The notes under the pieces: generated by a model | The model's database searches: none | Seen by the model: the letters and a program-made list of their open reading frames with translations, nothing else | What the model was told of the DNA's origin: nothing | Source: a virus | Lineage: Duplodnaviria > Heunggongvirae > Uroviricota > Caudoviricetes | Strand: one strand, 5' to 3' | Virus record (IMG/VR): IMGVR_UViG_2617270980_000003 | Length of the DNA: 64,000 bases | Part shown: piece by piece, positions 1-64,000 of the stretch | Layout of the letters: every line of letters starts with the position of its first letter | Position numbering within the stretch: the first letter of the stretch is position 1 | Program-made: the position numbers and the translations under genes

Positions 1-164
1 GCTTTCTGCCAGCATAACCACCCCAAAAATCATGGCGGGTCCATTATCTTTCTTCTTTATTCCGGTTGAACGTATATCCAGACTTACCCCTCTGTGCGTG
101 CTGCCATCAGAGTTTTTGCAGATAACATCTTCCTTGTATTCGAAAATAATGCGTACGACTTTAC

Positions 165-446
165 TCATCCTCTGGTCCTCGTTCTGTTTGGATAACTGAC
201 CCGGCGTCTAACCTCACGGCAGAACCGAATCATGGCATTAAAGGCTTCTTCCTCCGTCACCGCTTCCGGTATCCCCGGAACCAGTAACTGCTCCTGTTCA
301 TCACGTCCATGACGCGCCATAACCTCAATCACATGCCGTACCGTGGCAGGCTTTCCGGCAACTATCGGCAATGCACCTTCCGGCAGGACGTAACCAAACT
401 CAATAAGACCACTCGACCACGCCCATGCAATGAGATTTTTTTTCAC
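165..446 (-). CDS. hypothetical protein, Mu-like early region
   Basis: 93-aa ORF downstream of the B-like gene on the same strand; no family recognised. Confidence 0.4.
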   Translation of the reverse strand: MKKNLIAWAWSSGLIEFGYVLPEGALPIVAGKPATVRHVIEVMARHGRDEQEQLLVPGIPEAVTEEEAFNAMIRFCREVRRRVSYPNRTRTRG

Positions 447-447
447 C

Positions 448-714
448 TCACACCTCCCAGTAAACCGTGCAGCCGCTGATGCGGGTGGCCTTCACACGGC
501 GGCGCAGGCCGTTGGTCTGTATGGTGATTTCAATTTCACCGGTTCCCTGCACGTTGCCTACCGGCGGCGTGGTTTTCAGTGCAAAACGTTGCGGATAGCG
601 CTTACTGCGTTCCAGTACCGCACCGGCAAGTTCGGTCAGACGGCGCGCGCTGTTCAGGGAGTCGAATAAATTCATTTTGTTACCGCAGGATTGCATATTC
701 ATATAACACCTCAT
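448..714 (-). CDS. hypothetical protein, Mu-like early region (start may be internal)
   Basis: 88-aa ORF tightly packed with neighbours on the same strand; no family recognised. Confidence 0.35.
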   Translation of the reverse strand: MRCYMNMQSCGNKMNLFDSLNSARRLTELAGAVLERSKRYPQRFALKTTPPVGNVQGTGEIEITIQTNGLRRRVKATRISGCTVYWEV

Positions 715-942
715 TTAGCTGACTTGTTTCGCACCAACAGAACGGCATATTCCGCTGTAAACTTCTGTCGCACCTTCGCGATCAAGTCCGGCAGATATCA
801 CCATTCGTGTGCGGTCATTAAATTCAAAAAGTAAATCGCCACATTCTTTATTTTCGGCCAGTGAAATCACCTTCACGTTATCGAAATTAACCAGGTAAAA
901 GCGTCCGTAAATATCAGGAATATTAAATACCGCCATAATCAC
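715..942 (-). CDS. hypothetical protein, Mu-like early region
   Basis: 75-aa ORF immediately downstream of B with 4-nt overlap, operon-like packing. Confidence 0.4.
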   Translation of the reverse strand: MIMAVFNIPDIYGRFYLVNFDNVKVISLAENKECGDLLFEFNDRTRMVISAGLDREGATEVYSGICRSVGAKQVS

Positions 943-1880
943 ACCTGTGAGAGTAATTCAGGGTTGGTATAAACCTCTTTAAAGGCCGCATTAATATGTT
1001 TTTCTGTCAGCGCCGCGCCTTCACCGCTGGCGGTGAGCCACGCCTGGTTAAGCGTATGTGTCAGAACGCGTAACGCTCCCGGCTTTTCAGCGATAGCCTG
1101 CATGACGGCCAGCTCGGCCTCACCACTGATCCCCCACGCCATGGCAATGGCCAGCACATCCGCCTTTTTGGCCTTGCGAAGTTGTTTTGTACGGGCAAGA
1201 CGGCTGAACAGGCGCGATAAATCACCAAAGGCGCGGCGTCCACCTTTAAACAATCCGCGCGGGTTACCAATAAGCACCATCCCGATCCCCGTGGCGTCCT
1301 GAATTGCCCGGAGTTGCTCCAGACCGTCAATACCAAGATGATCCGCCTCATCCACAATCACCAGTCCACGCGTTCCCATCAGGCGACGGCGGATGGCGCG
1401 GGATAATGCCCCTTTGTTCGCGCGGGTGTAATCAATCCCCAGCGCATCGGCCAGCTCCAGCAGACACTCCGTGACGCTGGAGTGCGCGGGTGACAGGGTG
1501 ATCATCCAGGTGTTTGGTTGCTCCTGGCAGTAATTACGGGCAGTGGCCGTTTTACCCACACCCGGTACGCCCACAATAACGTTAATACAGCCCATCAGGC
1601 GAACCGCCTGAAACAGTGCGCGCAGCTCCTGGACTGTCTGAGTTTCCACAAACTGCGGCGGTTCCGGCAGTGCGCTTTGTTTATTCCAGTTCTCATACCA
1701 GGAGCGCAGGGAAGCAGCCACAGCAGCGTTATCGCCTTTATATTTTCCCTTACGGAAAGCCGATAATGTGCCGTCGGAAATTCCCGCCTCTCTGGCGATG
1801 GCATACTGCGTCAGTACGCCGCCATCAATAAGTTCATCAATGGTCTTGATTACATCGTTAATATCGGTCATATTATTCAC
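939..1880 (-). CDS. Mu B-like transposition/target-DNA activator ATPase (AAA+)
   Basis: 313 aa; Walker A GVPGVGKT and Walker B VIVDEADHL; collinear similarity to phage Mu B as recalled (PEPPxFVETQTV, KPGALR motifs). Confidence 0.9.
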   Translation of the reverse strand: MNNMTDINDVIKTIDELIDGGVLTQYAIAREAGISDGTLSAFRKGKYKGDNAAVAASLRSWYENWNKQSALPEPPQFVETQTVQELRALFQAVRLMGCINVIVGVPGVGKTATARNYCQEQPNTWMITLSPAHSSVTECLLELADALGIDYTRANKGALSRAIRRRLMGTRGLVIVDEADHLGIDGLEQLRAIQDATGIGMVLIGNPRGLFKGGRRAFGDLSRLFSRLARTKQLRKAKKADVLAIAMAWGISGEAELAVMQAIAEKPGALRVLTHTLNQAWLTASGEGAALTEKHINAAFKEVYTNPELLSQV

Positions 1881-1953
1881 CTCGCTTGAGACAGCATTCT
1901 CCGAGACTGAAACCTCAAATAACCTGAGTCACCCCTCGGGTTATTTTTTTATT

Positions 1954-4041
1954 TCAGGCCAGCGGATCACTTTCTTTTAATTTCGCTTCGAGCAGTTGCA
2001 ATCCCCGCTGGAAATTACGCTCGTATTCTTCATCAGGTTCATCGTCAGCGACCGGTTGCTGAACGGTCACCGTATTACCCACAGGGCGGTATATGTTTTC
2101 CAGCCAGGGCTCCTGCGGCTTGTGCTCCAGCACGTTGACAACCTCATCCTCGGCATCACGGATTTTTTCCTCTGCGCGTTTACGCATGCCTTTAAGGCGC
2201 TGCTGCTGTTTGTAGTATTCCGCGCTGACAGGGAAGGCTTCGCGTTTATTGCCGTCCCATACCGCCTCGCAAATCACGCTGCCATCCGGGCGGCGCACGG
2301 TAATTCGTTCGGCATCATGAATGTCATAGCTGATAAGTACCTTACGGCCATGCTCGTCACGCAGCTCGGGCGCGTAGTAAATATTATTCAGCCAGCGTAT
2401 TTCACAGCGTCTTACAGGGCGCTCCACCATCGGCCGGAACATATCCCGCAGTTCAACATCGGACAGCCATTCAATTTCCGTGTCCTCTTCCGCCAGGCGT
2501 TTTTTTCTGAACTCCGCCGGGCTGTAATGTTTACCGTTCGGCTTCATGGGTAATTCATCGTGCGGCCGGTTGTTGTACCACTCAACACCGTCACGAATGG
2601 CATCAATCAGTTCAGACCAGGACGGTAAATCACGCATCGCTGACTGCTGCCGGGCGTTCAGCCGTTTGCCCTGTTGCAGGGCACTGAATGCCGAGCGTAA
2701 ATCGCGGTTGGTTTTACGTAACGTCTCGCGATCTGCTCCTTTCCCGAAATAGGTGCGGTATTTACGGGCTATGCGCATCGGTAATGTGCGGTTAAGCCGT
2801 TCGATAATGCCCCGTCCCTGCGGATTACCGGCAATCCCTGTCGGGTGATTAATCCCCAGTCGTGGCAGTATCCCCACAATCTCCTTATCCAGGACGTCGG
2901 CGGTTTCCCCGGAGCCATTATCCGAGTAATACAGAAACGGTTTGCCATGATGGCGAATACCGTGCTGTATGGCACCGGCTACGGCGAAAACATTTTCAGC
3001 CAGGTCAAGGCTCCAGCCCACCACAAAGCGCGTGCCACCGTCGATAACAAAGGTCACTTCCGGTGCGAATGGCCGCCCGTGAACCGGGTGCGCGCATTTC
3101 AGCTTCATGCCGTGACCGTCACCAATCCAGACATAATTCACCGGCATTTTTGACCAGTCGCGGCGCGTGAATCCCTCAAGCTGGCGGTATTCACTGCCGG
3201 TAACCCGTCCTTTTTGTTTCACCACTTCCGGCAGTTTCTTCATTGCGCGGCGAATGGTGTCATAAGACGGCATGATATCGAGCATATAAGGCTCATCAGC
3301 GTGCCGGTGCTGCCATTCGGCAACAAAATCCTCGTAAGCCTCGGTCATTGGTCGGCCGTTTGACTGGCGATACTGCGCCAGAAATTCGGGCAACCAGTTA
3401 ATATCTTCGGCTTTTATTTCCTGGCGTTTACCTGGTGCCAGCAAAAGCAGGCGTTCAGCAGCGTTCTGTGCCTTATTAAAGGCCGCAATCCAGCGTTTCA
3501 GCGTGATTTCACTCAACACGCGACTGTTTCCCTTTCTGGCGTTCGCTATCTCAACCATTGCCACAATGCGCTCATCCAGTTGCGAGTGTGACAGGCGGTC
3601 AACGATGAACCGGATAGCTTTAGCGCAGCTGAAACCGGGTTGTTGCGTGAATTTCAGCACCTCACTGACGATCGCAATGCGTGCGTCTGCCACCTGGCGC
3701 TGGTTTTCAGTCAGGGCATTGAGGCGTTCGACCATCAGTTGTGGTGATCCGCGATATGCCTCCACCGCATCAACCACGGCAGACGAGCGTCTGGCCTTTG
3801 TCACCACCGGAGCCGGTGATTCATCGGCTTTTTGCGTCATCAGTTGCAGGGCATAACGTTCGCGTAATGCCTGCTGTGTCACTTCAGGTAAACAGTCAAT
3901 GCTGTATTCAAAACCTTTAGCGCCTTTCTTGCGGCGTCTGCTGGTTTCGCTGGTTGCATACTTCCTGATTGAATAGCGAACGCCTTGCTCCGTTCCCGGC
4001 ATCCCCGGTAATCCAACCAGTTCTTTGACTGAAGCAAACAT
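1954..4041 (-). CDS. Mu A-like DDE transposase
   Basis: 695 aa, directly upstream of the B-like gene and downstream of ner; Mu-transposase-like core region; position as in Mu. Confidence 0.88.
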   Translation of the reverse strand: MFASVKELVGLPGMPGTEQGVRYSIRKYATSETSRRRKKGAKGFEYSIDCLPEVTQQALRERYALQLMTQKADESPAPVVTKARRSSAVVDAVEAYRGSPQLMVERLNALTENQRQVADARIAIVSEVLKFTQQPGFSCAKAIRFIVDRLSHSQLDERIVAMVEIANARKGNSRVLSEITLKRWIAAFNKAQNAAERLLLLAPGKRQEIKAEDINWLPEFLAQYRQSNGRPMTEAYEDFVAEWQHRHADEPYMLDIMPSYDTIRRAMKKLPEVVKQKGRVTGSEYRQLEGFTRRDWSKMPVNYVWIGDGHGMKLKCAHPVHGRPFAPEVTFVIDGGTRFVVGWSLDLAENVFAVAGAIQHGIRHHGKPFLYYSDNGSGETADVLDKEIVGILPRLGINHPTGIAGNPQGRGIIERLNRTLPMRIARKYRTYFGKGADRETLRKTNRDLRSAFSALQQGKRLNARQQSAMRDLPSWSELIDAIRDGVEWYNNRPHDELPMKPNGKHYSPAEFRKKRLAEEDTEIEWLSDVELRDMFRPMVERPVRRCEIRWLNNIYYAPELRDEHGRKVLISYDIHDAERITVRRPDGSVICEAVWDGNKREAFPVSAEYYKQQQRLKGMRKRAEEKIRDAEDEVVNVLEHKPQEPWLENIYRPVGNTVTVQQPVADDEPDEEYERNFQRGLQLLEAKLKESDPLA

Positions 4042-4043
4042 AA

Positions 4044-4274
4044 TTACGCGACCTTACGAATGTAGCGGCTGGGCCAAATCTCCTCGGGCGGCACCCCCAG
4101 GCATTCCGCGATAATCCCCTCATACTTGGGAACATGGCGGTATACCGCGTTGTACAGATTGTTCTGACCCACGCCAGCTTTACGGGCCAGCGCCCTCATG
4201 CTTCCTTCTCTGGCTCTGACTTCCCCCAAAATTCTTTGAGGATGCCAATCAGGCTTAACTTCATTTCTCGCCAT
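4044..4274 (-). CDS. ner: Ner-like DNA-binding regulator (Ner/Nlp family)
   Basis: 76 aa; DWHPxxI...EEIWPSRY pattern matches Mu Ner / E. coli Nlp as recalled; divergent from repressor gene. Confidence 0.85.
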   Translation of the reverse strand: MARNEVKPDWHPQRILGEVRAREGSMRALARKAGVGQNNLYNAVYRHVPKYEGIIAECLGVPPEEIWPSRYIRKVA

Positions 4275-4458
4275 GATTCATCTATCCTAAAAAGTTACGA
4301 AATTTGATAACTAAACTTAGTTATCAAGTTTGATATAAGTATTGATCCACCTCTGCTTCATGTAAAGCAAAAAAACATCTTTCTTTTGTCTATTGTGGAT
4401 CAATGGTTGCTGACAACACTAAAAGTTAATAATTTCAAATTGATAGGAAGAAAAGAAA
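4275..4458. promoter_or_regulatory. divergent early promoter/operator region between ner and repressor; near-perfect 24-bp palindrome TTGATAACTAAACTTAGTTATCAA at 4304-4327 plus further TTGATA half-sites
   Basis: Palindrome and TTGATA repeats read directly; location between divergently transcribed regulator genes. Confidence 0.5.
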
Positions 4459-5004
4459 ATGAACAAGCAAACAACAACATCTCTTTCTTTTCCTGGTGGT
4501 AGAAAAGAAAGCATTGCTGAGCGTCTGAAAAGGCTGATTGGCTCCCGCAGCGTCAGAGCTGCAGCAAGAGATTGGGGGCTTTCATTTTCAACACTAAACA
4601 ATTATCTGTCTCGTGGCACTGAGCCATCCTTAAGTGTCGCCCTTCAGATTGCGTCTATCGAAGGAGTAAGTGTTGAGTGGCTATGTGGATTCAGTGATGC
4701 ATCACAAGTGAATCGGTGTGAGATCAAGGAAAATCAAGATGAAAGCAAGAAGATAATTATGACGATTATCAGCGCACTTGATGAAAAAGACTTAGAGCAG
4801 CTATCGAAAAATTTGGTTCTGAATGGAGCCAAGTACTTAGCTCGGTTGTTAGAGCCTGAAAATCAAGATCTAATCCGCTTAGAAGGAAGGAAAAGAATAG
4901 CTGCATTACAGCTTGAAGGTATGTCTGACGAACGCGTCAGAGAGATTTTGGAAGAAACTGAGAGAAGTCGCAAATCTAACGCGGTAGAACCAAAAGCGGG
5001 TTAA
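4459..5004 (+). CDS. prophage repressor (HTH; not similar to Mu c itself)
   Basis: 181 aa at the Mu c position, transcribed toward the prophage end; N-terminal HTH-like segment (WGLSFSTLNNYLSRG). Confidence 0.65.
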   Translation: MNKQTTTSLSFPGGRKESIAERLKRLIGSRSVRAAARDWGLSFSTLNNYLSRGTEPSLSVALQIASIEGVSVEWLCGFSDASQVNRCEIKENQDESKKIIMTIISALDEKDLEQLSKNLVLNGAKYLARLLEPENQDLIRLEGRKRIAALQLEGMSDERVREILEETERSRKSNAVEPKAG

Positions 5005-5069
5005 TAGCATTAGCCCGCATTTTGCACTATATCGAGTATTTCGCATTGTTTGGAACGCCTTAAAAGACT

Positions 5070-5249
5070 AAAACCACAGTATCAAATGAGTTGCCGATTT
5101 TATAATAAATGACTAATTATTGCACAATCGGTATCAAATAGACCTTATCCGCACATCTAGCCATCACCTGTTTTATTTCAGTATCTTACAGGTGATTTCA
5201 CCTCCTTTCACTAAAACCCTTGTCGGTATCAAATGATTCACCTGGTTAT
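5070..5249. repeat. Mu-like prophage left terminal region with three copies of a GTATCAAAT(G/A) motif (candidate transposase-binding sites)
   Basis: Motif copies near 5077-5087, 5131-5141 and 5227-5237, between the repressor stop and the J junction. Confidence 0.45.
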
Positions 5250-6977
5250 AATACTCACGCAGCGGAACAGGCGCTGGCGCAGCGTCGGCAGCTTCAGCCC
5301 CCACACGCTGTATCCGGCAACGCCGTCAGGAACACGGCTAACTTTCACCTTCACGCCGTCGGTGACGGACTGAACCTCCACGCTGACCGGATTGCCACTT
5401 CCGTCAACCAGGCTTATCAGCCTGGTGCCGGAGGATGGCAGCGTGATTTCACGGTCGAGCGTCAGCGTCCGGGTCTGGCTGTTTACCGCCAGCACGCGCC
5501 CGCCGATGCTGATACCGGCATAGTCATCATCACAGATTTCAATGACATCACCCGGCACATGGCGAAGCCCTTCTGCGCCCACGCTGAAGTCCACGGTCTG
5601 CGTTTCCAGCAGTTCTGTTTTAATCAGCCACAGCCCGGCGCGGTGTGCCTGCCCCCGGCTGGTACAGCCAAAAGCATCCATCTTCGTGACGTTACGACCG
5701 TAACGGGCAATGGCCTGCGTATCCTCCACAAGCTCTGTTGCCGTCTCCCAGCCGTTGTTCGGGTCAATCCAGTTCACCTCAACGGCATTATGGCGGTCTT
5801 TCAGGGCGCTAAAGCTGTAGCGGAACGGCGCGCCATCATCCGGCATCACCACATTACTGCGGTTATAGGTCCACACCTTATCCGACGGTCGGTCCTGCAC
5901 GAACGTCAGCGTCTGCCCGTTCCATACCGGCATACAGCGCATCGCCGAGCAGAAATCACTGAGCACATCCCACGCCTTGCGCTGTGTGGTCAGGTACGCA
6001 TTACAGGTGATGCGCGGCTCCGTACCGCCAAAACCGTCCGGCACTGACTGGTCGCAGTACTGGCCGATGACATACAGCGCCCATTTATCCACATCCGCCA
6101 CACCAAGACGTTTCCCCATGCCGTAGCGTGGATGGGTCAGCATATCCCACAGACACCAGGCCATGTTATTGCTGTATGCTGGCTTAAACGTTCCGTCCCA
6201 GATACCGCTGTATTGCCGCGTCTGCGGGTTATAGTTCGACGGCACCTGCAGAATACGCCCGCGCAGATGATAATTACGGCTCACCTGCTGGCTGCCGAAC
6301 TGCTCCGAATCCACCTGCACGCCGACCAGTGCCGTGTTCGGGTAGCACTGTTTCACATCGATGATTTCGGTGTATGACGACCAGAGCGTTTTGTTCTGCA
6401 GCTGGTCTGTGGTGCTGTCCGGTGTCATCCTGCGCATCCGGATATTGAACGGGCGCGGCGGCAGGTTATCCACCACCACCGAGGCCAGATACTGCGACGT
6501 GGTTTTGCCCTTAATGGTGATGTCTTTTTCTGTCACCCAGCCACCGTTACGTTGTATCTGAACCAGCAGGCGGACTTCCGACGGATTCCGGTCACCCTTT
6601 GAGGTGGTTTCCACCAGTGCCTGCACACCGAAGGTAAAGCGCAGACGGTCGATGTTTGCAGACGTGATGGTCCGGGTGATCGGCGTGTCGTATTTCACTT
6701 CCGTACCCAGCACCGTCTCGGAACCGGAGGATTCAAATCCCTCCGGCGGTGTCTGCTCCTGCTCACCTGCCCGGAACACCACCGTGACACCGGAGATGTT
6801 GGTATTCCCCTCACTGTCCAGCACCGGTGTACTGTTCAGCAGCACGCTTTTTAATCCATCCACCGGACCTTCAACCGGCCCTTCGCTGATGGCATCGATC
6901 ACACTCAGTAACTGCGTGGATTTCAGGTTATCCTTCGCTTCGCGCGGGGTATGCCCCTTACTGCTGCCTTTACCCAT
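5250..6977 (-). pseudogene. J: lambda J-like tail tip/host specificity protein, 3'-truncated by the Mu-like insertion
   Basis: N-terminal ~576 aa near-identical to lambda J as recalled (MGKGSSKGHTPREAKDNLKSTQLL... LFRCVSI); similarity ends and a stop follows within 3 codons at the Mu-like end. Confidence 0.9.
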
Positions 6978-7036
6978 TCGTCATGCTCCATAAACGACAA
7001 AACCGCCCGGAGGCGGTTTCACATAAACGTTTTTCA

Positions 7037-7684
7037 TCAGCGACCAATCACCACAACCTGACCACCATCCCCTTCGTCTGCCGTGCTGATCTCCTGAGAG
7101 ACCACCCGCGACCCCACGCGCATTTCACCGTACAGAACGGGCAGAACATTGCCCTGGGCAACCATGTTATCCAGTGAGGAGAAATAGGTGTTCTGTTTGC
7201 CGTTATCTGTACTTGCTGCCGTGGGCGTCCTGGCTTTCGGTGCCAGCATCTGCGCCACTCCGCCCAGGATCATACTGGCCCCTGCCGCATACATGCCCGA
7301 TACAGCCGCGGCACCCAGCCAGCCCACAGGGTTCCACCATGCCACCGCAATCAGCGCCGCCCCCAGCACCACCTGAAACACACCGCCACTTTTAGCTCCC
7401 GCCAGACGCGGCACGATGTGGATCACGGCACCATTTGCCAGCGGCTCATTAAGACGGGCAGACAATTCGGTTTCACCTGCATCACGCCCGGCAATGCGTA
7501 CCTGGTACCAGCCGTCGCTCAGTTTCTGACGAAACGCCGGGATCTGCATGGCCAGCGCCCGGATGGCTTCGGACCCCGTTTTCACTCGAAGGTCGATGCG
7601 GCGGCCAAATCGTTGTAAATCCCCGTAAAGGCAGATGCGTGCCATGCCCGGTGACGCCAGAGGGAGTGTGTGCGTCGCTGCCAT
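7037..7684 (-). CDS. I: lambda I-like tail tip assembly protein
   Basis: 215 aa, MAATHTLPLASPGMARICLYGDLQRFGRR... matches lambda gpI as recalled. Confidence 0.9.
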   Translation of the reverse strand: MAATHTLPLASPGMARICLYGDLQRFGRRIDLRVKTGSEAIRALAMQIPAFRQKLSDGWYQVRIAGRDAGETELSARLNEPLANGAVIHIVPRLAGAKSGGVFQVVLGAALIAVAWWNPVGWLGAAAVSGMYAAGASMILGGVAQMLAPKARTPTAASTDNGKQNTYFSSLDNMVAQGNVLPVLYGEMRVGSRVVSQEISTADEGDGGQVVVIGR

Positions 7685-8334
7685 TTGTCGGTGTACCTCT
7701 CTCGTTTGCTCAGTTGTTCAGGAATATGGTGCAGCAGCTCGCCGTCACCACAGTAAATGGCGGCATGATTCGGCACCGATGAACCAAAACAGCACAGCAG
7801 CACATCGCCCGGCTGCGCCGCTGACAACGGCACCTGATACAGCCCTGTGGCCTCCAGATTATCCAGATAGAGATTCTGACCGTTACGCCACCAGTCATCC
7901 TCGCGATGAAAATCCGGCATCTCAATCCCCGCCAGATGGTAAGCATCCCGGAACAGCGTGTAACAGTCCGTCACCCCGTGCTCAAAGCGCCGCCCGGAAA
8001 GATGTGGCACACAGCGGAACTTGTGAATCGCCCCCCGGCAAACCAGCCACCACGGCAAATCACTCTGCACCTGCAGCCGCCGGTCGGTCTCACTCAGCCA
8101 GGGCAGACCACCGGGGTGGCTGTGGACCAGCGCCACAATCTCACCCTGCATCTCTGCCCGCAGCCAGTCCTCCGGCGACATCCGGAAATACTCCTCCGGC
8201 TCACCGGAGATATTCACGCAGGGAAAATATCTTTCCCCCTCCGGTGTTCTCACCACGAAGCCGCACGACTCCGCTGGCGCACATCGCCGGGCGTGCGCCA
8301 GAATCGCTGATTCTGTCTCTGTCATGGGATTCAC
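7582..8334 (-). CDS. K: lambda K-like tail tip assembly protein (start may be internal)
   Basis: Matches lambda gpK as recalled (HSHPGG JAMM-like motif, C-terminal cysteine peptidase-like region); overlaps I as in lambda. Confidence 0.85.
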   Translation of the reverse strand: MNPMTETESAILAHARRCAPAESCGFVVRTPEGERYFPCVNISGEPEEYFRMSPEDWLRAEMQGEIVALVHSHPGGLPWLSETDRRLQVQSDLPWWLVCRGAIHKFRCVPHLSGRRFEHGVTDCYTLFRDAYHLAGIEMPDFHREDDWWRNGQNLYLDNLEATGLYQVPLSAAQPGDVLLCCFGSSVPNHAAIYCGDGELLHHIPEQLSKRERYTDKWQRRTHSLWRHRAWHASAFTGIYNDLAAASTFE

Positions 8335-9029
8335 TGCGAAAGTTTGTTAATGGAAAGGAAGCCGCCAAAGTTGCCGACGTTATTGCGAAACTTACAGCCG
8401 CTCAGGCATTTGCTGCATTTATCCTTCGTGATATCGGAGGTCGGCTGGTCATATTCATCCGCGACCGCCGGACCGTGATAACCGCACTCATCACCGCGAT
8501 AGGTCCAGGTGCAGGTATTAGCCAGCATGATGCGCCCCGGAAAAACAGCGCCGTCCGTTTCCGTCGGCGTGGACAGTACAAAAGAGGCACTCACCGCGCT
8601 CAGTTCGCTGCACTGCTCGATGCGCCAGCGGCTGATCACCTCCTGCTCCGGATCGGCGTCACTGTTTCCGTTGACGAAGTTCACCGCATCCAGAAAACGG
8701 GCGTAAACCTTACGCCGGACCACCGTTCCTCCGACCAGACTCTGCAGGTCTTCCGCCATCCCGGTGACCATGCCGTGCAGGTTAGAAACCGTCAGTGTCG
8801 GACGGGCAGCACTGCCTTTGCCGTTCAGTTCAAATCCCGTCCCCTGAATGGGATACGCCTGATACTGTCGCCTCTGCCAGGTGACCGGCTCACCTTTATC
8901 GTTCTGCTCATTACAGAAAAAATAACGTTCTCCACCGACCACTGTCAGATCGATTTCCCAGAGCACCACCTGGGCTGACTGAGTGAGGAGTGTCGTCTCA
9001 TGATGTGTTTCCTGTGGAATATCCTGCAT
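8331..9029 (-). CDS. L: lambda L-like minor tail protein
   Basis: 232 aa, same length and position as lambda gpL; C-terminal Cys cluster. Confidence 0.9.
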   Translation of the reverse strand: MQDIPQETHHETTLLTQSAQVVLWEIDLTVVGGERYFFCNEQNDKGEPVTWQRRQYQAYPIQGTGFELNGKGSAARPTLTVSNLHGMVTGMAEDLQSLVGGTVVRRKVYARFLDAVNFVNGNSDADPEQEVISRWRIEQCSELSAVSASFVLSTPTETDGAVFPGRIMLANTCTWTYRGDECGYHGPAVADEYDQPTSDITKDKCSKCLSGCKFRNNVGNFGGFLSINKLSQ

Positions 9030-9038
9030 CAGAGACTC

Positions 9039-9368
9039 CTATGCCACGACCTGTTCAAAATCTGCCGTTATGGTTACCCACAACGCCCCCACGCTTGCCG
9101 ACCATTTACGACAAACCACCCTGATCGGCTTCCAGTCATAAGGTGGCGTCCACTGAAATGCGCGGACGCCACCGTGCCGTTCCAGAAAGGCTTTTAAAGA
9201 TGGGTGTTCACATTTACGAACACGTATCGTCACGCTGTAAATCGACAACTGGTTATTCAGTCCCGCCGCACGACGCTGTTCATAACCATCGCCCAGCTTC
9301 ACTGTCACCACTTTCGGCTCTGATACCACATTCATATCCGGGCGCACTTTCCAGTGAAACGTCTCCAT
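9039..9368 (-). CDS. M: lambda M-like minor tail protein
   Basis: 109 aa between H and L, lambda gpM-like. Confidence 0.88.
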   Translation of the reverse strand: METFHWKVRPDMNVVSEPKVVTVKLGDGYEQRRAAGLNNQLSIYSVTIRVRKCEHPSLKAFLERHGGVRAFQWTPPYDWKPIRVVCRKWSASVGALWVTITADFEQVVA

Positions 9369-12300
9369 TACCGATATGCTCCACTTAACCGACCACCATC
9401 ACGGGCCTGCTGTTGCATAAAGTCCGCTGCCGCTTTTTTCCCAAGGTCATAAACCACCTTCAGGGCAGCCGGACCTATCTGCCCGTTCGTGCCATCGTTA
9501 TTGATCTCGATGTTGTACTGCGGGGCAAACATCGCCATACCTGAACCACCAATATCCGCCACAACCCCCAGCTTACCGTCAGCACCACGACGCAGTGGCA
9601 GAATGGCTTCAGGTCCAGCTTCCCCCATCACACCCGCGCCTTTTGCAAAAGCAAAAAACGTCGGACGGTTAACCACCGTGCCACTGTAACGACTCAAATC
9701 AGCAGACTGATAAATCCCCCCATTGGCATTCAGGGAAAGGCTGCTGAGATCAAATCCCAGTACACTGCCAATCCCTTTTATCGATTTCATCATGGTTGCC
9801 TGCGCCAGGATTTTCGCCATATCTGACAGCACCGAAGAGGTGAAGGATTTGAAGTTGAGTTTGCCGGTAGTGACAAAAGTTGCCAGGCCATTTCCCATGT
9901 TGCTGAAGGCTGATGAGAACCCCTGTTCTGCTGTTCCTGCCGTATTGTCTGCATCCACGGTAAAATCCTGAAATGCACGCAGGACTCCGTTTTTCCAGTT
10001 ACCCTGCACAACTTCAAGCTGTTGCCAGTAACGGCGATTCTCATTCAGTTGTCGGTTCAGGCTCTCCGTCAGCGCCTGCTCGGCCTTTCTGTAGTCATCC
10101 GTGTTATATGTCCCTTTCTGCTCACTATCCCGCCTCAACTGCTCCAGCTGTTGCTGGTATTTCTGGCGAAGACTCAGTTGTACCTGATATCGCTGCCGCT
10201 GCTGATCACCCATACCCACCGTGGCGATATCCAGGTCATGTTGCTGACGCTGAGCGCGCTCTTCTTCAGCCAGTTGACTGGTCAGCTGAATTGTTTTTTT
10301 CTTCAGATCGTTGAGTGCCGTTTGTTTCTGAAGCTCCTGCTGTTTTACATCCAGCAGCGTCAGTGCCTGAATCAGTTCATCTTTACGGGCCAGCACACTC
10401 TTTTCATCTGCCGTCAGTTTTTTCCCGTCCAGATCGCTGATGCGCTGCTGCAGAGCCAGAAGCTGTTTATGCGCTTCTGTCATCTTTTCAGTGGCAATGC
10501 CTGCTGACTGTCTTGCAGCAGCAATCTGTCCTTCCACCTGTGCCTGTTGCTGACTGTACTGCAGCAATAACCGGGTGGCCTCATCATTACGGGTTTCGCG
10601 TGTTTTTTTCTTACCGGATGCCAGGGCTTTCTCGTAACGTTCATTTTCACGTTGTATCGCCGCATCCCTGACAGCCTGGTCGGCGTACTGCATGGCATTA
10701 ATACGCGCAATTTCACGCTGATGTCGTGCTGCTTCCGTTTCATTCATCCGGTTCAGTGCAGCATTTTCAGCATTACGTCGTTTCTGTTGCTCCTGATAAT
10801 TCCGCTCTGCCTGCTCTTTTGCATCCTGCAAATCCTTCTGGCGTTTTTTCTCCTGAAGATCGTTAAGACGCTGCTGATCGTATTCAACCTGAGAAGATGA
10901 TGCCGTCCAGGGGAGTCTTTTCGCCCGCGACACTTTCTCCTGTAAAGCGGTAATCTGTTCATCCAGCGAGTCTTCACGACCAATATTCATGGCCGCATCC
11001 CAGAAACGACTCCACAAATCAGACAGATACTTCAGCGTACTGCCAAGCGCATTGAGGTTATTATCAATATCCGCAGTACGCCGACCGGTTTCCTCTGCCA
11101 GTGCAGACATGGCTATCCGTGCAGCATCACTGGACCGTCCCTGATCCCCAAGGACACGTATCTGCTCAAGCTGAGTGGCAGTAAGAAAATGCAGCTCATT
11201 GTCCAGAGCCTTCGCGGCATTTACAGGATCATCCTTCAGCCGCTTAAACTGATTTATGGTATCGCTGACCGACTGGCCAACCGATCGCTCCATCTGTGCG
11301 GCAGCTCTCGCCACCATACCGATATCGTTTCCACGAAATGCACCACTCCCCACCACCTGCGCCAACGCACCGGCTGCAGCATGTTGCGTGATACCATTCC
11401 CGGAAATAGCACGACTGAGCGTCCACAGCTGCCCGGCAGTGACTCCGGCATAATGCCCCGTCAGCGACAACTGGCGGTTAAATTCTTCCCCCTCCTTCTG
11501 ACCGTCATACCAGGCTTTACCCAGACCATAGACGGCCGCGGCAATACCGCCAATAACCCCGCCAAGCATCATGCCTTTCGGTGACATCAGTGTGTCTATC
11601 CATCCGGCACGGTTAGCCAGCGTTATCCCGGATCCCCTCAGCGCCCCTAAATTGCCGCGGGCCAGTTCACCTATCAGAACGCCTATCTCCTGGCGGGCTG
11701 CTGCACTTTTCAGACCCAGCGAATGCGTGGCTTTTCCTGCCTGCTCCATTTTGCGGATATACACTTCTGCAGCACTGCTTACCCCCAGCTGGGCTGCCTT
11801 GGCACGAAGCAACTCAGAAGATGAAAGATTCTGGCGGGTTGCCTGCTCTTTAAGCTGACGGATAAACGCCACTTTCTGTCGGGTAGCCTCTTCCTCAGCC
11901 TGTGTAAGAACACGGGTTTTCGCAGTAACCTCAGAAATCAGCGCCAGATAATCCTGCTGACCAATCCCGCCACTGTTTCTGGCCTGTCGGATCTGCTGCT
12001 GAATACGCTGTAATTCCTGCAGCCCCGCACTGGCCTGTTTCACACTGTCAATCTGACGATAAAACGCAGCAGCCGCTTTATCCTGAGCCTCCGCCAGAGC
12101 CATGGCCTGCGCCTGTTCCTCGCGCATTTTCTGGCTCAGCGCCTCCATGCGCTGGCGGGTTTTCTCCACCTCGCGGGCCATGCGTTCATGAGCCTGTGCG
12201 TTCTTCTCCACCGTCTGCGCATGGACGGATGCGGCTGTTGCAGCCGAAGAAGCCGCCTGCGTTGTCTGCCGGGCGGCCTGAGTCTGACGCTCCATAAAAC

Positions 12301-12433
12301 GCTGCATACGGGCAGAAGACCGTTCTGCATCGCTGGCTGCACCATTCAGAAGGTTTTTGATACGGGGAATTTCATTTTTAAACTCTGCCGCATCAATCCC
12401 CAAATCAATGACCAGGTTGGCTATCTGGTCCAT
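9368..12433 (-). CDS. H: tail tape measure protein (lambda H-like)
   Basis: About 1020 aa, coiled-coil/Ala-Gln rich, position between G/T and M; ATG at 12433 preceded by GGAGGTG, whereas the ORF-track start at 12463 is TTG. Confidence 0.85.
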   Translation of the reverse strand: MDQIANLVIDLGIDAAEFKNEIPRIKNLLNGAASDAERSSARMQRFMERQTQAARQTTQAASSAATAASVHAQTVEKNAQAHERMAREVEKTRQRMEALSQKMREEQAQAMALAEAQDKAAAAFYRQIDSVKQASAGLQELQRIQQQIRQARNSGGIGQQDYLALISEVTAKTRVLTQAEEEATRQKVAFIRQLKEQATRQNLSSSELLRAKAAQLGVSSAAEVYIRKMEQAGKATHSLGLKSAAARQEIGVLIGELARGNLGALRGSGITLANRAGWIDTLMSPKGMMLGGVIGGIAAAVYGLGKAWYDGQKEGEEFNRQLSLTGHYAGVTAGQLWTLSRAISGNGITQHAAAGALAQVVGSGAFRGNDIGMVARAAAQMERSVGQSVSDTINQFKRLKDDPVNAAKALDNELHFLTATQLEQIRVLGDQGRSSDAARIAMSALAEETGRRTADIDNNLNALGSTLKYLSDLWSRFWDAAMNIGREDSLDEQITALQEKVSRAKRLPWTASSSQVEYDQQRLNDLQEKKRQKDLQDAKEQAERNYQEQQKRRNAENAALNRMNETEAARHQREIARINAMQYADQAVRDAAIQRENERYEKALASGKKKTRETRNDEATRLLLQYSQQQAQVEGQIAAARQSAGIATEKMTEAHKQLLALQQRISDLDGKKLTADEKSVLARKDELIQALTLLDVKQQELQKQTALNDLKKKTIQLTSQLAEEERAQRQQHDLDIATVGMGDQQRQRYQVQLSLRQKYQQQLEQLRRDSEQKGTYNTDDYRKAEQALTESLNRQLNENRRYWQQLEVVQGNWKNGVLRAFQDFTVDADNTAGTAEQGFSSAFSNMGNGLATFVTTGKLNFKSFTSSVLSDMAKILAQATMMKSIKGIGSVLGFDLSSLSLNANGGIYQSADLSRYSGTVVNRPTFFAFAKGAGVMGEAGPEAILPLRRGADGKLGVVADIGGSGMAMFAPQYNIEINNDGTNGQIGPAALKVVYDLGKKAAADFMQQQARDGGRLSGAYR

Positions 12434-12734
12434 AACGCACACCTCCGGAAATACCTTCCCCAAGATGCATCAGTTCTTCGTCCGTTCGCTCCGGTATCCC
12501 GTTCTCTTCCGGTAAAAGGCTGAAATCAGCCACCGCAGCATCACTGCTGCCGGACACCATTCTCACGATCAATGCCTTCAGCGAGGCAAACTGCGCATCC
12601 ATCCACACATCACTGAAGCTCTGCATCCGGAAATAATCGCCCCACTCACCAAGCTCAGTGGCCGACATTTCCGACAGCATCCGCCGCCAGTCTGCCCGCC
12701 TGAACTCCCGGGCAAGCCGCATGACAAACTGCAT
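12405..12734 (-). CDS. T: T portion of tail assembly chaperone G-T, reached by -1 frameshift from G
   Basis: ORF in -1 frame relative to G, open from 12767, overlapping the G 3' end; position identical to lambda G/GT. Confidence 0.6.
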   Translation of the reverse strand: MQFVMRLAREFRRADWRRMLSEMSATELGEWGDYFRMQSFSDVWMDAQFASLKALIVRMVSGSSDAAVADFSLLPEENGIPERTDEELMHLGEGISGGVRYGPDSQPGH

Positions 12735-12742
12735 TTCCCGCG

Positions 12743-13132
12743 TCAGGACTTTTCCGGCGTCAGCACCTCATGCTCCAAATCCCCGGCATTCTCAATGGCT
12801 CCCATACCGCTCAGCGACAGAACCATCTCCGCCCCCGCTCCCAGGGCATCATACGACCATGTTGTAATAACGGATGCGCAAAGCGTCTCAACATCCTGAG
12901 ACTGTTCCGCATTCCACAGTGAGCGGGAAACCAGCCAGGCATTGATATCCATCCCCATCCGTAGAAAAGCAATCTGTCGTTCAGCCTCCGGCAGTTCTCC
13001 CTCTTCGGCATCAAACTTTGCCGCTCGCTGCTGAACAAACGCCAGATATTCAATTCTCTGCAGCCCGGACAGCTCACTGAGCACCACGGACTGCTTTTCA
13101 TAATTAAACGTGCCCTGTTTCAGAAACATCAT
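12743..13132 (-). CDS. G: tail assembly chaperone G
   Basis: MFLKQGTFNYEKQSVVLSELSGLQRIEYLA matches lambda gpG N-terminus as recalled; upstream of T ORF. Confidence 0.8.
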   Translation of the reverse strand: MMFLKQGTFNYEKQSVVLSELSGLQRIEYLAFVQQRAAKFDAEEGELPEAERQIAFLRMGMDINAWLVSRSLWNAEQSQDVETLCASVITTWSYDALGAGAEMVLSLSGMGAIENAGDLEHEVLTPEKS

Positions 13133-13189
13133 GTTCTCCACCTGCAAAAAAGCCCCGGATAACCGGGGCAAATGATGAGTATCGTCCTG

Positions 13190-13932
13190 TTAACCTGCGG
13201 CGCTGACAGCCACCGTAGCCACTGCCACAAAATCGCCGTCAGAAGTCATGCCCACAATGCTGACACTGCCCTGCTTCACGCCTTTCACCGTGGCCACAAG
13301 CCCGTTCAGGGTCACCGTGGCAGTCTGTGGATCTGTCGAATGCACACTGATCGCTTTGTCACTGGCTCCGTCAGGTTTTACTGTAAAGGTCAGCGTGGTG
13401 GTTGCTCCCACTTTTACACTGGCAGATGCCGGTGCCACCGTCAGCCCGGTAACGCCCACGATTTCAGTGCCTTCCTCTGCCAGATACGGACGCCCCACAC
13501 CGCTGATTTTCACTGTGCGGGTCATCACGTCTTTTGAGGCAATGGTTTTACCCAGTGAACTCAGCCAGCCACGGAAAACATCAACAGTACCGTTGGGATA
13601 TTTGATACGAAAAGCGCAGACTTCACCGGAGTCGAACAACTGAACCAGTTTTTTCTGCCCGCTGTCCCCCGGACGCCAGGCCAGCGTCGCCGAAGTATCA
13701 CCGACTGATTTCTGCCCCTGGGTTGTCGTTTTCCAGTCTGCATTTTCATCATCGAGATAAGTGTCATCTTCTGCATCAGCGGTCATTTCGCCAGGTTGCA
13801 GATCCTTCACCATCGCAAGACGCAGCCAGTCAGTGTCCGATAAAGGGTTCGCAAACGCATCGCCCTTGCCGGTATACATCCAGAACGTCGTTCCCGCACC
13901 TTTCGTTTTTGCCAGTGGATTTGGTGTGTCAT
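13190..13932 (-). CDS. V: major tail protein V with C-terminal Ig-like domain; apparent frameshift at codon 2
   Basis: Body matches lambda gpV as recalled; AAGGAGGT-ATG at 13930-13932 is out of frame with the body, and conserved N-terminal residues lie upstream of the first in-frame ATG (13877-13879). Confidence 0.7.
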
Positions 13933-13942
13933 TACCACCTCC

Positions 13943-14356
13943 TTAATTCGTGTACGTGATCTGGTACGTGATTTCCGCCATCGCCCAGGTGGCCATCTCA
14001 TTATCACGTTGATAGTTAAAACCGAGTGGGATCAGGGTGTCGATGAGTCCGGAAAGTGCTGGTACATCATTCAGGGCCGGGAAAATGGTGCTCTCCATCC
14101 ACATATCCAGCTCTGAATCCGGTGCCTGTGCCCGGATGAAGACAGCAATATGCAGAACAGCCTGCCAGTCATCTTCATCCGTCATTTTTCCGGTGTACTG
14201 AGCATCACTCAGCCACACCGCCACGGCAGGCAGTTCCTGCGCATCAACAAATGCCGGAAGCCCGTCAAAAAACGTGGCGCTGTCTCCACACTGTTCCCGA
14301 AGGCGTGCCAGTACGACCTGGCGGATTTGTGTATGTCGGTTCATCGGGTCAGCCAT
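13943..14356 (-). CDS. U: tail terminator protein U
   Basis: 137 aa; ATFFDG...FPAVAVWL...DSELD.WMES motifs match lambda gpU as recalled. Confidence 0.85.
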   Translation of the reverse strand: MADPMNRHTQIRQVVLARLREQCGDSATFFDGLPAFVDAQELPAVAVWLSDAQYTGKMTDEDDWQAVLHIAVFIRAQAPDSELDMWMESTIFPALNDVPALSGLIDTLIPLGFNYQRDNEMATWAMAEITYQITYTN

Positions 14357-14919
14357 AACCTCAGTTGTTGTTTCAGTGCATACCCCAGCTGTTTCGGCAT
14401 TTCCGCAGCAATGATGCGGTCGCGGGCATCTTCAAATGTCTGTGTCAGCGGTCCGGACAGCGGGATTTTCACCACATCAATGGGGTAACGATTTTTGCCA
14501 TCAATACGCCGCATCACATGCCAGCGACCATTCGCCAGTTGCTGAATAAACGCATCCCGGAAAAGATATTTACCCACCTTCAGCACACTGCCACGGTACT
14601 GCAGTTTTCCACCACGCCGGGCCAGTCTGACCCGGGCTGTCCCCAGCTTAATGGCAGGCAGATTGCCCCGGTTAACGCGGATCCTGGCCGTCATTTTTCC
14701 TGACGGACTGGCTTTAAACACCCGGACACGCTGACGTACCAGTTTCAGGGGGATCCCTTTCACCTGGTTATCTCCCGCAACGGTATTCCCGGCAACCTGC
14801 CGGGTGGCAACCGAGACCGCTTTCTGTGCCACACGGTTTATCGCCCATGCGCTGGCCTGTGGCACCATACGGGTATCAAGGCTGTTCAGATTGCGGATGG
14901 CATTCTCAAGCCCCTTCAT
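14341..14919 (-). CDS. Z: tail completion protein Z
   Basis: 192 aa; KGLENAI...NRYPIDVVKIP...LGYALKQQLR matches lambda gpZ as recalled. Confidence 0.85.
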   Translation of the reverse strand: MKGLENAIRNLNSLDTRMVPQASAWAINRVAQKAVSVATRQVAGNTVAGDNQVKGIPLKLVRQRVRVFKASPSGKMTARIRVNRGNLPAIKLGTARVRLARRGGKLQYRGSVLKVGKYLFRDAFIQQLANGRWHVMRRIDGKNRYPIDVVKIPLSGPLTQTFEDARDRIIAAEMPKQLGYALKQQLRLWLTR

Positions 14920-14930
14920 CCCACACCTCT

Positions 14931-15206
14931 TTACTCAATAAAGATCATTGGCTTACCGTTAAAGCGTTCATGCCGTGTGACCGTCCATTGTTGTCCGTCA
15001 TAAACAACGCGATCACCGCGCCGTGGGCGGTATCCCGAAGAAAACACCACCAGAGAGACCGCAGGTCCGGACAGAGCATTCAGCTCTGCCAGTGTTTCTC
15101 CCGGGATCACAGTCATATCGACATCATTAATCGAGGCTGTCTTTCCCATCTTTCTGACCGTGATAGCATCCATACGCGCTGCCAGCCGGGAAAAGGGATC
15201 AGACAT
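14931..15206 (-). CDS. head-tail joining protein (lambda FII-like)
   Basis: 91 aa at the FII position; RRGD...W.V.R motif resembles lambda gpFII. Confidence 0.65.
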   Translation of the reverse strand: MSDPFSRLAARMDAITVRKMGKTASINDVDMTVIPGETLAELNALSGPAVSLVVFSSGYRPRRGDRVVYDGQQWTVTRHERFNGKPMIFIE

Positions 15207-15522
15207 TGAGTTTTACCGGCACTTCTTCTGCACTGGTTCCGGCATCTGCCCAGACAACCCCGACCAGCGGATCAGAGCCGCTGTTAGTCAGCTGAATTTT
15301 TCCGGACTTCAGATAAACCTTCTTACCCGTTTTCATGTCATCCGTTTTCAGCTTAGGCAGCATAAACACACCTTCGGTCATGCCGTCGCCTGTTTCACCC
15401 TGTGGAATATCGGTCAGCGCCACCGCAAAAACATCGCCCACCTGCACCAGATCTCCGCTGCTGATGGCTGCACTGGCAACAATCGCCACCGTTTTTCCTT
15501 CTTCTACAAAATTCTTTGCCAT
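15199..15522 (-). CDS. DUF2190-like small head-associated protein
   Basis: About 108 aa immediately downstream of the capsid gene; resembles the small protein found next to capsid genes in many enterobacterial prophages. Confidence 0.5.
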   Translation of the reverse strand: MAKNFVEEGKTVAIVASAAISSGDLVQVGDVFAVALTDIPQGETGDGMTEGVFMLPKLKTDDMKTGKKVYLKSGKIQLTNSGSDPLVGVVWADAGTSAEEVPVKLNV

Positions 15523-15608
15523 AACTGTCTCCGCACAGCCCCGTTCAGGGGCTGATTTCAGGTACAAAAAAAGCCCTTACGGGCCATCAGAGTTGTTGTC
15601 TGCGACGT

Positions 15609-17567
15609 TTACGCCGTACATTTAACCAGACCGCGGTGATCAACTGGCGCGACACCGGCGTCAATACGCACTTTCGTTGTCACGCCATCCACACTGAAGC
15701 CCTCCATCTGATCAATATATGGCGTATCCACACCGTTAAGATAAGCCACTTCAATCGTATCGGAGCCTTTTGACGCAGCCAGGTAGAAGGTGATCTGGCT
15801 GTTATCATCAAGACGAGGCTCTGCAATAACGGTCGCAAAATCTTTCACCGGGTTAATAATACCGGCGTTAATGTCAGCCCCCTTGACACTTGAGGAGCGA
15901 ATGACCTGGTTAGCAACAGACTCCATCGCCGTCGGTACCAGTACGAACGCAGGACGAATATTCAGATGACGCTCCCCCTCTTTCTGAACGCGCATCAACT
16001 GGCGGGCTTTATCCAGCGATGCCACGTCCATTGCAGCGCTCTCCAGTACGTTTGCATGTTTCGCTTTATCGAACAGACTTACATTATCTGTGGAGATTTT
16101 CGGGTTAGACGTCAGAATGGCATAAACCAGATCGGCAATAGTGGATTTCGCCGCACGGCCCAGTTTCATCGGGACATCGGTCAGCATATTCAGATCATCA
16201 TTGATAATGGCCTGACGGGTGATACTGAACAGCTCGCCATAGGTCGCCAGTGCAATAGTGGCCTGTTTATCTCCGGTGGTGACGTATTTATATTCCGCCC
16301 CTTCACGCACCTGACGCAGAGCACTGAAGCCCCCCATACCCACACGATGGGCAATTTTAAAATCAGACAACTGACCTTTCCGCGTCCACTGTTCATAGGT
16401 TTCAGGGGCATCTTCCCAGCCCTGCAGAATGGCTTTGTTCGCAACATCCAGCAGAATATTACCGAAGTCAGACGTACTGTGTGTGAACGCCGCACCGACC
16501 ATCTGCATCGGGTTATAACCGGAAACCCCAATACCCCGTTCAGTTAGTGACATACGGGCATATTCACGCAGGGTCATCCCGTTGTAGACATTATCACGTT
16601 CGGTTTTTTCAAATCCGGCACGCGCCATCAGCGCCTGGCGAATCCCGTCCCCCACAAAATTACCGTTACCGGCATAAATATGAGCCGGGGTATTTTTATT
16701 GGATGGCGTGGACTCGCGCCCCATCTCGTTCAACAGCTTTTCACGGGCCTGCTCCAGCGAACATTCAGGATCGGCAAGACACTGAGCCTGCAGCGTCTGA
16801 TAACGCCCGCCAAACATGGCAAACAGATCACTAATACCGTTTACACGCGCTTTTTGCTCTGCCAGTACCTGCGCACGGATGCTGTTTTCATCCACCACGG
16901 GTGCTGCTGCCTGCACTGGCGTCCGGGAGGCTTCAGATTCATTATCCTGTACGCGTGGAGCACTGTTGCGTGGCGGAGTAATCATGTTTCGAATGGATTC
17001 CGGCATCTTTTTAAATTCCTCTGTACGTTTTGACTGAATACATGCCATTGCCTTAACGGCTGGCGTTACCTGATCAGCAAATCCATGTGCCAGACATTCG
17101 GCACCGGACATCCAGGTCTCATCCGCCAGCATGGCAGCAATTTCATCGGTGGTTTTCCCGGTTTTCTGTGCATAAGCGGGTAACAGAACCGCCTCAACTT
17201 TATCGAGTAGGTCGGCATAGGTGCGCATGTCCTCCGCATCACCGCCCGTAAAGCCAAATGGTTTATGAATCATCATGAAGGTGTTTTCCGGCATAATGAC
17301 CGGGTTTCCTACCATCGCAATGACCGACGCCATTGACGCCGCCACACCGTCGACATAAACGGTAATGGACGCACCATGTGTTTTCAGCGCATTAAAAATG
17401 GCGATGCCTTCAAAGACATCGCCACCCGGTGAATTAATATGGAGATTAATGTGGGTGATATCGCCCAGTGCATTCAGATCACTGATAAACTGCTTCGCTG
17501 TAACACCCCAGAAACCAATCTCGTCATAAATATAAATATCCGCGTCACTCTGGTGACCAGCCTGCAT
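15609..17567 (-). CDS. prohead protease (ClpP/S14-like) fused to scaffold-like linker and HK97-fold major capsid protein
   Basis: N-terminal ClpP-like block (IYIYDEIGFWG...INSPGGDVFEG...SMASVIAMVG), long C-terminal capsid-like region; ATG at 17567 just after portal stop (ORF track extends further into portal). Confidence 0.75.
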   Translation of the reverse strand: MQAGHQSDADIYIYDEIGFWGVTAKQFISDLNALGDITHINLHINSPGGDVFEGIAIFNALKTHGASITVYVDGVAASMASVIAMVGNPVIMPENTFMMIHKPFGFTGGDAEDMRTYADLLDKVEAVLLPAYAQKTGKTTDEIAAMLADETWMSGAECLAHGFADQVTPAVKAMACIQSKRTEEFKKMPESIRNMITPPRNSAPRVQDNESEASRTPVQAAAPVVDENSIRAQVLAEQKARVNGISDLFAMFGGRYQTLQAQCLADPECSLEQAREKLLNEMGRESTPSNKNTPAHIYAGNGNFVGDGIRQALMARAGFEKTERDNVYNGMTLREYARMSLTERGIGVSGYNPMQMVGAAFTHSTSDFGNILLDVANKAILQGWEDAPETYEQWTRKGQLSDFKIAHRVGMGGFSALRQVREGAEYKYVTTGDKQATIALATYGELFSITRQAIINDDLNMLTDVPMKLGRAAKSTIADLVYAILTSNPKISTDNVSLFDKAKHANVLESAAMDVASLDKARQLMRVQKEGERHLNIRPAFVLVPTAMESVANQVIRSSSVKGADINAGIINPVKDFATVIAEPRLDDNSQITFYLAASKGSDTIEVAYLNGVDTPYIDQMEGFSVDGVTTKVRIDAGVAPVDHRGLVKCTA

Positions 17568-17580
17568 CCTGAACCAGGAA

Positions 17581-19089
17581 TTATTCTTCGGGCTGGTCGT
17601 CGGTGTGCTGCGGCTCCTGTCGTTTCGTTGCGGCACTACTGCCTCCTTTATCACTGGCCGGATCGGTATCAAATACCAGATCCAGCTTGCGGTTTTCATC
17701 AATTTCGGCCTTGCGCCGACGTTTGACATCATCCGGATTACGACCACCAGCACGTACCCAGTCTGATTCTGTCGCCGCTCCACCACGAATCTGGATTTTC
17801 CAGGCCTCAGCCTCCTTAACAGGGTCAATCCACGGCATCACTGGTCCGGAATACACCGCGGTATACAGTGAAGAACGGTCAAGATCGCGGGGTAGCCTGA
17901 TAACACCGGATGCCACAGCCTGTTTCAGCCATGCACGATACATCGGGCGGGTGACGGCACCAATAAACCAGTCCTGCAGGATCAGGTAGCCATCAGTGGA
18001 TTCAACCAGCTCCTGACGCTGGGCGCTGTAAGTGCCGTTATAGTTGCGCGCTGTACTGGAAAAACTCAGACGACTGCCCGCCGCCACGGCACGCAACTGA
18101 CCATTACGAAAAGTTTCAAGGTTAGGATTGGGGCGATCCGACTTCACCATTCCGATTTCTTCGCCGGGTTTCAGATCGTCGTAAATAATGCCCGGCTGAA
18201 TGGTAAGCTCACGTTCATTCTCCTTTCTGCCATTACCATCCGGTTCATAGCTCTGCCCGTCGCCTTTCCGGATGTACATCCCCAGAGCAGCGGCGATCCT
18301 TGCTGCAGTCAGCTCAGAATCTTCATATTCTTTCAGGGCACTGAGGCGGATCAGCACACCGGACAACAAAGACGTCCCGCGCATCTGGTGCAGACGGCGA
18401 ACAAATTTAAGATGCAGCATTCGCTCTGCATCCACTTCTTTGGTTTCCATCTGCCGTCCGGATACGGGACGGCTTTTATACACCAGATATTTTTCGGGAC
18501 GCCCCCAGTCATCAACAAACACGCCCTGATTCAGCCTGTTGCTCTCATCACTGGTCATGGGAATAAAGTCCGGCTCGAGCGCCTCCAGCCAGAAATGAAC
18601 ACCGGCAGAAGGCGCCAGGCTGTTTATGCGCCCGGAAACCATCTGGGCAAACACCTCACCATCGCGCAGCCAGGTACGAAGCATCAGACGTTCCAGCATC
18701 GGACGGGTAAACTGCCCGGTGACTTCCGGGCTGACAGACCATTCACTCCATCGGGTGCGAATCTCCGCAGCCAGGTCACGGGCAATGGCCCCATTGCGTA
18801 ATACCGGATGTGGCTCGACAATAATCCCGTTTTTCCCCACCACCCGTTCTTCCAGCTTATCAAATACACCAATAACCAGATCGTGGTTGTTATCAAGGTA
18901 ACGGGCCTGCTCACGTAACGACACGGCCCCGTACTGGCTTAACTGGTCGGCAGTTCGGTTCTCCCGTCGGGCTTTGTGTGTCCGCGTCGTTTTTACGGCC
19001 TCATAAGCCTGGATCACCGCACGGGAACGCAGCCTTGCCGCTTTCCATCCTGGTGAAAAAACGCCAATCACATCATCAAGAATTGCCAT
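17581..19089 (-). CDS. portal protein (lambda B-like)
   Basis: About 500 aa between gpW-like gene and protease-capsid gene; start MAILDD overlaps W stop. Confidence 0.8.
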   Translation of the reverse strand: MAILDDVIGVFSPGWKAARLRSRAVIQAYEAVKTTRTHKARRENRTADQLSQYGAVSLREQARYLDNNHDLVIGVFDKLEERVVGKNGIIVEPHPVLRNGAIARDLAAEIRTRWSEWSVSPEVTGQFTRPMLERLMLRTWLRDGEVFAQMVSGRINSLAPSAGVHFWLEALEPDFIPMTSDESNRLNQGVFVDDWGRPEKYLVYKSRPVSGRQMETKEVDAERMLHLKFVRRLHQMRGTSLLSGVLIRLSALKEYEDSELTAARIAAALGMYIRKGDGQSYEPDGNGRKENERELTIQPGIIYDDLKPGEEIGMVKSDRPNPNLETFRNGQLRAVAAGSRLSFSSTARNYNGTYSAQRQELVESTDGYLILQDWFIGAVTRPMYRAWLKQAVASGVIRLPRDLDRSSLYTAVYSGPVMPWIDPVKEAEAWKIQIRGGAATESDWVRAGGRNPDDVKRRRKAEIDENRKLDLVFDTDPASDKGGSSAATKRQEPQHTDDQPEE

Positions 19090-19307
19090 CAGAACCTCGC
19101 CAGCCGGTACCCGGGATGCCCCCGTCGTCGTGTAATCAGAGCCGCAAGGCGGCGCTCCCACTCCTGCCGTCCCTGCCGGATCTCAGATAAGTTTTCCATG
19201 GTCATCTGCTGACCATTAAAGGTGACGGATTTTCCGTCCAGCACCGCCATTTCAGCTTCCGTATAACGCTGAATCATGGCTTCGATATCATTCTGGTTCA
19301 TAACCAT
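19089..19307 (-). CDS. head-tail joining protein (lambda W-like)
   Basis: 72 aa between terminase large subunit and portal, as in lambda. Confidence 0.6.
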   Translation of the reverse strand: MVMNQNDIEAMIQRYTEAEMAVLDGKSVTFNGQQMTMENLSEIRQGRQEWERRLAALITRRRGHPGYRLARF

Positions 19308-21397
19308 CCTCCGGAAGTCAGCCAGGGGTTAACATCGTCAGTTACTGTTTTCTTCCGTTTTTGTTTTTTAACAGGCGTGGATACCGGTTCCGGTGAGGAT
19401 GACGGTTCGGTACTGTCCTGGACACACTCCAGCCAGGTCTCCCGGCTCGCCCACTCCGGTGCATCCGGCCAGCGGATCTTTTCGTATCCATGCAGAATGA
19501 CCAGAGCCTCGGCATACACCATCAGGTCAAAAGCTTCGTTGGCACCGCGACCCGGCTTACTCCATTTCCCGTCACTGCTCCGCTCTTCATACGTCAGTTC
19601 GTCGTAAAACCAGCTCCCCAGCCAGTCAGGGAAATGCACATAGCCTGGACCTGGCGAGTCACGCCATAACGCGTTATTCACCCGGTCTTTCAGGGCATCC
19701 GTCTGAAGAAGCCAGAGCGGCACATCACCTGCGGCCTGCGCCCGGCGGCCCGTTCGTCCGGTGTTATCAGGGAATGTACGGCTGATCAGTTTTGCGCGCC
19801 GGATGCTGTCACCCTTAAACAGGTAAATACGTTTACCAAGGCCATCACGACGGCAACGACGCCAGAATTTATAGGCATTATCAGTGACCCCGTCTTCACC
19901 GCCGGAGTCCACCGCCATTGCCATCAGTCGCATTTGTTGAGAAGGATCGGAGGCCAGCGGCCAGCTTTTATGAAAAACATCCGTCAGCAGGACATCCCAG
20001 TCTTCCGGATAGCTGGCCGGATCAATTCGCTGGCTCTCCCCGTCGCAGTCACTGCGCAATGACTGCGTGATGTTGTAACGATCAATAATCCAGCGTTCGC
20101 CACGACTGCCATAGCCCGTTACCTGAACCACAAAACGGCGATGACGTCCCGCCTGCACATCCACTGTCGCCACAAGGAAATTAACGCCATCCGGCACACT
20201 GCGGGAAGGAACTAGCTCTGCCCGCTGCTCAAGCAGTTCACTTTTTCGTTGCTCCATGCTGGCACGAGGAAGATAAGGCAATCCCCAGTCGGTGTTGATA
20301 ACCGCCCTGAGTGTTTCTTCGCTTCCTGTCGCTTCATACTCCTGTTCTGCAGTCAGTAATTTGTAAACCAGTTGCGCCCAGGTCTGATACGCAGCAGCTG
20401 GCCCTTCCATCCAGAAACTGGCGATACGGGAGCGGCGCGGTTCACCGGAAACGTTGCCGTTACGATCAATAACCTGACCTTCACGCAACCAGACTCCTGC
20501 ACTATTGAGCTCACGCTTTTTCTCCGCAGTGATAATGCCGCTGCAGTGCGGGCAAAGTAGATACGCCGCCTCACTGGCTTTAAAGGGATCCGGTTCATTA
20601 CGGTAGCCGGTCATGGCATCCATGGCTGGCTGAAAATATTCACCGCAGTGCGGACATGACCAGTACCAGCGGCGGCGGTCACCACGATTGTAAAGGGAAA
20701 GAATACCAGTCGTCGGTGGCGCTTCATGAGGCGACTTACGTCGCCATTTGCTGTCGCAGATGTCACGTCCCGGCGAGCTCTCCACCAGAGTCATCCCGGC
20801 GGACATAAATGTGGTGGTACGTTTTGAGGCCAGGGAGAAACCATCACCCTCGCTGTCGATATTCTCCGGAAAACGGTCGTAATCGGTTAAGGCGACAAAC
20901 CGGTAATCCGACGACGACATAATGTTGACCGAGGGCCAACCAATTTTAAGGAACGAGCCATCCCTGAACGTCTTATCATGGACATTATTGTCGTTACGAC
21001 GTGGACTCATTCTTTTCTTTACCGCCGCACTGCTTCTGAACGTTCTGTCGAGGCGCTTTTTAGAATGCTCGCGGGCCTTATCTTCGGTCATCTGCACAAC
21101 GAGCATGTCCGAAGGATCGCAAACGATGGTATAGACAATCCATCCATCGATCAGACCAATGGTCTTCCCTGTTCGCGCAGGACCAACAAAAATCACCGCA
21201 TCGTATTCACGCGATGCCAGGCAGTTCATGGGCTCAATGATGTAGGGTGTCAGTTCAGGATCCCATGGCACCGAGTTACCAGCCCCCTTGGGAACACGCA
21301 TGAATTTTTTAACAGCCTCCGAAATCGGCATGCGACGTGGTGGGGAAAATCCTGCCGATATGTCCCTTCCCAAATTTCGGGCTGATGAAAAACCCAT
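19298..21397 (-). CDS. terminase large subunit (lambda A-like)
   Basis: 699 aa; CPHCGEYF motif region resembles lambda gpA; follows Nu1-like gene. Confidence 0.88.
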   Translation of the reverse strand: MGFSSARNLGRDISAGFSPPRRMPISEAVKKFMRVPKGAGNSVPWDPELTPYIIEPMNCLASREYDAVIFVGPARTGKTIGLIDGWIVYTIVCDPSDMLVVQMTEDKAREHSKKRLDRTFRSSAAVKKRMSPRRNDNNVHDKTFRDGSFLKIGWPSVNIMSSSDYRFVALTDYDRFPENIDSEGDGFSLASKRTTTFMSAGMTLVESSPGRDICDSKWRRKSPHEAPPTTGILSLYNRGDRRRWYWSCPHCGEYFQPAMDAMTGYRNEPDPFKASEAAYLLCPHCSGIITAEKKRELNSAGVWLREGQVIDRNGNVSGEPRRSRIASFWMEGPAAAYQTWAQLVYKLLTAEQEYEATGSEETLRAVINTDWGLPYLPRASMEQRKSELLEQRAELVPSRSVPDGVNFLVATVDVQAGRHRRFVVQVTGYGSRGERWIIDRYNITQSLRSDCDGESQRIDPASYPEDWDVLLTDVFHKSWPLASDPSQQMRLMAMAVDSGGEDGVTDNAYKFWRRCRRDGLGKRIYLFKGDSIRRAKLISRTFPDNTGRTGRRAQAAGDVPLWLLQTDALKDRVNNALWRDSPGPGYVHFPDWLGSWFYDELTYEERSSDGKWSKPGRGANEAFDLMVYAEALVILHGYEKIRWPDAPEWASRETWLECVQDSTEPSSSPEPVSTPVKKQKRKKTVTDDVNPWLTSGGWL

Positions 21398-21405
21398 TAT
21401 TCCTC

Positions 21406-21963
21406 CTAGAGACTCTCTCCTTCCTCATCAGGAATTAATTCAGCAGCACAAGCCTCGTAGGATTTTTCCTGAAGAGTGTATCGCAGGTCATCAATGGCCT
21501 GCTGTACAACGCCGACGGCCTGAGGAGTCAGGGCGCAATCGCGTTCAAGAACATCCGGAATTGTCTCCAGAACCTGGACGACAGCCTTTCTCATGGACGA
21601 ATAGACGATGACTACTTCATCAACGGGGATGAGTTTTCGCTGCTCCTTTTCCAGCTTGATCCTTTCATTTTCAGATTGGTACCAGTCCTTTCTCTCTTTC
21701 GGCTCCATACGGGATGGATCATGAACAGAGTCTGCTGCCTCATGCTTCACACTAAACAGGGCTGGCCCGACATGCTGCAGGGCGTAAACGGGGTTCCCCC
21801 TGATAGTCGCAGCCACAGGAGTGTTGGCCGCGAGGAGCCGTTTTTTTACTGTGTCCCGGTGAAGCCCAAAGGCCTCAGCGATTTTAAAAACACTCCAGTA
21901 ATAAGCATCACCGATCCCGCTCACATTTGACATAAGCAACTCCATCTGGCAGGTGAAAATCAT
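21406..21963 (-). CDS. terminase small subunit (Nu1-like, N-terminal HTH); start uncertain
   Basis: HTH segment FKIAEAFGLHRDTVKKRL near N-terminus; directly upstream of the large subunit. Confidence 0.7.
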   Translation of the reverse strand: MIFTCQMELLMSNVSGIGDAYYWSVFKIAEAFGLHRDTVKKRLLAANTPVAATIRGNPVYALQHVGPALFSVKHEAADSVHDPSRMEPKERKDWYQSENERIKLEKEQRKLIPVDEVVIVYSSMRKAVVQVLETIPDVLERDCALTPQAVGVVQQAIDDLRYTLQEKSYEACAAELIPDEEGESL

Positions 21964-22495
21964 GTTTATTTATATATTTCAATTAATTGCAAACTGGTCT
22001 AATGACAGGGAGAAAAAAATATTGTACAGGTGAAAAGAGAAATAACTTTTAATTATCAATAAATTACCAAACATGCTGCCGCCGCCATGGAAATGCAAAA
22101 ACTAGCCTTTTTCCGCGACGCTCCCGCCCCGTGGCAGGGACCCCCACTGGGAGGACCCGACAGCCTGACAACCGTGACGAGCATCTGAAACAGAGCTTTA
22201 CATAATGGCATGGGGATAATTCAGAAGGACATCACAGCATGCCCACACAAATTAGTGTGAGTGTCCTGTTTCTTACTACGCGCAGGACTGACGAGCATGA
22301 GGGGAAAATACGAGAACCGAAATGCCTTATCTTCAGAAATGCAGCCGGCATCCGAACTGGACGATATTGTAAATTCACCTAAATACGAGGCATTGCTGTA
22401 GTTGAATTGCATTGCTGTATTAGCCTGACAGTGACAGAATACGATATTGACTCTGTCACTTGTGAAATGGTCAGAATGGTTAGCAGTTATGGTGA

Positions 22496-22702
22496 TCAGT
22501 CAACCACCAGGGAATAATCCTTCGTATTCTTATCGTGCTTTACTAACGCGGCCTCAATTGCCCTGAATGCTTCCAGAGACACTTGATGTTCTATACATGC
22601 AATTACAACATCCGGGTAACCCATCGAAATGGTGCTATTAAGCATAGTTTTTACACGAACCTGCTCCTGGGAGGGGGCATCAGTGTATTGTTCTTTATGC
22701 AT
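22496..22702 (-). CDS. hypothetical small protein (lambdoid cargo region)
   Basis: 68-aa ORF in AT-rich region between cos-proximal region and the gns-like gene. Confidence 0.3.
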
Positions 22703-22995
22703 TTTGTCGCTCCATGCGTTTGCTCTTCACTTACGGCTAAAAATATAACGTCAAATCACTCAGCATGAAAGAGTTAAAGATTCAGCGCGTTTCCCTTACA
22801 TAATCTGTCGTTTGTATTCTCTTCAGGCATACCGGAAAGACTAGGTATTGTCACACAACCAATACCATCGACAATCGAGATTTATACCTATTCGGTAATG
22901 TTTAAATATAACAAAACCCCGTAAAAACGAGGTTTATGGGTAATTTGTATTGTTGAATAGCATCTGATGAGAAATTGATGCTAATACTAAACAGA

Positions 22996-23172
22996 CTAGA
23001 TTAAATCAATCTTGATATCATAGCTTTCAAGACCAGTCATTTTTTCCCGTGCAGTAAACTGGATACTGGTAACTTCTTTCCCGGTCTTTTTCTTAAGCTC
23101 AATGATTTTTTTTGTTATATATTCAGAAATATCTGCTTCTGTTTTTGTTTTTAACTCTTCAATGTTCATCAT
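22996..23172 (-). CDS. GnsA/GnsB-family protein
   Basis: MNIEELKTK...KKTGKEVTSIQFTAREKMTGLESYDIKI matches E. coli GnsA/GnsB as recalled; ORF-track N-terminal extension unlikely. Confidence 0.75.
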   Translation of the reverse strand: MMNIEELKTKTEADISEYITKKIIELKKKTGKEVTSIQFTAREKMTGLESYDIKIDLI

Positions 23173-23341
23173 TTCCTCTTTTAGTCTGTTATGACTTTCC
23201 TGGTACACAGTAGTGTCAATTATATGGAGCAAACGTATAAAAGATAAGATGAAACATCGCAATAATCAACATACGACGGTCTAAATTTCACACAAACAGA
23301 TAAAGATGATTATCATTTATTATCAATGCATTAGAATCAAA

Positions 23342-23572
23342 TCAATTCAAGAGTCTCATTGCTGCTTCCAGAATTTCTTCTGAAGTTACATGTCGATCCG
23401 CTGCTACATAAATGACTTTATGATCTCCGGTCAGAGATGGAAACCCTGCAGCCATTACAGTGAGGTGTGTTGTTTCGCCATTTGGATATTCACGCATGAT
23501 GGTGTTAACTCCGGTCATCACTGGCACTACCATTGCTGGTTCAGAGTTAAAAAAAACTATTATTTTTTTCAT
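23342..23572 (-). CDS. hypothetical small protein (position of ynfN in Qin-like prophages)
   Basis: ORF with likely start MKKIIVF; family not recognised. Confidence 0.3.
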   Translation of the reverse strand: MKKIIVFFNSEPAMVVPVMTGVNTIMREYPNGETTHLTVMAAGFPSLTGDHKVIYVAADRHVTSEEILEAAMRLLN

Positions 23573-23605
23573 AATGTTACCGTAATATGTGAGTATCCAT
23601 CGACT

Positions 23606-23635
23606 AGACACTAAGCAAAAAAGCTCCCGAAGGGG
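23606..23635. terminator. bidirectional intrinsic terminator (hairpin flanked by A6 and T8)
   Basis: AAAAAAGCTCCCGAAGGGGCTTTTTTTT read directly. Confidence 0.5.
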
Positions 23636-23701
23636 CTTTTTTTTAAGATTTAACCAAATGAAATAAAAGGATTTATTTCAGGTCATGTCCACTTACCGAC
23701 C

Positions 23702-23726
23702 ACATCTATTCAAAAGCCCCGCAATG
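23702..23726. terminator. intrinsic terminator downstream of ogr (hairpin GCCCCGC-AAT-GCGGGGC with flanking A/T runs)
   Basis: Read directly from sequence. Confidence 0.5.
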
Positions 23727-23737
23727 CGGGGCTTTTA

Positions 23738-23986
23738 TCATATAGTCAAACTTAACTGATCGCGTCCATAGTGCGAAGCGGGAAAGACACCTGCGGGAAT
23801 AAAGTCAGGCGCTAATTTATCGCGCCGCTCACGCTTGGTGACAATTTTTTCAACACTGTTAAGCGTTGTGAATGACAAGCCGCATTCCATATTCTGGCAC
23901 TGATGGTATTGGCGAATCGTTACTTCACTAAGAGGCTTACTGGTGCGAGTGCGGGCCGTAGCGCCGCAGTGTGGGCATTTGAACAT
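23738..23986 (-). CDS. ogr: Ogr/Delta-family zinc-finger late transcription activator
   Basis: MFKCPHCG...RTS...RQYHQCQNMECGLSF matches P2 Ogr as recalled (four-Cys zinc finger). Confidence 0.9.
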   Translation of the reverse strand: MFKCPHCGATARTRTSKPLSEVTIRQYHQCQNMECGLSFTTLNSVEKIVTKRERRDKLAPDFIPAGVFPASHYGRDQLSLTI

Positions 23987-24024
23987 AATGGTGACTCCCC
24001 TGGGGAGTTGAACTCATCACCATT

Positions 24025-25158
24025 CTATTCAGTTTCTGCGATCCAGTCAGATATTTTTGCTTCAAAGTTAAGCTGTGTTGTGAATCCATTACTATCAACA
24101 TCATGCTGTACCTTGCTGATTATCCAGTCCTGGGCGTCAATATCAGCTTTAAAACCGGTTACCGTTGCGTGCATTTCCGGGTACAACTCCGCGCGCCCGC
24201 GCGCCAGGGTGATCGAAAACTCCGCCGCGCCGCGCTGTAACTGCTGCCACTTTGCCGCCGCTGCGCGCCTGGCGGCTTCTTCGTTCTGGAAGGTTTTACG
24301 CATAATAAAAACGTTACCTTCAGCGCCTTCAATATAGTCACCTTCCCTGCTGCTGCTCTTATCCGCTTTTTTAGTTGTGGCACGACGACGGACACTGACC
24401 TTTTTCTTTTTCCCGTAATTCAGATCAAGCCAGTACGCGCGGACGCCGGTATAAGCGTCACGATCAGCAACGCGGAAGCGGTGCCGGTCGCCACTGCTGC
24501 GCGTGATGGCAATCGACGGAATAGCCTTCCCTGATGCTGTGAAACCACCACCCGGCACGATAAATAACAGACTGCCATTTTTTACCGTGGCGATGGCCCC
24601 TAACATTTCCGCCATTCTGGTCAGAAATGACATATCGCTTTCCTGAGTCTGATCGGCGTGGTCAATTTCCACATCCATCAACAGATCGCTGATTTGCGGC
24701 GTCAGGTCATACCGTTTTGCGATAGCGGACACAACCCGCTCCACAGTCACATCATGCCAGGAGACTTCACGCTTCACGTTAAACTCTTCTCTGAAATCTG
24801 CACTCCTGGCGGTCACCGTGATACGGTCTGGCGGCCCGTCATGCGCGACTTCATCAACCGTGTACACGCCCTTATAAACCAGCGCTTCACCCATCCACCC
24901 CAGCCAGAAAGACAACTCAGCACCGCGCAGCGGAAGGGCAACGCCTCCATCAGTATCATCCAGCTCTAATGTCAGCTGATCGGCGTCAAATCCCCTGTTG
25001 TCCGTCAGGCTGATGGATATCACGCGATCTGATAATTCTGTTAACACCTTTCCGCCCTGCCGGACGCTGAATGCCGGTATTTTTAACGCCTCCGTCAGGA
25101 TGTCATCGACACCGCCAGCCGCGCCCGAAATCATACTGCTGATCACTGAAACACTCAT
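24025..25158 (-). CDS. D: P2 gpD-like tail protein (late control D family)
   Basis: About 378 aa, gpD-like; ATG at 25158 preceded by GGGAGGG; ORF-track start at 25272 is TTG. Confidence 0.85.
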   Translation of the reverse strand: MSVSVISSMISGAAGGVDDILTEALKIPAFSVRQGGKVLTELSDRVISISLTDNRGFDADQLTLELDDTDGGVALPLRGAELSFWLGWMGEALVYKGVYTVDEVAHDGPPDRITVTARSADFREEFNVKREVSWHDVTVERVVSAIAKRYDLTPQISDLLMDVEIDHADQTQESDMSFLTRMAEMLGAIATVKNGSLLFIVPGGGFTASGKAIPSIAITRSSGDRHRFRVADRDAYTGVRAYWLDLNYGKKKKVSVRRRATTKKADKSSSREGDYIEGAEGNVFIMRKTFQNEEAARRAAAAKWQQLQRGAAEFSITLARGRAELYPEMHATVTGFKADIDAQDWIISKVQHDVDSNGFTTQLNFEAKISDWIAETE

Positions 25159-25218
25159 ACACCCTCCCGTTTTGCTGAATAATTCCACGCGGGCGCGCGT
25201 GGGAGAATTCGTTTTAGT

Positions 25219-25236
25219 TGTCAGAGAGATAGCACA
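25219..25236. promoter_or_regulatory. Ogr-type late promoter element TGT-N12-ACA in the D/FI divergent intergenic region (putative P_F)
   Basis: TGTCAGAGAGATAGCACA; 18-bp stretch CGTTTTAGTTGTCAGAGA identical to the one upstream of P at 42381. Confidence 0.5.
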
Positions 25237-25311
25237 ACCAGAAAGGCGTGAAGCTGTTACGTCAATCAGCAATCATGGTGGCGAACTCAACAAAACGTAA
25301 TGGTGACAAAC

Positions 25312-26502
25312 ATGTCTGAGACACGTTTTCACGGTGCTCGCACCAAAGAAGAAACCGACATCACGAAGGTAATTAACGACATTGACTCCAGCGTCATTGG
25401 CGTAATTGTCATCGCTGATGACGCGGACGAAGACGCATTTCCACTCAACACCCCAACGCTTATCACGCGGCCTCAGTCGATGCTGGGCAAGGCGGGGAAA
25501 ACAGGGACGCTGTACAAAACGCTGAAAGCCATTTCAGACCAGGCAAGCGCGAAAGTCATTGTTGTTCGTGTCGCCGCAGCCAAGCCGCTGGAAGGCGACG
25601 CAGAAGCGGAAACGCAAGTGCAACTGATTATCGGTGGCTCTGATGCTGAAGGTAACTACACCGGCATGTATGCGCTTCTGACTGCCGAACAGAAGACACA
25701 GTATCGACCGCGCATCCTGGCGGTTCCTGAATACGACACCGAAGAAGTGACGGCACAGCTTTGTGTGATCGCCAAACAGCTTCGCGCCTATGTTTATGCA
25801 AGCTGTAACGGCTGCAAGACGCTGGCGGAAGCCCTCGCGTATCGTAAAACCTTCGCATCACGCGAACTCACGCTGATCTGGCCTGACTACATCGCATATA
25901 ACCAGGTGTCCGGGGAAAATGAAGTATTCCCGGCCCCGGCCTATGCGGTAGGGCTGCGCGCGTTTATTGATAACCAGTACGGCTGGCACCGCTCGCTATC
26001 TAACATTGCCGTCAGCAATGCGCTTGGCATTTCGAAGGATGTTTTCTGGGCGCTTCAGGCTGAAGACAGTGACGCACAGACGCTGAACAACGCCGAAATC
26101 ACCACCATCATCAAGCGTAATGGCTTCCGTTTCTGGGGTAACCGCACCACAGACACCAATGAATTTGTGTTTGAGGTGTACACCCGCACGGCGCAAATCC
26201 TGGCGGACACCATCGCAGAGGCGCAATTTGAAACCATTGACGGGCCACTCACCCCGACCAACGTGAAAGACGTGGTGAGCGCGATTAACAAGAAACTCAG
26301 TGCACTGGTCACAGCTGGCAAGTTGCTTGGCGCGGAAGCCTGGTTTGACATCGTGGACAACGGAACCGCAAACCTGATTCAGGGCAAAGTGGCGATCCGC
26401 TACAAGTACACGCCGGTGCCACCGATGGAAGATTTGACGCTGATCCAGACGTTCACCGATGAATATTTTGAAGGCGCGTTTTCGTCTCTGGGGAGTAACT
26501 AA
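25312..26502 (+). CDS. FI: tail sheath protein (P2 FI-like)
   Basis: About 396 aa; strong collinear match to P2 FI as recalled (FPLN.P.LIT, GFRFWGNRT, YTRTAQ, YKYTPVPP). Confidence 0.92.
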   Translation: MSETRFHGARTKEETDITKVINDIDSSVIGVIVIADDADEDAFPLNTPTLITRPQSMLGKAGKTGTLYKTLKAISDQASAKVIVVRVAAAKPLEGDAEAETQVQLIIGGSDAEGNYTGMYALLTAEQKTQYRPRILAVPEYDTEEVTAQLCVIAKQLRAYVYASCNGCKTLAEALAYRKTFASRELTLIWPDYIAYNQVSGENEVFPAPAYAVGLRAFIDNQYGWHRSLSNIAVSNALGISKDVFWALQAEDSDAQTLNNAEITTIIKRNGFRFWGNRTTDTNEFVFEVYTRTAQILADTIAEAQFETIDGPLTPTNVKDVVSAINKKLSALVTAGKLLGAEAWFDIVDNGTANLIQGKVAIRYKYTPVPPMEDLTLIQTFTDEYFEGAFSSLGSN

Positions 26503-27015
26503 ATGGCGATTCCACCAAAACTACGGCTGTTCACCTGCTTTGTGAACAGCGTGAACAATATCGGCAAAGTGACATCTGTCACGCTGCCAAAACTGACCCG
26601 CAAAACTGACGACTATCAGGGCGGCGGGATGATTGGCTCTGTTGCTGTCGATCTCGGACTGGATAGCGGCGCGCTTGATGCCACGATGGTTGTAGGCGGC
26701 CTGGTTCAGGCTCTGCTACTGGAATACGGCGGCGATCTGGACGGAACGCTTATCCGATTCACCGGGGAATATTACACATCCGGCGAGAGTCAGATCGTTG
26801 ACGTGGAAATGCGCGGCAAATTCACCGAAATCGACGGCGGCGAAAGCAAGCAGGGCGAAGATACGTCCGTAACCTACGCCATTAAAAACACGTACTACAA
26901 GCTGTCAATTGACGATAAGCCCATCTGGGAAATTGACCTGCTGAACTTCGTGTACAAACGCAACGACGAAAATATTTACCCTTCCCGCGTAATGTCTGCG
27001 CTGGGCATGGGATAA
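26503..27015 (+). CDS. FII: tail tube protein (P2 FII-like)
   Basis: 170 aa immediately after sheath gene. Confidence 0.9.
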   Translation: MAIPPKLRLFTCFVNSVNNIGKVTSVTLPKLTRKTDDYQGGGMIGSVAVDLGLDSGALDATMVVGGLVQALLLEYGGDLDGTLIRFTGEYYTSGESQIVDVEMRGKFTEIDGGESKQGEDTSVTYAIKNTYYKLSIDDKPIWEIDLLNFVYKRNDENIYPSRVMSALGMG

Positions 27016-27068
27016 CTAACAACCACTACAGGCGCGGCATCGGGTGATGCCGCCCGGAGATTAAAACG

Positions 27069-27380
27069 ATGACCGAAGAAAACACCGTAACACTGACACG
27101 CCCGATTAAACGCGACGGCAACGAAATCAAAACCATCACGATCACTGACGAAGTGAAACAGGCTGGTACCCTGCGCGGCCTTCGCCTGGTGAACGTGATG
27201 AATATGGACGTGGACAGCATCAGCACCCTGCTAACCCGCTGCACTTCCCCGCGCCTGAAGCTCAAAGAAATCAGCGAAATGGCAACATCTGACTTTGTTG
27301 AACTTTGCGAGGCGCTCACGCCTTTTTTAGCGCCGAAGGAGCCTGGCACGAAGAACGAGACGGAGACGGAGAGCGAGTAA
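27069..27380 (+). CDS. E: tail assembly chaperone E
   Basis: 103 aa between tube and tape measure; contains slippery heptamer. Confidence 0.85.
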   Translation: MTEENTVTLTRPIKRDGNEIKTITITDEVKQAGTLRGLRLVNVMNMDVDSISTLLTRCTSPRLKLKEISEMATSDFVELCEALTPFLAPKEPGTKNETETESE

Positions 27381-27541
27381 ACGCGCCCCACTTTGACCTG
27401 ATCGATGATCTGGTTGCTGATATAGCAGTTATTTTCAACTGGCCGCCCTCAGAGGTTTTCACTATGTCCCTGAGTGAGGTGATAGCCTGGCGTGAACGGG
27501 CGGCTATCCGAAGCGGAAACAGTGAAGATGAAAGACCTTAA
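27069..27541 (+). CDS. tail assembly chaperone E+E' (product of -1 programmed frameshift at T_TTT_TTA, 27323-27329)
   Basis: Heptamer TTTTTTA in E frame; -1 frame continues open to 27541 (FFSAEGAWHEE...), as in P2 E/E'. Confidence 0.75.
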
Positions 27542-30500
27542 TATCCGTGTCGCCTTCAGTGCGATTGATAAGTTAACCCGCCCGGTAAATGCCGCCCGCA
27601 ACTCAGTGGGCGGCTTATCTGAATCCCTCAAAAAAACACAATCGTCTATCAAAGATCTGGAAACGCAATCCCAGGCATTCAACCGCCTGAATGAGCGCGT
27701 TAAAAAGACATCCCAGCAACTCACCACAACACAGCGAGCCTTTGACGGCCTGAATAAAGCACAGAAAAACGGCACGGTACTAACCGACGCACAGCGCGAG
27801 CGCATGACGGCACTGGCAGCGAAACTTGATCGCCTGAATGCCAGCCGGTCACAGGAGACAGCAAAACTCCAGCAAGCGTCCCAGGCGCTGCGCGCGCACG
27901 GCGTTTCACTGGCGGGCGGCGATCGCACAATTCAAAGCGCTATCAGACGCACTGAGCAATACAACCAGACGCTTGAGAGAGAACGGCGACAACTTGCCGC
28001 AGTCACCAACGCGCGCGCCCGTTATGACCGTCTGAGCGCCACAGCGGGCAAATTGCGCACCGGCGGCGCGGTGGCGATTGGCGCAAGCGCGGGAGCGGGC
28101 TACGCTGCCGGACGCTTCCTGGCCCCTGCCGTGGGTTTTGATGAGGAAATGTCGCGCGTAGGCGCACTGACCCGCCTGGATAAAGGCGATGAACAGTTTG
28201 CCGCCCTGCGCGCCCAGGCCAAAAAACTTGGCGCTGAAACCGCATTTACCACGCGAGACGCCGCCAGCGGGCAAGCCTTCCTGGCAATGGCTGGCTTTAC
28301 ACCACAGTCAATTCAGGCTGCGCTGCCTGGCGTTCTGAATATGGCGCTAGCCGGTGGCATGGATCTGGGTGAGTCCGCTGATATCGGTTCAAACATCCTG
28401 ACGCAATTCAAGCTGTCATCAGATCAGATGGACAGGGTTGGCGATACGCTAACAGCCGCATTTACCCGTACCAATACCGACCTGCGCGCCCTGGGCGACA
28501 CAATGAAATACGCGGGGCCAGTGGCGGCTAATCTGGGTATTAGCCTGGAAGAGGCATCCGCTATGGCGGGGATGCTTGCCAATAACGGTCTGCGCGGCAG
28601 TGACGCGGGTACAGCATTACGTTCCAGTCTATCCCGCCTTGCTTCACCACCAAAAGCCGCGGCTGATGCTCTGAAAGAGCTAGGCGTGTCGGTTGCCGAC
28701 GCCAACGGGAAAATGCGCCCGATGGAAACGGTACTGTTAGACCTTTTCAAAGCCACACAGAAATACGGGCAGGTTGATCAGGTATCTTTCTTCAAAAATA
28801 TCGCCGGTGAAGAGGCCTTTGTGGGCCTCCAGACGCTGGTACAGGCGGCAGGCTCGGGAGAACTACAAAAGCTCACAAAAGAACTTCAGGGCGCTGCCGG
28901 TGAATCCGCTACCGTCGCAAAAAAAATGGCGGACAACCTGGGCGGGGATCTAAAAGAACTCGATAGCGCCTGGGAAGCATTCCGTATCCAGATTGAAGAA
29001 CTGGCGGACGGCGCACTGCGAAAACTCACCCAGGCACTGACCGGCACGATCGGCGTGATGACTGAATGGGCGAATAAGAATCCGCAGCTATCAAAAACCC
29101 TTCTGGCTGTTGGCGGCAGTGTGCTGGCCCTCACCGCCGGGATTGGCGCAACGTCCCTGGCTATTGGCTTACTTCTGGGGCCACTGGCAAAACTTCAACT
29201 CGGCTTTGCCCTGCTAACCAGCGGGAGCGGGCTGGGTGGCGCGGTGACACTGTTCAGCCGCCTGGCTGGCGTTATTTCCGGGCCGCTTGGCGGCATCCGT
29301 GGCTGGGGTGTCGTCTTCAGTAGAATGACCGGCAACGCCGGGAAACTGGCTGGCGCGCTTGCCCCATTGAGAGGACTGCTTGCCGCCGCGTTTATCTCAC
29401 CAGGTGCCGCCCTGGGCGGAATTGTAAAAGGGCTTGGTAGTCTCCTGCTTCGCCTGACCGGCATACCTGCAATCATGGGGATCGCTAGCTCGGCCCTCTC
29501 GATGCTCGGCGGCGCGCTGTCATTGCTGTTAAGCCCGATCGGGCTGATTGGCGCGGCCTTCATTGCCACAGGGTTGCTTATCTGGCGATTCTGGGAGCCG
29601 ATCAAAGCCTTCTTTGCGGGCTTCTTTGCCGGTGTAATGCAGGCGCTTACGCCGTTCCGTGATGCCTTCGCCGGACTGGCCCCCGTCTTTGATGTGATCT
29701 CAAATGCCGTTTCTCAGTTGTGGCAGTGGTTCAGCAACCTGCTTTCACCAATGACGACCAGCAAAGAGACATTGGATAAATGCGCAAGCGCTGGGGAGAC
29801 GTTCGGCAAAGTGTTTGGCCTGGCAATTCAGGGGCTAATGTTACCTCTGACTGGATTGGCCAAAATGGTTGGCTGGATACTTGAAAAGCTGGGGCTGATT
29901 CCGTCCGGGATTGAAGCGGCGAAAGCAAAAGCGGAGAAAGTGCAGAAGGAACTCACACCGGCAGGATTGGCTATGCTGCAGGACAAGGTTGGCACGCTCA
30001 CTGTCGATATGAAAGCAGTAACCGCGCCACCTATCGCCCCACCATCACCAGTGATTGCTGTTGATACGGGAACTCAACGGCGGTTACAGAAAATTGCGGA
30101 CAATACCGGCGGGATGCTGGATGCAACCAAAAAGCGGATCGGCCCTGGCGATATCGTGTTTAAGAATCTGCCCCGCGCATTAGCCGTCCACGGCGCATGG
30201 CAGGAAGCACAATCACCCCCAGGCGCAAACCTGGCCCAACTTAGCGCGCGCCCGGTTATCGCGGCGGCATCAGCACCGATTAAACCGGCAGTTGAAGTAC
30301 AGGCTATTAGCGGGCAATCCAGTAAACAAGCCAGCAAACCGGCGCAAAACACCGCTCCTGATGAAATACATATTCACATTCATATGCACGGCGATCTCAG
30401 CAACGACGCCCGCGACATTGCACGGATGGTGACTGATGCAGTTGGGGCAGAACTTAACAAGCGTTCCCGCTCTGGTAGCAGTTTCAGAGACAAAGATTAG
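27528..30500 (+). CDS. T: tail tape measure protein (P2 T-like)
   Basis: About 990 aa, Ala/Gly-rich with hydrophobic central segments, between E' and U; ORF-track start at 27492 is GTG, ATG at 27528 chosen. Confidence 0.85.
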   Translation: MKDLNIRVAFSAIDKLTRPVNAARNSVGGLSESLKKTQSSIKDLETQSQAFNRLNERVKKTSQQLTTTQRAFDGLNKAQKNGTVLTDAQRERMTALAAKLDRLNASRSQETAKLQQASQALRAHGVSLAGGDRTIQSAIRRTEQYNQTLERERRQLAAVTNARARYDRLSATAGKLRTGGAVAIGASAGAGYAAGRFLAPAVGFDEEMSRVGALTRLDKGDEQFAALRAQAKKLGAETAFTTRDAASGQAFLAMAGFTPQSIQAALPGVLNMALAGGMDLGESADIGSNILTQFKLSSDQMDRVGDTLTAAFTRTNTDLRALGDTMKYAGPVAANLGISLEEASAMAGMLANNGLRGSDAGTALRSSLSRLASPPKAAADALKELGVSVADANGKMRPMETVLLDLFKATQKYGQVDQVSFFKNIAGEEAFVGLQTLVQAAGSGELQKLTKELQGAAGESATVAKKMADNLGGDLKELDSAWEAFRIQIEELADGALRKLTQALTGTIGVMTEWANKNPQLSKTLLAVGGSVLALTAGIGATSLAIGLLLGPLAKLQLGFALLTSGSGLGGAVTLFSRLAGVISGPLGGIRGWGVVFSRMTGNAGKLAGALAPLRGLLAAAFISPGAALGGIVKGLGSLLLRLTGIPAIMGIASSALSMLGGALSLLLSPIGLIGAAFIATGLLIWRFWEPIKAFFAGFFAGVMQALTPFRDAFAGLAPVFDVISNAVSQLWQWFSNLLSPMTTSKETLDKCASAGETFGKVFGLAIQGLMLPLTGLAKMVGWILEKLGLIPSGIEAAKAKAEKVQKELTPAGLAMLQDKVGTLTVDMKAVTAPPIAPPSPVIAVDTGTQRRLQKIADNTGGMLDATKKRIGPGDIVFKNLPRALAVHGAWQEAQSPPGANLAQLSARPVIAAASAPIKPAVEVQAISGQSSKQASKPAQNTAPDEIHIHIHMHGDLSNDARDIARMVTDAVGAELNKRSRSGSSFRDKD

Positions 30501-30512
30501 GAGAGCAAAACA

Positions 30513-31001
30513 ATGATGATGGTTTACGGAATGTTCGTCTTTGAGTTAAAAACCATTCCCCACCAACAATTACAGCAGTCAAAGACATGGCGGCATGTAA
30601 AGAACGAGCGCATAAACCGATCGGCAAAGTGGCAATACATTGGTGCAGGTGACGATCAGATTACCTTATCCGGTGTTTTGTACCCATCAGTGACCGGCGG
30701 TAAGGTGAGTCTAACTGTGCTCGATACACAGGCCTACACCGGACGCCCCTGGCCTCTTATCAGCGGCACCGGGCGGATCTATGGCATGTATTCGATAACG
30801 CAGCTTCAGACCACCGATACTGAATTTGACCAGTATGGGGAGCCGAAGAAAATAGAATTTACGATCACGTTTCAAAGGCAGGATGAAGACCTGCGCGAAA
30901 GCCTCCAGTCTTCATCAGTGAGTGATTTACTCGGCAACCTGCAAAACACAGCCAACTCAGCGCTGAATAATATCAGCGCCGCCGCATCCAGTCTGTTTTA
31001 A
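30513..31001 (+). CDS. U: tail protein U (P2 gpU-like)
   Basis: 162 aa immediately after tape measure. Confidence 0.85.
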   Translation: MMMVYGMFVFELKTIPHQQLQQSKTWRHVKNERINRSAKWQYIGAGDDQITLSGVLYPSVTGGKVSLTVLDTQAYTGRPWPLISGTGRIYGMYSITQLQTTDTEFDQYGEPKKIEFTITFQRQDEDLRESLQSSSVSDLLGNLQNTANSALNNISAAASSLF

Positions 31002-31167
31002 ACAAGTAAAAATATACCCCTCGGATTGGTTTTCACCGAGGGGAGCAACAAGAGACCTAGCTCTAATTTTGTTCAATCATGTGTAAATTGTGCAGACTAA
31101 ATGATTGTCCTTAGAATTTTTGTAAGTAAAATAACCACAATTTTTCCTAATTGCGCGACTAGACTCT

Positions 31168-32138
31168 ATATGAAAAACCTTTCCTCAATTGATTACGCAA
31201 AACTTTTCTTTGCGTTTTGTATCATTTTTATACACACAGACATTTTAGGCGGCAACAGTAATTATATAGGATATGTTACTTGCCAGGGACTGCTAAGGAT
31301 TGCAGTGCCATTCTTTTTCATTACTAGTGGATATTTTTATTTTTCTGTAATGCAAAAAAATAAAATTAAAAAATGGTTTTCTCACAATATAAAAACCTAT
31401 GCTCTATGGACGCTTCTTTACTTACCAATAATACTAGGATTAGTTGGTTTTATTAGGGCGGGTAAGCCTTTAGCGACAGACCTTACATATTTATCTCTAA
31501 ATGCAGTATTTGGATTTTGGCACTTATGGTTTTTCCCTGCCCTGATAGTATCGGCATTATTAACATTACTTTTAGCTAAGCTAAAAGATCGCACATTAAT
31601 AATCATATGCTGCATACTTTATACGTGCGGCACGTTACTTCAATATCGCGCAAATTATTCCATTGACATAAATCGTGACATATGGTCTCTCGCTACAGTT
31701 TTCTTTTCCAGAAACGGTCTTTTCATGGGTTTTCCATTGTTTATGCTTGGATACCTTATAAATAAAAATAACATAAGAAATAACAATACATATTTACTCA
31801 TTGGTTCCATTATTTTGGTCATCATTGAGGCATCCGTAAATTATTCATATGGCACATATACCTTTGATATGCTTTTTTCACTTCCATTCGCTGGTGTTTT
31901 TGTTTTTTTAAAAGTTCTAGATATCACCCTGAAAACAAAAAACACCTTCACAATTCGCGAGCACTCAAAAAACATATATCTTATACAAATCTATGCCATT
32001 CAGTTTGCAAAACAATTTGCATCTGATTGGTTAGTCATAACAACAATCGCATGCACTATTTGCATTAGCTATTCAATAGCTAATATCATTAAAGATAATT
32101 TAATTGCAAACTTTAGACTAAAAAGCCTATCAAATTAA
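31168..32138 (+). CDS. membrane acyltransferase (acyltransferase-3 family, Oac-like), AT-rich cargo at the P2 Z/fun position
   Basis: About 323 aa, multiple hydrophobic helices, low GC versus neighbours; located between tail fibre assembly gene and the sheath block. Confidence 0.75.
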
Positions 32139-32566
32139 TCCTCAGGGATATCAGGCCAGATAATGTCGGGGGCTTTTGATGTGTCAATACGCATTAATAG
32201 CACCCGATATTTCTTCCACTTCGCAAGCTGAATAACTTCATCATCGGTTGAAATACCAGCTTCAATCGCATCCTGCCGCCACGCAATTTCTGTACCTGCA
32301 TTTTCAGCCAAGTCTTTTTTTTGCTGTATAGCTAACGCAATTAACTGATCGGCTGTAGGCTCTGATACATCAACCCATACAGGCTGACCGGAAGCGTCGC
32401 CTCCTCTACCTTTTCCTTCTGGCGGCCTTCCTGTGTATTTCTGATAAATATCAGATTCAACTTCAACAATGTCATCAGGCCATGTATTCGTTTTTTCATA
32501 GTCTGATTTCATTGACTCAAAAAAGAATGAGTTATTCTTAGCACTGAAATATATATTACTAAACAT
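32135..32566 (-). CDS. G: tail fibre assembly protein (P2 G-like)
   Basis: About 143 aa directly downstream of tail fibre gene; C-terminal conserved WPD motif region. Confidence 0.75.
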   Translation of the reverse strand: MFSNIYFSAKNNSFFFESMKSDYEKTNTWPDDIVEVESDIYQKYTGRPPEGKGRGGDASGQPVWVDVSEPTADQLIALAIQQKKDLAENAGTEIAWRQDAIEAGISTDDEVIQLAKWKKYRVLLMRIDTSKAPDIIWPDIPED

Positions 32567-32568
32567 AA

Positions 32569-33855
32569 TTAACACCCCACACCAAAGCAAAAGAATGGTT
32601 TTGACGCAGCGACGCCTGTTCTTTCTAATAAAGAAACCTGCATATCTCGATCGCTTAATCTTTTAACTCCAGCAATCGCCGACGCTGCTGCATCACCAGC
32701 CACATTGCATGGCAAAATACCAAAACAGCGAACAGGCCAACCAATAGGAAAAGGGGCTGAAGCCCAGCCGCCACCATCAGTATTCCCCCAACACCACTGT
32801 AAAATTATTCCATTTGGAAAACGCACCCAACCGGCATCAGCCATTACCTGAGTAAAGTCTGTATTTTTCACATACCCCTGAATGCCCCAATCATTCTGAA
32901 AAATCAATTTTTTCACATCAGCATTCATTGTGAATGCATTAACTCGACGATCGGAGATCTCCCCTGATGGAGATAAAGCAAAATCAATATAGTTCGCGCC
33001 GTTTCCCATTATGCCGCAAATAATCGACGACATAATTGCTCCACCAAATGAAAAATCCAAACCACATGCACTTCCATTTTCACTGCTTTTATTTTTGATA
33101 TGAATACCTGAAAAACCACTCTCTTTTTCCACGATCATTTCGTGTCCGACTGCTGAGATAATACCTTCAACAATCACATCACCAGTAACCCTCCCACCAG
33201 AAGCAGGTAACGCATCGGCTGCTAATTGAACTGTTTTATCCAAACCAAGGTTTTTGATAGCCTCTCCAACCAACCCGGCCTTAATCAATTCTTTAAGAGC
33301 ATTTTCAATCAACAGGTACTGGCTATGCGGATTAGCGGTGTCAACGTGCTTTTTTATCGCGTTGTCTGTATAGGTTTTCACCTCAATTACAGCACTATCA
33401 ACATACTGCCGGGTTGCCAGCACAACGGACGGATCAACTTTCAGGGTAACGGCATCAGTGCTCGATACCGTGAGCATCATCCTTATAACCTGCGTACGGC
33501 CTGATCCTTCCTCTGTTGTGGCCTTGTACGTCTCCGGGCAGTTAGCCACAGCAATCAAGATACCATCAGCATCAAAGAGTCCTATTTCACGAATCCACCA
33601 CCCGCCAACGGATTCAGGAATAATCTGTTCCGCAATAATCTGGCTGTCGTTTTTATCGTCCACTGACAGCGAGTTAAGCTGGGCGCGGCGCACCTCGTTA
33701 ACCAGCGCTGTCTGTGCCTGGCTTGGTGTTGGTGATTTGCCGCCGCCGTCGCCAACTGCGAGCGAGGTGATTTCTAACTTCTCACCCAGCGCAGCCATAT
33801 TTGATAATTTTGCCGCCCCCTGAGCAGTCAGCAGGGCAAAGAATTTAGCCGCCAT
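32569..33855 (-). CDS. H: tail fibre protein (P2 H-like)
   Basis: 428 aa; N-terminus MAAKFFALLTAQGAAKLSNMAALG typical of P2-family tail fibres. Confidence 0.85.
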   Translation of the reverse strand: MAAKFFALLTAQGAAKLSNMAALGEKLEITSLAVGDGGGKSPTPSQAQTALVNEVRRAQLNSLSVDDKNDSQIIAEQIIPESVGGWWIREIGLFDADGILIAVANCPETYKATTEEGSGRTQVIRMMLTVSSTDAVTLKVDPSVVLATRQYVDSAVIEVKTYTDNAIKKHVDTANPHSQYLLIENALKELIKAGLVGEAIKNLGLDKTVQLAADALPASGGRVTGDVIVEGIISAVGHEMIVEKESGFSGIHIKNKSSENGSACGLDFSFGGAIMSSIICGIMGNGANYIDFALSPSGEISDRRVNAFTMNADVKKLIFQNDWGIQGYVKNTDFTQVMADAGWVRFPNGIILQWCWGNTDGGGWASAPFPIGWPVRCFGILPCNVAGDAAASAIAGVKRLSDRDMQVSLLERTGVAASKPFFCFGVGC

Positions 33856-34459
33856 TTGTTACCTCTAACGTATCAATAATATGAATTGCGCCCCCGGGAA
33901 AATACCCGCCACTGACTTCTACGGCTTCAGGCATATAGGGGTAAATAGTCATCACGTCACCGCCATAACACCCGGCGTGGGCGTATACCTCTCCCTTCGC
34001 CTGCATACTGATTGCAAGGCCGGTCAGGTGGCGTGAGCATGGTTTTGCATCAGCGATCAGGCGCTCAAGCTCGAGATAGGTTTCTTCTGTAATCCCTGAG
34101 TCAGAAACACCAATTTCAAGTTGAAATGTTCCCCGCTCGCCTCCGTTCTGCCACCATTCAACGACCTTTATCAGGAAGCCGAACGGCTCAACGACACGGC
34201 GCAGCGCCGCAATAGTTCCCTTTTGCCGGTGTACCAGCCAGGCGGATTTAATCACCTGTCGCTTTGTCTGTTCTGACCAGCCTTTATCCCAGCGATCAAC
34301 CGATAACGCCCAGGCCAGATAAGGCAGTAAAGCAACCGGGCATTCATCAGGGTTCCACAGCGTTTTCAGGTCTACGGGCAAATCACTCACGCGCCAGGTT
34401 GCGGCCTCGGCACTGCGCATAAAATCACTGGCTGAAGGTGGCAACAGACTGTTATTCAT
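33845..34459 (-). CDS. I: baseplate assembly protein I
   Basis: 204 aa at the P2 I position. Confidence 0.85.
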   Translation of the reverse strand: MNNSLLPPSASDFMRSAEAATWRVSDLPVDLKTLWNPDECPVALLPYLAWALSVDRWDKGWSEQTKRQVIKSAWLVHRQKGTIAALRRVVEPFGFLIKVVEWWQNGGERGTFQLEIGVSDSGITEETYLELERLIADAKPCSRHLTGLAISMQAKGEVYAHAGCYGGDVMTIYPYMPEAVEVSGGYFPGGAIHIIDTLEVTNGG

Positions 34460-35345
34460 CGGTTCCGCCTCTCGTGATGGTGACCGAAGCGCACCGCGCC
34501 GCCTGTGTATCGCTGATAATCAGCCGTTCAGGTAAATCCAGTTCCACACGCTGCACGCCCTGCACGTGTAACGCCGCCAAAATTGCAGACCTGGCAACAT
34601 CAAGCCCGATCCGCCACTGGCTTTTGAGCCACTTCTGCAACGACGCCTCGGCAGCGTTCACAATGGGTTCTGACTCTGGGCCTGGGTAGAGATACAGCGT
34701 GGCATTGATGTCATAACTGATAATCTCAGCGCTCTGGACTGTCAGCCTGTCACCCACAGGGCGGACACTTTCATCTGATAATTTTGCGTTGACCGTTGCG
34801 ATCAGCTCGTCTGAAGCCGTTCCGTCACCTTCAGCAGAGAGCACCGAAACAACAACTTCAGCCGGCGCCGGACTTGATGCCTTAACATCAGCAACTTTCC
34901 CTGATGCGCTTTTAGCGAAGTATTCGTAAGCGCCGGTAGGCCCGGCAACACTCAATCCTTCGAATGCAGATTGCGCACGTAAGCGCAGCGCGGCGTCACT
35001 TTCCATTACCGCATCTGTTGTATCTGTCTCCTCAACAATCGTCAGTCGCTCTGTATTGTTATTTGCCGCCAGGTTATCCAGATCTCCGCCGGTGGAATGG
35101 CTTAACATGCAAGCTGCAGCACCGTCATTTATGACCTGTCGCAACATCAATTCGCGATAAGCAATCACCTGAGCGAGCACCGTCAAAGGCTCCGACTCAA
35201 GCTCCAATGCTGCTGCTATGGCCTGTTGTTGTCCCTCCGGATAAGCGGCAATAATCATCTCTTTCACATCACTCAGGATGATTTCGAAATCCAGCGTCGC
35301 GATGATTTCCGGTGGTGGAAGCTCTGATAAATCAACTGTCGCCAT
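34452..35345 (-). CDS. J: baseplate assembly protein J
   Basis: 297 aa at the P2 J position. Confidence 0.85.
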   Translation of the reverse strand: MATVDLSELPPPEIIATLDFEIILSDVKEMIIAAYPEGQQQAIAAALELESEPLTVLAQVIAYRELMLRQVINDGAAACMLSHSTGGDLDNLAANNNTERLTIVEETDTTDAVMESDAALRLRAQSAFEGLSVAGPTGAYEYFAKSASGKVADVKASSPAPAEVVVSVLSAEGDGTASDELIATVNAKLSDESVRPVGDRLTVQSAEIISYDINATLYLYPGPESEPIVNAAEASLQKWLKSQWRIGLDVARSAILAALHVQGVQRVELDLPERLIISDTQAARCASVTITRGGTDE

Positions 35346-35700
35346 TGCCTGACTCCTTCACCTTTACTGCACCGCTTACCGGCTGCATTGTTGTGGTAAC
35401 CAATCCGCCTAACTCAACCGTCACCGCCCCGGCGTCTGAATACGTAATATCAACCTGGTTAAGTGCTATCCGCGGTTCCCATTGCGTCAGCGCAATCACC
35501 GTGGCGCTCATTAGCTGAAGGCGTGTTGTTTCGTTTTTCGGGGCGTCCAGCAAATCAGGTAACAAGCTGCCGTACGACCGGCGCATTACGCGTGACCCCA
35601 ACGGCGTCAGCAGGACATCTTTCACGGACTGCCAAAGGTGATCGCTATCTGAAACCGTCCCTGTGCCGCCCTGGTTCATTCCCGTATATTTCGCCGTCAT
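35332..35700 (-). CDS. W: baseplate wedge protein W (gp25-like)
   Basis: 122 aa, P2 gpW-like. Confidence 0.85.
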   Translation of the reverse strand: MTAKYTGMNQGGTGTVSDSDHLWQSVKDVLLTPLGSRVMRRSYGSLLPDLLDAPKNETTRLQLMSATVIALTQWEPRIALNQVDITYSDAGAVTVELGGLVTTTMQPVSGAVKVKESGNGDS

Positions 35701-36278
35701 GCCGTCCCCTTAGTCCTGCTATTGCCACTCTCAACACCACCATGATCATGATCGTCAGCCTGGACGCCGTTTGACTTCAGTGCGCCGCCGCTGTGAGTTA
35801 CATCGCCGGTCATCTTTCCGCCCTCAGTGAAATCAAAGGTTTTCGCTTTCAGATGTTTTGTGCACTCCACCTCTGGCGCATCGAGCGTGATTTTTGTTGC
35901 TGCCTGGATGGTGGCGGTTTTCATTCCGCCGGCACTCAGTGCGCCCGCCTTCGCGTCATAGCTAAATTCAGCCCCATCAGGCGCGGTGATCATCATCTGC
36001 ATCAGGCTACTGGCGGGGGCGTCGTTTTCGTTGCTGTAGAGGCTGCCCAGCACAACGGCTGTTTCAGGATTGCCGCCCAGACATCCCAGCAAAACCTGTT
36101 CGCCCAGCGACGGCGCACACCAGAATTTGAAAGCACCGGCGCGCGTTGTCGTCCAGCGAAGCCATGTTGTCTGCAAATCATCGCTCTGCACCCGTACACT
36201 TTTACCGTCTTTCGATATGTCAAAAACCACGCCCACACGGAGCACGTTAGACAGGAGGCGCAACAGTTCGGCACTCAT
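35697..36278 (-). CDS. V: baseplate spike/hub protein V
   Basis: 193 aa, P2 gpV-like. Confidence 0.85.
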   Translation of the reverse strand: MSAELLRLLSNVLRVGVVFDISKDGKSVRVQSDDLQTTWLRWTTTRAGAFKFWCAPSLGEQVLLGCLGGNPETAVVLGSLYSNENDAPASSLMQMMITAPDGAEFSYDAKAGALSAGGMKTATIQAATKITLDAPEVECTKHLKAKTFDFTEGGKMTGDVTHSGGALKSNGVQADDHDHGGVESGNSRTKGTA

Positions 36279-36913
36279 GCCCCGGCACCCCCCAGGCTGT
36301 TAATCACCGCGCTACGGATCAGCGCTTCATCAGCCTTAGAAATTCCCAACAGGACACGCGGCGCATACTTCGCAAATGACCCCGGCCCTACCTGCTCACG
36401 CAATCCGTACTGATGAATGCGGGCGATACGGGCCGCCATACCGCTGTAACCCACTTCAGCCCCCTCACTGGATGCCTTCACCTTCATAAAGCGGGCGGTT
36501 CTCAGCTTCACGAACATCGGAGCCTTGACCACTTTTGGGCGCTGGCCCGCGCGGGTATTAATTTCCGTATAGCGCTCAATATCGGCACGGTAGAACGTGC
36601 GGATCTCATTGCGGTCTTCATCAAATCCGGTAATCGTCCGCCCATATTTACCGCGCCCGCTGTGCCAGTTTTTCAACCGGCGCAACTGCCCTTCCCAGAT
36701 AAAGGCGATCCCCTGCTGGGTGCGCAGCGTTTTACGGCGGCGTGACGGGTACTGGCTTCCGTCCGGGTTACGCTGTGCGCGTATGCGCTGTTGCTGGCTA
36801 ATTCGTAAAACCTTACCCACGGCGCGCGCCGTTCTGGCCCGCCCACTGGATGACGCCCCCGCCAGGATGTCTGCGAAATACTGATCCAGCGCGTGAACAT
36901 CACCGGCATTCAT
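36275..36913 (-). CDS. S: tail completion protein S
   Basis: 212 aa at the P2 S position. Confidence 0.8.
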   Translation of the reverse strand: MNAGDVHALDQYFADILAGASSSGRARTARAVGKVLRISQQQRIRAQRNPDGSQYPSRRRKTLRTQQGIAFIWEGQLRRLKNWHSGRGKYGRTITGFDEDRNEIRTFYRADIERYTEINTRAGQRPKVVKAPMFVKLRTARFMKVKASSEGAEVGYSGMAARIARIHQYGLREQVGPGSFAKYAPRVLLGISKADEALIRSAVINSLGGAGA

Positions 36914-37362
36914 GGGTTGTCACTCCCAGGTTCGCTCAACATCGCGCCCCACTCTGGCATCATGCGCGGGCGGGGTTCCGGCTTATGCTTTCCGGTCAGC
37001 TTCCCGGCTTCATCACGCGATACAATCACGCGTTCACTAATAGGCAGTTCAAAAAACAGATCGGCGGTATCGTCATTATTGATTGCCGTTGTGAACTTAA
37101 TTTCTTTGTTCTTCTCCGGGTTCAGCAACAGTTGCGGCTGTTCCTGCCACAGCCAGGCCATCAGCGGCAACGTGAAATCATCCAGATCACCGGCAAAATT
37201 CATCACAAAGAGACACAGCGTATAGGCGTAAACAAAGTCAGCCGTTTCGCCGGTCGTCTCAACATGCCCGGATTCAATAAAAACGCTGAAGGCTTCAGGG
37301 TTGGCACGACACCACGGATTAGCCCTGGTGAGCGCGCTACGTAATGAGTTAATTTTCAGCAT
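36910..37362 (-). CDS. R: tail completion protein R
   Basis: 150 aa at the P2 R position. Confidence 0.8.
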   Translation of the reverse strand: MLKINSLRSALTRANPWCRANPEAFSVFIESGHVETTGETADFVYAYTLCLFVMNFAGDLDDFTLPLMAWLWQEQPQLLLNPEKNKEIKFTTAINNDDTADLFFELPISERVIVSRDEAGKLTGKHKPEPRPRMMPEWGAMLSEPGSDNP

Positions 37363-37639
37363 GTGGTTCCCCTCCCCTCTGGCGTGCCAGGCGCAACAGA
37401 TTTAGCGCCCGGATATCACTCTTATCCGCATTGCAGGTATCAAGCGCGTCATGCAACTGATCCGCCCAAATCGCAATACCGCCCCACGTCACCGGCGTTT
37501 TCAGTTCCGGCGTGGGCGTTTCATCGGTCAGGCTTTCCGGTATCGGCTCGTGAATCAGCCGCGTTTGAACTCTTATTTTTTCTGAGCAACCCATCACTGA
37601 CAGCAACAGGAGCAAGAGCACTGGCACACGAATCATCAC
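37349..37639 (-). CDS. o-spanin (LysC-like outer-membrane lipoprotein), overlapping lysB in another frame
   Basis: Signal peptide with lipobox (LLLLSVMGCS); embedded/overlapping arrangement with i-spanin as in P2 lysB/lysC. Confidence 0.6.
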   Translation of the reverse strand: MMIRVPVLLLLLLSVMGCSEKIRVQTRLIHEPIPESLTDETPTPELKTPVTWGGIAIWADQLHDALDTCNADKSDIRALNLLRLARQRGGEPHAEN

Positions 37640-37895
37640 GCATCCCCTCAGTTATGTTTTTACGGCGTTCTTCACCCGCTAGGTTGCGTGTTTGCTCCGC
37701 TTTTTTGGCCTCAGCCAGCACCGCCCGCGCATCAGCAGACAGACCACGCATTTCACCTATCACAGCTTCACTTTCATCAAACATGCGCTGTAACTTCTGT
37801 TCGTTGTCATCCGCCACGCCGCTTGTATATCCCCGGTAATACCCGGCCCCGTAAGTAAGAGCGGTTAGCACCAAACCCCATAAAATTGTTTTCAT
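37521..37895 (-). CDS. i-spanin (LysB-like)
   Basis: N-terminal TM helix then charged/coiled-coil region; follows endolysin. Confidence 0.6.
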   Translation of the reverse strand: MKTILWGLVLTALTYGAGYYRGYTSGVADDNEQKLQRMFDESEAVIGEMRGLSADARAVLAEAKKAEQTRNLAGEERRKNITEGMRDDSCASALAPVAVSDGLLRKNKSSNAADSRADTGKPDR

Positions 37896-38440
37896 TGCGC
37901 CCCCGCATCCTTACGGCACCACGCCTGAAAATCAGTGCGCCGATTGACCAGCCCTTGCGAGCGCTTACCGGCACTGTTTACAAAGTCGGTTAGACGATCA
38001 CAGACGCCGCCCCAGTTGTGAGCCTGGGCATTTTTCCAGATGGTTGTGCGCTGTTTGCGGCCCTGTTTATCGGTAAACCACATCAGGCCCGTACAACCCA
38101 CATTCAGCCCGCCATCAACCATGCTTTCGAACACCTTTTGCGGCATCGCTTCGCCGTTGAAGTTCTGGTTTACGCAGCGTTCAGAATGCTGCATATCACT
38201 AACCCACCGGCGCGCTACTTCAGCGTTGCTGTACTCGCGTTTTTCCACACCACCGGTGGAGCCGATCCCCACGGTCAACACTCCGGCGGTACAGTAATAA
38301 GGCGTGTTTCGGCAGTCTTCCCAGGAGGCTATTTTTTGCTGTGCTTCCGGCGACGTTCTCAGCGCATCGGGCGACATTGATAAGCCCAGGGCGACAATTA
38401 CGGCGATAGAGCAACGCTTAATAACCGTCTTCATCGTCAC
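37892..38440 (-). CDS. endolysin (lysozyme family) with N-terminal signal-anchor-like segment
   Basis: 182 aa in the lysis block; hydrophobic N-terminus (CSIAVIVALGLS). Confidence 0.7.
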   Translation of the reverse strand: MTMKTVIKRCSIAVIVALGLSMSPDALRTSPEAQQKIASWEDCRNTPYYCTAGVLTVGIGSTGGVEKREYSNAEVARRWVSDMQHSERCVNQNFNGEAMPQKVFESMVDGGLNVGCTGLMWFTDKQGRKQRTTIWKNAQAHNWGGVCDRLTDFVNSAGKRSQGLVNRRTDFQAWCRKDAGAQ

Positions 38441-38714
38441 CCGCCTGGAATTGCGCCAGCTTCACCCGCTCAAAATCGGTAAGCCCCCGGCGCTCGGCCT
38501 GATCAAGAATTTGCTCAATCAGTGAGTTTCGGCGGGCCTGTGCTTTCTCCACCCGCGCACGATGTACCCAGGCGCGCCAGCCTGACAGGGCACCCAAAAC
38601 AACACCGGCAACCCCCAACTTTTCATTCCACGTCATCACACCAACACCAACGCTGATGGATGAAGAAATCCAGGTAACCCAGTCCCATAGCCGGTGAAAC
38701 GAATTTAGCTCCAT
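38418..38714 (-). CDS. holin (two predicted TM segments)
   Basis: 98 aa with two hydrophobic stretches and charged C-terminus, between X and endolysin. Confidence 0.6.
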   Translation of the reverse strand: MELNSFHRLWDWVTWISSSISVGVGVMTWNEKLGVAGVVLGALSGWRAWVHRARVEKAQARRNSLIEQILDQAERRGLTDFERVKLAQFQAGDDEDGY

Positions 38715-38911
38715 AACTGCACCATCTCTTGTGCGGGCTGGGTATCAATGTCCGGCATTTCAACCACCTGCCCTGCGTTTAAAAAAACCTGCCCACTCAG
38801 ACCCGGATTGGCGGTCAATACTTCTTCAGTAACGCCTTTGGTCTTTCCGTAGTGCCGGTGGCATAGCTGATCCAGCGTATCGCCCTGTAACGCGGTGACC
38901 TTCATCAGCAC
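38705..38911 (-). CDS. X: tail protein X (LysM-like)
   Basis: ALQGDTLDQLC..YG......VL.ANPGL matches P2 gpX as recalled. Confidence 0.8.
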   Translation of the reverse strand: MLMKVTALQGDTLDQLCHRHYGKTKGVTEEVLTANPGLSGQVFLNAGQVVEMPDIDTQPAQEMVQLWS

Positions 38912-39402
38912 AACTCCGCATAAACGCGCGGCTTGCGCTGGATGTCTGCAATACCCCAGCGCGCATCACGCCAGAGATCTTCGCGTTGCAAATCCAGCGC
39001 GGCGGCGTCTTTGTCGCCTTTTGGCGTGGTATCAACGTCCCGATAACCTTCAATCACCAGGGCACGGGCAATGGAATAAACCGCGCGACGGTAGCGGTAC
39101 ACCTTCACGCTCTCGCCGTTTATCTCCACGGCGGGCACATTCTTCAGCGCCTCATAGCCCAGCCCCTGCTGATTGATCTGCCACTCTTCAAGCTGCTCAA
39201 TGACATGTGCCACGGCCTCAGTAGTGACGTGCATCAGTCGCGAAGTGGTGACACCGCCGGTAATACGCGCGGCAAGGCGCAAATCCTTCAGGTTAATGAC
39301 AGGCCAGAAACTTCCCGCCGTTACCGTGGAATCACCGTCATCAACATCAGTTACATCACTGCCAGGCGGAAACGGCGTTTTTGTGGCAACCAGGCTACTC
39401 AT
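38905..39402 (-). CDS. L: head completion/stabilisation protein L
   Basis: 165 aa at the P2 L position. Confidence 0.8.
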   Translation of the reverse strand: MSSLVATKTPFPPGSDVTDVDDGDSTVTAGSFWPVINLKDLRLAARITGGVTTSRLMHVTTEAVAHVIEQLEEWQINQQGLGYEALKNVPAVEINGESVKVYRYRRAVYSIARALVIEGYRDVDTTPKGDKDAAALDLQREDLWRDARWGIADIQRKPRVYAELC

Positions 39403-39499
39403 GAGCGCTCCTTAAAAAGTCAGGAGGTGGACACGCGGTGAAAAGACCAGTTACGGGCAGATCTCCGCGCGTGCCTCCTGTCGGTCGGGGCCGAAGTCG

Positions 39500-40324
39500 T
39501 TAAGATTCTTTTTTATCTTTCGCCGTTTTACGCGGTGCGCGTTTTTTTGCTGCCGGTTTCTCAGCTTTATCCGCGCTCGGCTTACGTTTGGTTTTCTTCT
39601 CTGCGACAACCGGCACAGGCACCGGTTGTGCTGTCGCTTCCGGTTGCGGGGCCGCCAGCTTCTTCAGCTCGCGTGAAATAGACTGCATTTCACGTTTCAC
39701 GCCCGCTGCGGGGTTCAGTTCCGTCGCACGGCGAAACAGTTTTAGCGCTTCGCCTTTTGTCTCATTGTCAGCCGTTCCACGGCGCGAGAAGGCGCGGGCC
39801 TTGCAGAGCTTGGATTGCACTTCATCCGGCATATCAGCACCGGCGACAATCTCCGCCAGTTCATCCAGCACGGTGATATAAGCCGACATATCCGCCTCAA
39901 CGTCAGTCATCGCCACGTTCAGCGCCTGGTTACTGATTTCTTCAGTCAGCATCACCGGCGCAGTACGTTTGAAGTCGTCACGCATAGACAGGCCATGCTT
40001 CACCACATAGCGCCCAATCTTGAGCGCTTGCGGGTAGTCCTGGCAGTCAATCGCCCACAGCATCATCGTGGTGATCACTTCATCCTGTCGCCCGCTGTCG
40101 CCCTCCAGAGTCCCATCAATCCAGCCCTGGTAACCCGGCAACATGTCACGCTTCATCACTGCTTTTGTTTCAGTAGACTGCACCGCTTTAAGAGAGGCCT
40201 GATCGAGGCGTAGACGATGCAAAATTTGCTCATGCGCGGTACGCACAACGCTATGTTGCGCGGCACTGTCTCCGCGTCGATCAGCCATCACTTTCTGAAA
40301 GTGTTTTTGCGCTGGGGTTAACAT
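39500..40324 (-). CDS. M: terminase small (endonuclease) subunit M
   Basis: 274 aa at the P2 M position; Lys-rich C-terminus. Confidence 0.8.
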   Translation of the reverse strand: MLTPAQKHFQKVMADRRGDSAAQHSVVRTAHEQILHRLRLDQASLKAVQSTETKAVMKRDMLPGYQGWIDGTLEGDSGRQDEVITTMMLWAIDCQDYPQALKIGRYVVKHGLSMRDDFKRTAPVMLTEEISNQALNVAMTDVEADMSAYITVLDELAEIVAGADMPDEVQSKLCKARAFSRRGTADNETKGEALKLFRRATELNPAAGVKREMQSISRELKKLAAPQPEATAQPVPVPVVAEKKTKRKPSADKAEKPAAKKRAPRKTAKDKKES

Positions 40325-40367
40325 TTTTGTCTCCAGGTGGCGGGCGCATATGCGCCCGCAATTGCAG

Positions 40368-41453
40368 TTACGCGCCCGCGTTCTCGTCAGGCTCTACGGA
40401 TAACGATGCCGGGGCGGCCTCCGCGAAGGTGATCCCGTCAATGAATGCGCATTTGCCGTAGTCTTCTACAACGAAGTCATCGTTTGAGGACTGGTAGTTA
40501 GCCACGCGGTTATATTGCGGTTCCTCTTTGATGGTTCGACGCAGTGCGCCCAACTGGTAATACACAGAGAGGTTTTTCAGCGACGTGATCAGCACACAGT
40601 CATCAGGCATGTACGGTGCGAAGACCACCGGCAGACCGCCAACTTTTTCACTGGACACAATCAACTGTGCCGCGATCAATTCGCTGTTCGGGTTGGTCTG
40701 GCTCAGGGCGTTCAGTTTCGGGAAATAGCTACTGGTCAACAGATCAGAAGACAGGATCACAACCAGATCAGGCGCTTTGCGGTGCCACGAATCCAACAGC
40801 GTGTTTTTGGCGTCAAAAACAGCCGCGTCCAGGTTGCCGTAAGTACCTTTGGCGACGATTTTGTTGTCTTCATCGCGCGCAGTCAGCGTGACTTTGCTGA
40901 TGATGCGGTGCGGGGCGTCATTGCGGATTTTCTGAAGCCAGCCAACGCCACAATCCTGCAACAGCGGATTCGTGGCACGGTCAGACACTTCAGCGTATGA
41001 CGTACCATTAAAACCAATCATGATACGGTCCAGTGCAATCTGGCGGGCGTTTGCCGCGCTGATCAGTGACTGGAAATTAGGTTGCATAGACCAGGCATCC
41101 AGCTGTGAATAGCTGGAGCTAGAGTCGTAGTTGGTTTTACGGCAGCGGTACGTGCTCGGCTCTTTAGAGTGATTGTCTACCGGGTTGCGGCGGGGGGGGC
41201 CGTCGCTGCTGTTGTTGGTACTGGCGATCGGGCCTTTGCTACCAATCAGGATTTTTTGGCCTTCCTGGGCTTTTACCGGGAATACGTTAATTTTCTTCAG
41301 AAAATCATCGCTTTCCATTGAAGCGGCTTCCATACGCTGCTGCACAGCCGGTTCAACGCTGAAGGACTTGGCGACATCATCAGAGCGCACGCCATTTAAG
41401 TTGGCTTGGCGATCGATATAGCCGTTAAAAAGTACGCGGGTACTGTTTTCCAT
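40368..41453 (-). CDS. N: major capsid protein N
   Basis: 361 aa; collinear match to P2 gpN as recalled (FNGY..R.A.LNG, PLLQD.GVGWLQK.RN.AP.R, DLVVI, NLS.YY). Confidence 0.9.
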   Translation of the reverse strand: MENSTRVLFNGYIDRQANLNGVRSDDVAKSFSVEPAVQQRMEAASMESDDFLKKINVFPVKAQEGQKILIGSKGPIASTNNSSDGPPRRNPVDNHSKEPSTYRCRKTNYDSSSSYSQLDAWSMQPNFQSLISAANARQIALDRIMIGFNGTSYAEVSDRATNPLLQDCGVGWLQKIRNDAPHRIISKVTLTARDEDNKIVAKGTYGNLDAAVFDAKNTLLDSWHRKAPDLVVILSSDLLTSSYFPKLNALSQTNPNSELIAAQLIVSSEKVGGLPVVFAPYMPDDCVLITSLKNLSVYYQLGALRRTIKEEPQYNRVANYQSSNDDFVVEDYGKCAFIDGITFAEAAPASLSVEPDENAGA

Positions 41454-41476
41454 GTGTTTTATTCTCGCTTGCGTGG

Positions 41477-42316
41477 TTAGTAATCGGCTTGTTCGACGCC
41501 GGTGTTACCGCCCTGTGCGGGCTGGCGGCTGAAAGTGCTGGCGTCCTGCTTTGCCAGTGTGTTTTTCAGGTCGGTCAGTTCGCTGGTCAACTTCTGAATT
41601 TCCTTTGCGTCGTCAGCGCGCTGGCTTCTCAGTTCCACCACCTGATCGATAAGGCCCGCCTGAGACGTGGCGACACCTTCAACCACTTCGCGCACCTGGC
41701 TGAATTGCTCACTGTCGGTTTTATGGTTTTTGGTCAGAATTTCCTTCATGCGGCTAAACCACTTGCTGCCTTCATCACTTCGCTGCTCAGCCAGTTCGAT
41801 CACTTCCGCTTCAATGGCGTCAGAGAACATCGCGCTTTCGCCCTGCTGTTTATTGAATGCCTGCACCTGCTGGCGCTGCTGGGCCGCAAACTTCAGGCGA
41901 TCAGTACCCAGACTTGCCGGGGTATCAGTCATCGCCATGCCGACAATGTAGGCCTTACCGTTCAGTGCAAATTGCGGGTGCAATTCAATACTGGAATAGA
42001 CTTTCTTACCGGCATCTGTCAGCGCTTTCATTTGCGCTGACGGTTCAATTTCCGCATATAACGCAGTGCGCCCTGCTAGCGGACCTTCAGTAATGTCCTC
42101 AGCGCTAAGCGCCGTAACATCCCCCATCGCACCAAAATCACTGCCTGGATAAGGCGAGAGATAATGTTCAACATTCACGCGAGCGCCGTAAACGTCCTGG
42201 CTATAGCTCGCGGCAGCATCACGGAGGTGATCTGGTCGAATTTCGCGACCGTCAACGGTGGCACCGGAGACGGCAACGCGGAATTTCTTCCGGGTAGGTT
42301 TGCTGGTTTCACTCAT
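41477..42316 (-). CDS. O: capsid scaffolding protein O
   Basis: 279 aa directly upstream of N, divergent from P. Confidence 0.85.
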   Translation of the reverse strand: MSETSKPTRKKFRVAVSGATVDGREIRPDHLRDAAASYSQDVYGARVNVEHYLSPYPGSDFGAMGDVTALSAEDITEGPLAGRTALYAEIEPSAQMKALTDAGKKVYSSIELHPQFALNGKAYIVGMAMTDTPASLGTDRLKFAAQQRQQVQAFNKQQGESAMFSDAIEAEVIELAEQRSDEGSKWFSRMKEILTKNHKTDSEQFSQVREVVEGVATSQAGLIDQVVELRSQRADDAKEIQKLTSELTDLKNTLAKQDASTFSRQPAQGGNTGVEQADY

Positions 42317-42389
42317 GTTCTTTCCTGCCGGTTGGTTTCTGTTTTTCCATGATGTCAGTTGCTAAGTCATTGTCTCAACGCGTTTTAGT

Positions 42390-42407
42390 TGTCAGAGACG
42401 GCCCACA
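42390..42407. promoter_or_regulatory. Ogr-type late promoter element TGT-N12-ACA in the O/P divergent intergenic region
   Basis: TGTCAGAGACGGCCCACA; shares the 18-bp stretch CGTTTTAGTTGTCAGAGA with the D/FI region. Confidence 0.5.
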
Positions 42408-42472
42408 ACCCAAACAGCGGGAACGGCCCACGCGCGCGGGTTAATCTCTCCATCGAAACGAGAGGACACCGC

Positions 42473-44197
42473 ATGATCCAGGACGCATTTGTAAGACAGA
42501 GAGCAAAGCAGCTTTACTGGCAGGGCTACCCGCCAGCAGAGATCGCACGCCTGATGGGTATCAGTCAGAACACGGTTTATTCGTGGAAAAAGCGCGACGA
42601 ATGGGACGAAACGCCCGCGATTCAGCGCGTCACACAATCTATTGATGCCCGGTTATGCCAAATCGCGATGAAACCAACAAAGACCGGCGGCGATCTGAAG
42701 GAAATCGACGCGCTCACGCGCCAGGTGAAGAAGCTGGCAGAAGGCCAACCGGCGCAACCCTTCAAGAAAGCGCGCGCGGGCAAGAAGAAAAACCACTTCA
42801 CCGAAGCGCAGATCGCCGCGCTGCGGGAAAAAATTCAGGACTCTCTGGCCTGGCATCAGCAGGGATGGTTTGAACAGCGCCAGCAACGAAACCGCATGAT
42901 CCTGAAAAGTCGCCAGATTGGCGCAACCTGGTATTTTGCCCGCGAAGCGCTATTACAGGCGCTGCGGGATGACGTTAAGCACGGATACCAACGCAACCAG
43001 ATTTTTCTGTCAGCGTCACGCCGCCAGGCGCACCAGTTCCGGGGATTCATTCAGAAGATTGCCGAAGAGGTAGACGTAGAACTAAAGGGCGGTGACAAAA
43101 TTTTGCTGTCTAACGGGGCTGAATTGCATTTTCTCGGCACGTCTGCCGCTACTGCGCAGAGCTACACCGGCAACCTGTTTTTTGATGAATTTTTCTGGGT
43201 AGGCAACTTTGCCAACCTTCGCAAAGTGGCTGGCGCTATGGCAACCCTGAAAGGGCTTACGCGCACTTACTTTTCAACGCCATCGAGCGAAAGCCACGAA
43301 GCCTACCCCTTCTGGACGGGCAAGCGCTGGAATGAGAAGCGGGCCAAGTCCAGCAGGGTAGACTTCGACACAAGCTGGAAAACGCTAAACAGCGGCCTAT
43401 TGTGCCCGGACAAAACCTGGCGGCAGATTGTCACCCTAAAGGACGTGATCGACCACGGCTGGGAGTTCACCGACCTGGAAGAAATCCAGGACGAAAACAC
43501 CCCGGACGAATACACCAACCTGTACATGTGTGAGTTCGTCAGAGAAGGCGAGGCTGTTTTCTCACTCAATCAGCTACTGACGTGTGGCGCGGACGGCTAC
43601 GACGACTGGCAGGACTGGAAACCCTACGCACCCCGCCCGCTGGGTGATCGTGAAGTCTGGATAGGCTACGACGCCAACGGCGGCAGCGGCAACGGTGACA
43701 GCGGCGCTGTTTCCGTGGTTGCCCCTCCCCTTGTCAGTGGCGGCAAGTTCCGCACGATAGAGACGCGCCAGCTACGCGGGATGGAGTTTGAAGAACAGGC
43801 CAAAGTGATCGAAGACCTGACGATGAAATATAACGTTCGACACATCGCAATTGACGGCACCGGCATCGGTGAAGCGGTCTGGCAACTGGTCAAAAAGTTC
43901 TTCCCGGCTTCGGTCTGTTTCATAATGTCGCTGTCATCAAAGCGCACCCTGGTACTGAAAATGCAACAGGTGATCCGCGCGGGGCGCTGGGAGTATGACC
44001 GCAGTGAACAGGCGCTAGTGTCAGCATTCAACGCTGTCAGAAAGATCACCACCCCCGGCGGACAAGTCACTTATGACACCGACCGCGCGCGCGGAGTCAG
44101 TCACGGCGACTTAGCCTGGGCCAATATGCTGGCAGTCATCAACGAGCCGCTTGGACGCGAGAACGGCGGCGGCGGTAGTTTCGTTATGGAGTTTTAA
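42473..44197 (+). CDS. P: terminase large (ATPase) subunit P
   Basis: About 574 aa; ATG at 42473 with GAGAGGA upstream; ORF-track TTG start at 42389 lies inside the promoter element. Confidence 0.9.
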   Translation: MIQDAFVRQRAKQLYWQGYPPAEIARLMGISQNTVYSWKKRDEWDETPAIQRVTQSIDARLCQIAMKPTKTGGDLKEIDALTRQVKKLAEGQPAQPFKKARAGKKKNHFTEAQIAALREKIQDSLAWHQQGWFEQRQQRNRMILKSRQIGATWYFAREALLQALRDDVKHGYQRNQIFLSASRRQAHQFRGFIQKIAEEVDVELKGGDKILLSNGAELHFLGTSAATAQSYTGNLFFDEFFWVGNFANLRKVAGAMATLKGLTRTYFSTPSSESHEAYPFWTGKRWNEKRAKSSRVDFDTSWKTLNSGLLCPDKTWRQIVTLKDVIDHGWEFTDLEEIQDENTPDEYTNLYMCEFVREGEAVFSLNQLLTCGADGYDDWQDWKPYAPRPLGDREVWIGYDANGGSGNGDSGAVSVVAPPLVSGGKFRTIETRQLRGMEFEEQAKVIEDLTMKYNVRHIAIDGTGIGEAVWQLVKKFFPASVCFIMSLSSKRTLVLKMQQVIRAGRWEYDRSEQALVSAFNAVRKITTPGGQVTYDTDRARGVSHGDLAWANMLAVINEPLGRENGGGGSFVMEF

Positions 44198-45258
44198 TGA
44201 ACACAACAACACATGAAAGCGGTATGACCATGCTTACTGACGGCGCGCAACAGGCTGATATTGGCGAAGCACTAAAGCGCGATCCCGCTCTGAGCGCCTT
44301 CACCTTTGATGGGCCATACCAGGTCGCGGACGCTTACGACCTACTCGACAATATGTATTGCGCCGACAACGGCAGATATTACGAAACGCCGGTGGACTGG
44401 TACGGGCTTGCGCGTTCATTCGGCAAAGCATCCTGGCACCAGTCAGCGCTGTACTTCAAGCGCAACGCGCTGGCGGGATGCTTTATTCCACACCCGCTAC
44501 TGTCTCGCCAGACGTTCTCCGCCCTGGCGCTTGACTGGTTTGTGTTTGGCAACTTCTATCTTGAAGAACGAAAGAACCGGCTAGGCGGGCGGCTACCGCT
44601 TCGCCATTCCCCTGCGAAGTACACCCGGCGCGGCACCGACCTGGACACGTACTGGTTTATCAGGCAGTGGAAAGACGAATGCGCCTTTGAAACCGGCACA
44701 GTTTGCCACGTGCTGAACCCCGATATTCACCAGGAAATCTACGGGATGCCGGAATATATGGGCACCCTGCTGTCAGCCAGCCTGTCACACTCGGCGGACA
44801 TGTTTCGCAAAATGTACTATGAGAACGGATCTCATGCTGGCTGCATTCTTTACATCGGCACATCACAGGTAGATGACGCTGGTGTAAAACAGATACAGCA
44901 AACACTGGCAGGAGCCAGGAACAAAGGCGCATTTAAGAACGTAGTGATCCACGCACCAGGCGGCGGCAAAGATGGGGTACAACTGATGCCCTTCAGCCAG
45001 ATATCTGCAAAGGATGAGTTTTTAAATATTAAATCAGCTACGCGTGATGACATCCTTGCCGCTCACCGCGTACCACCGCAACTGATGGGGGCCATGCCGG
45101 ACGGCAACGGCTCATTCGGTGATATGGAGAAAGCCGCGCGCGTGTTTGCCATCAACGAACTGATGCCAGCAATGGAAGCACTGAAGCACGTCAACGACTG
45201 GCTTGGCGAAGAAGTGATCCGCTTTAAACCTTACGCCCTGCTTGAATCCACCAAATAA
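44197..45258 (+). CDS. Q: portal protein Q
   Basis: 353 aa immediately after P, start overlapping P stop. Confidence 0.9.
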   Translation: MNTTTHESGMTMLTDGAQQADIGEALKRDPALSAFTFDGPYQVADAYDLLDNMYCADNGRYYETPVDWYGLARSFGKASWHQSALYFKRNALAGCFIPHPLLSRQTFSALALDWFVFGNFYLEERKNRLGGRLPLRHSPAKYTRRGTDLDTYWFIRQWKDECAFETGTVCHVLNPDIHQEIYGMPEYMGTLLSASLSHSADMFRKMYYENGSHAGCILYIGTSQVDDAGVKQIQQTLAGARNKGAFKNVVIHAPGGGKDGVQLMPFSQISAKDEFLNIKSATRDDILAAHRVPPQLMGAMPDGNGSFGDMEKAARVFAINELMPAMEALKHVNDWLGEEVIRFKPYALLESTK

Positions 45259-45419
45259 CCACACCGCCGCCAGTCCGGCGGCGCTCTTAGCATCACATCA
45301 ACACACGGCGCGCCAGCGCCATTCTAAGCGCCCCATCATCTAAACACGCCATTACCCGCACACAACACACAGAACGCAGCAGCGCGCCAGAATTGCGCCA
45401 ATTTCCCTATATTTGAGGC

Positions 45420-45470
45420 ATCCCCCTACCCACCCGCCGCGCGGGCTTTCCCCCCGTCACCTGCGCGCAA
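45420..45470. other. putative P2-type cos region
   Basis: GC-rich GCGGGCTTTCCCCCCGTCACC about 180 bp beyond Q stop; its reverse complement resembles the P2 cohesive end GGCGAGGCGGGGAAAGCAC as recalled. Confidence 0.3.
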
Positions 45471-45663
45471 CGAACACTCGTGTTTTCGTGCACTTGCAGA
45501 TCCACCGCCAGCCCCCGCAGATCCTGCCTCGATAATCCCAAAAAGGGGCTGATTTTATTGTGCATTTTTGCGCACAATCGTGCATCACTTTACTCTATTG
45601 AAAAGTAACCTCATGCCTAGTTATGATGCCGTTAAATCATTAAATAAATGAGGAAAAGAAATT

Positions 45664-47013
45664 ATGCGATTGACCGCTCCTGTTAAAGCGTTCTCAGATG
45701 GTTTTAGTACAGCAGATGACATATTTGGACGTAAAAAACTTCATGACATCATCATGCGGGTAGCAACAAATGCCCCAGATAAAAGTCTTGTACTTGCGCT
45801 CAATGATGAATGGGGTAACGGAAAAACCTCATTTGTAAAAATGATGTCATCAGAAATAAATAAAAACCATGCTGACAACTTTGACGTTATTTACTTTGAC
45901 GCTTTTGAAAATGACTATCAATCAGACCCATTTGTAGCCTTAACATCAAAAATTTATTCACTCATAAAAAAAGAAGATGGAAAGCTTAAAAACCTCGGGA
46001 AAGAGTTATTATCCATTGGTAAAAAACTAGGCGCGTCATTCGCACTTAATGGTGCAAAATTTGCCGTAAGCACTTTCACAAGTGGATTAGTCTCAGGTAA
46101 CGCACTGGAGAAAGCAAGTGATGCCATCAGTGACTCTCTCACATCACCTATTGAAGAGTACATTGAAGAAAAAATAAAAACGAGCGAGAGTGAGTTAGCA
46201 ACAATTGAGCAATTTAGAGCATTGCTGACCAAGATTCACACTGAGTGTGGGAAAAAAATAATATTTATAATTGATGAGCTAGACAGGTCGCGACCTGATT
46301 TTTCCCTTGACTTGCTAGAGAAAATAAAACATATATTTTCAGTGGAAGGTTTTGTTTTCTTACTAGTAGTTAACCGTGAGCAGTTTGAAAAAAGTATAGA
46401 GTGTAGATATGGGAGCATAAATACAAGATTATATTTAAATAAATTTATTCATTATTGGTTTACTCTTCCTAAAAAAAGTATGCTCTCAGTAGGCTGCCGA
46501 GCAGGCTATGAACGTTCAACGTTAACACAATATCTCCTGTCGTTAGATCAAGGGAATGACATACTGATTCGGAATGGTTCTCTCGTAAAAACCCTCGCGT
46601 ATCTTCTAGAAATGAATAACTGTTCACTGCGAGAGGCTGAGCGTTGCTATTCAACATTCGCAATAATGAACGACCCCAGCGAAGTAAATTCCTACCGACA
46701 TGAAATATTTCATGTTGCCATCGCACTAGTTGCTTTCTTGAAAATATTCAACCAATCCTTACTCATGGAAATATTAAACAAAAAACTGACAGAAGATGAG
46801 ATATTTAAACGATTATCAATTCCTGTAAACCTTGTCGATGTTTCTGAGATTTATTATATTGCAATATTGTTAAAATACCACTTAGCCACCGATGAAGAAC
46901 TACGTTCCTCTGATATGCTCACTGAGTACGCATTCATGGCTGTAATACCTGGACAACGAGTCAAATGGTTTGAAATGATGTATGAGAAGATCGAAGGCTT
47001 TGATATTAACTGA
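45664..47013 (+). CDS. KAP-family P-loop NTPase (soluble; no TM insert evident), cargo in P2 old/tin hotspot
   Basis: Walker A LNDEWGNGKTSF and Walker B IIFIIDELDR; AT-rich; own SD (GAGGAAAAG); lies between cos/Q and gene A on the opposite strand to A. Confidence 0.8.
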   Translation: MRLTAPVKAFSDGFSTADDIFGRKKLHDIIMRVATNAPDKSLVLALNDEWGNGKTSFVKMMSSEINKNHADNFDVIYFDAFENDYQSDPFVALTSKIYSLIKKEDGKLKNLGKELLSIGKKLGASFALNGAKFAVSTFTSGLVSGNALEKASDAISDSLTSPIEEYIEEKIKTSESELATIEQFRALLTKIHTECGKKIIFIIDELDRSRPDFSLDLLEKIKHIFSVEGFVFLLVVNREQFEKSIECRYGSINTRLYLNKFIHYWFTLPKKSMLSVGCRAGYERSTLTQYLLSLDQGNDILIRNGSLVKTLAYLLEMNNCSLREAERCYSTFAIMNDPSEVNSYRHEIFHVAIALVAFLKIFNQSLLMEILNKKLTEDEIFKRLSIPVNLVDVSEIYYIAILLKYHLATDEELRSSDMLTEYAFMAVIPGQRVKWFEMMYEKIEGFDIN

Positions 47014-47292
47014 TAAGCCATATTATCTTTTATCTCTATTTTGAAGCAATAAAACTAGAAGTAAACTCTAAAAAGCCGCCAATCCCGGCGGTCTTTGAAG
47101 GGCATTACAATTTCGTGGCGCTCAGTTATACATGGATTCTTAGCAAGGACCAAGCCGCGACACACTACATTGTAGCTCCCCGCTATGTGATTTGAAGTTG
47201 CTGGCAATCAAAAAATGCTCCCTTTAGTACCACTAATTTTGTAGAGTATGGTTAACTTTGAAAAGTTGTAATACGTCAACTAAGGAACAGCG

Positions 47293-48444
47293 ATGTCATC
47301 AGAAAAAACAATAGAACGTTTCGTTGCAGCAGATGTTAGCGGTGCAATCTGGTTACGATTAAAACGATTAATGAGTGCGCAGCTCTGTAAGAAAATAATA
47401 GAAAATAATCATCCGTCATTGCAAGAGGATGTATTGATTAAAAAATCCATTGGAATGTCCTCCGCAATACGAAGTGCAATCGGATATTGGGAGACTGAAA
47501 ATGGCGGACTCAATTCAAAAATTTTATCCAGATATTATGCATTATTACAGATAAGCTTAGCTGAACAAATATCATCAGGGGATCCTAACGACGATTTAAA
47601 AAATGTTCAAAAGCATACGGTTTCAGGTCATGGGCTATTCACACAATCTGTTGAAAATGAAACATTCCCAGACAATATAAAAATAGGCTGTCTTAAAAGT
47701 GGACATTTTTATTCATATGCAAAGCATATAGGAATTGATATCAAACAGTATGCAACAGAAAGACGTCCAAAAAAAGATGAAGATTTAGACCCATCACGCA
47801 CCTATTCTTTAACTGATTTATTAAAACGAATTCCAGAATTAAGACCGCTTTTACAAGAAACTTTCGGTGAAGATCCACTTTCATTCCAAATTGGACAAGC
47901 AAGTAGAAACATGCTCTTAAGATCAAGGAATCAGTCACTCGGTGGCCTATCGCGTCCTAAACCAGAGTTCTCAGGTTTTACATATGCCGCAATTTATCCC
48001 AAAGGTAGCGATGTAACAGCAGAAGAGCTTAATTCTTACAACATTGGAATAAAAAACATTGAAATTGAGTCAGAAGAAAACCTCACAAAATATGACCAAC
48101 CATATTTTGTAGGAGAAGTCCATCACCCTGAAGATGAGCTATGGTGGGATTATGTCACGACACACAAATCTGGTTATTGTGGAACGAGTGTAATTGTCCC
48201 ATTTTGGGGAACTCAAGATCCCTTTGTATTACACTTAGTCGTATTATATACATTAAGCATTATAGTCAGGTATCTCCCTGACACTTGGTATGAGATTGAG
48301 CATGGCAAACTTGATTATATTAATTCCCTTTTGGAAAATTATTTAGCTATTTTTGATAGTGTACTGCCTAAACTTGCGGTTGAAAGATTAACGAAAGTTC
48401 ATTTGGTAGTAACAGCACCCGATAGCATGAATTCCCCTATCTAA
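47293..48444 (+). CDS. hypothetical protein, 383 aa, no recognised domain; hotspot cargo
   Basis: Long AT-rich ORF with SD (AAGGAACAG), preceded by its own AT-rich intergenic region and a hairpin after the KAP gene. Confidence 0.6.
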   Translation: MSSEKTIERFVAADVSGAIWLRLKRLMSAQLCKKIIENNHPSLQEDVLIKKSIGMSSAIRSAIGYWETENGGLNSKILSRYYALLQISLAEQISSGDPNDDLKNVQKHTVSGHGLFTQSVENETFPDNIKIGCLKSGHFYSYAKHIGIDIKQYATERRPKKDEDLDPSRTYSLTDLLKRIPELRPLLQETFGEDPLSFQIGQASRNMLLRSRNQSLGGLSRPKPEFSGFTYAAIYPKGSDVTAEELNSYNIGIKNIEIESEENLTKYDQPYFVGEVHHPEDELWWDYVTTHKSGYCGTSVIVPFWGTQDPFVLHLVVLYTLSIIVRYLPDTWYEIEHGKLDYINSLLENYLAIFDSVLPKLAVERLTKVHLVVTAPDSMNSPI

Positions 48445-48513
48445 CCACTTTCAGAATAACAAGATTTTTTACAACACCTTGTTATTCTGAAACTTATACC
48501 TTACAACACATTA

Positions 48514-48825
48514 TCAATCATCATCTTGGTCATCCCCAGTGTCGCGAACGCATGATTTTGACTCAAAGTATTTTTTTTCCGCAGCGGTAATCAGGGCTTG
48601 GTGTTCAGGGAAATCACGAAACACGTCTACTGCGGGCCATTCAATTTTCGTCACAACCAACTTAGGCCTACTTTCCACCTCAGCTTCATCCTGGCTGATA
48701 TAATGACTTTTTGACTCACGTTCCTCATGCGAAGATTCTCGATAATAGAGCCAATTTTGATAGTCAGCTTCCCGTTCATAATCATCAAAGTACTTGCCCA
48801 CGCTTCCCCCCATTAATGAGCGCAA
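48514..48825 (-). CDS. hypothetical acidic small protein downstream of gene A
   Basis: 103-aa ORF overlapping the A stop region; Asp-rich C-terminus. Confidence 0.35.
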   Translation of the reverse strand: MRSLMGGSVGKYFDDYEREADYQNWLYYRESSHEERESKSHYISQDEAEVESRPKLVVTKIEWPAVDVFRDFPEHQALITAAEKKYFESKSCVRDTGDDQDDD

Positions 48826-51364
48826 CCCTTAATCTTTCAAGGAGTACATCATTCTCCCGCTTCCTTTCCGCTTTAACTCTCTGCTTAACTTCATCGCGGC
48901 GCTGTTCGACTACTTCTACCCCCTTCAGCTTCATAGTACAAGCCAAGCAGAGCTTTTCATCGCCATAGGTTATATCATCCTGATTTAACTCCGCATTACA
49001 ATCTCTAGCCCTACAGTAAATTGCTTTGGTCTTTTCTACCAGATAGCCATCCTTCAGATAAACATGTCGATCATCAAAAGAAAGCAAAGCCCCGCGACGA
49101 AGGGCATCAATATCAGGCTTGGACTTAATTCCCCAAGAGGAAAGCTGATAGCGAAGGTGAGCAGTCATTGGTGTGGCCTCCACAACACTGCTCCGCCGGG
49201 TTGCTGATTCATCGCGGATAGCCGCCGCCACTTTCATGTAATTTTCAGCGCGCTCCTGATCTGCGCTATCGCAATCTGAAGCGGCAATAGCATTGGCAAG
49301 CGACTCAAACACATCAGCAGGTGATTTTTGCTGTTTTGGTTTGTAATTTCTGATGCTCTCATTAAGCCGTTTTTTCTGCTCTCGGCTCATTTGACCAATT
49401 TCATATTGTTCTGGATCTTCAGGCGGTGGATTTACCGCCCCTTGATTTGTATGTTTTTTGTACTCAGTACAGTTATTGACACGAGTCCAAGAGGGCGCGG
49501 GCGCGCCCTTAAGGTCAAAACCTCGATCGGCGGCGTCGTCTGCTTTTGGCTTCTTTTTGACAATGCGATAAGAATGGAGGCGGGTTTCAACCGGAGGAAC
49601 GGTCGATGCTGGCATGACCACCCCTTTAATAACCCTCTGAAACTCGCCGTAACTGCTCGGCTCATCCCGATATTGATACCAGGCGCGCAACACAAGCCTA
49701 TTCCGTGTCACGAACGGACCACCCTGCAAGGTGATGTAGTCCTGCCAGTTCCCGGCATGGGCGGCGCGGTGTAACTCACCGAAAACCGGACTGATTCGAT
49801 CTGCCATTTCCTGATTCTTCAGGCGGCGTAACTCACGCCAGACGGACACCGGCGCGCCACCCAGAAACTGAAACTGACGAATGCCCCAGCATGAAGCCCA
49901 GGCAGTAGCGTGTTTTGCTGTCTCCTTCAGTGGGCGTCCGCTTTCGTCGTCGCTTTCACCATCCAGTGCATAACCGTCGATGTTTTTAGATATGTACTTA
50001 ACGACATATCCAGTAGCGCTCCCCAAAGCCGGATCTATCGGCTTAAGTTCAAAGCGGGGCTGTTTGCCATTCTTGCCGGTGAGTTCATCAGCATCTTCAC
50101 GCGTGGCGTAGTCTTCCATCACTTCCAGCAATTCGCCGGTATGCTCTGGGGCTGTGAACAGAAGGCCATGCCAATGCGGAGTACCATCATGGTGAGACTC
50201 TGCAACACGAAGGCCAAAAACAGAAATCTCACGGCGCGCAAGCTCCGCGCGGATCAGTTGCCAGACGCGATTAAGGTAGTTTTGTGTCTTGCGGGGGCTG
50301 GCTCCGTTCCATTTGCGGTTACGATGCCCGAACGCTGTAAAGGCATGATATTTAGACGGCGCGGTCAGGGTGAAGAAACTGCCGGCAAACCCGCTTTCCG
50401 TTGCCACCTTCTCAAATCCACCAATGCGCGTCATCAACTCAACACGGCGCTTTTCAGGATTAGAAATGCTCTTATCAATCTGCTCTATCAGCGAAATGCG
50501 CTCACCAGTTACCTGATCTTCAAGTTCAAGGCGGCTCATAATTGCGCGGCTACGCTTACGGCGTGAATCCCACTGCGTAACGTGGTGTTTGCTGCAATAC
50601 GGTGAAACATCGCGGCGCACGTCACCATAGGCAATGTGCAAATGCTCGCGCCAGCGGCGGGCGTACTTGCGCAGGAGGCGTGACCAAAAGCGATCATGAA
50701 GGGTTTTTTGTATTGCTGCTGTCGCTTCATCAAGCGCCATCCGGCGCTTCTTCGCCCAGGGCGGCACTAACCTGAAATACGCAATCAGCCTGGAGCCTTC
50801 ACGCAGCATGCGTTTGGTGTATTCAGTATCGTTGAACACACTTGCACCCTCGCTCACTTCAGCCAAAACAGCATTGGCATAAATGGCTATGTCCTGAGCC
50901 AGCAAATCAATATCTTCATCCGTGCAATCCGCCAGATTATTAAAGCGGCGGACAAGTTCACGCAGATTTTCAAACGAGTGAAACAGTGGGTTTAGTTCAG
51001 AGAAAATGATCCACTCATTGTCTTCTGGCACAGCGTATTGTTTCGTGACGTTTCTGACGTGTGGAAGCTCGCGCTTAACGATGTCGCGCAACTTCAGTTT
51101 TGCGATATGGCGCCCTTTATCCTCGTGAACGGTATTTATGTAAGAGGCAATGCGGCGGCGAATGAAGATAGGCAACGGCTTGAGGGGATTTTCAACCCAG
51201 GCGAAAAACTCCTGCTCTTGACCCAATTCATATAGATCAACAGCGGGAGCCTTATCAACGAAGATGGCGGCTTTTGGCTCATTCCAGGCGTAAGCATACC
51301 GGGCTGGCTCGATAGAGCCTCCCGGCATGTTGGTCATGCTATGAGAGCGGCGAAATGAAGACAT
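48785..51364 (-). CDS. A: replication initiation protein A (rolling-circle endonuclease)
   Basis: 859 aa; TLTAPSKYH, HHDGTPHWH, GYVVKYISKNIDGYALDG, TAWAS motifs match P2 gpA as recalled. Confidence 0.9.
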   Translation of the reverse strand: MSSFRRSHSMTNMPGGSIEPARYAYAWNEPKAAIFVDKAPAVDLYELGQEQEFFAWVENPLKPLPIFIRRRIASYINTVHEDKGRHIAKLKLRDIVKRELPHVRNVTKQYAVPEDNEWIIFSELNPLFHSFENLRELVRRFNNLADCTDEDIDLLAQDIAIYANAVLAEVSEGASVFNDTEYTKRMLREGSRLIAYFRLVPPWAKKRRMALDEATAAIQKTLHDRFWSRLLRKYARRWREHLHIAYGDVRRDVSPYCSKHHVTQWDSRRKRSRAIMSRLELEDQVTGERISLIEQIDKSISNPEKRRVELMTRIGGFEKVATESGFAGSFFTLTAPSKYHAFTAFGHRNRKWNGASPRKTQNYLNRVWQLIRAELARREISVFGLRVAESHHDGTPHWHGLLFTAPEHTGELLEVMEDYATREDADELTGKNGKQPRFELKPIDPALGSATGYVVKYISKNIDGYALDGESDDESGRPLKETAKHATAWASCWGIRQFQFLGGAPVSVWRELRRLKNQEMADRISPVFGELHRAAHAGNWQDYITLQGGPFVTRNRLVLRAWYQYRDEPSSYGEFQRVIKGVVMPASTVPPVETRLHSYRIVKKKPKADDAADRGFDLKGAPAPSWTRVNNCTEYKKHTNQGAVNPPPEDPEQYEIGQMSREQKKRLNESIRNYKPKQQKSPADVFESLANAIAASDCDSADQERAENYMKVAAAIRDESATRRSSVVEATPMTAHLRYQLSSWGIKSKPDIDALRRGALLSFDDRHVYLKDGYLVEKTKAIYCRARDCNAELNQDDITYGDEKLCLACTMKLKGVEVVEQRRDEVKQRVKAERKRENDVLLERLRVALINGGKRGQVL

Positions 51365-51546
51365 TAAGCCGCCTCAGATGAAAACCGTGTCGCCTGGCTG
51401 TATCGCTCTTGCGTCACGTTCAGAGTAGGTGATCAGGTCTGTATTGCTGTAACCACCCTCGCCCAGAACTTCAACGCGAGTGATCCAATAATTACGGCGC
51501 GGGAGAACATCCAGCACCTTTGTCACTACAACCTCAACGGTATTCA

Positions 51547-52011
51547 TCAGAATGGCGCTCCATCATCAAAATCGAACGGGGGAGGCGTCGTCTTCCATGT
51601 CACCGGTTTACCTGGTTTACATTTCCGCGCGGCCTTGACTGTTGGATAGTTGAGGGAATGCCGGACAACTTCATCAGTCCACAAATCGTGCGCCTCGAAA
51701 TCAACGCGCCAGCAACCTTTGCTAATGCAGCGGCGTGAAAAAACGCGCGTAACAACGGCGCAAACCGTATGACTTTCAGGCTCGGCTTCAGCGGCAGGAT
51801 CAAAGCCAAGAAAAACAAGCTCACTACTGTGAGACTTAATCAGGGGATCAAGAACCGCCCCGAAAGACTTACGAAGCGTCTTTTCAACATCAGGGCCAGC
51901 CAAAAGACCTGCATAACCAGCGTGAATTAATGCAGCCTCTTTTGCCTTTTCTAACGCCGCTATCGCGCCTTGCAGATAGCTCACGTGATCGTTAATGGAC
52001 GGAGTAATCAT
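51547..52011 (-). CDS. hypothetical protein between dam and A
   Basis: About 154 aa from MITPSIN, start overlapping dam stop; not recognised as P2 B. Confidence 0.4.
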   Translation of the reverse strand: MITPSINDHVSYLQGAIAALEKAKEAALIHAGYAGLLAGPDVEKTLRKSFGAVLDPLIKSHSSELVFLGFDPAAEAEPESHTVCAVVTRVFSRRCISKGCWRVDFEAHDLWTDEVVRHSLNYPTVKAARKCKPGKPVTWKTTPPPFDFDDGAPF

Positions 52012-53003
52012 CAGAAGTCCTCTGCTGCTGTGTATGAATCGCAGATCTCGCAGTTGCGACAGCAAAAGGTATCGCTTCCAGATTCATAGCCATCGCCAGC
52101 AACGGCAGGGCAACAGGTAGCGCAATAACCACGCCCTACTTGCCCGCACTCGTCACAGACGAGCAGCGAACCAATCACCTCACCCGCGAGATTGCGTGTT
52201 TTTGCTCCCACAGAACGCCGGACTTCGAATGAGTTAAGGGTGAACGGGTAGTAAATTTGGCGCGTTTCCGGGGTGTCACTGCCGGAAATAACAGAGGGTA
52301 TTTTTGCCTGGTTGTAGAGGCGTGAAAGCATCGCAACCAGGGCGCGATGGTCTTCATCAGTAAAGGGCTTACCGTATGCAGTAAAATTTGCAGTCTCGCT
52401 GGCTGGCAGGTATGGAGGATCGCAATAAACCACGCAGCCTGAATGCCCGATAGATAGAGGAATTGTTTCTCTGAAATCACCATGCAGGAACATTGCCCCT
52501 TTGTCCCAAGCCCTTTTTGCAAAATGCTGAATCTCAGCCACAGGGAAAATTGGCTTCTTACGAAAACCAAAAGGAACGTTGAATTCATTCTTTAAATTAA
52601 CACGGTAAACACCGTTGTAGCAGTGACGATTCAAATAAAGAAATAGCGCTGCATATTTAACTAATTCATCATTTGTATATTGCTCTCTATGCCCTGCGTA
52701 CTCGCGATTAAAAATATTGAAGTCATCACGATTTATGTAATATGCATCTTCATTATTACCAGTCAAAAACAAGGCGGATGCATAAGTTAAAAGCGCTTCT
52801 GTGTTGCGCTTAACCATAGAGAAGAAATTAATTAGGGCTGCATTGCTATCACACAGAATATAGGTTTTATAGTCTGTATTCAGAAAGACGCTACCACTAC
52901 CCACAAAAGGCTCAACGAGGCATTCACCCTGCGGCAGAGCATCCAGTACATGAGGCATCGCGCGAGACTTGCCGCCAGCCCAGATCAGAGGGGAGTTAAT
53001 CAC
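52011..53003 (-). CDS. dam: DNA adenine methyltransferase (Dam-like, D12 class) with Cys-rich C-terminal extension
   Basis: PLIWAGGK near N-terminus, FVGSGSVF (AdoMet), DPPY catalytic motif; GTG start at 53001-53003 with AAGGAG 7 nt upstream; C-terminal ~50 aa contains about 10 Cys. Confidence 0.8.
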   Translation of the reverse strand: MINSPLIWAGGKSRAMPHVLDALPQGECLVEPFVGSGSVFLNTDYKTYILCDSNAALINFFSMVKRNTEALLTYASALFLTGNNEDAYYINRDDFNIFNREYAGHREQYTNDELVKYAALFLYLNRHCYNGVYRVNLKNEFNVPFGFRKKPIFPVAEIQHFAKRAWDKGAMFLHGDFRETIPLSIGHSGCVVYCDPPYLPASETANFTAYGKPFTDEDHRALVAMLSRLYNQAKIPSVISGSDTPETRQIYYPFTLNSFEVRRSVGAKTRNLAGEVIGSLLVCDECGQVGRGYCATCCPAVAGDGYESGSDTFCCRNCEICDSYTAAEDF

Positions 53004-53163
53004 TTTTTTGCTCCTTGATTTCTGCGGCCTGTTCTCTGTTGTCGATCCAGTTTTCCAGGCTGCGATAAATTTCATTGGTGGACAGTTTTTCTTTTTTCAG
53101 CAAGGTTAATTTGATACGTAACAATCCAAGCAGGTGCGCGCGTTCATTTGTTTGAATTGTCAT
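53001..53163 (-). CDS. small hypothetical protein (about 54 aa) translationally coupled to dam
   Basis: ATG at 53161-53163, stop overlapping the dam GTG start (GTGATTAA); not in ORF track because below its size cut-off. Confidence 0.3.
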
Positions 53164-53243
53164 AATCAACCCCCTGAAAAAAGATAAAGCGAAGCCCCGG
53201 TAAAAACGCCGTAAATAAAATGATTTAGATTGCAGTTAATTAA

Positions 53244-53525
53244 TTAGCGAGCGCCGCTATTCCAGTATTTTTCTAATTCAATACTGAAGGTGTCACATAT
53301 AGAGCCACCCGGAAGAATAGAAAATTGAATGCCCGTTTCCTTACATCGCACCTCAAAACCATTTTTCGCTATATCAGACAGTGCCATTCCCTGAACAACA
53401 TTACGCGACTTGCTGTGTTGGTGATTTGGACCATAGCCACTACGGGACGGCGTGCGGGTTCCGTCCTGCCTGGAAGCATTGACGCTCTGGCGAGCGTTCA
53501 GAATAGCTGCGGTTGAAGTAGTCAT
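53244..53525 (-). CDS. hypothetical protein
   Basis: 93-aa ORF in early operon downstream of cox. Confidence 0.3.
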   Translation of the reverse strand: MTTSTAAILNARQSVNASRQDGTRTPSRSGYGPNHQHSKSRNVVQGMALSDIAKNGFEVRCKETGIQFSILPGGSICDTFSIELEKYWNSGAR

Positions 53526-53719
53526 TATTTCCCCCGATGAAGCTGATCAATCGTCTGACGGGCCTGAGACAGACCGAAGTCCAGCCCCAGATAATTTCCG
53601 CCTTTGGTGATTTGGTAGCGCTGCCGTGAATACGGCTTTTTGCGCGGCAACTTCACGATCGTGAAGCCGCGATAAATTGCTGTTTTGCTGTTGATTTGGA
53701 TAAGCATCGCAAACTCCAT
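53525..53719 (-). CDS. hypothetical protein
   Basis: 64-aa ORF immediately downstream of cox. Confidence 0.35.
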   Translation of the reverse strand: MEFAMLIQINSKTAIYRGFTIVKLPRKKPYSRQRYQITKGGNYLGLDFGLSQARQTIDQLHRGK

Positions 53720-53723
53720 GTAG

Positions 53724-53999
53724 TTATGAACGATCGCCCAATCCTAACCACATCAACCACCCCTCTCTGATTTCCTTCGGACGGCTTTCATATGCTAGTT
53801 TCATGCCGTTGTTCCATGCCGGAAGATATACCCAGTATTCTCCCGCACGCCCAGACGTGGATTGCGGATCGGTCATTTCAATAACGGGCAACTTCCCTTT
53901 TTCGATCATTCCCTTCACGGCTGCCGGTGTTTTACCGATGAGTTTTGCAAACTCCTGGTAAGGAACCGCGTCAGTTGCACTTACAAGCTGTCTGTTCAT
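53724..53999 (-). CDS. cox: Cox regulatory protein/excisionase
   Basis: 91 aa; near-identical to P2 Cox as recalled (DAVPYQEFAKLIGK...GKLPVIEMTDPQSTSGRAGEYWVYLPAWNNGMKLAYESRPKEIREGWLMWLGLG). Confidence 0.92.
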   Translation of the reverse strand: MNRQLVSATDAVPYQEFAKLIGKTPAAVKGMIEKGKLPVIEMTDPQSTSGRAGEYWVYLPAWNNGMKLAYESRPKEIREGWLMWLGLGDRS

Positions 54000-54119
54000 C
54001 TGTTACATTCTCCTATCGTGCAACTAATTGCTCTTAATGGGCTTTAATTGCTCTGAATGAATAACCAGAAAGGGGTTAAACACACCCTTTCGAGTCAATA
54101 TTCTTAGATAGGAGTAACT

Positions 54120-54419
54120 ATGTCAACCCCGATATTTGAAAAGATAAAACTCATCCGTGAATCAGAAAGGTTAAACAAGAGGCAATTCAGCGAGTTAACG
54201 GGCATTGCCTATAGCACGTTGGGGGGCTACGAATCTGGAGTTAAAAGTCCCGGCGTAGAAGCCATAATGAAAATGCTACAGCACCCCAGATTTAGTAAAT
54301 ACACCCTGTGGTTTATGACCGATCAAATTGCTCCTGAAGCCGGTCAGATTGCACCGGCACTCGCACACTTTGGGCAAGATGTAACAACATCGCAGCACTC
54401 AGACCAAAAGACTGGTTAA
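54120..54419 (+). CDS. C: immunity repressor C
   Basis: 99 aa; matches P2 C as recalled (KYTLWFMTDQIAPEAGQIAPALAHFGQ...SQHSDQKTG); divergent from cox. Confidence 0.92.
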   Translation: MSTPIFEKIKLIRESERLNKRQFSELTGIAYSTLGGYESGVKSPGVEAIMKMLQHPRFSKYTLWFMTDQIAPEAGQIAPALAHFGQDVTTSQHSDQKTG

Positions 54420-54564
54420 CTATTCACCGTGCGTATATTTATTACAAAATTTGTTTACTTGTTGCTAAGTATGACAAATACAACAAATTTGCTGGAGATA
54501 CGCGCAAAGCCAAAGTAACAGCAGCAAAGAAAAAGCAACTTATCGCCATTCGTCCGGGGGTCTT

Positions 54565-55578
54565 ATGACAATTAAGAAACTCGATGATGGTCGTTATGAA
54601 GTGGACATTAGACCTAGCGGACGCAACGGAAAACGCATCCGCAGGAAGTTTGACAAGAAAAGTGAGGCAGTGGCCTTTGAGAAGCACACGCAATACAACC
54701 ACCACAACAAGGATTGGTTAGCGAAGCCGACCGATAAAAGGCAACTTTCCGAATTGATTCAAATCTGGTGGGAACTCAAGGCAAAGCACGAGGAATGGGG
54801 AAAGTACAATCGGGGAAAGGTCGAGAAATTCGCGGCGATAACCGGTGATCCGTGCGCGTTTCAGATTACAAAGACGGTAATTAGCCAGTATGTTGCAGCT
54901 CGGCGAGGTGAAGGCGTTAAGCCATCTACCATCAATCGGGATCTGACATGCATCAGCGGAATGTTTACCGCTCTGATTGAGGCCGAGCTATACCATGGCG
55001 AACACCCGATAAGAGGACGTAAACGACTCAAAGAGGAGAAGCCCGAAACGGGCTATTTAACCAACGAGGAAATTACCGCCCTTTTCTCGCGGCTCGATGG
55101 TGACAATAAAAAAATAGCGGTTCTTTGCCTAAGCACGGGCGCTAGGTGGGGTGAAGCGGCAAAACTGAAAGCCGAGCACATCATCCATAATCGGGTGACG
55201 TTTGTTAAAACCAAAACGAACAAACCCCGAACGGTGCCAGTATCGGCAGAAGTATGTGAAATACTCACCAGCGTGAAGCGCGGCTTCCTGTTCCCGAATG
55301 CCGATTACACGTTGTTCCGGCAGGTACTGAAAGAGGTAAAGCCCGACCTGCCAGCAGGACAGGCAACCCATGCTCTACGGCACAGTTTTGCTACGCATTT
55401 CATGATTAACGGAGGAAGCATTATCACGCTACAAAGGATACTCGGTCACGCGCGCATAGAGCAGACAATGGTCTACGCGCACTTCGCGCCAGAGTATTTA
55501 CAAGATGCCGTAACACTCAATCCGTTAAAGGGCGGCATTGAACCCGAAAACGTCCACACAGTGTCCACACTCGGGTGA
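54565..55578 (+). CDS. int: tyrosine integrase (P2 Int-like)
   Basis: 337 aa; near-identical over long stretches to P2 Int as recalled (MTIKKLDDGRYEVDIRPSGRNGKRIRRKFDKKSEAVAFEK...HALRHSFATHFMINGGSIITLQRILGH.RIEQTMVYAHFAPEYLQDA). Confidence 0.95.
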   Translation: MTIKKLDDGRYEVDIRPSGRNGKRIRRKFDKKSEAVAFEKHTQYNHHNKDWLAKPTDKRQLSELIQIWWELKAKHEEWGKYNRGKVEKFAAITGDPCAFQITKTVISQYVAARRGEGVKPSTINRDLTCISGMFTALIEAELYHGEHPIRGRKRLKEEKPETGYLTNEEITALFSRLDGDNKKIAVLCLSTGARWGEAAKLKAEHIIHNRVTFVKTKTNKPRTVPVSAEVCEILTSVKRGFLFPNADYTLFRQVLKEVKPDLPAGQATHALRHSFATHFMINGGSIITLQRILGHARIEQTMVYAHFAPEYLQDAVTLNPLKGGIEPENVHTVSTLG

Positions 55579-55882
55579 TTTATAGCGGCTTTCAGTGGCT
55601 TTATGTGGTGCTCAAACCCGCATTACACCGCTGAAAGCCCGTATATCAAAGGGCTACCAACGCCCCCGATGGAGCCTTCATTTTCACTTTCTTAAATCTA
55701 ACGATAGACGGCTAACATTTAAGTATTGTGAAATATTATCAAATGTAATCATCATTGATTTACAAAAGATACATTTTGCCCCGAAAGGATTCCTGTCAGA
55801 AACATCAAAAGATGATGTTCTATACTGAGAACCATGGCAACACGGGCATCTAAAGTGAATATGGTTTGTAATATTTTCTACC

Positions 55883-56095
55883 TCAAAGTGCCACAACATG
55901 AACAGCCGCGGGGCCTTTAGGTCCGTTCTCAATACCAAATTCGACTTCCTGATTCTCAGTTAACGTTTTGAAATCGTTGCTCTGAATAGCTGAGAAATGG
56001 ACAAACACATCTTTGCTACCATCTTTCGGCGTGATGAAACCAAAACCTTTTTCAGGGTTAAACCATTTCACTAAACCAGTCATTTTGTTAGACAT
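55883..56095 (-). CDS. CspA-family cold shock protein (prophage-borne, cspI/cspB-like)
   Basis: [37 protein letters not shown] cold-shock domain. Confidence 0.9.
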
Positions 56096-56458
56096 CATTA
56101 TTACCTTTTGAAGAAGTTAGCCCTTGGGCAGAATGGTCCGAAAAAAAATATCAGAGAGAAAAACCAACAAGGAAATCTCAAGAGGTACAAATAATAAAAT
56201 TATAACAATGACTGCTTCAGATAATTTTGTAACAAACCAGAACACCATTAACGCATGATTAACCAACCATAGCAAGGATTACTTTTGTAAAGAAAAACAC
56301 ACGAATGAAACAATAGCTTTATTTATTAATAAAACGTGTCATTCTGTCTAATGACCTTTTATCTTACCCTTAAGATTTCAAGGATTTTGACTCATGGAAG
56401 AGTCCTTTTTATTTAAATTTCACATTCAGCGCTAAAAATAATCCGATTTAATATTAAT

Positions 56459-57486
<1,028 letters not shown>

Positions 57487-57807
57487 GGATATTTATCAGG
57501 ATTTATCGGCTTCAAATCCCCGGATATGTTAAATCTTACCTCACCAGTGATGGGCACTGGCGGGAGGGGGGTGTCAATCTGATAAACACAAAGGCGACTA
57601 TGGATTACACAAAACTACCTAAACAAACTTTTGCTGATTTAATCGCACTCAGGCAAGCAGTCGTAGCTCTAATCAACTTGTTGCCGGAGAAGGAAAAGGA
57701 ATTAGTTAAAGCGCTTCTTAACAGAACTGCCGCCGATTTTTCATCATATCCACTGACAGATGACCTTGCGGACCTTCCTGAATTAATTGCAGCGTCCGCC
57801 AATAAGC

Positions 57808-58359
57808 TTACTGAAGAGATTTACCCTCCTCAAAAATCTTCACAAAATTCCTGCGAGTAACTTCAATGCAATAATCGTAAAACGCCGCAAACTGCTCATC
57901 GCGGCGTTTTTTTTCATCTTCAGAAGGAATCAGCACCGACAATTTTTTATTCAGATCAGCGACGCTGCCCTCCAGTTTTTCAATGGGCGATTCAATATCA
58001 TCTTTTTCTGACCGCAATGCCGTCGGTGGCGTCTTCAGAGAACCAGTAATTCTTCCCGGTAGCTTTCCTTTGTAGGTTATCCACACATTCTGCGCCTCTA
58101 AAATTATGGGGCGCTTTTCCGGCGACTGCTCATCCCCTTCACATAACCCGGCAGCAACATCCAGGAAGACCTGTCTGATGCTCCTTCTGGCTGCTGCCTC
58201 ATAAAACTCCAGCGCGGCACCTTCAACACGGTCCAGCGAGATGTCCAGGTCAAAAATTTCACCGTCAAAGTGTTTTTTGTCCCGTAAGGCTACAGTTACC
58301 GCCACTTTATTCTCAAAATTGCGAACTCCTTTCACAACCAGTTCATAGTCTTGAGTCAT
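57808..58359 (-). CDS. hypothetical protein between holin and endolysin (YdfR/DUF1327-like position)
   Basis: ORF MTQDYELVVKGVRNFENKV... at the ydfR position of Qin-like lysis cassettes. Confidence 0.45.
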   Translation of the reverse strand: MTQDYELVVKGVRNFENKVAVTVALRDKKHFDGEIFDLDISLDRVEGAALEFYEAAARRSIRQVFLDVAAGLCEGDEQSPEKRPIILEAQNVWITYKGKLPGRITGSLKTPPTALRSEKDDIESPIEKLEGSVADLNKKLSVLIPSEDEKKRRDEQFAAFYDYCIEVTRRNFVKIFEEGKSLQ

Positions 58360-58363
58360 TGGA

Positions 58364-58579
58364 TTACTCTCTTCTCGCAACCTTACGCCTGTCTTCTTTA
58401 ATCTTGAAATAAAGGTTTGTCAGATACGTCAGCATGCCAAATACCAGACTACCCAATACACCTATTGCCGCCCACTGTGAGGGCGTGACTTTATCGAGCA
58501 ACTGTAAAAACCAGTAGCCAGCACTGCCTGCAGAGGTGCTGTAGGCGATGCCCGTTGTTAACTTATCCATGGATTTCAT
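58364..58579 (-). CDS. pinholin (phage 21 S-like, dual-start MKSM)
   Basis: [45 protein letters not shown]... matches S21 pinholin as recalled; paired with SAR endolysin. Confidence 0.85.
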
Positions 58580-58769
58580 AGCCTCACCTCCGCAGATAAC
58601 GGATGGTGTACACGGTTTGGTTCGAAGAAGGAAAGAAGTTACATTAGCGTAAGGCCCGAACATCTATTCAAAAAGAAAAACGCCAGCAATTATTCTGGCG
58701 TAGCTAAAAATATCGTATAATCTTACACTTCAAAAAATAACTTTATAAAATGCCATCACATCATATCTT

Positions 58770-59492
58770 CTAAGAAAATCTTGATAAATATTGGTGCGGA
58801 GGCACACCAAAATATCCTCTAAAAACACTTACAAAATATGATGCATTGTCATACCCGCATATTCCCGCCACCTTGCCGACAGTATGGTTACTGTAGATCA
58901 ATAATCTTTGCGCCATCATCATTCGTTCTTCAAGAATTAATTTACTAAACGATAATCCTTCGTCTTTTAATTTTCTTTTTAACAAACTCTCGCTCATATA
59001 TAATCTTGAAGATATATCACAAAGTCTCCATGACGCTGAGATATCCGAGTGAATAATAGCCTTAACTTTACAACCTAAGCTATTAAGACTTCCGAACAAA
59101 AAACTTTGCACTATTTTCTCTGAAGATAAGACAGCAAGACATGCAAGTGATATTTGATTTCTAACTACATCCACGGTTTTGCTATCACAATTCAAGCATG
59201 CAACCAAGTTCCTTAACAATGAAAAATCTTCACATTCTACTATCAAGTATGACGGATAAAACCTTCTTACAGAAAAAGGTGAGAGTGTGTAGTTTTTAAA
59301 GAAATCATTAACTGTTTTCTCCTCAATATCTACGATCATTAGATGATCTGTATTTGACGAAAAAAGATCTTTTAAATTGTATTCAATGAGGACAGCATTT
59401 CCTTTTTTAAACAAAATATCTTCTTTACCAATTCGGACACCAAACGAGTTCAACACCAAAATGATAGAACATATGTATGGCATATTATCCAC
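58770..59492 (-). CDS. AraC-family transcriptional regulator (AT-rich cargo)
   Basis: 240 aa; C-terminal AraC-type HTH (GYDNASYFVSVFRGYFGVPP); low-GC codon usage. Confidence 0.75.
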   Translation of the reverse strand: MDNMPYICSIILVLNSFGVRIGKEDILFKKGNAVLIEYNLKDLFSSNTDHLMIVDIEEKTVNDFFKNYTLSPFSVRRFYPSYLIVECEDFSLLRNLVACLNCDSKTVDVVRNQISLACLAVLSSEKIVQSFLFGSLNSLGCKVKAIIHSDISASWRLCDISSRLYMSESLLKRKLKDEGLSFSKLILEERMMMAQRLLIYSNHTVGKVAGICGYDNASYFVSVFRGYFGVPPHQYLSRFS

Positions 59493-59889
59493 CTGATATC
59501 ATTGGGGTTACACCAGGTAAGTATAGGTGGAAAATCAATATTCGCCAGTTCAACAATAAGGAAAATCTCATTGCATCACAACTATAAAACCATGTGTTTA
59601 ACTCACAAAAAACAAATCATTAAACTAATCTGTTATATTATAATAGCTGCGTGCAATAATAATATTATATGCTCTTTATATTCACTTGAAATATCTTCAT
59701 ATAAAAACAGATTGAATAAAATCTTTTGGGGCTGGTATGTTTACCAACATTAAATTGCATCTCAATGTTTTCTTTAGCGTGAACAGGATTTTTATAAAAA
59801 CTGACACTATGAGCATCATAGCGTAGTTTTTACGATTGTAAATATCCTGCATACAGGAACTCATCACTTTCAGATGATATCGCATACAG

Positions 59890-60849
59890 TTAATTCACCA
59901 TCAGTCTTAGAGCCAGTTCTTCCGGATAGGGATCGAAGTAATTCTGTGTAAGCAAGTAATCATTAGGATACTCACCCAGATAATGCTTCAGCAGAGTCAA
60001 CGGCGCAAGAAGAGGCAATGTGCCAAAGCGATAGTTAAGTATAACCTCGCTCAACTCTTTACGCTGGCGTGTACTTAAGTAATTACTAAAATACCCCTGT
60101 ATATGCATCAGCACATTCGTGTGATTTTTACGTGATGCTGGTTTTCTGAGAATCGCCATCAGATTATCACGATACACCTCAAAGTATGATTCAAGGTCCG
60201 CCCACTCGTGTATTGCAGCCACAAATGGTCCCATATCTTTATAGCCTGCCTGGCTATGCGCCAACAACTGAAGCTTATAACGACTATGAAAAGCTAATAA
60301 CTCTCTTCTTGATAATTTCTCCTTGTAAAGGTGATTGAGCTCATGCAAAGCAAAAACTCTTTCAATAAAATTCTCACGAAGCACTGGATCATGTAATCGC
60401 CCATCCTCTTCAACCGGTAGCCAGGAAAACTTTTCCATCAAAGTGCTCGTAAATAGTCCCACTCCATCTTTACGACCTCGATTACCATTTTCATCATAGA
60501 CACGCACGCGCTCCATGCCACAGCTGGGAGATTTAGCACAAACCACAAACCCCGATACATCCTTTAATTTGTCCATATAAGAACGACTAAACTCTGTCAT
60601 TCTCTCTGTCACATCCTCATTCTGGTCGTGGCTGAAACACATCCGTATATTTCCTTGCTTCGAGCGCACAAGTCGTAGAGCAGGACGCGGAACTGGCAGC
60701 CCTATAGCCATTTCCGGACATACTGGTCTGAATGTTACCCATTCCACTAATTTGTCCATTAAAAAGTCATCTCTTTTGTGACCACCATCAAAACGAACAG
60801 CAGAACCGCCCAAACAACCGCTGATCCCAATCACAGGTTTTTTTATCAT
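59890..60849 (-). CDS. DUF523 (TudS-like) / DUF1722 fusion protein, YbgA-like
   Basis: N-terminal GISGCLGGSAVRFDGGHK... (DUF523-like Cys motif region) and long C-terminal helical part. Confidence 0.6.
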   Translation of the reverse strand: MIKKPVIGISGCLGGSAVRFDGGHKRDDFLMDKLVEWVTFRPVCPEMAIGLPVPRPALRLVRSKQGNIRMCFSHDQNEDVTERMTEFSRSYMDKLKDVSGFVVCAKSPSCGMERVRVYDENGNRGRKDGVGLFTSTLMEKFSWLPVEEDGRLHDPVLRENFIERVFALHELNHLYKEKLSRRELLAFHSRYKLQLLAHSQAGYKDMGPFVAAIHEWADLESYFEVYRDNLMAILRKPASRKNHTNVLMHIQGYFSNYLSTRQRKELSEVILNYRFGTLPLLAPLTLLKHYLGEYPNDYLLTQNYFDPYPEELALRLMVN

Positions 60850-61041
60850 TTCCTCCCCCTTGACTAATTCATTAACACATAAACTTTGTAGTGCACGGAC
60901 TAAATTGCCTTTCTGGCTTCATCACTGACAATTTTTCTGTTATTGACTATTCCTAATATAGTAGGAAAGTTCTTTAAGTGATCGGTCGTACTCATCTATC
61001 TTTCATACTTACTCTCAACTATCAAAAGTACAGGATTTATT

Positions 61042-61566
61042 ATGAAGTTATGGCCTGTGTTGACTGGCATTGCACTCTCTTTCACTCTTATAGCATGTAA
61101 GGCCCCGACACCACCTAAAGGTGTGCAGCCGATTACAAATTTTGACGCCAACCGCTACCTCGGAAAATGGTATGAAATAGCTCGCCTCGAGAACTGGTTC
61201 GAACGTGGTCTGGAACAGGTCAGCGCTACTTATGAAAAACGGAACGACGGAGGGATTCGCGTACTTAACCGTGGATACGATCCAACGAAAAACAAATGGA
61301 GCGAGAGCGAAGGTAAAGCATACTTTACTGGAGATACTAAAACTGCAGCGTTGAAAGTTTCGTTTTTTGGCCCCTTCTATGGTGGCTATAATGTAATCAA
61401 ACTGGATGATGAGTATAAGTATGCTCTTGTCAGTGGTCCGAACAGAGAATACCTATGGATTCTGGCAAGGACCCAAACTATTCCAGATAATGTAAAAGCA
61501 GACTATGTGCGTACCGCTCAAAAGTTGGGATTCAATGTCAATGAACTATTATGGGTTAAACAATAA
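61042..61566 (+). CDS. outer-membrane lipocalin (Blc-like lipoprotein)
   Basis: Lipoprotein signal (LIAC), NFDANRYLGKWYEIARLENWFERGLE, KVSFFGPFYGGYNVI matches E. coli Blc as recalled. Confidence 0.85.
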   Translation: MKLWPVLTGIALSFTLIACKAPTPPKGVQPITNFDANRYLGKWYEIARLENWFERGLEQVSATYEKRNDGGIRVLNRGYDPTKNKWSESEGKAYFTGDTKTAALKVSFFGPFYGGYNVIKLDDEYKYALVSGPNREYLWILARTQTIPDNVKADYVRTAQKLGFNVNELLWVKQ

Positions 61567-61593
61567 AATCCCCACCCGAAATGATACTTATTA

Positions 61594-61621
61594 GAAAAAA
61601 ACCAGCCTTTGGGGAGGCTGG
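61594..61621 (-). terminator. intrinsic terminator downstream of Q (candidate tR' of late promoter pR')
   Basis: Hairpin CCAGCCT-TTGGGG-AGGCTGG followed on the minus strand by T7; about 100 bp downstream of Q stop. Confidence 0.5.
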
Positions 61622-61721
61622 CTAAATCAGGAAACAAGCTGTTATATGATAATAACTACGTTGCGATTCCAACATTTAAAATGTTAGACTAATGAAAATC
61701 AGACAGCAACTTTTCCTTTAA

Positions 61722-62114
61722 TTATTTCGAACAATCAGCATCCATCTCCAATCGGAGATCCAACACCATCAGCATGCCCTCCACTACGCCCTCAGCTTTC
61801 TGGAGCATCCTGCCAACCCAACAATCAGATCGCCCATGCTTACGTGCAAGCGCCATAAAAGTCATGCCGCCGACATAATAGTCCACCAATAAATCATGTA
61901 AATCGCTGTTGTTTTTTTTCAGGCGAGCCATACATTCACAAATGATCATCGCGTCATCGTCACAGCATTGCGGACGAGATCTTACTTTTGAAGGAATTAA
62001 TCCCTTAAAACCGGCGGCAATGGACGACCAGGTCACATCTTCATGATTATTAGCCGCCCATGCCCCCCAACGCTCAAGAACCATCTGAATATCACGCATC
62101 AACTTACTCCACAA
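61722..62114 (-). CDS. late antiterminator Q (QuuQ/QuuD-like)
   Basis: [34 protein letters not shown]... matches E. coli prophage Quu proteins as recalled. Confidence 0.85.
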
Positions 62115-62116
62115 AA

Positions 62117-63166
62117 TTAGGCCAGCACACCAATTGCCAGCGCGCGATCGATAAATCGAAAAATCAGCTCCAGTTGGGAGCCATACTTCTCTTCAAATGC
62201 CACGGTATCCGTATGCAACTCGTCGTGATGCTTTCTGCACAAAGGCAACACAAAGAGATCATGTGCTTTGGTTCCCATTCCGCCCTGCCCGTGACCAATC
62301 AGATGATGCGGATCGTCGGCTGGCATACCGCAGCAAGCACACGGCTGTGTCTTAACCCAGCGTGTGTATTTCTCCTTAACCCAACGGTGACGTTTAGGCA
62401 GCTTCATGAAAGATTCCGGAGACTCTGGATCAACGGTGATGCTTACCACCGTCTTTTCCTGTGATGGGTTTTGTTGCTGGTGGGCGTGAGGCAACGGTGC
62501 AAGATTTTTTGTGCGCTGTTTCAATATGCTGGTGGCGGTCTGCTCTCCCGGTACGATGTCGCTTTCGCGGTACACCGAGCAGTTTTTTTCCGCTGGTAAT
62601 CCCAGCGAGCGACGTAATACCACTTCCGGTAGCGCGTCCGCCACCTGATTGCGGACCGCCCACCAGGATAATTCAGCCAGAGATAATTCACGCTCCTGCG
62701 TACCGCTTATTGCGTGACCGATGACGTCAATCATCCATGCTGACAGGTTTTGATGAGCAAGTTGCTCGAGTGATTCGGATGTCTGGTCACGCAGCTGGTT
62801 GTCGCAGTGCCAGCACAACACCATTGCGCCGGTACCATAACGGTGAATAACGGTTTCGCTGTGATGATAATCGCCGTGTGGCCACTGGCAGGATTTAATA
62901 TGGCGCAACAGCCAGTCAGACAATGCACCAGCACCACCAGCAGCACGAATTACCCGTGCGTTACTGAAAAACGGCAGCAATGTTTTGTCTTCCACCAGCG
63001 GCTGGCGAACGGCAGGAACGACCCCGGACGGCAGATTACGCATGCTTTTCGGTTCCGGCTCCACCAGTACCCGGGTATTGTGGAATACCGGCATGGATTC
63101 ACGGCCCGGCTTAACGACCACCAGCCCGAGTTCCGGTACCAGAACAGGTCGAAGTAATACCCGCAC
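62117..63166 (-). CDS. DUF968-family protein (YdfU-like)
   Basis: 349 aa directly upstream of Q; Cys/His cluster ([43 protein letters not shown]). Confidence 0.7.
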
Positions 63167-63167
63167 G

Positions 63168-63446
63168 TTACCTCCAGATGCGTTGCTGGAATGTACGGGA
63201 CGGACGCGGTGGGCGTTCGGAGTAAGGCAATCTGACTGAGATTATCCAGTGACGGTAGTCGAGACTAAGAGCTTTCTTAACCTCGTATCCGCGCCTGCGG
63301 TAACACTGAATTATCCATTCAGCCTGCTCTTCAGTGCATGGAGGGTGCTGGAACCATTCAGACTTGAATGCGTGAGAATACCGCTCGTGCGTGCAGGCAA
63401 GAACGGGCGAATTATCAGAATTGTAATATTTTACGTTGCGTGCCAT
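63168..63446 (-). CDS. small hypothetical protein (Rem-like position)
   Basis: 92-aa ORF upstream of the DUF968 gene. Confidence 0.45.
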   Translation of the reverse strand: MARNVKYYNSDNSPVLACTHERYSHAFKSEWFQHPPCTEEQAEWIIQCYRRRGYEVKKALSLDYRHWIISVRLPYSERPPRPSRTFQQRIWR

Positions 63447-63512
63447 CGGTTTTCTCCGGTGGCACGGTGTTACTCAGCGGGAGTTCAGCCCCGCGCAAGA
63501 TTGTAGATGAGT

Positions 63513-63710
63513 TTATTCTTCTGCAAAAGCTGAAAAGCCTGCTTTTATTCCGATCTCTTTCAGTGCCTGTAATGAAGTGACAAACTCACCTTCGCGCAAG
63601 ATAAATCCGTCTGTCACTCGACCATCCACAAAATTAATTAACGCAGCCCCATTCTTTCGCAAACACATAATGCGGTAATGACTAACAAGATTTCCATTTT
63701 CAACGCACAC
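63513..63710 (-). CDS. hypothetical ORF abutting the IS end (possible 5'-truncated gene)
   Basis: 65-aa ORF whose start lies 8 bp from the IS terminus. Confidence 0.25.
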   Translation of the reverse strand: MCVENGNLVSHYRIMCLRKNGAALINFVDGRVTDGFILREGEFVTSLQALKEIGIKAGFSAFAEE

Positions 63711-63717
63711 AGCATAG

Positions 63718-64000
63718 TGAACCGCCCCGGAAATCCTGGAGACTAAACTCCCTGAGAAAGAGGTAAACAGGATGACTAAAAATACTCGTTTTTCCCCCGA
63801 AGTCCGTCAGCGGGCGATTCGTATGGTTCTGGAAAGTCAGGATGAATATGACTCACAGTGGGCGGCAATTTGTTCCATTGCCCCAAAGATTGGCTGTACG
63901 CCGGAGACTCTGCGTGTCTGGGTTCGCCAGCATGAGCGGGATACCGGGGGCGGTGATGGTGGGCTCACCAGCGCTGAACGTCAGCGTCTGAAAGAGCTGG
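63718..64000 (+). mobile_element. IS3-family insertion sequence (IS629/IS3411-like), left end; continues beyond window
   Basis: Terminal TGAACCGCCCCGG... and OrfA N-terminus [57 protein letters not shown]. Confidence 0.85.
63772..64000 (+). CDS. IS3-family transposase OrfA (HTH), partial
   Basis: ATG at 63772 with AGAGG upstream; open to window end; matches IS3-group OrfA as recalled. Confidence 0.85.

Follow-up and report, generated by a model that had tools for sequence, protein, structure and literature searches.

The window, as the whole stretch of analysed DNA is called here, spans 64,000 nucleotides of a Caudoviricetes virus record (IMG/VR IMGVR_UViG_2617270980_000003), and positions 1-5250 form the left end of an Escherichia coli Mu-like transposable prophage lying inside a lambda-type J gene. 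Homology to 12 E. coli genomes breaks at 5250/5251, with J gene sequence running from 5251, and a near-identical element occupies different chromosomal loci in these genomes (for example citD, paaA, xdhA, sgrR and a P2 capsid gene). The end of homology at 5250, together with a different site in each of the 12 genomes, identifies window positions 1-5250 as the left end of an active Mu-like transposable prophage, and this prophage sits in the tail gene (J) of another prophage. The segment contains the following features:

939-1880: MuB ATPase (Pfam match)
1954-4041: Mu-type transposase (Pfam Mu-transpos_C and HTH_Tnp_Mu_1), downstream of ner
4044-4274, minus strand: ner, 76 aa (Pfam HTH_35, 1e-21; PDB 1NER, 3.7e-13; EnrR 7F9H, 2.9e-11)
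4459-5004, plus strand: c-like lysogenic repressor (c), 181 aa, with an XRE-type HTH N-terminal domain and a conserved C-terminal domain
5076-5250, minus strand: prophage left end, with its terminus at 5250 and (C/T)ATTTGATAC(C/T) repeats at 5223-5236, 5128-5141 and 5076-5089

The assignment to a Mu-like element in the initial annotation is borne out by a left end that carries a MuA-type transposase, the MuB ATPase, ner and c (with Pfam matches for MuA, MuB and Ner), by terminal att-end repeats, and by many and varied insertion sites in the 12 E. coli genomes. In a complete 38-kb copy (L141), the genes follow the full Mu order, with Gam, Mor, Com, and head and tail genes all represented; this copy carries three ATTTGATAC(C/T) repeats at its left end and two inverted copies at its right end. 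The transposase-binding repeats of the left end contain TTGATA at 5080, 5132 and 5227 (minus strand), and are an element distinct from the TTGATA copies considered below.

The 181-aa repressor matches phrog_3037 ('transcriptional repressor') over its full length (4.5e-60), and finds only weak HTH_3 and Phage_CI_repr matches in Pfam. It had been described as an uncharacterised repressor unrelated to Mu c. The lack of relationship holds, in that no sequence similarity to Mu c was found by BLASTP (E=1.7) and no HTH_Tnp_Mu_1 match in Pfam, but the protein is no orphan: its relatives are widespread in Mu-like phages, for example in the Yersinia phages vB_YpM_5/6 and in Edwardsiella and Morganella prophages. 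A search for homologues with a solved structure returned none.

A 184-bp gap (4275-4458) of 28% G+C separates the ner start codon (4274, minus strand) from the ATG (4459) of the gene for the 181-aa HTH protein. The 24-bp near-perfect palindrome reported at 4304-4327 is present there exactly as TTGATAACTAAACTTAGTTATCAA, with 11 of 12 positions symmetric and one mismatched pair at the centre, and it does lie between the divergent c-like and ner genes. TTGATA occurs in the gap four times, at 4304(+), 4322(-), 4330(+) and 4440(+). These elements can be arranged as follows:

4294-4337: proposed Ner operator array of 44 bp, [GTTACG-AAATTT-GATAAC]-TAAACTTA-[GTTATC-AAGTTT-GATATA]
4300-4331: extended palindrome, with 12-bp arms AAATTTGATAAC and GTTATCAAGTTT (11 of 12 matched) around an 8-bp spacer
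4304-4327: the palindrome of the initial annotation, TTGATAACTAAACTTAGTTATCAA, which comprises Ner boxes 2 and 3 and the 8-bp spacer between them
4440-4445, plus strand: fourth copy of TTGATA, a short way ahead of the ribosome-binding site of c

The array consists of four hexamers (GTTACG 4294-4299, GATAAC 4306-4311, GTTATC 4320-4325 and GATATA 4332-4337) spaced at 12-14-bp intervals in alternating orientation, with T-rich bases ahead of each, so that the family box reads TTGATAA. The palindrome arises because boxes 2 and 3 are inverted with respect to each other. The extended palindrome ends 25 nt from the ner ATG and the array 19 nt from it; an alternative reading from a repeat search has 15-nt arms at 4300-4314 and 4317-4331 that are 93% complementary. 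The operator of a Ner protein would be expected directly upstream of ner, in the form of 11-12-bp units separated by a 6-8-bp spacer over some 30-50 bp in total. Here, units of 12+8+12 bp within a 44-bp array lie directly upstream of an HTH_35-type ner that is followed by MuA and MuB, and the same [6-N6-6]-N8-[6-N6-6] layout is found upstream of ner in Edwardsiella and Morganella prophages.

The palindrome is a real feature; it is conserved and, taken by itself, moderately improbable as a product of chance. A palindrome with 11 or more of 12 positions matched and a spacer of at most 10 appeared in 28 of 2000 dinucleotide-preserving shuffles of the gap (p ~0.014), whereas four TTGATA copies appeared in none of 2000. 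The palindrome 12-mer occurs once in the complete 38-kb prophage, and the arms of the extended palindrome are perfect (12/12) in one IMG/VR copy (L009). The GATAAC and GTTATC hexamers, and with them the outer 8-bp arms, are invariant in all E. coli copies; the 8-bp spacer varies, being TAAACTTA, CAAAGTTA or TAAATTTT, and box 4 (4332-4337) is degenerate or lost in STEC1587 and M18. It is very unlikely that the palindrome is a chance product of AT-rich DNA or that the TTGATA sites belong to the transposition machinery, as MuA end-type sites or an enhancer. The low G+C content of the gap and the shuffles with an equally good palindrome would allow the former; it is opposed by hexamers that stay invariant while the spacers drift and by a layout that recurs in other genera. 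The resemblance of the att-end repeat core ATTTGATAC(C/T) to AAATTTGATAAC would allow the latter, but JCKP02, WS1933D and L100 share the ATTTGATAC att repeats while their arrays are of CGGATAA or CGGATAT type and lack TTGATA. Since the att repeats are the same where the boxes differ, the boxes do not track the transposase ends, and a role for TTGATA as a transposase site was rejected.

Promoters in the gap were predicted by matches to the sigma-70 consensus:

4338-4366, minus strand: predicted early promoter (Pe), with -35 TTTACA (4366-4361), a 17-nt spacer and -10 AATACT (4343-4338)
4407-4433, plus strand: weak candidate promoter for c (Pc), with -35 TTGCTG (4407-4412), a 15-nt spacer and -10 AATAAT (4428-4433), an 8/12 match from a relaxed scan

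In a strict scan, Pe on the minus strand was the only promoter in the area, where shuffled sequences average 2.6, and no plus-strand promoter for c was found. Pe is a consensus match only, and its start is inferred to lie near 4331, which is the edge of the array; on this basis the extended palindrome would span about +1 to +32 and the array about -6 to +38. The -35 and -10 hexamers of Pe are conserved in JCKP02, and M18 has a Pe of unrelated sequence at the equivalent place, with the predicted start again at the palindrome edge. In both M18 and JCKP02, the geometry of a predicted (consensus-match) promoter start at the array edge is the same as in the window, and M18 has a better plus-strand promoter at the place analogous to Pc.

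As the palindrome is predicted to be transcribed, it could act as RNA, forming a 5′-terminal hairpin on the early transcript that makes the message more stable or tunes the translation of ner. The 62-nt leader does fold with a 10-bp hairpin (-10.7 kcal/mol), but the z-score is only -1.7, with 13 of 200 shuffles folding as well, at Ner-2-type loci the repeats in this position are direct, not inverted, and the fold is a different one, and no compensatory changes were seen. Such a role is most improbable, and it was rejected for its weak z-score and lack of conservation.

Natural recombinants separate the contributions of the two regulators. Two E. coli prophages, Z1825 and M18, encode a Ner that is 100% identical to that of the window and a c that is only 39-40% identical, and the outer palindrome arms TTGATAAC and GTTATCAA are unchanged in both; in M18, DNA homology with the window ends at 4331, the palindrome edge. 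The palindrome arms are identical across three c types that are 39-95% identical to each other. The converse combination is found in E. coli JCKP02 and IMG/VR L145, whose c has nearly the recognition helix of the window (SFSTLNNYLTRG vs window ...SRG) and is ~80% identical to it over residues 16-80, and whose Ner is of the Yersinia-phage type (51-55% identical to the window Ner). In these loci, positions 4299-4331 are replaced by repeats of CGGATAA type, GTTATC-N6-GATAAC-N7-GGATAAT-N7-CGGATAAA, and the sequence is alignable with the window from 4332 onward, including ATTGATCCAC, the -35 and TGGATCA.

This pattern extends to 43 loci (the window and 42 relatives from E. coli, Yersinia phage vB_YpM_5, Edwardsiella, Morganella and IMG/VR) that have the ner / gap / c layout. 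Each gap was split at a nearly universal AGTATTGATC anchor in the Pe -10 region into a ner-side (array) block and a c-side block. Across these loci, identity of the array block follows 40 + 0.47 x Ner identity + 0.04 x c identity, and that of the c-side block 31 + 0.03 x Ner identity + 0.57 x c identity. The partial Mantel correlation of the array is 0.76 with Ner given c (0 of 2000 permutations) and 0.07 with c given Ner, and that of the c-side block, to the right of the Pe -10, is 0.75 with c (0 of 2000 permutations) and 0.07 with Ner. In the 46 pairs with Ner at least 90% and c less than 60% identical, the array is 91% and the c-side block 62% identical. The array therefore co-varies with Ner and not with the other regulator, as a Ner operator would, and it is physically linked to ner. 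The correlation is best taken as supportive rather than decisive, because recombination at the AGTATTGATC anchor beside ner would give the same linkage without function.

The distribution of the window-type array was also surveyed in IMG/VR. An exact scan for TTGATAAC-N8-GTTATCAA returned 40 loci, with ner nearby only in four E. coli Mu-like contigs; the remaining loci are compatible with chance at the size of the database. A word-indexed homologue search with Ner gave only two clusters, without intermediate relatives, which implies that the window Ner type is essentially restricted to E. coli, and a scan of contigs by Ner alignment retrieved mostly host nlp/sfsB-like genes, with MuA downstream in only 8 of 84 loci.

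The initial annotation had proposed the palindrome and the TTGATA half-sites as operators of the 181-aa repressor. On this reading, a dimer of the XRE-type protein would bind them and shut off Pe in the prophage. There are reasons to consider this assignment: the palindrome is part of the switch region between c and ner and directly follows the predicted Pe -10, palindromes are the usual targets of XRE/CI-type dimers, one of the four TTGATA copies is close to the start of c, and the c helix core STLNNY and the box core GATAA are both conserved across types, so that a shared specificity is conceivable. However, the palindrome is retained where c has been exchanged for a 39-40% identical protein and is replaced in JCKP02 and L145, where the c helix is kept and Ner differs, and the array tracks Ner (0.76) and not c (0.07) over the 43 loci. 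The arms of 8-12 bp around a variable 8-bp spacer would place half-sites ~14-20 bp apart, which is unusual for a CI-type dimer, and a better operator candidate is available in the repeat pair, different for each c type, on either side of the Pe -35. Moreover, operators of c would be expected to overlap the -35/-10 core of the lytic promoter and to change along with the repressor in a swap. The palindrome (+1 to +32) lies outside this core, only box 4 of the array reaches -6, and the palindrome does not change with c. Assignment of the palindrome to the lysogenic repressor is accordingly unlikely. Judged by sequence comparison, the palindrome is probably the core of an operator for Ner and not for c, with a probability of about 0.7.

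Further support comes from the correspondence between the recognition helix of Ner and the class of box. The helix NNLYNAV, found in the window lineage only, pairs with TTGATAA boxes; D(S/T)LKNAL, found in many genera, pairs with CGGATAA boxes; and STLKNAL (in L154) pairs with GCTAAG, which resembles the CTAAGT repeats of Mu, whose helix is TTLANAL. The varying Ner residue (Asn38 in the window, Asp elsewhere) aligns with Arg47 of EnrR, a residue that contacts a base in the EnrR-DNA crystal structure (PMC9023278). EnrR Arg55, His56 and Asn51 are conserved in the window Ner. Because the box sequence follows the start of the Ner helix, the TTGATA half-site of the initial annotation appears to be this lineage's form of a family-wide Ner box; the co-variation of helix and box comes from few independent lineages, the TTGATAA class being a single one.

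The Ner proteins of phages Mu and D108 autoregulate the early genes and commit the phage to ordered lytic growth. Their binding sites are said to have been footprinted, in work by Tolias and DuBow from 1985 and 1986 and by Kukolj and co-workers from 1989. In the D108 sequence (L006) the repeats at 996-1025, CCGTGAGCTAC-TTTATAGC-GTAGCTCACGG (11+8+11 bp), end 24 nt before ner, and in the Mu sequence (L005) those at 1029-1058, AGCTAGCTAAGT-TTTTAC-ACTTAGTTAAAT (12+6+12 bp), lie downstream of a TTTACA -35; we take these to be the footprinted Ner sites. Like the D108 operator, the window palindrome is an inverted repeat of ~30 bp with an 8-bp A/T-rich spacer, located 24-25 nt from the ner ATG and between the early promoter (here the predicted Pe) and ner. 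Unlike D108, its arm is of unrelated sequence (AAATTTGATAAC vs CCGTGAGCTAC), two further boxes flank the palindrome to make a 44-bp array, and the c repressor is XRE-type where that of D108 is Mu-type; the Ner proteins are 41% identical. A published study of the D108 Ner operator is cited in the literature, where Ner is also described as the regulator of the early transposase operon.

The Mu operator is likewise located downstream of an early promoter with a TTTACA -35 and upstream of ner, its Ner is 43% identical to that of the window, and the TAACTAA heptamer at the centre of the window palindrome agrees with the Mu half-site TTTAACTAAGT. In contrast to Mu, the conserved and presumably contacted bases here are the outer GATAAC, the central CTAA varies among E. 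coli copies, and the 12+8+12-bp spacing differs from the 12+6+12-bp, CTAAGT-containing repeats of Mu. In Mu, Pc faces Pe, so that Ner blocks both; the predicted Pc of the window, by contrast, appears to be divergent from Pe and ~70 bp away.

EnrR of Edwardsiella (PDB 7F9H/7F9I) belongs to the same family as the window Ner (2.9e-11). It is a monomer that pairs up on short AT-rich palindromes with an ATAA-type half-site, AATAAATNATTTATT, cross-contacting its partner on the DNA (PMC9023278). EnrR differs in being a domesticated, nucleoid-associated regulator and in accepting spacers of no more than ~3 bp, where the boxes of the window are 12-14 bp apart, and its Arg47 corresponds to Asn38 in the window Ner.

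The likely operators of c lie elsewhere in the gap, and the two candidate half-sites are the following:

4341-4350: left arm ATTGATCCAC, candidate c half-site inside the Pe -10/spacer, containing GATC
4395-4404: right arm GTGGATCAAT, candidate c half-site 54 bp from the left arm and 29 bp upstream of the Pe -35

Together, ATTGATCCAC and GTGGATCAAT form a perfect 10-bp inverted repeat that flanks the Pe -35 and is likely, from sequence and position, to constitute the c operators. The left arm overlaps the Pe core; the right arm abuts the weak Pc and is centred ~40 bp upstream of its putative start, so that a repressor bound there could also stimulate its own promoter. In other c types, type-specific repeat pairs ~50-56 bp apart are found at the equivalents of 4341-4350 and 4395-4404. 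For example, Morganella L077, which has a window-like c helix, carries the pair ATTGAACCCA/TGGGTTCAAT, and Morganella L066, with the same Ner and array as L077 and a different c, carries CCAAATTAGGACT/AGTCCTGATTTGG; vB_YpM_5 and Edwardsiella anguillarum have direct CTACAAAAG repeats at these places. For Z1825 and M18, a search at a stringency of 10-mers with one mismatch gave no clear c-type repeat pair. Almost every c type has the ATTGATC portion of the left arm, which falls on the Pe -10. By eye, no match to the IHF site WATCAANNNNTTR was found in 4275-4458, and there is no canonical one between the c arms.

The candidate arms resemble the operators O1-O3 of Mu c, which flank and overlap Pe in the c-ner gap: by position, 4341-4350 corresponds to O2 (inside the Pe core) and 4395-4404 to O1 (upstream). 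The repressor differs in being of another fold family from the winged-helix Mu c, and so it cannot share a DNA-binding domain with the transposase, as Mu c does with MuA domain I-alpha. In Mu, c bound at O3 overlaps the Ner site, and an overlap of this kind may be considered for the window, with Ner and c binding overlapping parts of 4294-4350. Box 4 (4332-4337) lies directly beside the Pe -10 and the left c-type arm (4341-4350), and the TTGAT pentamer, with six copies in 142 bp, is common to the boxes and the c-type arms (ATTGATCCAC). Against such sharing, the array hardly depends on the type of c, and TTGAT in the left arm may be promoter sequence, given that ATTGATC is near-universal and lies on the Pe -10; a shared operator is quite improbable. 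The locus may also be compared with the lambda OR region. Both loci have a divergent pair of a repressor and a Cro-like gene with the operators of a lysis-lysogeny switch between them, but CI and Cro share three operators in lambda, whereas here the comparison indicates separate and independently exchangeable sets of sites for Ner and c.

A mechanism can be proposed in which Ner binds the array and c the inverted repeat. Transcription from Pe would start at about 4331 and read through the array into ner, A and B. As Ner accumulates, several monomers would occupy the boxes and block initiation or clearance at Pe, resulting in autoregulation of ner and the transposase genes and in commitment to ordered lytic growth. 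The lysogenic repressor would act on the other module, ATTGATCCAC and GTGGATCAAT (4341-4350 and 4395-4404), from where it could shut down Pe, possibly by forming a small DNA loop, and could stimulate or autoregulate the transcription of c.

More tentatively, and at somewhat less than even odds, the switch as a whole, in this Mu-like family common among enterobacteria, may consist of two independently exchangeable cassettes joined at the universal AGTATTGATC anchor, the first comprising ner and the Ner boxes and the second the XRE-type c and its split inverted repeat. Under such an organisation, the choice between TTGATAA, CGGATAA and GCTAAG boxes would depend on the two or three residues with which the Ner recognition helix begins (N38-N39-x-Y41 vs D-S/T-x-K vs S-T), and the repeats of the second cassette, ~50-56 bp apart around the Pe -35, would imply repression through a very small loop or wrap, together with control of Pc. 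Reassortment of the cassettes would then generate new immunity and anti-immunity types.

A Cro-like protein that autoregulates an early promoter is textbook biology, and the locus adds one more instance to an established type of switch. To our knowledge, Ner operators have been mapped biochemically only in Mu and D108, and the window with its 42 relatives offers a testable recognition code for the Ner/HTH_35 family, including the host regulators SfsB/Nlp and EnrR. The alignments also suggest that, in Mu-like phages with XRE-type repressors, the sites for Ner and c reside in separate modules that can be reshuffled. For experiments, the comparison changes the protein to be used: the EMSA or footprinting on the palindrome that had been suggested with the 181-aa repressor would be carried out with Ner, and the repressor directed to 4341-4350 and 4395-4404 instead.

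Two further elements lie towards c. The TTGATA at 4440-4445 is possibly a solitary Ner box near the start of Pc; its counterpart in JCKP02 and Z1825 is GATAAG or GTTATG. The second is a family of short repeats:

4379-4388 (plus), 4450-4458 (minus), 4483-4492 (plus) and 4502-4511 (minus): four copies of CTTTCTTTT(C/G), conserved in all immunity types

Within the 38-kb prophage the CTTTCTTTT repeats are unique to the 4379-4511 region. They resemble the CTTTT(C/T) repeats visible in the Mu enhancer/operator and are candidate transposition enhancer sites for the N-terminal domain of MuA.

The start of the repressor gene c is flanked by short inverted repeats that extend inside the gene, and further repeats are present at the left end of the Mu-like prophage, which is itself inserted within a tail gene of another prophage.

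Repeats of the Mu-like prophage and the gene interrupted by it
4379-4388, 4450-4458, 4483-4492 and 4502-4511: CTTTCTTTT(C/G), present four times as two inverted pairs
5223-5236, 5128-5141 and 5076-5089, minus strand: (C/T)ATTTGATAC(C/T)(G/A), three direct repeats, presumed L1-L3 transposase-binding sites
5238-6977, minus strand: truncated host-specificity tail gene J, from a lambda-like prophage

The CTTTCTTTT(C/G) copies are found nowhere else in the 38-kb prophage, and are conserved islands amid immunity regions that have otherwise diverged. They are similar to the operator/enhancer repeats of Mu, CTTTT(C/T). The Mu N-terminal DNA-binding domain is kept in the transposase and is absent from c, and the repeats may therefore be the transposition enhancer.

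The predicted -10 of Pe, the early promoter directed toward ner, is included in AGTATTGATC(C/T)A (4338-4350), a sequence that is nearly unchanged at the equivalent place in at least 40 loci from several genera and across Ner and c types. Its position is the border between two exchangeable blocks (the ner-side array and the c-side sequence of the ner-c gap), and it may function as a recombination anchor. Each arm of the candidate c operator possesses a GATC (Dam) site, at 4344-4347 and 4398-4401, as do both arms in the related E. coli prophage JCKP02; the arms of a Morganella locus (L077) are without the GATC pair. It is conceivable that repressor binding is coupled to the methylation state of this operator.

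The three left-end repeats are spaced by 95 and 52 bp. Two inverted copies of their core, ATTTGATAC, are present near the right terminus of L141 (38514-38558), a full prophage copy in E. coli S1-CAM-01-A. The hexamer TTGATA, highlighted in the initial annotation, is enriched over the whole 64-kb window (57 copies versus 32 ± 5.5 in shuffles), and its matches at 5080, 5132 and 5227 are explained by their location within the left-end repeats. Loci cited for comparison of the termini are window 5250 and the related loci L001 and L100. The left-end terminal dinucleotide at 5250 is TA (5'-TATAACCAGG), as in the M18 and STEC1587 copies, while the left terminus of Z1825 and of a copy borne by an Stx phage has the canonical TG (5'-TGTAACCAGG).

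An IS5-family element, ISKpn26, resides in the early region of L141 (8635-9615); some copies of this prophage type may therefore be non-inducible.

The junction between the Mu-like prophage and J is at 5250/5251. The J ORF specifies 579 aa before a stop, entering the Mu end by 12 nt, and the remaining half of the gene must be outside the window, before its first nucleotide. The annotations of Stx phages LC727881 and LC727895 include a comparable phage-in-phage insertion.

Follow-up and report, generated by a model that had tools for sequence, protein, structure and literature searches.

Left end of an Sp18-type Mu-like prophage in gene J of a Qin-type lambdoid prophage of Escherichia coli

The Mu-like left end and the truncated gene J

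The stretch of DNA analysed here (the window; 64,000 nucleotides, IMG/VR record IMGVR_UViG_2617270980_000003) represents nearly all of contig JNMX01000022.1 from assembly GCA_000700685.1, a 2014 short-read draft of Escherichia coli 3-475-03_S4_C2. The following features lie in and around the junction between its two leftmost components, a Mu-like prophage end and a lambdoid gene J:

1..5250, minus strand: left (early) 5.25 kb of an Sp18-type Mu-like prophage, which runs on leftwards past the window
939..1880, minus strand: MuB-type AAA+ target-DNA activator (AAA_22 and Phage-MuB_C domains; 48% identical to MuB)
1954..4041, minus strand: DDE transposase (A), 695 aa, with HTH_Tnp_Mu_1 and Mu-transpos_C domains (PF02316, PF09299)
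4044..4274, minus strand: Ner-type early regulator (HTH_35, E 1e-21; 45% identical to Mu Ner)
4275..4458, no strand: divergent regulatory region between the repressor and ner, with presumed operators and early promoter, from the layout of Mu
4459-5004, plus strand: candidate repressor of the XRE/HTH_3 type, transcribed towards the element end
5079..5087, plus strand: candidate transposase-site core L3, with its TTGATAC core 166-172 bp from the terminus
5131..5139, plus strand: candidate transposase-site core L2, TTGATAC core 114-120 bp from the terminus
5163..5196, no strand: perfect 9-bp inverted repeat (pair I2), ATCACCTGT and ACAGGTGAT, 16 nt apart, in the L1-L2 spacer
5226..5234, plus strand: candidate transposase-site core L1 (GTATCAAAT), TTGATAC core 19-25 bp from the terminus
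5238..6977, minus strand: truncated J open reading frame, 579 aa, i.e., J residues 1-576 followed by ITR and a stop; the J-derived DNA is 5251-6977
5247..5250, plus strand: left terminus of the Mu-like element, reading outward ...CCTGGTTATA and inward 5'-TATAACCAGG
5251..5254, plus strand: one copy of the 4-bp target duplication, ATAC (GTAT in the orientation of J)

The truncated J frame, annotated in 3-475-03_S4_C2 as KDU56818.1, shares 566 of 576 residues with the corresponding part of lambda J (residues 1-576) in an ungapped alignment. Its last three codons (ITR) and the stop come from the Mu-like end, whereas an intact E. coli J (1165 aa, locus L001) reads on ...CVSIRENDDG after residue 576. 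On the plus strand, ATACTCACG is preceded by ...CTCACGG in intact J and by ...CCTGGTTATA in the window. We compared the segment 4400-6200 of the window with 5,426 complete E. coli genomes by megablast. J homology was found in more than 4,500 genomes and always started at query base 852, which is window position 5251; the matches of Mu-like relatives ended at 5248-5250, and none of the 5,426 genomes spanned the junction 5250/5251. The preliminary description, which had J matching lambda for about 576 residues and diverging within three codons at about 5250, was right to the base. Instead of a full-length lambda-type J with its receptor-binding C-terminal part, we found residues 1-576 of about 1132-1165. 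Thus, J is split after residue 576 and its C-terminal, receptor-binding half is lost; the lambdoid prophage is therefore unable to make infectious tails alone.

All early genes in the window are full length. The transposase is 23% identical to MuA across its full length; its N-terminus (residues 2-62) matches the I-alpha domain of MuA (PDB 1TNS), and residues 362-424 match the catalytic cores of retroviral integrases. In the BLAST alignment, D308 and D374 coincide with MuA motifs that we take to be D269 and D336, and E414 is a likely catalytic residue, given the G-x-G-I-I-E-R motif and the integrase-core match. The MuB-type protein lies directly downstream of this MuA-type DDE transposase and Ner lies upstream, as in the Mu-like class. 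The candidate repressor occupies the position of c in Mu; its HTH_3 match is weak and falls below the threshold (E 2e-4, 21.8 bits; cut-off 23), and it has no significant similarity to Mu c. A sigma-70-like site is found upstream of ner on the minus strand (4366-4338). The Mu-type early region (repressor, ner, A, B) that had been described earlier is thus present, by domain matches and Mu homologues, and the statement that neither its transposase nor its repressor is that of Mu itself stands as well.

A complete copy of the element, L006, is a 38.4-kb prophage within bcsA of E. coli S1-CAM-01-A, which it interrupts; its left end (469-5718) matches window 1-5250 with 99.0% identity over 5,251 bp. 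The left-end region of the window element shares 93-94% identity with the "inserted Bacteriophage Mu-like phage" of LC727881 and LC727895. The annotation of L006 includes Mu transposase, AAA ATPase, Gam, Mor, lysis, portal, head, contractile tail, Com and Mom; late genes of this type lie outside the window, past the end of the contig in 3-475-03_S4_C2. It should be noted that RefSeq also places a "tRNA-OTHER" in L006, at 18544-18623, which is flanked by the genes for head morphogenesis and virion morphogenesis and is encoded on the strand opposite to them.

The terminal bases of the element, TATAACCAGG, border unrelated host genes in S1-CAM-01-A, 23CRST047 and HH35; the left terminus is TGTAACCAGG instead in the Sp18-type and Stx-phage copies. 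The repeated motifs previously noticed just beyond the break in J include three copies of GTATCAAAT (repeat family D1), at 5079, 5131 and 5226, all in one orientation. Six copies of this sequence are present in the window against 0.54 expected, and none of 100 shuffles reached six. The right end of complete copies has inverted cores at 19-25, 41-47 and 76-82 bp from the terminus, so that several repeats in inverted orientation are found at both ends, the right-end triplets being read in complete copies and in a remnant in strain 600029 (see below). The terminal core is at the identical distance (19-25 bp) on the left and on the right. On the left, a terminal site is separated by a spacer of about 90 bp from two further sites; on the right, the three sites are clustered. 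This layout mirrors the L1-L2-L3 and R1-R2-R3 arrangement of Mu, and the GTATCAAAT cores are the probable binding sites of the transposase.

The same Qin-type lambdoid prophage contains another insertion, a P2-like prophage of ~32 kb (window ~23634-55658), between the lysis/cspI-ynfQ region and ynfN/terminase. It has genes for tail sheath, gpD, capsid, terminase, portal and gpA, and an integrase gene at 54565-55578. Its boundaries were set solely by comparison with the uninterrupted prophage: in E. coli ETEC6335, its flanks are contiguous. No perfect att core repeat of at least 8 bp was found at its ends. Cargo genes lie between the portal and gpA genes (45664-48444 and 52011-53075). One of them encodes a KAP-family P-loop NTPase with a match to PDC-S20, a candidate defence family of PADLOC (E 1e-74); the gene after it encodes a YaaC-like protein and, further along, there is a Dam-type (D12 class) adenine methyltransferase. 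The P2-like and Mu-like insertions together mean that the lambdoid late operon is interrupted twice.

The reciprocal junction and the present state of the element

About 2.6 kb to the left of window base 1, the contig stops inside an IS1; therefore, the right junction is unreadable in the draft of 3-475-03_S4_C2. This IS1 disrupts a SANT/Myb-like early gene of the Mu-like prophage, some 7.6 kb in from the left end of the prophage. The 304 bp of this IS1 (bases 1-304 of JNMX01000022.1, equivalent to L007 19318-19621, ~2.3 kb left of window base 1) have an unusual end (GGTAGTGACTCC...).

The right junction was read in the chromosome-level assembly of E. coli 600029. Here, the right end of a Mu-like element (...CGCCGCGCTATA/GTATCCGTGAGAACGACGAC...), with three inverted copies of the same site core, is followed by the 3' portion of J and then by lom and the side tail fibre genes. 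The last bases of the element, ...GCGCTATA, are joined to GTATCCGTGAGAAC, which is J from the very base where the J of the window stops. In the orientation of J, intact J reads GTGAGTATCCGTGAG, the window reads GTGAGTAT and then TATAACC, and 600029 reads GCGCTATA and then GTATCCGTGAG. The J of the window ends with ...GTGAGTAT and that of 600029 restarts with GTATCCG; thus, the two junctions are reciprocal, with GTAT duplicated. The expectation that the other end would resume J after a target duplication, and that matching terminal repeats would be found there, is borne out in this strain, at the same base of J.

This remnant is the only such right junction among the 5,426 complete genomes. The exact open reading frame that spans the junction also occurs in two NCBI draft contigs of 6.9 and 10.6 kb, one of them from strain 1-392-07_S3_C1. 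Exact-pattern scans of the GTDB representative genomes and the JGI metagenomes did not contain the junction. A search with the leader peptide gave no match at E<=1e-25, a cut-off that was too strict for the shorter variant of the reading frame, and the proteins matched by the J 3' fragment were all either longer J fragments or deletion fusions. In two database proteins (P0003 and P0004), the N-terminus of the tape-measure protein or of terminase gpA is fused in-frame to the C-terminal part of J; hence, large internal deletions of lambdoid late regions that end within J recur in E. coli prophages.

In 600029, only the last 4.6 kb of the Mu-like element precede J, and they are themselves preceded by an IS1, joined directly at Mu coordinate ~33.8 kb. 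Over the 304 bp, this IS1 and the one that closes our contig are 100% identical, and their orientation relative to Mu is the same. Beyond it lies a lambdoid lysis region that is 99.8% identical to window 57710-58735. What remains at this locus (L008, NZ_CM128582.1 300969-313415) is limited to holin, a truncated ydfR, the IS1, these 4.6 kb of Mu, the 3' portion of J, lom and stf. Because the junctions are shared, the structure in 600029 looks like the same composite prophage, with Mu in J, after IS1-linked deletions. Strain 600029 also has a full Mu-like copy in sgrR and, elsewhere, an intact J that is 100% identical to the J of the window over 950 bp.

These observations bear on what 3-475-03_S4_C2 carries at present. 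The element might be a dead remnant in this strain, consisting of the left 7.6 kb up to IS1, perhaps with the last 4.6 kb, the middle having been removed by an IS1-mediated deletion; we consider this a real possibility, if less likely than not. The contig ends in IS1 at Mu coordinate ~7.6 kb, 600029 has the same type of IS1 at ~33.8 kb followed by the right end and the 3' portion of J, and the two draft contigs with the right junction are of the size expected of remnants bounded by IS1. Conversely, drafts break at any repeated insertion sequence, and a simple IS1 insertion in a complete Mu looks identical; moreover, the short contigs are not tied to 3-475-03_S4_C2, one of them belonging to another strain, and the early genes in the window have kept their full length. 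It should be noted that this alternative concerns the present state of the element and is compatible with an original insertion into J.

Two further alternatives concern the origin of the junction itself. The Mu end could have been joined to J by recombination or deletion rather than by transposition, and IS1-mediated rearrangements have indeed occurred at the J locus in the related strain. Such events are not expected to have an endpoint that coincides with the exact terminus of the element, nor would they leave a 4-bp duplication on the opposite side at the same base of J; this origin is very improbable. Even less credible is an assembly chimera, i.e., Mu-like reads from elsewhere in the genome wrongly joined to J. 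In its favour, the genome was drafted from short reads, and E. coli genomes contain repeated copies of J as well as of Mu-like sequences. Against it, the join is at the exact terminal base of Mu, where J and Mu share no homology that could mislead an assembler; the reciprocal right junction has been assembled independently at chromosome level and recurs in two draft contigs; and the contig is recorded in three samples.

We therefore return to insertion by transposition, and consider it very likely that the window contains the left junction of a real transposition event, in which an Sp18-type Mu-like phage entered codon 576 of J in a Qin-type lambdoid prophage of E. coli 3-475-03_S4_C2. The earlier claim of a Mu-like transposition into lambdoid J, with inactivation of J, agrees with a junction at the exact terminus and a J that is cut after residue 576. 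The breakpoint, the terminal bases, the site layout, the gene content, the copies at other loci and the right junction in another strain are read directly from sequence.

Copies at other loci, 4-bp duplications and TA termini

Left ends that are 99.5-99.9% identical occur in nine complete E. coli genomes, with different annotated flanks (three of these junctions were read), and related copies occur in about 230 genomes. We examined the end copies L002-L006, L010-L013, L016 and L017. For seven independent insertions, both junctions, or reciprocal junctions, could be read, and the target duplication was 4 bp in 7/7:

bcsA: GACG
elyC: TAGA
diguanylate cyclase gene: TACG
dcuC, Sp18-type copy of O157:H7: TAAT
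two Stx phages: GATG and AGAG (4 bp also in the annotation of the depositors)
J (this work): GTAT

One element is thus found at many unrelated sites with short duplications. A duplication of 5 bp had been expected in the preliminary description, and this part of it has to be replaced by 4 bp, both at J and in the seven insertions as a set. A 5-bp duplication fits J and LC727881 only if one terminus is shifted, and it fails at bcsA, elyC, the diguanylate cyclase gene, dcuC and LC727895; consequently, 4 bp is preferred.

The right terminus is 5'-TATAGCGCGG, always TATAGCG, in every copy that was read; the left one varies by subgroup, being either TATAACC or TGTAACC. TG/CA is found neither at the right end of any copy read nor at the left end of the subgroup of the window. 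The elements at bcsA, elyC and the diguanylate cyclase gene have the terminus TATAACCAGG, each with its 4-bp duplication. We also considered that a C-to-T change at the left terminus had immobilised the copy in the window, and rejected this, as other copies with a TATA left end are found at different loci (three junctions read). Because such copies occupy different loci, the TATA left terminus is evidently functional.

A terminal TG/CA dinucleotide is considered close to universal among Mu, retroviral and many DDE elements. We tentatively suggest that the Sp18-type lineage consistently makes 4-bp duplications and is active with 5'-TA/TA-3' termini, which may reflect a mechanistic variant of the Mu transpososome, one that has another stagger and is less strict about the terminal bases. 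A description of 4-bp duplications or TA termini in Sp18-type phages was not found in the literature, and these properties so far appear only as feature annotation in GenBank.

The TA termini and the 4-bp duplication point to a mechanism that is Mu-like, not identical to that of Mu. The Sp18-type phage is a myovirus, with DDE transposition as its route of integration. If it works as Mu does, its A transposase is expected to bind three TTTGATAC-core sites at each end and to pair the ends, and A, together with the MuB-like ATPase, would then join the 3' ends to target DNA. With a stagger of 4 bp, repair would leave GTAT duplicated on both sides of the element.

For annotation, the Mu-like insertion explains the truncated J, and the lambdoid prophage can be marked as defective. 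The locus is a nest of mobile elements, in which the chromosome holds a Qin-type lambdoid prophage, the latter holds the Mu-like prophage (and also the P2-like one), and the Mu-like prophage holds IS1; the remnant in 600029 illustrates how such nests may decay through IS1-linked deletions. The insertion into J is otherwise as expected of a phage that inserts almost anywhere, and RefSeq genomes already include the Sp18-type phage. Mild novelty is limited to the combination of a 4-bp duplication with TA termini in the Sp18-type lineage; the consistency of both in a widespread Mu-like lineage of E. coli could merit a biochemical look.

Comparison with known systems

Lambda J (the tail tip or host specificity protein, 1132 aa) is 98% identical over residues 1-576, and the upstream tail genes are in the lambda order; past residue 576 nothing of J remains here, and three Mu-encoded codons and a stop are found instead.

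The element shares with Mu (Muvirus mu, AF083977) the order of a repressor followed by divergent ner-A-B-kil-gam, the succession of L1, spacer, L2 and L3 at the left end and clustered R1-R3 sites at the right end, Com/Mom at the right end of complete copies, the I-alpha-type N-terminal domain of A, the related B and Ner proteins, and near-random insertion with a short duplication. It differs in the transposase, in the repressor, which is unrelated and of the XRE type here, and in the site consensus. Furthermore, Mu has TG/CA termini and 5-bp duplications, whereas the termini here are TA (TATAACC... and ...GCGCTATA) and the duplications are of 4 bp. Close identity to the A protein and c repressor of Mu proper was not found.

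By transposase, the closest isolated phages are SuMu of Haemophilus (42.7% protein identity) and the Yersinia phages vB_YpM_5 and vB_YpM_6 (~81% DNA identity over 1.5 kb of gene A); they have other hosts and are otherwise divergent.

The element in the window is an Sp18-type Mu-like phage of E. coli, and insertion of a phage into a phage has already been described. Members of this type include Sp18 of O157:H7 Sakai, Phi804-3, and Mu_JNE082796 and Mu_JNE122137, which are inserted in Stx phages (LC727881 and LC727895); the latter two records gave the best matches to the window in the phage database. Sp18 of O157:H7 Sakai is reported to be predicted intact and to be efficiently packaged (PMC2669165), and related copies are found at strain-specific sites (PMC7430833). 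In CC119 STEC, six of ten Sp18-like Mu phages lie inside mobile elements, including Stx phages (PMC10132054). The suggestion of a distinct Mu-like phage is accordingly to be divided: the element is not Mu itself, its A being only 23% identical to MuA, but it is not an unrecognised phage either, as it belongs to the Sp18 type (PMC10132054). Like Sp18-type phages, which have variable insertion sites that include lambdoid prophages (PMC10132054, PMC7430833), it has the same gene order, a transposase 93.5% identical to that of Mu_JNE082796, right-end DNA that is 96-100% identical, the same site cores and 4-bp duplications. It differs in the immunity and left-end region, which is only about 80% identical, in the left terminus (TATAACC in the window element and TGTAACC in the Sp18-type phages), and in the target, which is gene J of a Qin-type prophage and not an Stx phage.

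Follow-up and report, generated by a model that had tools for sequence, protein, structure and literature searches.

The closest described counterpart of the gene analyzed here is gene V of phage lambda, whose product, gpV, is represented by several structures (PDB 6p3e, 7t2e, 2k4q, and 2l04). The lambda tail contains ∼190 copies of gpV in 32 hexameric rings (PMC10721106). In the monomer, residues 1 to 14 form a flexible loop, the N-loop (PMC8718954), and in the assembled tube these residues are ordered, with flexible loops mediating the contacts of adjacent rings (PMC10721106; PMC8718954). Strand β1 of gpV precedes the O-loop, residues 24 to 38 (PMC10721106; PMC8718954). Tube growth is blocked in the lambda D61A/D62A double mutant (PMC8718954). 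The intact orthologue of the gene V described below has the same two-domain build as lambda gpV and aligns with it over its full length; shared features are the N-terminal motif P-N-P...KGAGTT(L/F)W, the acidic loop LDDEDADW, and the gene order U-V-G-T-H.

Closer still are the V genes of Escherichia coli prophages, such as that in strain ETEC6335, and of the phages cdtI, mEp460, phi458, Ayreon, and Tritos, which show 96 to 99.7% nucleotide identity to our sequence across the V start; over the late region the phages are 95 to 98% identical and ETEC6335 up to 99.6%. Their V Shine–Dalgarno (SD) sequence and ATG are the same as those studied here, and the ETEC6335 and phi458 proteins are identical to the one encoded here except for a D64N substitution. 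Unlike our sequence, all of these genes have ACC at codon 2 and encode Asp64, and several come from isolated, viable phages.

Here we analyze gene V in a 64,000-nt window (the whole stretch of DNA examined). Unlike lambda gpV, this V is frameshifted at codon 2, carries D64N, and appears to be a pseudogene. Our reading, to which we assign a probability of roughly 0.93, is that the frameshift arose by a real, heritable 1-nt deletion in a decaying, vertically inherited lambdoid prophage.

Identity and Genomic Setting of Gene V

Position numbers are window coordinates, and V, U, and all lambdoid late genes lie on the minus strand (Table 1). The 229-aa ORF of the window matched the tube domain model PF16461 with 220.4 bits (cut-off 26.1), compared to 222.9 bits for the intact orthologue. 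The PF02368 (Big_2) match scored 44.5 bits against a cut-off of 22.8, and this domain aligns to lambda gpVC (PDB 2l04). The intact orthologue from E. coli W2-5 aligned to 6p3e with an E value of 8.1e-87 over residues 1 to 245 and to 9mfe with an E value of 2.7e-88, and a tblastn search with residues 3 to 247 of ETEC6335 V gave 99.6% identity to the window with no gaps and no stops. The gene order in the window is Z-U-V-G-T-H-M-L-K-I-J, placing V between the tail terminator gene U and the genes for the chaperones G/T and tape measure H. These neighbors were confirmed by Pfam in identical carrier loci, where gene U matched PF06141 (Phage_tail_U); the U protein of the window is 100% identical to that of ETEC6335 (133/133 residues). 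All features of gpV-type genes were found except an intact frame from the conserved SD-ATG, which stops after 41 codons. These features identify V as encoding the major tail tube protein of an E. coli lambdoid prophage of the cdtI/mEp460 type. Two plus-strand ORFs, 13723-13959 and 13761-13946, are antisense to this well-supported gene and were rejected as spurious.

Table 1. Features of the window discussed in the text
Feature	Position	Strand	Remarks
Mu-like prophage, left end	1-5250		Junction with J at 5250/5251
Mu-like AAA ATPase B	939-1880	−	
Mu-like transposase A	1954-4041	−	695 aa; Mu domains
Mu-like repressor-like ORF	4459-5004	+	181 aa; the Mu-like element also has an HTH
Tail tip gene J, N-terminal 576 codons	5250..6977	−	tblastn, J residues 1-576 of 1137; ends at the Mu-like end
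Lambdoid late block	5251-23633	−	Far flank is a Qin-like Q-holin-lysozyme-cspI-ynfQ segment, 55659-63717
V body, residue T3 to stop	13190..13927	−	Lambda-type tail tube domain and C-terminal Big_2 Ig-like domain; no internal stop
V codon 64, AAT (Asn)	13742..13744	−	Acidic loop LDDEDADW, near lambda D61/D62; Asp in intact alleles
Out-of-frame ORF, MTHQIHWQKRKVRERR...LRW*	13807..13932	−	41 codons translated from the SD-ATG; TGA at 13809-13807
First in-frame start, ATG (Met19 of intact V)	13877..13879	−	From the ORF listing; 229-aa product
A5 run, GGCAAAAACG	13906..13910	−	Only −1 slip site back to the V frame; speculative, non-canonical
Lesion, codon 2 remnant AC (ACC in relatives)	13928..13929	−	Alignment; pairwise indel listing against three E. 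coli genomes
Ancestral V start ATG	13930..13932	−	Out of frame with the V body; annotated V start in six relatives
V Shine–Dalgarno, AAGGAGGT	13937..13944	−	4 nt upstream of the ATG; strong; read directly
Tail terminator gene U	13943..14344	−	Intact; 133 codons and TAA stop, 13945-13943
P2-like prophage, ∼32 kb	∼23634-55658		Annotations of P2-family capsid, GPO scaffold, gpM, late control D, and Ogr

Three prophages, lambdoid, P2-like, and Mu-like, are nested within the window. The P2-like element lies between ynfQ/cspI and ynfN and splits the late operon, separating the lysis genes from the terminase; its flanks are contiguous in other genomes, such as NZ_OZ546922.1, where they overlap by 14 bp. 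No perfect direct repeat of at least 8 nt was found flanking this element. The sole repeat at its junctions is an imperfect one (11/14; 23620-23633 versus 55659-55672), consistent with the 14-bp overlap in NZ_OZ546922.1. This P2-like prophage is 95 to 97% identical to one in E. coli ES1 (bullfrog), the next best match being ∼80% identical. At 61594, an intergenic run shows an A7 versus A8 length difference relative to strain PSJ-07. An Rfam scan of the whole window at the gathering threshold found nothing near V. Its sole hit was the cspA thermoregulator at 55837-56253 on the minus strand (109.8 bits), which covers cspI (aligned to locus L065) and its leader.

Sequence homologous to positions 1 to 5250, the Mu-like end, was found in other genomes at unrelated chromosomal positions; the window contains neither the remainder of this element nor distal J. 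The preliminary description of this DNA had noted a truncated J. J is indeed incomplete in the window, but the cause is insertion of the Mu-like element after codon 576 and not a deletion.

The V Start Codon Is Out of Frame with the Gene Body

From 13948 downward, the minus strand reads A ATT AAG GAG GTG GTA ATG ACA CAC CAA ATC CAC TGG CAA AAA CGA.... The stop codon of U overlaps the V SD by the two bases at 13943 and 13944. The AAGGAG core of this SD is the same in five aligned relatives, the next base being C rather than G in cdtI, and the V coding sequence is annotated from the equivalent ATG in W2-5, phi458, mEp460, cdtI, Ayreon, and ETEC6335. In the window, the ORF that begins at this ATG encodes a peptide that had no Pfam match and is unrelated to V. 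The V body is instead encoded in the −1 frame, which translates as N*GGGND-TPNPLAKTKGAGTTFWMYTGKGD... and is open to the stop at 13192-13190; written from the upstream stop, the same frame is *GGGND-TPNPLAKTKGAGTTFWMYTGKGDAF..., uninterrupted to that point. From the TAA to the internal ATG at 13879-13877, the V frame contains no ATG, GTG, or TTG. Direct reading of the 5 to 10 nt upstream of the internal ATG (GGTGCGGGAACGACGTTCTGG-ATG) revealed no GGAG- or AGGA-like motif, and this ATG sits within the translated 41-codon ORF. As the frame offset between the ATG and the V body is a direct reading of the sequence, a chance model is unnecessary. Translation of both frames confirmed the preliminary description in its claims that the SD-ATG is one nucleotide out of register with a gpV-like body and that the first in-frame ATG lacks an SD and gives a product short of conserved residues. 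The lambda gpV N terminus given there for comparison was also correct: PDB 6p3e begins MPVPNPTMPVKGAGTTLW, which aligns to MTTPNPLAKTKGAGTTFW of the intact relatives.

To locate the lesion, we aligned the site with E. coli W2-5 and phages phi458, mEp460, cdtI, and Ayreon, among which phi458, mEp460, and Ayreon are isolated phages. All five relatives read ATG ACC ACA CCA AAT (MTTP...), whereas the window reads ATG AC- ACA CCA AAT. Thus, one C of codon 2 has been deleted, although which C of the CC pair is ambiguous. In each of these relatives V is annotated as a gene of 744 nt encoding 247 aa and beginning MTTPNPLAKTKGAGTTFW. The alignment to intact orthologues therefore supports the earlier proposal of a frame-disrupted V in a defective lambdoid prophage. 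The preliminary description had named homologues starting farther downstream, at the internal ATG, as evidence against that proposal; none was found, and all fetched annotated relatives, as well as lambda gpV, start at the upstream position.

The Deletion Allele Is Rare and Recurs in Independent Assemblies

When a 301-nt query across the site was used, 1,849 E. coli and 17 phage records matched; the length covered was 302 or 303 bases in nearly all of the matches listed, none of which was identical to the window. No deletion carrier was found among isolated phage genomes (17 phage records matched). A shorter query (65 nt across the site), able to tell perfect matches from those with one gap, hit 1,827 complete E. 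coli genomes without a single perfect match (1,827 records at 95 to 99% identity and 3 at 90 to 95%); among 5,426 complete RefSeq genomes of E. coli, none carried the deletion allele. A pattern fitting both alleles identified 46 contigs in IMG/VR, 45 of them intact and 1 deleted. An exact 34-mer scan of GTDB species-representative genomes returned no match, a result that is uninformative about the allele.

An out-of-frame start might reflect programmed recoding, that is, a conserved frameshift at the V start analogous to the downstream G/GT. Indeed, programmed frameshifting (−1) operates in lambdoid tail operons at the next gene pair, G/T. The arrangement at V, however, is not conserved, and on this ground a programmed frameshift was rejected: perfect matches were absent among the 1,827 genomes, the V start is in frame in the five aligned relatives and in 45 of the 46 IMG/VR contigs, and each of the 17 phage records differs from the window. 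Moreover, the 5 nt from the ATG to the start of homology contain no slippery heptamer, and the zero-frame sequence preceding the junction has no heptamer of the canonical X XXY YYZ type, there being only an A5 run that lies 20 nt downstream. We regard programmed recoding as the least probable of the readings considered, with next to no likelihood. The G/T chaperone pair itself is intact in the window (12734-12760, minus strand), with T in the −1 frame to the end of G. The sequence there, ...CCG GAA AAG TCC TGA, is where the conserved programmed frameshift of G-GT would be expected, and its heptamer differs from the lambda G GGA AAG.

The rarity of the allele, with its absence from the 5,426 complete RefSeq genomes and the GTDB species representatives, would by itself also be compatible with a sequencing or assembly error in a genome that truly has ACC and an intact V, and single-base indels are the commonest assembly error. 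The preliminary description had named such an indel as its alternative. Against this, the identical deletion was present in 11 other fetched sequences, namely an IMG/VR contig (L006) and 10 fetched loci from five NCBI isolate drafts, two ENA gut metagenomes, and three Logan SRA assemblies. These sequences differ from the window by 1 to 44 substitutions, and in them the deletion is always linked to D64N. Carriers include GCA_000705005.1, GCA_030511505.1, SRR32301706, and ERR3317654. The site is merely a CC dinucleotide and not a long homopolymer. The rest of the 18.4 kb also argues against an error: relative to the closest genomes, ETEC6335, MS15047, and TK3888 (99.5 to 99.6% identity over 18,383 nt), no coding sequence has a frame-breaking indel other than that in V. 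The remaining gaps either fall between genes or, in a divergent part of J, occur as a pair that compensate each other. From ynfN to I, the 19 further complete late genes retain their full length and contain no stops, indicating that the window sequence is of good quality.

Carriers can also be recognized by their annotation. The exact 229-aa product is indexed in 40 blocks of the protein collection, with 24 contigs read, and is recorded on 19 contigs, one of them named for E. coli 3-475-03_S4_C2; on these 19 contigs, the gene callers chose the Met19 start. Certain carrier contigs are listed for two or three samples and the underlying isolates may be shared, so that there would be fewer truly independent observations, though several projects and sample types are represented. 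Because the identical lesion and its linked substitution occur in independent assemblies, we reject a sequencing error as the explanation and consider it extremely unlikely.

D64N Is Linked to the Deletion

All 11 fetched deletion carriers share D64N. In contrast, Asp64 is present in 20 intact proteins, in 39 of 40 intact IMG/VR alleles, and in lambda gpV, and D64N was not seen among the intact alleles examined. The substituted residue is two residues from lambda D61/D62. The exact repaired 247-aa V protein was absent from a collection of 15 billion proteins. D64N could have arisen after V was inactivated, or could itself have been an earlier defect. The V sequences of the carriers are identical, and a test for purifying selection within the clade therefore has no power.

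Order of Events in the Carrier Clade

The carriers differ in their other lesions. Loci L010, L011, L013, and L014 have a full-length J and a cold-shock gene directly upstream, the latter showing that the P2-like element is absent from them; V is the sole late gene disrupted in L010 and L011. Carriers with an intact J and neither a P2 nor a Mu insertion include GCA_030511505.1 and GCA_030003495.1. By contrast, the gene found upstream in L012, L015, L016, and L018 is the ogr gene of P2. The Mu insertion and a G at 9921 (in H) are shared with the window by L012 alone, the other carriers having T at 9921. L012 (GCA_000705005.1, from E. coli 3-475-03_S4_C2) is the locus closest to the window source and is not identical to it, with 3 mismatches and 1 gap in 18.4 kb.

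As L010, L011, L013, and L014 retain a full-length J, the lesion in V arose before that in J, and the two were independent events and not one deletion episode. The preliminary description had taken V and J together to suggest a defective prophage; the prophage does appear defective, but the J lesion came later and independently of that in V. By parsimony, the order of events would be the V frameshift (with D64N), then the P2-like insertion, and then the Mu-like insertion in J. The allele would thus mark a small clade of nearly identical prophages that has been vertically inherited while decaying further, with sublineages later gaining frameshifts in the tape measure or decoration genes or P2-like or Mu-like insertions, the window having the last two.

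Specifically, a 1-nt deletion in tape measure gene H is present in L014 and L017 (∼11217 equivalent), the same lesion in two samples; L018 has a 1-nt deletion in a T5 run of the DUF2190 decoration gene (∼15431 equivalent); and L012 has a 1-nt deletion in the A-run of gnsB (∼23113 equivalent). We interpret these extra single-base deletions as lineage-specific secondary decay. Together with the insertions, the extra frameshifts are what would be expected if a dead prophage were drifting while being passed on vertically.

The substitutions that separate L013 and L014 from the window cluster in K/I/J (5251-8300 equivalent), with 40 of 44 located there in L013 and a 94.9%-identity block in L014. 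This clustering indicates that recombination replaced the tail-tip module in prophages already carrying the V deletion. In principle, the V allele might likewise have been moved by recombination among lambdoid prophages sharing a host, a point that counts against the proposed history.

Predicted Consequence for Tail Assembly

In the proposed mechanism, ribosomes recruited to the intact SD-ATG would read the 41-codon nonsense ORF, and the V frame would be left without a usable start before Met19, which itself lacks an SD. Given these two features, full-length gpV would not be made and no tails would form. The absence of functional tube protein and of tails is thus the most likely outcome predicted from the sequence.

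We also considered that the tail module is leaky, with V still yielding a functional tube protein either from the Met19 start (229 aa) or after tRNA-Lys slips back by one base (−1) on the A5 run. The Pfam tube model starts at residue 18, so that the 229-aa product keeps profile positions 2 to 135 of 135, and residues 1 to 14, which a Met19 start would remove, are in lambda the flexible N-loop of the monomer. However, Met19 lacks an SD and lies inside a translated out-of-frame ORF. Starting there also removes the conserved KGAGTT(F/L)W, which is shared with lambda and lies upstream of the O-loop, and the 229-aa product would be without the N-loop and part of strand β1. As to the slip, perfect re-pairing is possible after a −1 shift on the A5 run (CAA AAA CGA), and the shift leads precisely into the V frame, but the site lacks the canonical X XXY YYZ form and a stimulatory element was not identified. 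A further demand on either route is the ∼190 copies of gpV needed per tail. Finally, the clade has fixed D64N at an otherwise invariant residue and has acquired further late-gene frameshifts, which points to relaxed selection and not to maintained function, and no carrier was found among isolated phage genomes. For these reasons, we consider a leaky V very unlikely.

The slip taken by itself, in which low-efficiency −1 slippage of tRNA-Lys on the A5 run (13910-13906) would yield full-length tube protein and leave V not fully dead, is slightly less probable again. Its product would be 247 aa long and altered only at residues 3 to 8 (HQIHWQ for TPNPLA) and by D64N. If it did occur, carriers without the Mu and P2 insertions would keep a strongly lowered but nonzero capacity to make tails, and this would be an accidental recoding rescue and not an evolved one.

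Discussion

Frameshift pseudogenes in the cryptic lambdoid prophages of E. coli are part of general prophage decay. The pseudogene described here shows no substantive difference from them, with the same kind of single-base indel, vertical inheritance, and added mobile-element insertions, and the V lesion is ordinary prophage decay, an already known kind of event. Another example of a frameshift in a tail gene is that in stf of laboratory lambda (PMC10721106).

For annotation, our analyses mean that the V locus should be described as a frameshifted major tail protein pseudogene and not as the 229-aa "phage tail protein" of public records. The lambdoid prophage in the window would not be expected to make infectious particles alone. 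The V deletion and the linked D64N provide a convenient marker of the clade, which lets later events be ordered. The nesting of the Mu-like and P2-like elements is neat, if unsurprising, and the locus offers a small, clean example of stepwise prophage decay and prophage nesting.

Follow-up and report, generated by a model that had tools for sequence, protein, structure and literature searches.

Imperfect secondary attachment sites are reportedly classical for P2. P2-type integrases target intergenic, non-tRNA sites, as does the integrase described here (Nilsson and Haggard-Ljungquist, 2011, PMC3448106). For phage L-413C and the W-phi core, the same study describes a P2-like phage from Yersinia pestis, a host without a matching attB, so that the parent prophage may have sat at some secondary site (PMC3448106). 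In STEC and EPEC, prophages are integrated site-specifically inside other, defective prophages (Nakamura et al., 2021, PMC8112680). These are lambdoid prophages within lambdoid prophages, at chromosome-derived attB copies (yecE, ykgJ/ecpE, ompW) with homologous flanks (PMC8112680).

The window, i.e., the whole 64-kb stretch of DNA analysed, contains an intact P2-family phage nested in a resident Qin-type lambdoid prophage of E. coli. It is a further instance of the already described prophage-in-prophage phenomenon. The temperate phage was very probably integrated by its own P2-type Int at a secondary att site in the resident prophage. Coordinates are listed in Table 1.

Table 1. Features of the 64-kb window (positions from its first letter)
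Feature	Position	Strand	Basis or remark
Mu-like transposable prophage, left end	1-5250	-	outside the P2-type element; Pfam Mu-transpos_C, HTH_Tnp_Mu_1
MuB	939-1880	-	
MuA	1954-4041	-	
c-type repressor of Mu-like prophage	4459-5004	+	
Lambdoid gene J, cut off at codon 579	5238-6977	-	ORF map, Pfam
Lambdoid head-tail genes	5251-21963	-	ORF map, Pfam, synteny with L001 and L012
Lambdoid terminase A	19298-21397	-	ORF map, Pfam
Nu1-like DUF1441	21406-21963	-	ORF map, Pfam
gnsB, lambdoid cargo left of insertion	22996-23169	-	99.7% identity to annotated E. coli gnsB/ynfN
ynfN, lambdoid cargo directly left of insertion	23342-23572	-	99.7% identity to E. coli gnsB/ynfN
Left (ogr-side) junction core, AGCTCCCGAAGGGGCTTTTTTTT	23622-23644	+	aligned to attB and Kluyvera junctions
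P arm of attP	23645-23737	+	by-eye homology to annotated P2 P arm, IHF site and terminator
IHF-site homologue	about 23655-23682		
Arm-type Int sites	about 23683-23707		
ogr terminator hairpin	about 23714-23735		
ogr (Ogr/Delta zinc finger)	23738-23986	-	PF04606; 38% aa identity to P2 Ogr
D	24025-25158	-	PF05954; 50% aa identity to P2 D
Divergent D/FI late-promoter region	25159-25299		TGT-N12-ACA box at 25219-25236; direct repeat family D3
Tail module FI, FII, E (with E'), T, U	25300-31001	+	tblastn of P2 proteins, Pfam, phiT5282H map
Acyltransferase-3 family membrane protein, cargo between U and G	31101-32138	+	PF01757, E 7e-19
Late genes G, H, I, J, W, V, S, R, lysis genes, X, L, M, N, O (window order)	32135-42316	-	Pfam, tblastn to P2 proteins
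Phage lysozyme, within late genes	37892-38440	-	
Terminase large subunit P, portal Q	42389-45258	+	Pfam Terminase_6N, Terminase_6C, Terminase_5, Phage_portal
Probable cos region (tentative)	45430-45465		reverse complement GACGGGGGGAAAGCCCGC; P2 cos GGCGAGGCGGGGAAAGCAC
Cargo at P2 old/tin position	45664-48444	+	GC 0.37-0.42
KAP-family NTPase	45664-47013	+	PADLOC candidate PDC-S20
YaaC-like protein	47293-48444	+	
Early operon: cox, small ORFs, Dam-type methyltransferase, A	48785-53999	-	
Replication protein A	48785-51364	-	Pfam Phage_GPA
Dam-type methyltransferase	52011-53075 (listed ORF)	-	Pfam MethyltransfD12; 330 aa by gene callers
cox	53724-53999	-	Pfam Phage_Cox; 80% identical to P2 Cox
Immunity repressor C	54120-54419	+	63% identical to P2 C
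Tyrosine integrase Int	54565-55578	+	81% identical to P2 Int; Pfam Int_N, Phage_integrase
P' side of attP	55552-55660	+	read against annotated P2 attP
Right (int-side) junction core, CGCCCCCGATGGAGCCTTCATTT	55661-55683	+	
ynfQ (ymcF-like), lambdoid cargo directly right of insertion	55684-55872	-	
cspI, lambdoid cargo right of insertion	55883-56095	-	
Lambdoid late control and lysis region	56459-63166	-	
Rz/Rz1	56459-56956	-	DUF2514 Rz with embedded lipoprotein ORF
Lysozyme, hydrophobic N-terminus	56953-57486	-	DUF1327 also in this lysis region
Class II holin	within 58364-58663	-	
Low-GC cargo, lambdoid late region	58770-61566	-	
Q antiterminator	61722-62114	-	PF06530
DUF968	62117-63166	-	

Gene content and affiliation of the inserted phage

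The inserted phage is intact and belongs to the Peduoviridae (P2 family). Intact ORFs are present for the P2 hallmark genes Q, P, O, N, M, L, X, K, R, S, V, W, J, I, H, G, FI, FII, E, T, U, D, ogr, int, C, cox and A. The head module (Q, P, M, O, N, L) is detected above curated Pfam cut-offs (PF04860, PF03237/PF17289/PF06056, PF05944, PF05929, PF05125, PF05926). Genes for a contractile tail with its baseplate (FI, FII, E, T, U, D, V, W, J, I, R, S) are detected by Pfam and by tblastn of P2 proteins. The Ogr/Delta activator, TGT-N12-ACA boxes, gpA rolling-circle initiator and Cox/C switch are present (PF04606, PF05840, PF10743). The integrase has the features of a heterobivalent P2-type Int, an arm-binding N-terminal domain (PF24624) and a catalytic domain (PF00589). 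A 43-nt element resembling the D/FI promoter box lies between O and P (42381-42423); an activator site is annotated between pO and pP in P2. The candidate cos, at the position next to Q expected for the 19-nt cohesive ends of P2-like phages, matches P2 cos exactly over 9 nt only, GGGGAAAGC. The acyltransferase-3 cargo gene has a GC content of about 0.37.

Assignment to the genus Peduovirus was rejected on three grounds: no megablast match between P2 and the insert, structural proteins only 30–55% identical to those of P2 (tblastn), and inversion of the FI–U tail block relative to P2. The layout of this block is that of phiT5282H, an Enterobacter phage of the Peduoviridae (Novemvirus). Gene order is common to both phages, including the divergence of FI–U from D–ogr, and phiT5282H likewise has a dam gene in the early operon. 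Its sheath protein is the top match in the phage collection (74% amino acid identity), and about 18 of 32 kb are collinear at 68–72% nucleotide identity. Integrase, immunity and cargo genes of phiT5282H are different. The phage combines a Novemvirus-like backbone with a P2-like int-C-cox module. Identity to phiT5282H does not reach species level and, genome-wide, is probably below the ICTV genus criterion of at least about 70% nucleotide identity.

Host prophage, junctions and attachment sites

The flanks at 22600-23639 (gnsB, ynfN) and 55659-56800 (ynfQ/ymcF, cspI, rzpQ) each match E. coli Qin-type prophages at 99.7% and are neighbouring DNA in uninterrupted ones. In an uninterrupted relative (L001, strain CFSAN018748), with the gene order terminase, DUF1441/Nu1, gnsB, ynfN, ynfQ, cspI, Rz, lysozyme, holin, they meet base for base at 4023-4045. 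The insertion point is between ynfN and ynfQ, in a terminator hairpin downstream of cspI-ynfQ, and the repeat period between the junction cores is 32,039 bp. Both flanks are contiguous parts of one other prophage. A P2-type prophage of about 32 kb, nested in a single lambdoid prophage between its csp side and its gns/terminase side, had been proposed by a sequence-only reading. The hallmark genes, flanks and repeat period bear this out, and the ORF map and Pfam agree with its account of the flank genes (Q, holin, lysozyme, Rz and csp; Nu1 and head-tail genes). Its limits of 23600-55900 enclosed a real insert and were slightly wide. The host lambdoid is presumably no longer packageable. A Mu-like prophage also breaks the lambdoid gene J; J homology ends at 5251, past which intact J diverges in sequence, and CATTTGATAC motifs are repeated at the Mu-like terminus.

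The attP core of the phage, reconstructed from the junctions, is CGCCCCCGATGGGGCTTTTTTTT (23 bp). The left junction core has bacterial alleles at positions 1, 4 and 10 and phage alleles from position 13; it matches the phage core with 3 mismatches (chance expectation, none). The right junction core has phage alleles at positions 1, 4 and 10 and bacterial alleles from position 13. The two are identical at 16 of 23 positions, and alleles switch reciprocally between positions 10 and 13 at both. The crossover is confined to CCCGAWGG. Strands are exchanged within this motif, where the partners differ by one base, and core position 10 would lie in the overlap region. Heterology within the overlap usually lowers tyrosine recombinase reactions. 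Int and IHF presumably catalysed the event. The attP is laid out as in P2: arm-type Int sites flank the core, with an IHF site towards ogr and a Cox stretch towards int. Two arm-type repeats GTCCACA (55552-55569) lie in the 3' end of int, followed by a homologue of the P2 Cox-binding stretch. The int stop lies about 80 bp from the core both here and in P2; the ogr stop is about 93 bp away here versus about 101 bp in P2. The P2 core is not found in the window with up to 3 mismatches allowed. Its absence from both ends, as well as a secondary or novel att site, had been anticipated. Against the refutations envisaged at that time, the flanks share one locus, and the ends have an imperfect 23-bp Int-type core repeat with P2-type arms.

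The Qin target is AGCTCCCGAAGGAGCCTTCATTT, a GC-rich hairpin. It matches the phage core at 16 of 23 positions, sharing the central CCCGA(A/T)GG together with the GC dyad and some of the T-rich side. The exact attB (23/23) lies in Kluyvera, as a hairpin in the interval from yoaF to dgcP; the 23-mer occurs in 4 of 185,579 species-representative genomes, three of Kluyvera and one MAG labelled Klebsiella. In K. cryocrescens NBRC 102467 the yoaF-dgcP site is empty, and its two sides match the bacterial flanks of contigs L007 (int side) and L013 (ogr side) at 99.5–99.6%. Two further Kluyvera representatives have related prophages at this site, with int regions 80–90% identical. The phage integrated at the Kluyvera site is at least 99.94% identical to the nested one, with 0–4 SNPs in phage DNA over 6.3–7.1 kb between Kluyvera and E. 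coli contigs. The yoaF-dgcP spacer of E. coli K-12 has no such hairpin, and the Kluyvera attB has no match in any complete E. coli genome searched. The P2-type P' arm is kept in 824 E. coli genomes; among the matches listed, the alignment ends before the core. Outside the core, the Qin and Kluyvera sites have no similarity. Since the Kluyvera attB is exact and the Qin site matches at 16/23, the latter is a secondary, look-alike site. Three other 23-mers in the window come within 7 mismatches of the core, so a 16/23 match is not rare and does not by itself account for a preference for the Qin hairpin.

Recurrence and origin of the nested form

Dozens of public assemblies contain the nested form. 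Neither it nor the phage is found in any of 5,426 complete E. coli genomes, and the free Qin site is present in 569–571 complete E. coli genomes (about 10%). A single rare integration into Qin, followed by vertical descent and homologous recombination between Qin-type prophages, with no preference for the hairpin, is rather unlikely as an explanation. It agrees with the identity of 9 of 10 ogr-side junctions from E. coli, whose Qin flanks differ by 0–3 SNPs over 5.9 kb, with the identity of all int-side junctions, and with the phage being in no complete E. coli genome despite 569 free sites. It agrees poorly with the unrelated sources of the nested form, which include a Hadza gut metagenome, several SRA runs and four NCBI assemblies, and with the remaining contig, L019. 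It has the phage in a divergent Qin variant (terminase region 90.7% identical), with the phage allele (T) at core position 10 of its ogr-side junction; the T version of the site has no full-length match among 571 complete E. coli genomes with a free site, the listed hits all being 61/62. L019 suggests a second independent integration, alike in position and orientation. As the other ogr-side junctions are identical and their flanks nearly so, the argument for recurrent integration is drawn from this one contig.

The converse view, in which the Qin hairpin is the main natural site, E. coli the main host and the Kluyvera site a side branch, is very unlikely. Most public contigs with exact Int (21 of 24) or exact Ogr (19 of 24) do have the Qin-type junctions, but these counts mirror the sampling of E. 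coli, probably with one clone dominating; the reconstructed attP core fits Kluyvera at 23/23 and Qin at 16/23, and related prophages likewise sit at the Kluyvera site. Although repetitive lambdoid prophages are often misassembled, there is hardly any chance of a chimeric assembly at the junctions, or of flanks from different lambdoid prophages joined by rearrangement, because identical junctions in independent NCBI (including a 4.65-Mb contig), ENA, Logan and IMG/VR assemblies exclude an assembly artefact, the flanks adjoin base for base in uninterrupted prophages and the core halves are reciprocal.

Flank contiguity, arm homology, two kinds of site, the confined crossover and a near-identical phage in both genera are evident from the sequence. 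In E. coli, without an exact attB, the phage would recombine with the look-alike hairpin instead. No attP circle or repaired attB was found from a carrier strain, and the exact attP and either junction, searched in IMG/VR and JGI metagenomes, gave just one further prophage junction. The phage may be active in E. coli; indirect signs of a functional prophage are intact ORFs throughout and near-identical copies in two genera.

It is improbable that nesting is functionally relevant through a gateway hairpin and SOS-linked induction by orientation. If it were, the Qin cargo hairpin would be a gateway for a Kluyvera phage to lysogenise E. coli without a chromosomal site, and the resident lambdoid would be disabled, 32 kb being too long to package. 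In the fixed orientation of the insert, the early lytic operon (minus strand, from cox to A) follows the Q-antiterminated late transcript of the lambdoid downstream and shares its strand. Speculatively, this transcript might run antisense through int and C, and SOS induction of the lambdoid could switch on the P2-type prophage, for which an SOS response would not be expected otherwise. P2 itself is classically non-inducible. Orientation and site frequency are observed; read-through and its effect are speculation.

Comparison with described systems

The integrase, previously read as essentially P2 Int, is of the P2 type but only 81% identical; Cox is 80% identical. In layout and spacing the attP agrees with that of P2 (arm-type repeats, IHF site, Cox stretch), and the arm-type repeats fit the tgTGGaCa consensus (PMC3448106). 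The P2 core is different, with resemblance limited to the right half, GGGCTT(A/T)TTTTTT. Unlike P2, the phage has its exact-match site in Kluyvera rather than E. coli, and its secondary site is inside another prophage.

As in the STEC and EPEC cases, a prophage is integrated by site-specific recombination within another prophage, which is defective (PMC8112680). Unlike those cases, it is a P2-family phage at an unrelated hairpin merely resembling its core; the intra-prophage site is no chromosome-derived attB copy, as the Qin and Kluyvera sites differ outside the core. The secondary site of L-413C was never identified, whereas here the exact site and its surrogate are both resolved to the base.

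Identity of the insert

Insert of 32 kb, with the P2 hallmark genes present, all as intact ORFs. It is not P2 itself. Int, Cox and C are 81%, 80% and 63% identical to the P2 proteins; structural and replication proteins are only 30–55% identical. In a megablast comparison with 50,697 phage records, the first 25 kb of the insert (23640–48600) align over only 14% of their length, at 73%. Within the phage collection, Enterobacter phage phiT5282H (Novemvirus) gives the best match to the sheath (74% at the amino acid level); it resembles the insert in having dam and in the inversion of its tail block, and is collinear with the insert over about 18 kb at 68–72% nucleotide identity. These comparisons make the insert a Novemvirus-like phage of the Peduoviridae in which the int-C-cox module is P2-like. 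Its FI-FII-E-T-U genes run on the strand opposite D-ogr; this inversion was rejected as a novelty, phiT5282H having the same order. In E. coli strain ES1, a related prophage also has the FI-U block inverted relative to P2.

The divergent late-promoter regions D/FI and O/P have in common a 43-nt element with TGT-N12-ACA. Between U and G, downstream of U and at the location of fun(Z) in P2, an acyltransferase-3 family membrane protein is encoded (GC about 0.37), a candidate for surface-polysaccharide acetylation in lysogenic conversion. Where P2 has old/tin, low-GC cargo of two genes is found: a KAP-family P-loop NTPase, whose best PADLOC match is the candidate system PDC-S20 (E 1e-74; PifA and QatA weaker), then a YaaC-like protein without a PADLOC match. 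The two may form an uncharacterised defence pair.

Host lambdoid prophage

The sequence-only reading placed a P2-like prophage inside a Qin-like lambdoid and proposed alignment of both junctions to an uninterrupted relative. In E. coli strain CFSAN018748 (L001) the two flanks directly adjoin, no insert between them, in the order terminase, DUF1441/Nu1, gnsB, ynfN, ynfQ, cspI, Rz, lysozyme, holin. Among 5,426 complete E. coli genomes, Qin-type prophages match both flanks at 99.7%, and none of the genomes spans either junction. The lambdoid surroundings described in that reading are borne out by Pfam. Between Q and holin lies low-GC cargo (about 0.38), with an AraC-type regulator and a 2-thiouracil desulfurase/DUF1722 protein on the late-transcript strand and a lipocalin on the other.

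Three phages share the locus: lambdoid, P2-type and Mu-like. The Mu-like element interrupts lambdoid J at 5250/5251, truncates it at codon 579 and has the terminus TATAACCAGGTGAATCATTTGATACC with repeated CATTTGATAC motifs. A host origin was considered for the 10 bases TATAACCAGG beside this end; matching neither J nor Nu1, they belong to the Mu-like element. In two other carriers (L011 and L015, about 8329–8360; compare window 21657) the identical Mu-like end adjoins the Nu1-like gene, not J, and on the Mu-end side the Nu1-to-J stretch of about 16 kb is absent. This arrangement could reflect a second transposition or a deletion beside the Mu end.

Features of the window and of the insert ends
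Feature	Position	Detail
Mu-like transposable prophage	1–5250	MuB, MuA, c-type repressor
Qin-type flank, ogr side	22600–23639	gnsB, ynfN
Left junction core	23622–23644	AGCTCCCGAAGG joined to GGCTTTTTTTT
Late-promoter region D/FI	25159–25299	
Acyltransferase-3 protein	31101–32138	
Late-promoter region O/P	42317–42388	
KAP NTPase and YaaC-like cargo	45664–48444	
Terminator-like site inside int	55054–55040	minus strand
Qin-type flank, int side	55659–56800	ynfQ/ymcF, cspI, rzpQ
Right junction core	55661–55683	CGCCCCCGATGG joined to AGCCTTCATTT
cspI-ynfQ hairpin at right junction	55661–55700	minus strand
AraC-desulfurase-lipocalin cargo	58770–61566	
Q antiterminator	61722–62114	Pfam
Class II holin, lysozyme with hydrophobic N-terminus, cspI	lambdoid surroundings	Pfam
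Rz with embedded lipoprotein ORF	lambdoid surroundings	Pfam
Nu1-like DUF1441, head and tail genes	lambdoid surroundings	Pfam
Int-side homologues of P2 attP features		two GTCCACA arm repeats in int 3' end; Cox-site stretch
Ogr-side homologues of P2 attP features		IHF-site homologue; arm repeats; ogr terminator

Attachment core, site choice and spread

Uninterrupted, the Qin site reads AAAAAGCTCCCGAAGGAGCCTTCATTTT; the two cores at the junctions repeat with a period of 32,039 bp. The core is imperfect and was identified by alignment to the uninterrupted prophage, not by repeat search, which around the insert gave only chance-level or promoter-box families and no long direct repeats. Outside the core, both insert ends show homology to the annotated P2 attP, with similar spacing. 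The P2 core is absent from the window with up to three mismatches allowed; the P2 site is rejected as the attachment site, and the earlier failure to find this core at either end is confirmed. A tRNA target is likewise rejected, the window having no tRNA genes. Two other E. coli P2-type prophages (L003 in strain ES1, L004 in strain S42) have homologous ogr-side arms and different cores and sites; their sites lie upstream of fieF beside pfkA and downstream of pflB. They illustrate a changing core with conserved arms.

In the public assembly index, 88 blocks contain the exact Int protein and 69 the exact Ogr protein. Most contigs read for either have Qin junctions as in the window. Carrier strains include the isolates of assemblies GCA_040813255.1 and GCA_036881495.1. 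At three Kluyvera-type loci (L007 and L008 on the int side, L013 on the ogr side) the phage lies between dgcP (yeaP) and yoaF of a different host, with CGCCCCCGATGGGGCTTTTTTTT complete at both junctions; this 23-mer is therefore the core. Of 185,579 species-representative genomes only 4 contain it: three from Kluyvera and a MAG with the label Klebsiella. In K. cryocrescens NBRC 102467 the empty site is a hairpin with a 9-bp stem, then T8, and the DNA on its two sides is 99.5–99.6% identical to the bacterial DNA beside the phage in L007 and L013; related prophages occupy the site in two further Kluyvera representatives. Such a hairpin is lacking in the K-12 yoaF-dgcP spacer, the Kluyvera attB has no match in any complete E. 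coli genome searched, and P2-type P' arms are found in 824 E. coli genomes, where, among the matches listed, the alignment always ends before the core. E. coli lacks the exact site. Very probably Int, together with IHF, inserted the phage at a secondary site in the Qin lambdoid for want of the exact one.

The secondary site is a GC-rich hairpin downstream of cspI-ynfQ; 16 of 23 positions agree with the core, and the central CCCGA(A/T)GG and a symmetric GC dyad are kept. The site is free in 569 of the 5,426 complete E. coli genomes. Three more 23-mers in the window have no more than seven mismatches to the core, so raw identity fails to explain site choice, and a subset of core positions must matter. 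No flank homology to the exact Kluyvera attB was seen, hence no sign of copying from a chromosome.

At each window junction the change between bacterial and phage alleles falls between core positions 10 and 13, and the two ends are reciprocal; nine of ten ogr-side junctions in E. coli are like the window. L019, from sample SRR27758606 and lying in a divergent Qin variant (terminase region 90.7% identical), has the phage allele T at core position 10 of its ogr-side junction. A natural T-allele attB is rejected as the source of this base, the T version of the 62-bp Qin site having no full-length match among 571 E. coli genomes (matches listed all 61/62, A allele). The pattern at this one locus is consistent with strand exchange in an overlap region that lies within CCCGAWGG and has one heterology, and would fit a second integration event at L019. 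Both Int cuts are predicted to lie inside CCCGAWGG or at its edges. Heteroduplex segregation would predict CCCGAAGG at the L019 int-side junction, reciprocal to the ogr-side T; CCCGATGG would instead point to mismatch repair or mutation.

Phage DNA beside Kluyvera flanks and beside E. coli flanks differs by 0–4 SNPs over 6.3–7.1 kb. Spread between the genera is therefore recent, presumably as virions, and the near-identity speaks indirectly for an active phage. Exact attP has no match in IMG/VR; neither the int-side junction, with either allele, nor the attL/attP pattern has a match in JGI metagenomes. The attL/attP pattern has one match in IMG/VR, the same Qin junction. L026, an IMG/VR record with 100% identical Int, was rejected as a virion-form genome, having the Qin junction again.

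Consequences and comparison with known systems

With 32 kb gained between its lysis genes and Nu1, the lambdoid should no longer be packageable. Judged by the orientations observed, late transcripts of the lambdoid would continue into the phage, where they would be antisense to int and C and sense to cox-A. After integration the cspI-ynfQ hairpin is without its T-run (U-tract), the next terminator-like site on the minus strand being inside int; with the U-tract gone, csp transcripts may read antisense into int. Nested elements of this kind are likely merged or mis-delimited by prophage-finding tools.

Core specificity differs among P2-type integrases, whose targets are intergenic, and phage L-413C has a core without match in its isolation host (PMC3448106). 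The natural site pair (23/23 and 16/23) and the junction polymorphism hint at bases that a P2-type integrase may need and at where it may cut. The window offers a base-level example of a temperate phage crossing a genus boundary into a host without its attachment site. Since the resident prophage provides the look-alike site, resident or cryptic prophages can open further lysogenic hosts to unrelated phages.

The literature search found no paper on a P2-family phage nested in a Qin lambdoid as here. Prophage-in-prophage has been described (Nakamura et al. 2021, PMC8112680) for lambdoid phages that integrate in defective prophages, at attB copies of chromosomal origin. Unlike those cases, the phage in the window belongs to the P2 family and its site is a look-alike without flank homology to the exact attB; prophage-in-prophage is thus extended from lambdoid pairs to a P2-family phage within a lambdoid prophage.

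Follow-up and report, generated by a model that had tools for sequence, protein, structure and literature searches.

The window, i.e. the whole stretch of 64,000 nucleotides analyzed here, contains at ~23.63-55.67 kb an intact P2-like (Peduoviridae) prophage, which is a member of a monophyletic enterobacterial sub-clade. Pfam matches above the gathering score identify D, FI, FII, E, E', T, U, G, H, I, J, W, V, S, R, O, P and Q, and the genes N, M, L and X were assigned via collinearity with the annotated, near-identical prophage of E. coli ES1. The regulatory and replication set typical of P2 is also present, namely ogr (Ogr_Delta), cox (Phage_Cox), a C-type repressor (HTH_3), the gpA replication protein (Phage_GPA) and a tyrosine integrase (Phage_integrase), and the tail ORFs are all intact. 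An exact 12-mer search revealed no att repeats; the att core is imperfect and was placed by alignment to phage HannyBb.

At the left end of the prophage, on the minus strand, lies ogr (23738-23986), which encodes the late activator with the Ogr/Delta zinc finger (Pfam PF04606, E=4e-19) and is followed on its 3' side by a hairpin flanked by runs of A and of T (~23708-23737), read from the sequence. It is preceded by gene D (24025-25158, minus), which codes for the baseplate hub/late control D protein of 377 aa (Pfam PF05954, Phage_GPD) and starts with the ATG at 25158, preceded by GGAGGG as its Shine-Dalgarno sequence. The first ~41 residues of this protein show no alignment to P2 D, the blastp alignment spanning residues 42-377. 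A consensus scan suggests a candidate internal ogr promoter, CTGACT-17-TAGAAT (24022-24050, minus), overlapping the D stop codon; its hexamer (TAGAAT/TAAAAT) is conserved throughout the clade and falls outside the D coding sequence in P88.

The F operon (25312-31001) occupies the plus strand and is collinear with the RefSeq annotation of the E. coli ES1 prophage, to which it shows 97.7% identity. According to Pfam, it comprises the sheath gene FI (25312-26502), the tube gene FII (26503-27015), E (27069-27380), E' (27305-27541, in the -1 frame, with a T-run at 27325-27331 and a Phage_P2_GpE domain), the tape measure gene T (27492-30500) and U (30513-31001). Downstream of U we found a hairpin, CCCCTCGG...CCGAGGGG (31018-31045; -18.8 kcal/mol in RNAfold), and a strong hairpin is present at this place in nearly all loci of the clade. 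The window hairpin has its T-run on the minus-strand side and thus probably serves also as a terminator of the G operon. The tail fibre and baseplate genes G, H, I, J, W and V (32135-36278, minus; G, for tail-fibre assembly, at 32135-32590 and H at 32569-33855; Pfam) are contiguous with S, R, the lysis genes, X, L, M, N and O, which according to the ORF list extend on the same strand up to 42316.

Orientation of the FI-U operon and its relatives

The first-pass annotation, made from the letters of the window, had assigned FI to U to one strand and V-G and D-ogr to the other, and the Pfam gene calls bear this out, with ogr-D (23738-25158) and V-G (32135-36278) on the minus strand and FI-FII-E/E'-T-U (25312-31001) on the plus strand. 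The divergent D/FI spacer has the proposed length of 153 bp (25159-25311, between the D ATG at 25158 and the FI start at 25312). To call this order inverted relative to P2 is accurate, as the P2 record (NC_001895) has V W J I H G FI FII E T U D ogr on one strand. The claim that U is convergent with G requires a correction: the two genes lie on opposed strands, but they do not directly adjoin, since a plus-strand gene for a membrane acyltransferase (31101/31170-32138; Acyl_transf_3, Pfam PF01757) sits between them. Its composition (33% GC) marks it as cargo, and it overlaps the G stop tail-to-tail. Elsewhere in the clade the U/G junction carries an invertase with alternative fibres (P88), DUF262 genes (ST16-OXA48phi5.4) or no cargo at all (phiT5282H).

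In a megablast comparison of the 22-46 kb part of the window with phages, the top match covered 15% of the query at 72.7% identity, in the terminase-portal region, in addition to lambdoid matches at the left edge. Judged by these alignments, the prophage is without a close isolated phage relative, and since megablast found no close phage, we turned to protein-level searches. In a species-level genome scan, the inverted layout was found in 33 of 33 loci with D at least 64% identical and FI recovered (L001-L005, L007-L031, L034, L043 and L048, covering ~18 named enterobacterial species plus further isolates, with the order scored as far as the contig extends), whereas the P2 order was found in all 10 loci with D at most 51% identical and FI recovered. 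The order shared by the former is V W J I H -> <- U T E FII FI <-> D ogr, and their D/FI spacers measure ~130-160 bp. Among the matches listed, all 45 phage records with FI at least 57% identical have D on the opposite strand, ~200 bp off. In a neighbor-joining tree of FI and D, the inverted loci form one clade, with the window inside and thus apart from P2, 186 and Fels-2; the FI and D proteins of the window are 57-76% identical to those of the clade phages (FI 68-74% and D 71-76% in one comparison), as opposed to 46-51% to those of P2.

At the nucleotide level, E. coli prophages with 97.7% and ~80% identity, located at other chromosomal sites, are collinear with the window from D through H, and the same order and junctions occur in the complete chromosomes of E. 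coli ES1, 30EVA2, JX21CE33 and HUE1, and also in Kluyvera. Three ICTV genera include phages with this layout: Reipivirus (Klebsiella phage ST16-OXA48phi5.4), Xuanwuvirus (Escherichia phage P88) and Novemvirus (Enterobacter phage phiT5282H). Gene order and strands like those of the window are found in P88, phiSM, ST16-OXA48phi5.4, phiT5282H, the Salmonella phages SEN4 and SEN5 and the Serratia phage KSP20, which also share with it a divergent D/FI spacer of ~150 bp with a fixed box, a terminator after U and a cargo slot between U and G. P88 is mitomycin-inducible and plaque-forming, with a burst size of ~65 and virions imaged by electron microscopy (PMC5285337), and the Citrobacter phage phiSM is active (PMC6456863).

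Functional relatives such as P88 and phiSM thus possess this arrangement, an observation that the first-pass annotation had itself named as speaking against an anomaly. The layout is the normal, functional order in a large group of phages already known to be related to P2, of which the window prophage is a new member; the inversion of FI-U is derived relative to P2, yet it is the fixed state of the clade and not a quirk of this prophage. The first-pass annotation had offered two readings, and all comparative tests that we ran favor its suggestion that the lineage tolerates the inversion, perhaps with two-way use of a symmetric element. Its other suggestion, a rearranged tail module or a misassembly, is rejected, since all relatives of one clade share the layout, both in complete genomes obtained independently and in the genomes of phages, functional ones among them. 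We found no statement on an FI-U inversion in the paper on P2-like virus diversity, in the paper on Burkholderia P2-like phages, or in the literature searched under the genus names and inversion terms. A different reshuffling is known from the P2-like Stenotrophomonas phage Smp131, in which late operons have exchanged members, putative TGT-N12-ACA promoters are present, and a single 18-nt site is common to P_P' and P_O' (PMC3931495). Unlike in the window, V and W have moved in Smp131 and the change is not an inversion of FI-U; no divergent D/FI promoter is involved.

The D/FI and O/P spacers

Like P2 and 186, the window has the Ogr activator and the E/E' frameshift within the same set of genes, together with TGT-N12-ACA boxes and a divergent control region between P and O. 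The D/FI spacer contains a putative activator (Ogr) box, GTTGTC-N10-CACAAC (25217-25238), with an 18-bp core TGT-N12-ACA at 25219-25236, centered at 25227.5. The plain core motif occurs 14 times in the window, with 14.9 occurrences expected, and as this count is at chance frequency we dropped it as evidence and replaced it by an extended dyad and by positional and co-variation tests. The extended dyad GTTGT-N12-ACAAC occurs three times in the window as compared to 0.05 expected, and two of the three copies sit in the divergent D/FI and O/P spacers. The third perfect dyad (62798-62819) is without -10-like hexamers at the expected distance and is probably a chance occurrence.

On both sides of the D/FI box a -10-like hexamer can be predicted: on the minus strand AATTAT (25179-25184; P_D), preceded by a TGn (25186-25187), with a predicted start at ~25172 and a short D leader of ~14 nt, and on the plus strand AATCAT (25271-25276; P_F), with a predicted start at ~25283 and an FI leader of 29 nt. 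Both hexamers lie exactly 34 nt from the edge of the dyad core and 46 bp from the dyad center, the same distance as at P_P/P_O of P2. No TTGACA-like -35 element is found on either side of the box, the -35 region on the D side being the GC-rich CGCGCG. An alignment of the spacers from nine lineages, which are homologous and therefore do not provide independent evidence lineage by lineage, is gap-free from hexamer to hexamer. Its invariant columns are the half-sites of the box, A2 and T6 of both hexamers, A5 of the P_F hexamer and the TG before the D-side hexamer. The position of the box is fixed in the D/FI spacers of the whole clade; its right half-site is degenerate in most members (AGA, not ACA), and many lineages have a weak hexamer on the D side (GATCCT, GACCAT).

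Between the dyad and the P_D -10 lies a GC-rich element of alternating CG, CCACGCGGGCGCGCGTGG (25183-25204), which the scan marks as a hairpin. All lineages have this element conserved on the D side, and an equivalent is present on the P side of the O/P spacers, including P_P of P2. In the canonical relatives a hairpin and a T-run abut the P_F box. We considered the GC hairpin and the T-run of the inverted clade as a relic of the ancestral G-operon terminator, and rejected this idea: the GC element is separated from the T-run by 7-13 nt, it does not form a palindrome in every member (P88), and P_P contains an equivalent.

The divergent O/P spacer of the window has the same layout as the D/FI spacer, with a second putative activator box, GTTGTC-N10-CACAAC (42388-42409, core 42390-42407), and the GC element on the P side. 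For P2, the feature table of the GenBank record, from which we took the promoter geometry, lists a single "activator binding site; pO, pP promoters" between the transcription starts at 3016 and 3127; its 18-bp core is centered 55.5 bp from both starts, the hexamers lie 34 nt from each edge, and the starts lie 7 nt beyond the hexamers. Hence P_P/P_O of P2 and the D/FI region of the window both have one dyad box, hexamers 34 nt from its edges and starts 55.5 bp from its center (annotated in P2, predicted in the window). The GC-rich CGCG upstream of one -10 belongs to P_P in P2, and to P_D and P_P in the window. The bidirectional design is used once in P2 (P/O) and apparently twice in the inverted clade (P/O and D/FI).

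A pattern scan of viral contigs returned, among the 80 matches listed, mostly unrelated contigs, and 12 P2-like loci were informative. In Providencia-type relatives the box reads GTTCTC-N10-GAGAAC in the D/FI and O/P spacers alike, which occur together on one 22-kb contig among them, and NAnnnT hexamers are present 34 nt away on all four sides. Late promoters of the P2 type depend on Ogr (or delta, or B) and on contact with the alpha subunit of RNA polymerase, and the co-variation between the two spacers would be indirect support for such a dependence of the predicted D/FI promoters. On the other hand, no P_V box was found upstream of V in the window, where candidates with at most two mismatches occur at chance frequency, and the late regulon of this prophage may therefore differ from that of P2 in further ways.

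Control of D-ogr and the origin of the layout

The P2 genome has FI-U running in the same direction as V-G and D; there, the F operon ends with D, whose start is overlapped by U. The window differs from P2 in the inverted FI-U, the remodelled N-terminus of D, the predicted promoter that D apparently possesses of its own, and the lack of a detected P_V box. As an overall explanation we propose an inversion fixed once in the clade, combined with a two-way, activator-dependent late promoter between D and FI, and we estimate the probability of this reading at roughly 70%. The gene identities, the layout as a feature of the whole clade, a promoter-like geometry that is likewise conserved, and the co-variation of the boxes are shown by the present analysis; from the sequences we infer the transcription starts, the Ogr dependence and the history of a single inversion. 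According to this scenario, the unit P_F-FI-FII-E/E'-T-U would have been flipped once, long ago, and then fixed in the sub-clade. The F operon would now stop at its own terminator 3' of U, leaving D-ogr as a separate short operon, and the 153-bp spacer is most likely a bidirectional activator-dependent late promoter. Its single dyad Ogr box, ~55.5 bp upstream of two divergent starts, would serve P_F rightward and a new P_D leftward, as the single box between P_P and P_O does in P2. Transcription from P_D would continue into ogr and keep the positive feedback provided in P2 by read-through from P_F, and the four late units (P-Q; O...G; FI...U; D-ogr) would be driven from two bidirectional control regions. 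One symmetric activator site serving promoters in both directions has thus apparently made the inverted layout possible.

A more comprehensive version of this proposal, towards which we lean slightly, regards the late regulon of the sub-clade as two bidirectional activator-dependent regions (P<->O and D<->FI), the second arising via an inversion that placed the Ogr site beside D, and adds CGCGCGCG as a new module. Here, the orientation-blind geometry of activation from -55 would have let the operon be flipped and split, and the conserved CGCGCGCG, found on the P and D sides only, would be an undescribed module of the "reverse" half of the promoter.

The most serious competitor, which we nevertheless regard as unlikely, is that an ordinary sigma-70 promoter in the spacer drives D-ogr without any need for Ogr, with the dyad serving P_F alone and its symmetry incidental. 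The conserved TGn before the D-side hexamer could act as an extended -10 and support activator-independent initiation, and with the candidate ogr promoter downstream, D-ogr might be partly uncoupled from late control. However, the D-side hexamer lies 34 nt from the box in every lineage, as in the mapped P_P of P2, even in the Providencia type with its other box; the place of a -35-like element is taken by the GC-rich CGCGCG, as in the activator-dependent P_P; and the poor hexamers of many lineages (GATCCT) are unlikely to fire unaided.

A recent local rearrangement with a defective tail module, or an assembly artefact, would agree with an order that departs from textbook P2 and leaves D without an upstream operon, but it can in practice be dismissed, given that independent complete chromosomes, over 30 loci of other species and 45 phage records have identical gene order and junctions, that functional phages carry the layout, and that the ORFs are all intact, with proper terminators and ribosome-binding sites. 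The expression of D by read-through from V-G, antisense across U-T-E-FII-FI, is likewise very improbable: G and D do share a strand, but this would require 6 kb of antisense transcription head-on into the strongest late operon, across the cargo gene and the hairpin with the minus-strand T-run (31018-31045). Least credible of all is a site-specific invertible segment of the Gin/Hin/Cin/Pin type, caught in one orientation, which we rejected because no inverted repeats pairing 25159-25311 with 31002-31100 were found: some members do have a DNA invertase gene at the U/G junction (gp43 of P88, a frameshifted recombinase in 30EVA2), but these adjoin alternative tail-fibre/assembly genes, i.e. the usual H/G host-range switch, the window has the acyltransferase as the sole gene between U and G and no invertase, and the other orientation was seen in none of ~80 relatives.

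The fixed layout of the clade and the predicted bidirectional D/FI promoter have several implications. In annotation and prophage triage, an inverted FI-U order should not mark a P2-like prophage as rearranged or defective. By making U and G convergent, the inversion created between them a slot flanked by terminators, whose cargo varies between the members of the clade. If P_D is a true promoter, the stoichiometry of D relative to the sheath and tube, as well as the autoregulation of ogr, would be controlled otherwise than in P2. The inversion suggests how a gene at the end of an operon, here D followed by the activator gene ogr, may gain a co-regulated promoter of its own. In this respect the clade represents a natural experiment, which suggests that a dyad-symmetric activator site of the class-I type permits the inversion of an essential operon.

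Gene order and setting of the prophage

ORF listing and Pfam scans bear out the gene calls of the first-pass annotation and, set against the P2 reference record, confirm that the FI-U tail block is inverted. In P2, V W J I H G (fun/Z) FI FII E T U D ogr lie on a single strand and U overlaps the D start. In the window, ogr (23738-23986) and D (24025-25158, with a GGAGGG Shine-Dalgarno before its start at 25158) are on the minus strand; FI (25312-26502), FII (26503-27015), E (27069-27380), the -1 frame E' (27305-27541, Phage_P2_GpE, T-run at 27325-27331), T (27492-30500) and U (30513-31001) are on the plus strand; G, H, I, J, W and V (32135-36278) and S, R, the lysis genes, X, L, M, N and O (up to 42316) are on the minus strand, and P and Q (42470-45258) on the plus strand. 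The start positions of D (25158) and FI (25312) agree with the 153-bp spacer claimed previously. The claimed convergence of U and G holds for their opposed strands, but not for their direct adjacency, because a plus-strand cargo gene intervenes (31101-32138). This low-GC (33%) gene for a membrane acyltransferase (Acyl_transf_3) could be a lysogenic-conversion gene modifying the surface polysaccharide. In P88 and 30EVA2 this slot is filled by an invertase plus alternative tail-fibre genes, in ST16-OXA48phi5.4 by DUF262 genes.

The P2-like prophage sits inside a lambdoid prophage (flanks 21398-23639 and 55659-57496). Left of the insertion stand the lambdoid genes for head and tail (terminase 19298-21397, portal, tape measure 9368-12463), right of it those for lysis (lysozyme 56953-57486). 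The alignment with phage HannyBb is continuous over the insertion point (98.9% left, 96.9% right), and the junctions near 23620-23640 and 55659-55680 share ~20 bp; these include an imperfectly matched core of ~13 bp, C(T/C)CCCGA(A/T)GG(A/G)GC, which lies in a terminator hairpin. A low-GC plus-strand cargo pair (45664-47013 and 47293-48444) between the portal gene Q and the replication gene A matches in position the old/tin slot of P2; one gene product, a KAP-family P-loop NTPase, matches PDC-S20, a candidate defence family in PADLOC (E=1e-74); the other, a YaaC-like protein, has no match there.

Distribution and origin of the inverted layout

When 23.6-33.9 kb was compared with complete genomes by megablast, the E. 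coli ES1 prophage adjoining fieF matched at 97.7% identity and five further E. coli prophages at ~80%, e.g. 30EVA2 between yegQ and yegS; two E. coli matches (H35, H36) end inside T or U, and the remaining ones are collinear over D, the spacer, FI-U and H. Three deposited phages also show this order and strand layout: Klebsiella phage ST16-OXA48phi5.4 (Reipivirus), Escherichia phage P88 (Xuanwuvirus) and Enterobacter phage phiT5282H (Novemvirus). A species-level scan, with the D protein as query and one genome per species, was extended by tblastn synteny on 43 loci. All 33 loci with D at least 64% identical and FI recovered read V W J I H -> <- U T E FII FI <-> D ogr (hosts: Kluyvera, Symbiopectobacterium, Trabulsiella, Serratia, Kosakonia, Pantoea, Enterobacter, Mixta, Izhakiella, Pectobacterium, Brenneria, Salmonella, Providencia and Yersinia aleksiciae); the loci with D at or below 51% identity and FI recovered are canonical (10/10). 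P88-like D/FI loci with D 73-77% identical also occur in assemblies labelled as Gram-positive (L024, one of the 33, whose contig bears the label Vagococcus sp. WN89Y, and L045, in a Planococcaceae MAG), most likely through contamination or mis-binning rather than from a real host.

Among the phage records listed, D is on the opposite strand, ~200 bp away, in 45 of the 45 with FI at least 57% identical, which also include KSP20, 3LV2017, P884B11, 500465-2, Chuche, PhiR44_2, phiSM, SEN4/5 and 520873; the lower-identity records that were cross-checked (P2, vB_YpM_476B, ST13-OXA48phi12.1, vB_Sal_PHB48, and Ralstonia and Burkholderia phages) are co-directional. In a neighbor-joining tree of concatenated FI and D all inverted loci fall in a single clade, and by every membership criterion tested the prophage belongs to Peduoviridae and to this sub-clade. 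Since the sampled lineages outside it are canonical without exception, one ancient inversion is the simplest history. The prophage has no close isolated relative, the best nucleotide match to a phage reaching 72.7% across 15% of the query; near-identical RefSeq prophages exist in E. coli ES1 and in Kluyvera sp. (D 98% identical).

In canonical relatives without cargo, a terminator hairpin follows the G stop, its T-run abutting the box (putative Ogr site) of the FI promoter P_F, and U abuts or overlaps D; the inverted segment thus has one end a little upstream of the box and the other at the U/D junction. The window D fails to align with its P2 counterpart over the first ~41 residues, which fits a breakpoint at the D 5' end; the D N-terminus is variable inside the clade too.

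P88 is inducible and plaque-forming, with a burst of ~65 and virions imaged by EM (PMC5285337), and Citrobacter rodentium carries an active P88-like phage, phiSM (PMC6456863), so the arrangement is fully functional. We regard it as ancestral to the clade and functional, with a probability above 0.95. The first-pass annotation had offered the layout as an anomaly, either tolerated, perhaps through bidirectional use of a symmetric element, or due to rearrangement or misassembly. The former branch survives; the anomaly itself is refuted by these functional relatives of the same layout. A site-specific switch is ruled out by the lack of inverted repeats in a search of the flanks of the FI-U block, of an invertase in the window and of any relative with the other orientation. 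Misassembly and a defective tail module are excluded for practical purposes by a layout that is clade-wide and works in P88 and phiSM. The inversion was correctly observed, and it represents a known arrangement typical of the clade. That P2-like phages can have rearranged late operons is already known generally, e.g. from Smp131 (PMC3931495).

The D/FI spacer as a candidate bidirectional promoter

In the P2 feature table just one entry, 'activator binding site; pO, pP promoters', stands between the divergent starts 3016 and 3127, which lie 7 nt beyond each -10-like hexamer and 55.5 bp from the dyad centre. The 18-bp dyad core, at 3063-3080 in P2, has its counterpart in the window D/FI spacer at 25219-25236 (TGTCAGAGAGATAGCACA; extended dyad GTTGTC-N10-CACAAC). 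Hexamers stand 34 nt from the core on both sides, TAGCCT (left) and GAAACT (right) in P2, AATTAT (minus strand, 25179-25184, preceded by TGn) and AATCAT (25271-25276) in the window, where starts are predicted at ~25172 and ~25283, so that D would have a 14-nt leader and FI a 29-nt one. No hexamer is found at the matching position upstream of the unidirectional P2 P_F, which has CCTGCC there. Over nine widely diverged lineages the stretch from hexamer to hexamer aligns with zero gaps, and among the invariant core columns are those of the box half-sites, of the TG ahead of the D-side hexamer and, in each hexamer, of positions 2 and 6. It is likely, judging from these sequences, that an Ogr-dependent promoter, P_D, shares the box with P_F.

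A GC-rich alternating CGCGCGCG element lies at 25183-25204 and about 42435-42448, just upstream of the -10 hexamer. Every D/FI spacer compared has it on the D side and every O/P spacer on the P side, P2 P_P (3030-3046) and the relatives' loci L003-L005 and L119/L120 included, and none has it on the FI or O side; the P88 version is alternating pyrimidine-purine and not palindromic.

Providencia-type clade members carry GTTCTC-N10-GAGAAC in the D/FI spacer, replacing GTTGTC-N10-(C/G)A(C/G)A(A/C)C. A scan of viral contigs for this box gave at least 12 P2-like loci among 80 listed, and in all 12 it lies in a divergent spacer (six D/FI, six O/P), one 22-kb contig carrying it in both (L119, L120); on each of the four sides an NAnnnT hexamer again stands 34 nt from the core. 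The two boxes of the window both read GTTGTC...CACAAC, and the perfect extended dyad occurs three times against 0.05 expected by chance. The third copy (GTTGT-N12-ACAAC, 62798-62819), within a DUF968/NinG-like gene of the lambdoid prophage, is probably itself due to chance; no -10-like hexamers were found at the 34-nt distance. Across lineages the D/FI box thus changes in step with the O/P box, as expected if each lineage's own Ogr homologue reads both, and this co-variation is the strongest argument short of wet-lab work that the D/FI spacer may be a real bidirectional late control region.

Predicted transcription units of the late regulon

Nearly all clade members have a strong hairpin after U; in the window (31018-31045) its T-run is on the minus-strand side, so the G operon may also stop there. 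The ogr gene begins 38 bp after D, and downstream of ogr is a hairpin flanked by runs of A and T (~23708-23737). Transcription from P_D would read on into ogr, as that from P_F does in P2. A candidate internal ogr promoter, CTGACT-17-TAGAAT (24050->24022), is conserved and lies outside the D coding sequence in P88. In the ogr leader (23987-24024) the ogr Shine-Dalgarno forms the 3' arm of a conserved hairpin, ACTCCCC-n-GGGGAGT, which suggests translational control of the activator; homologues in L001-L031 differ in stem and loop sequence between lineages.

No activator box was found upstream of V in the prophage, and in the S-V region (35697-36913) S overlaps V, unlike in P2, where orf30, a terminator and P_V stand between them; O through G may therefore form a single late operon of ~10 kb. 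A literature search found no published comment on the FI-U inversion or on a D-side promoter. What the present analysis adds to a known arrangement is a putative second bidirectional late promoter, with which the late regulon would comprise four units driven by two bidirectional regions.
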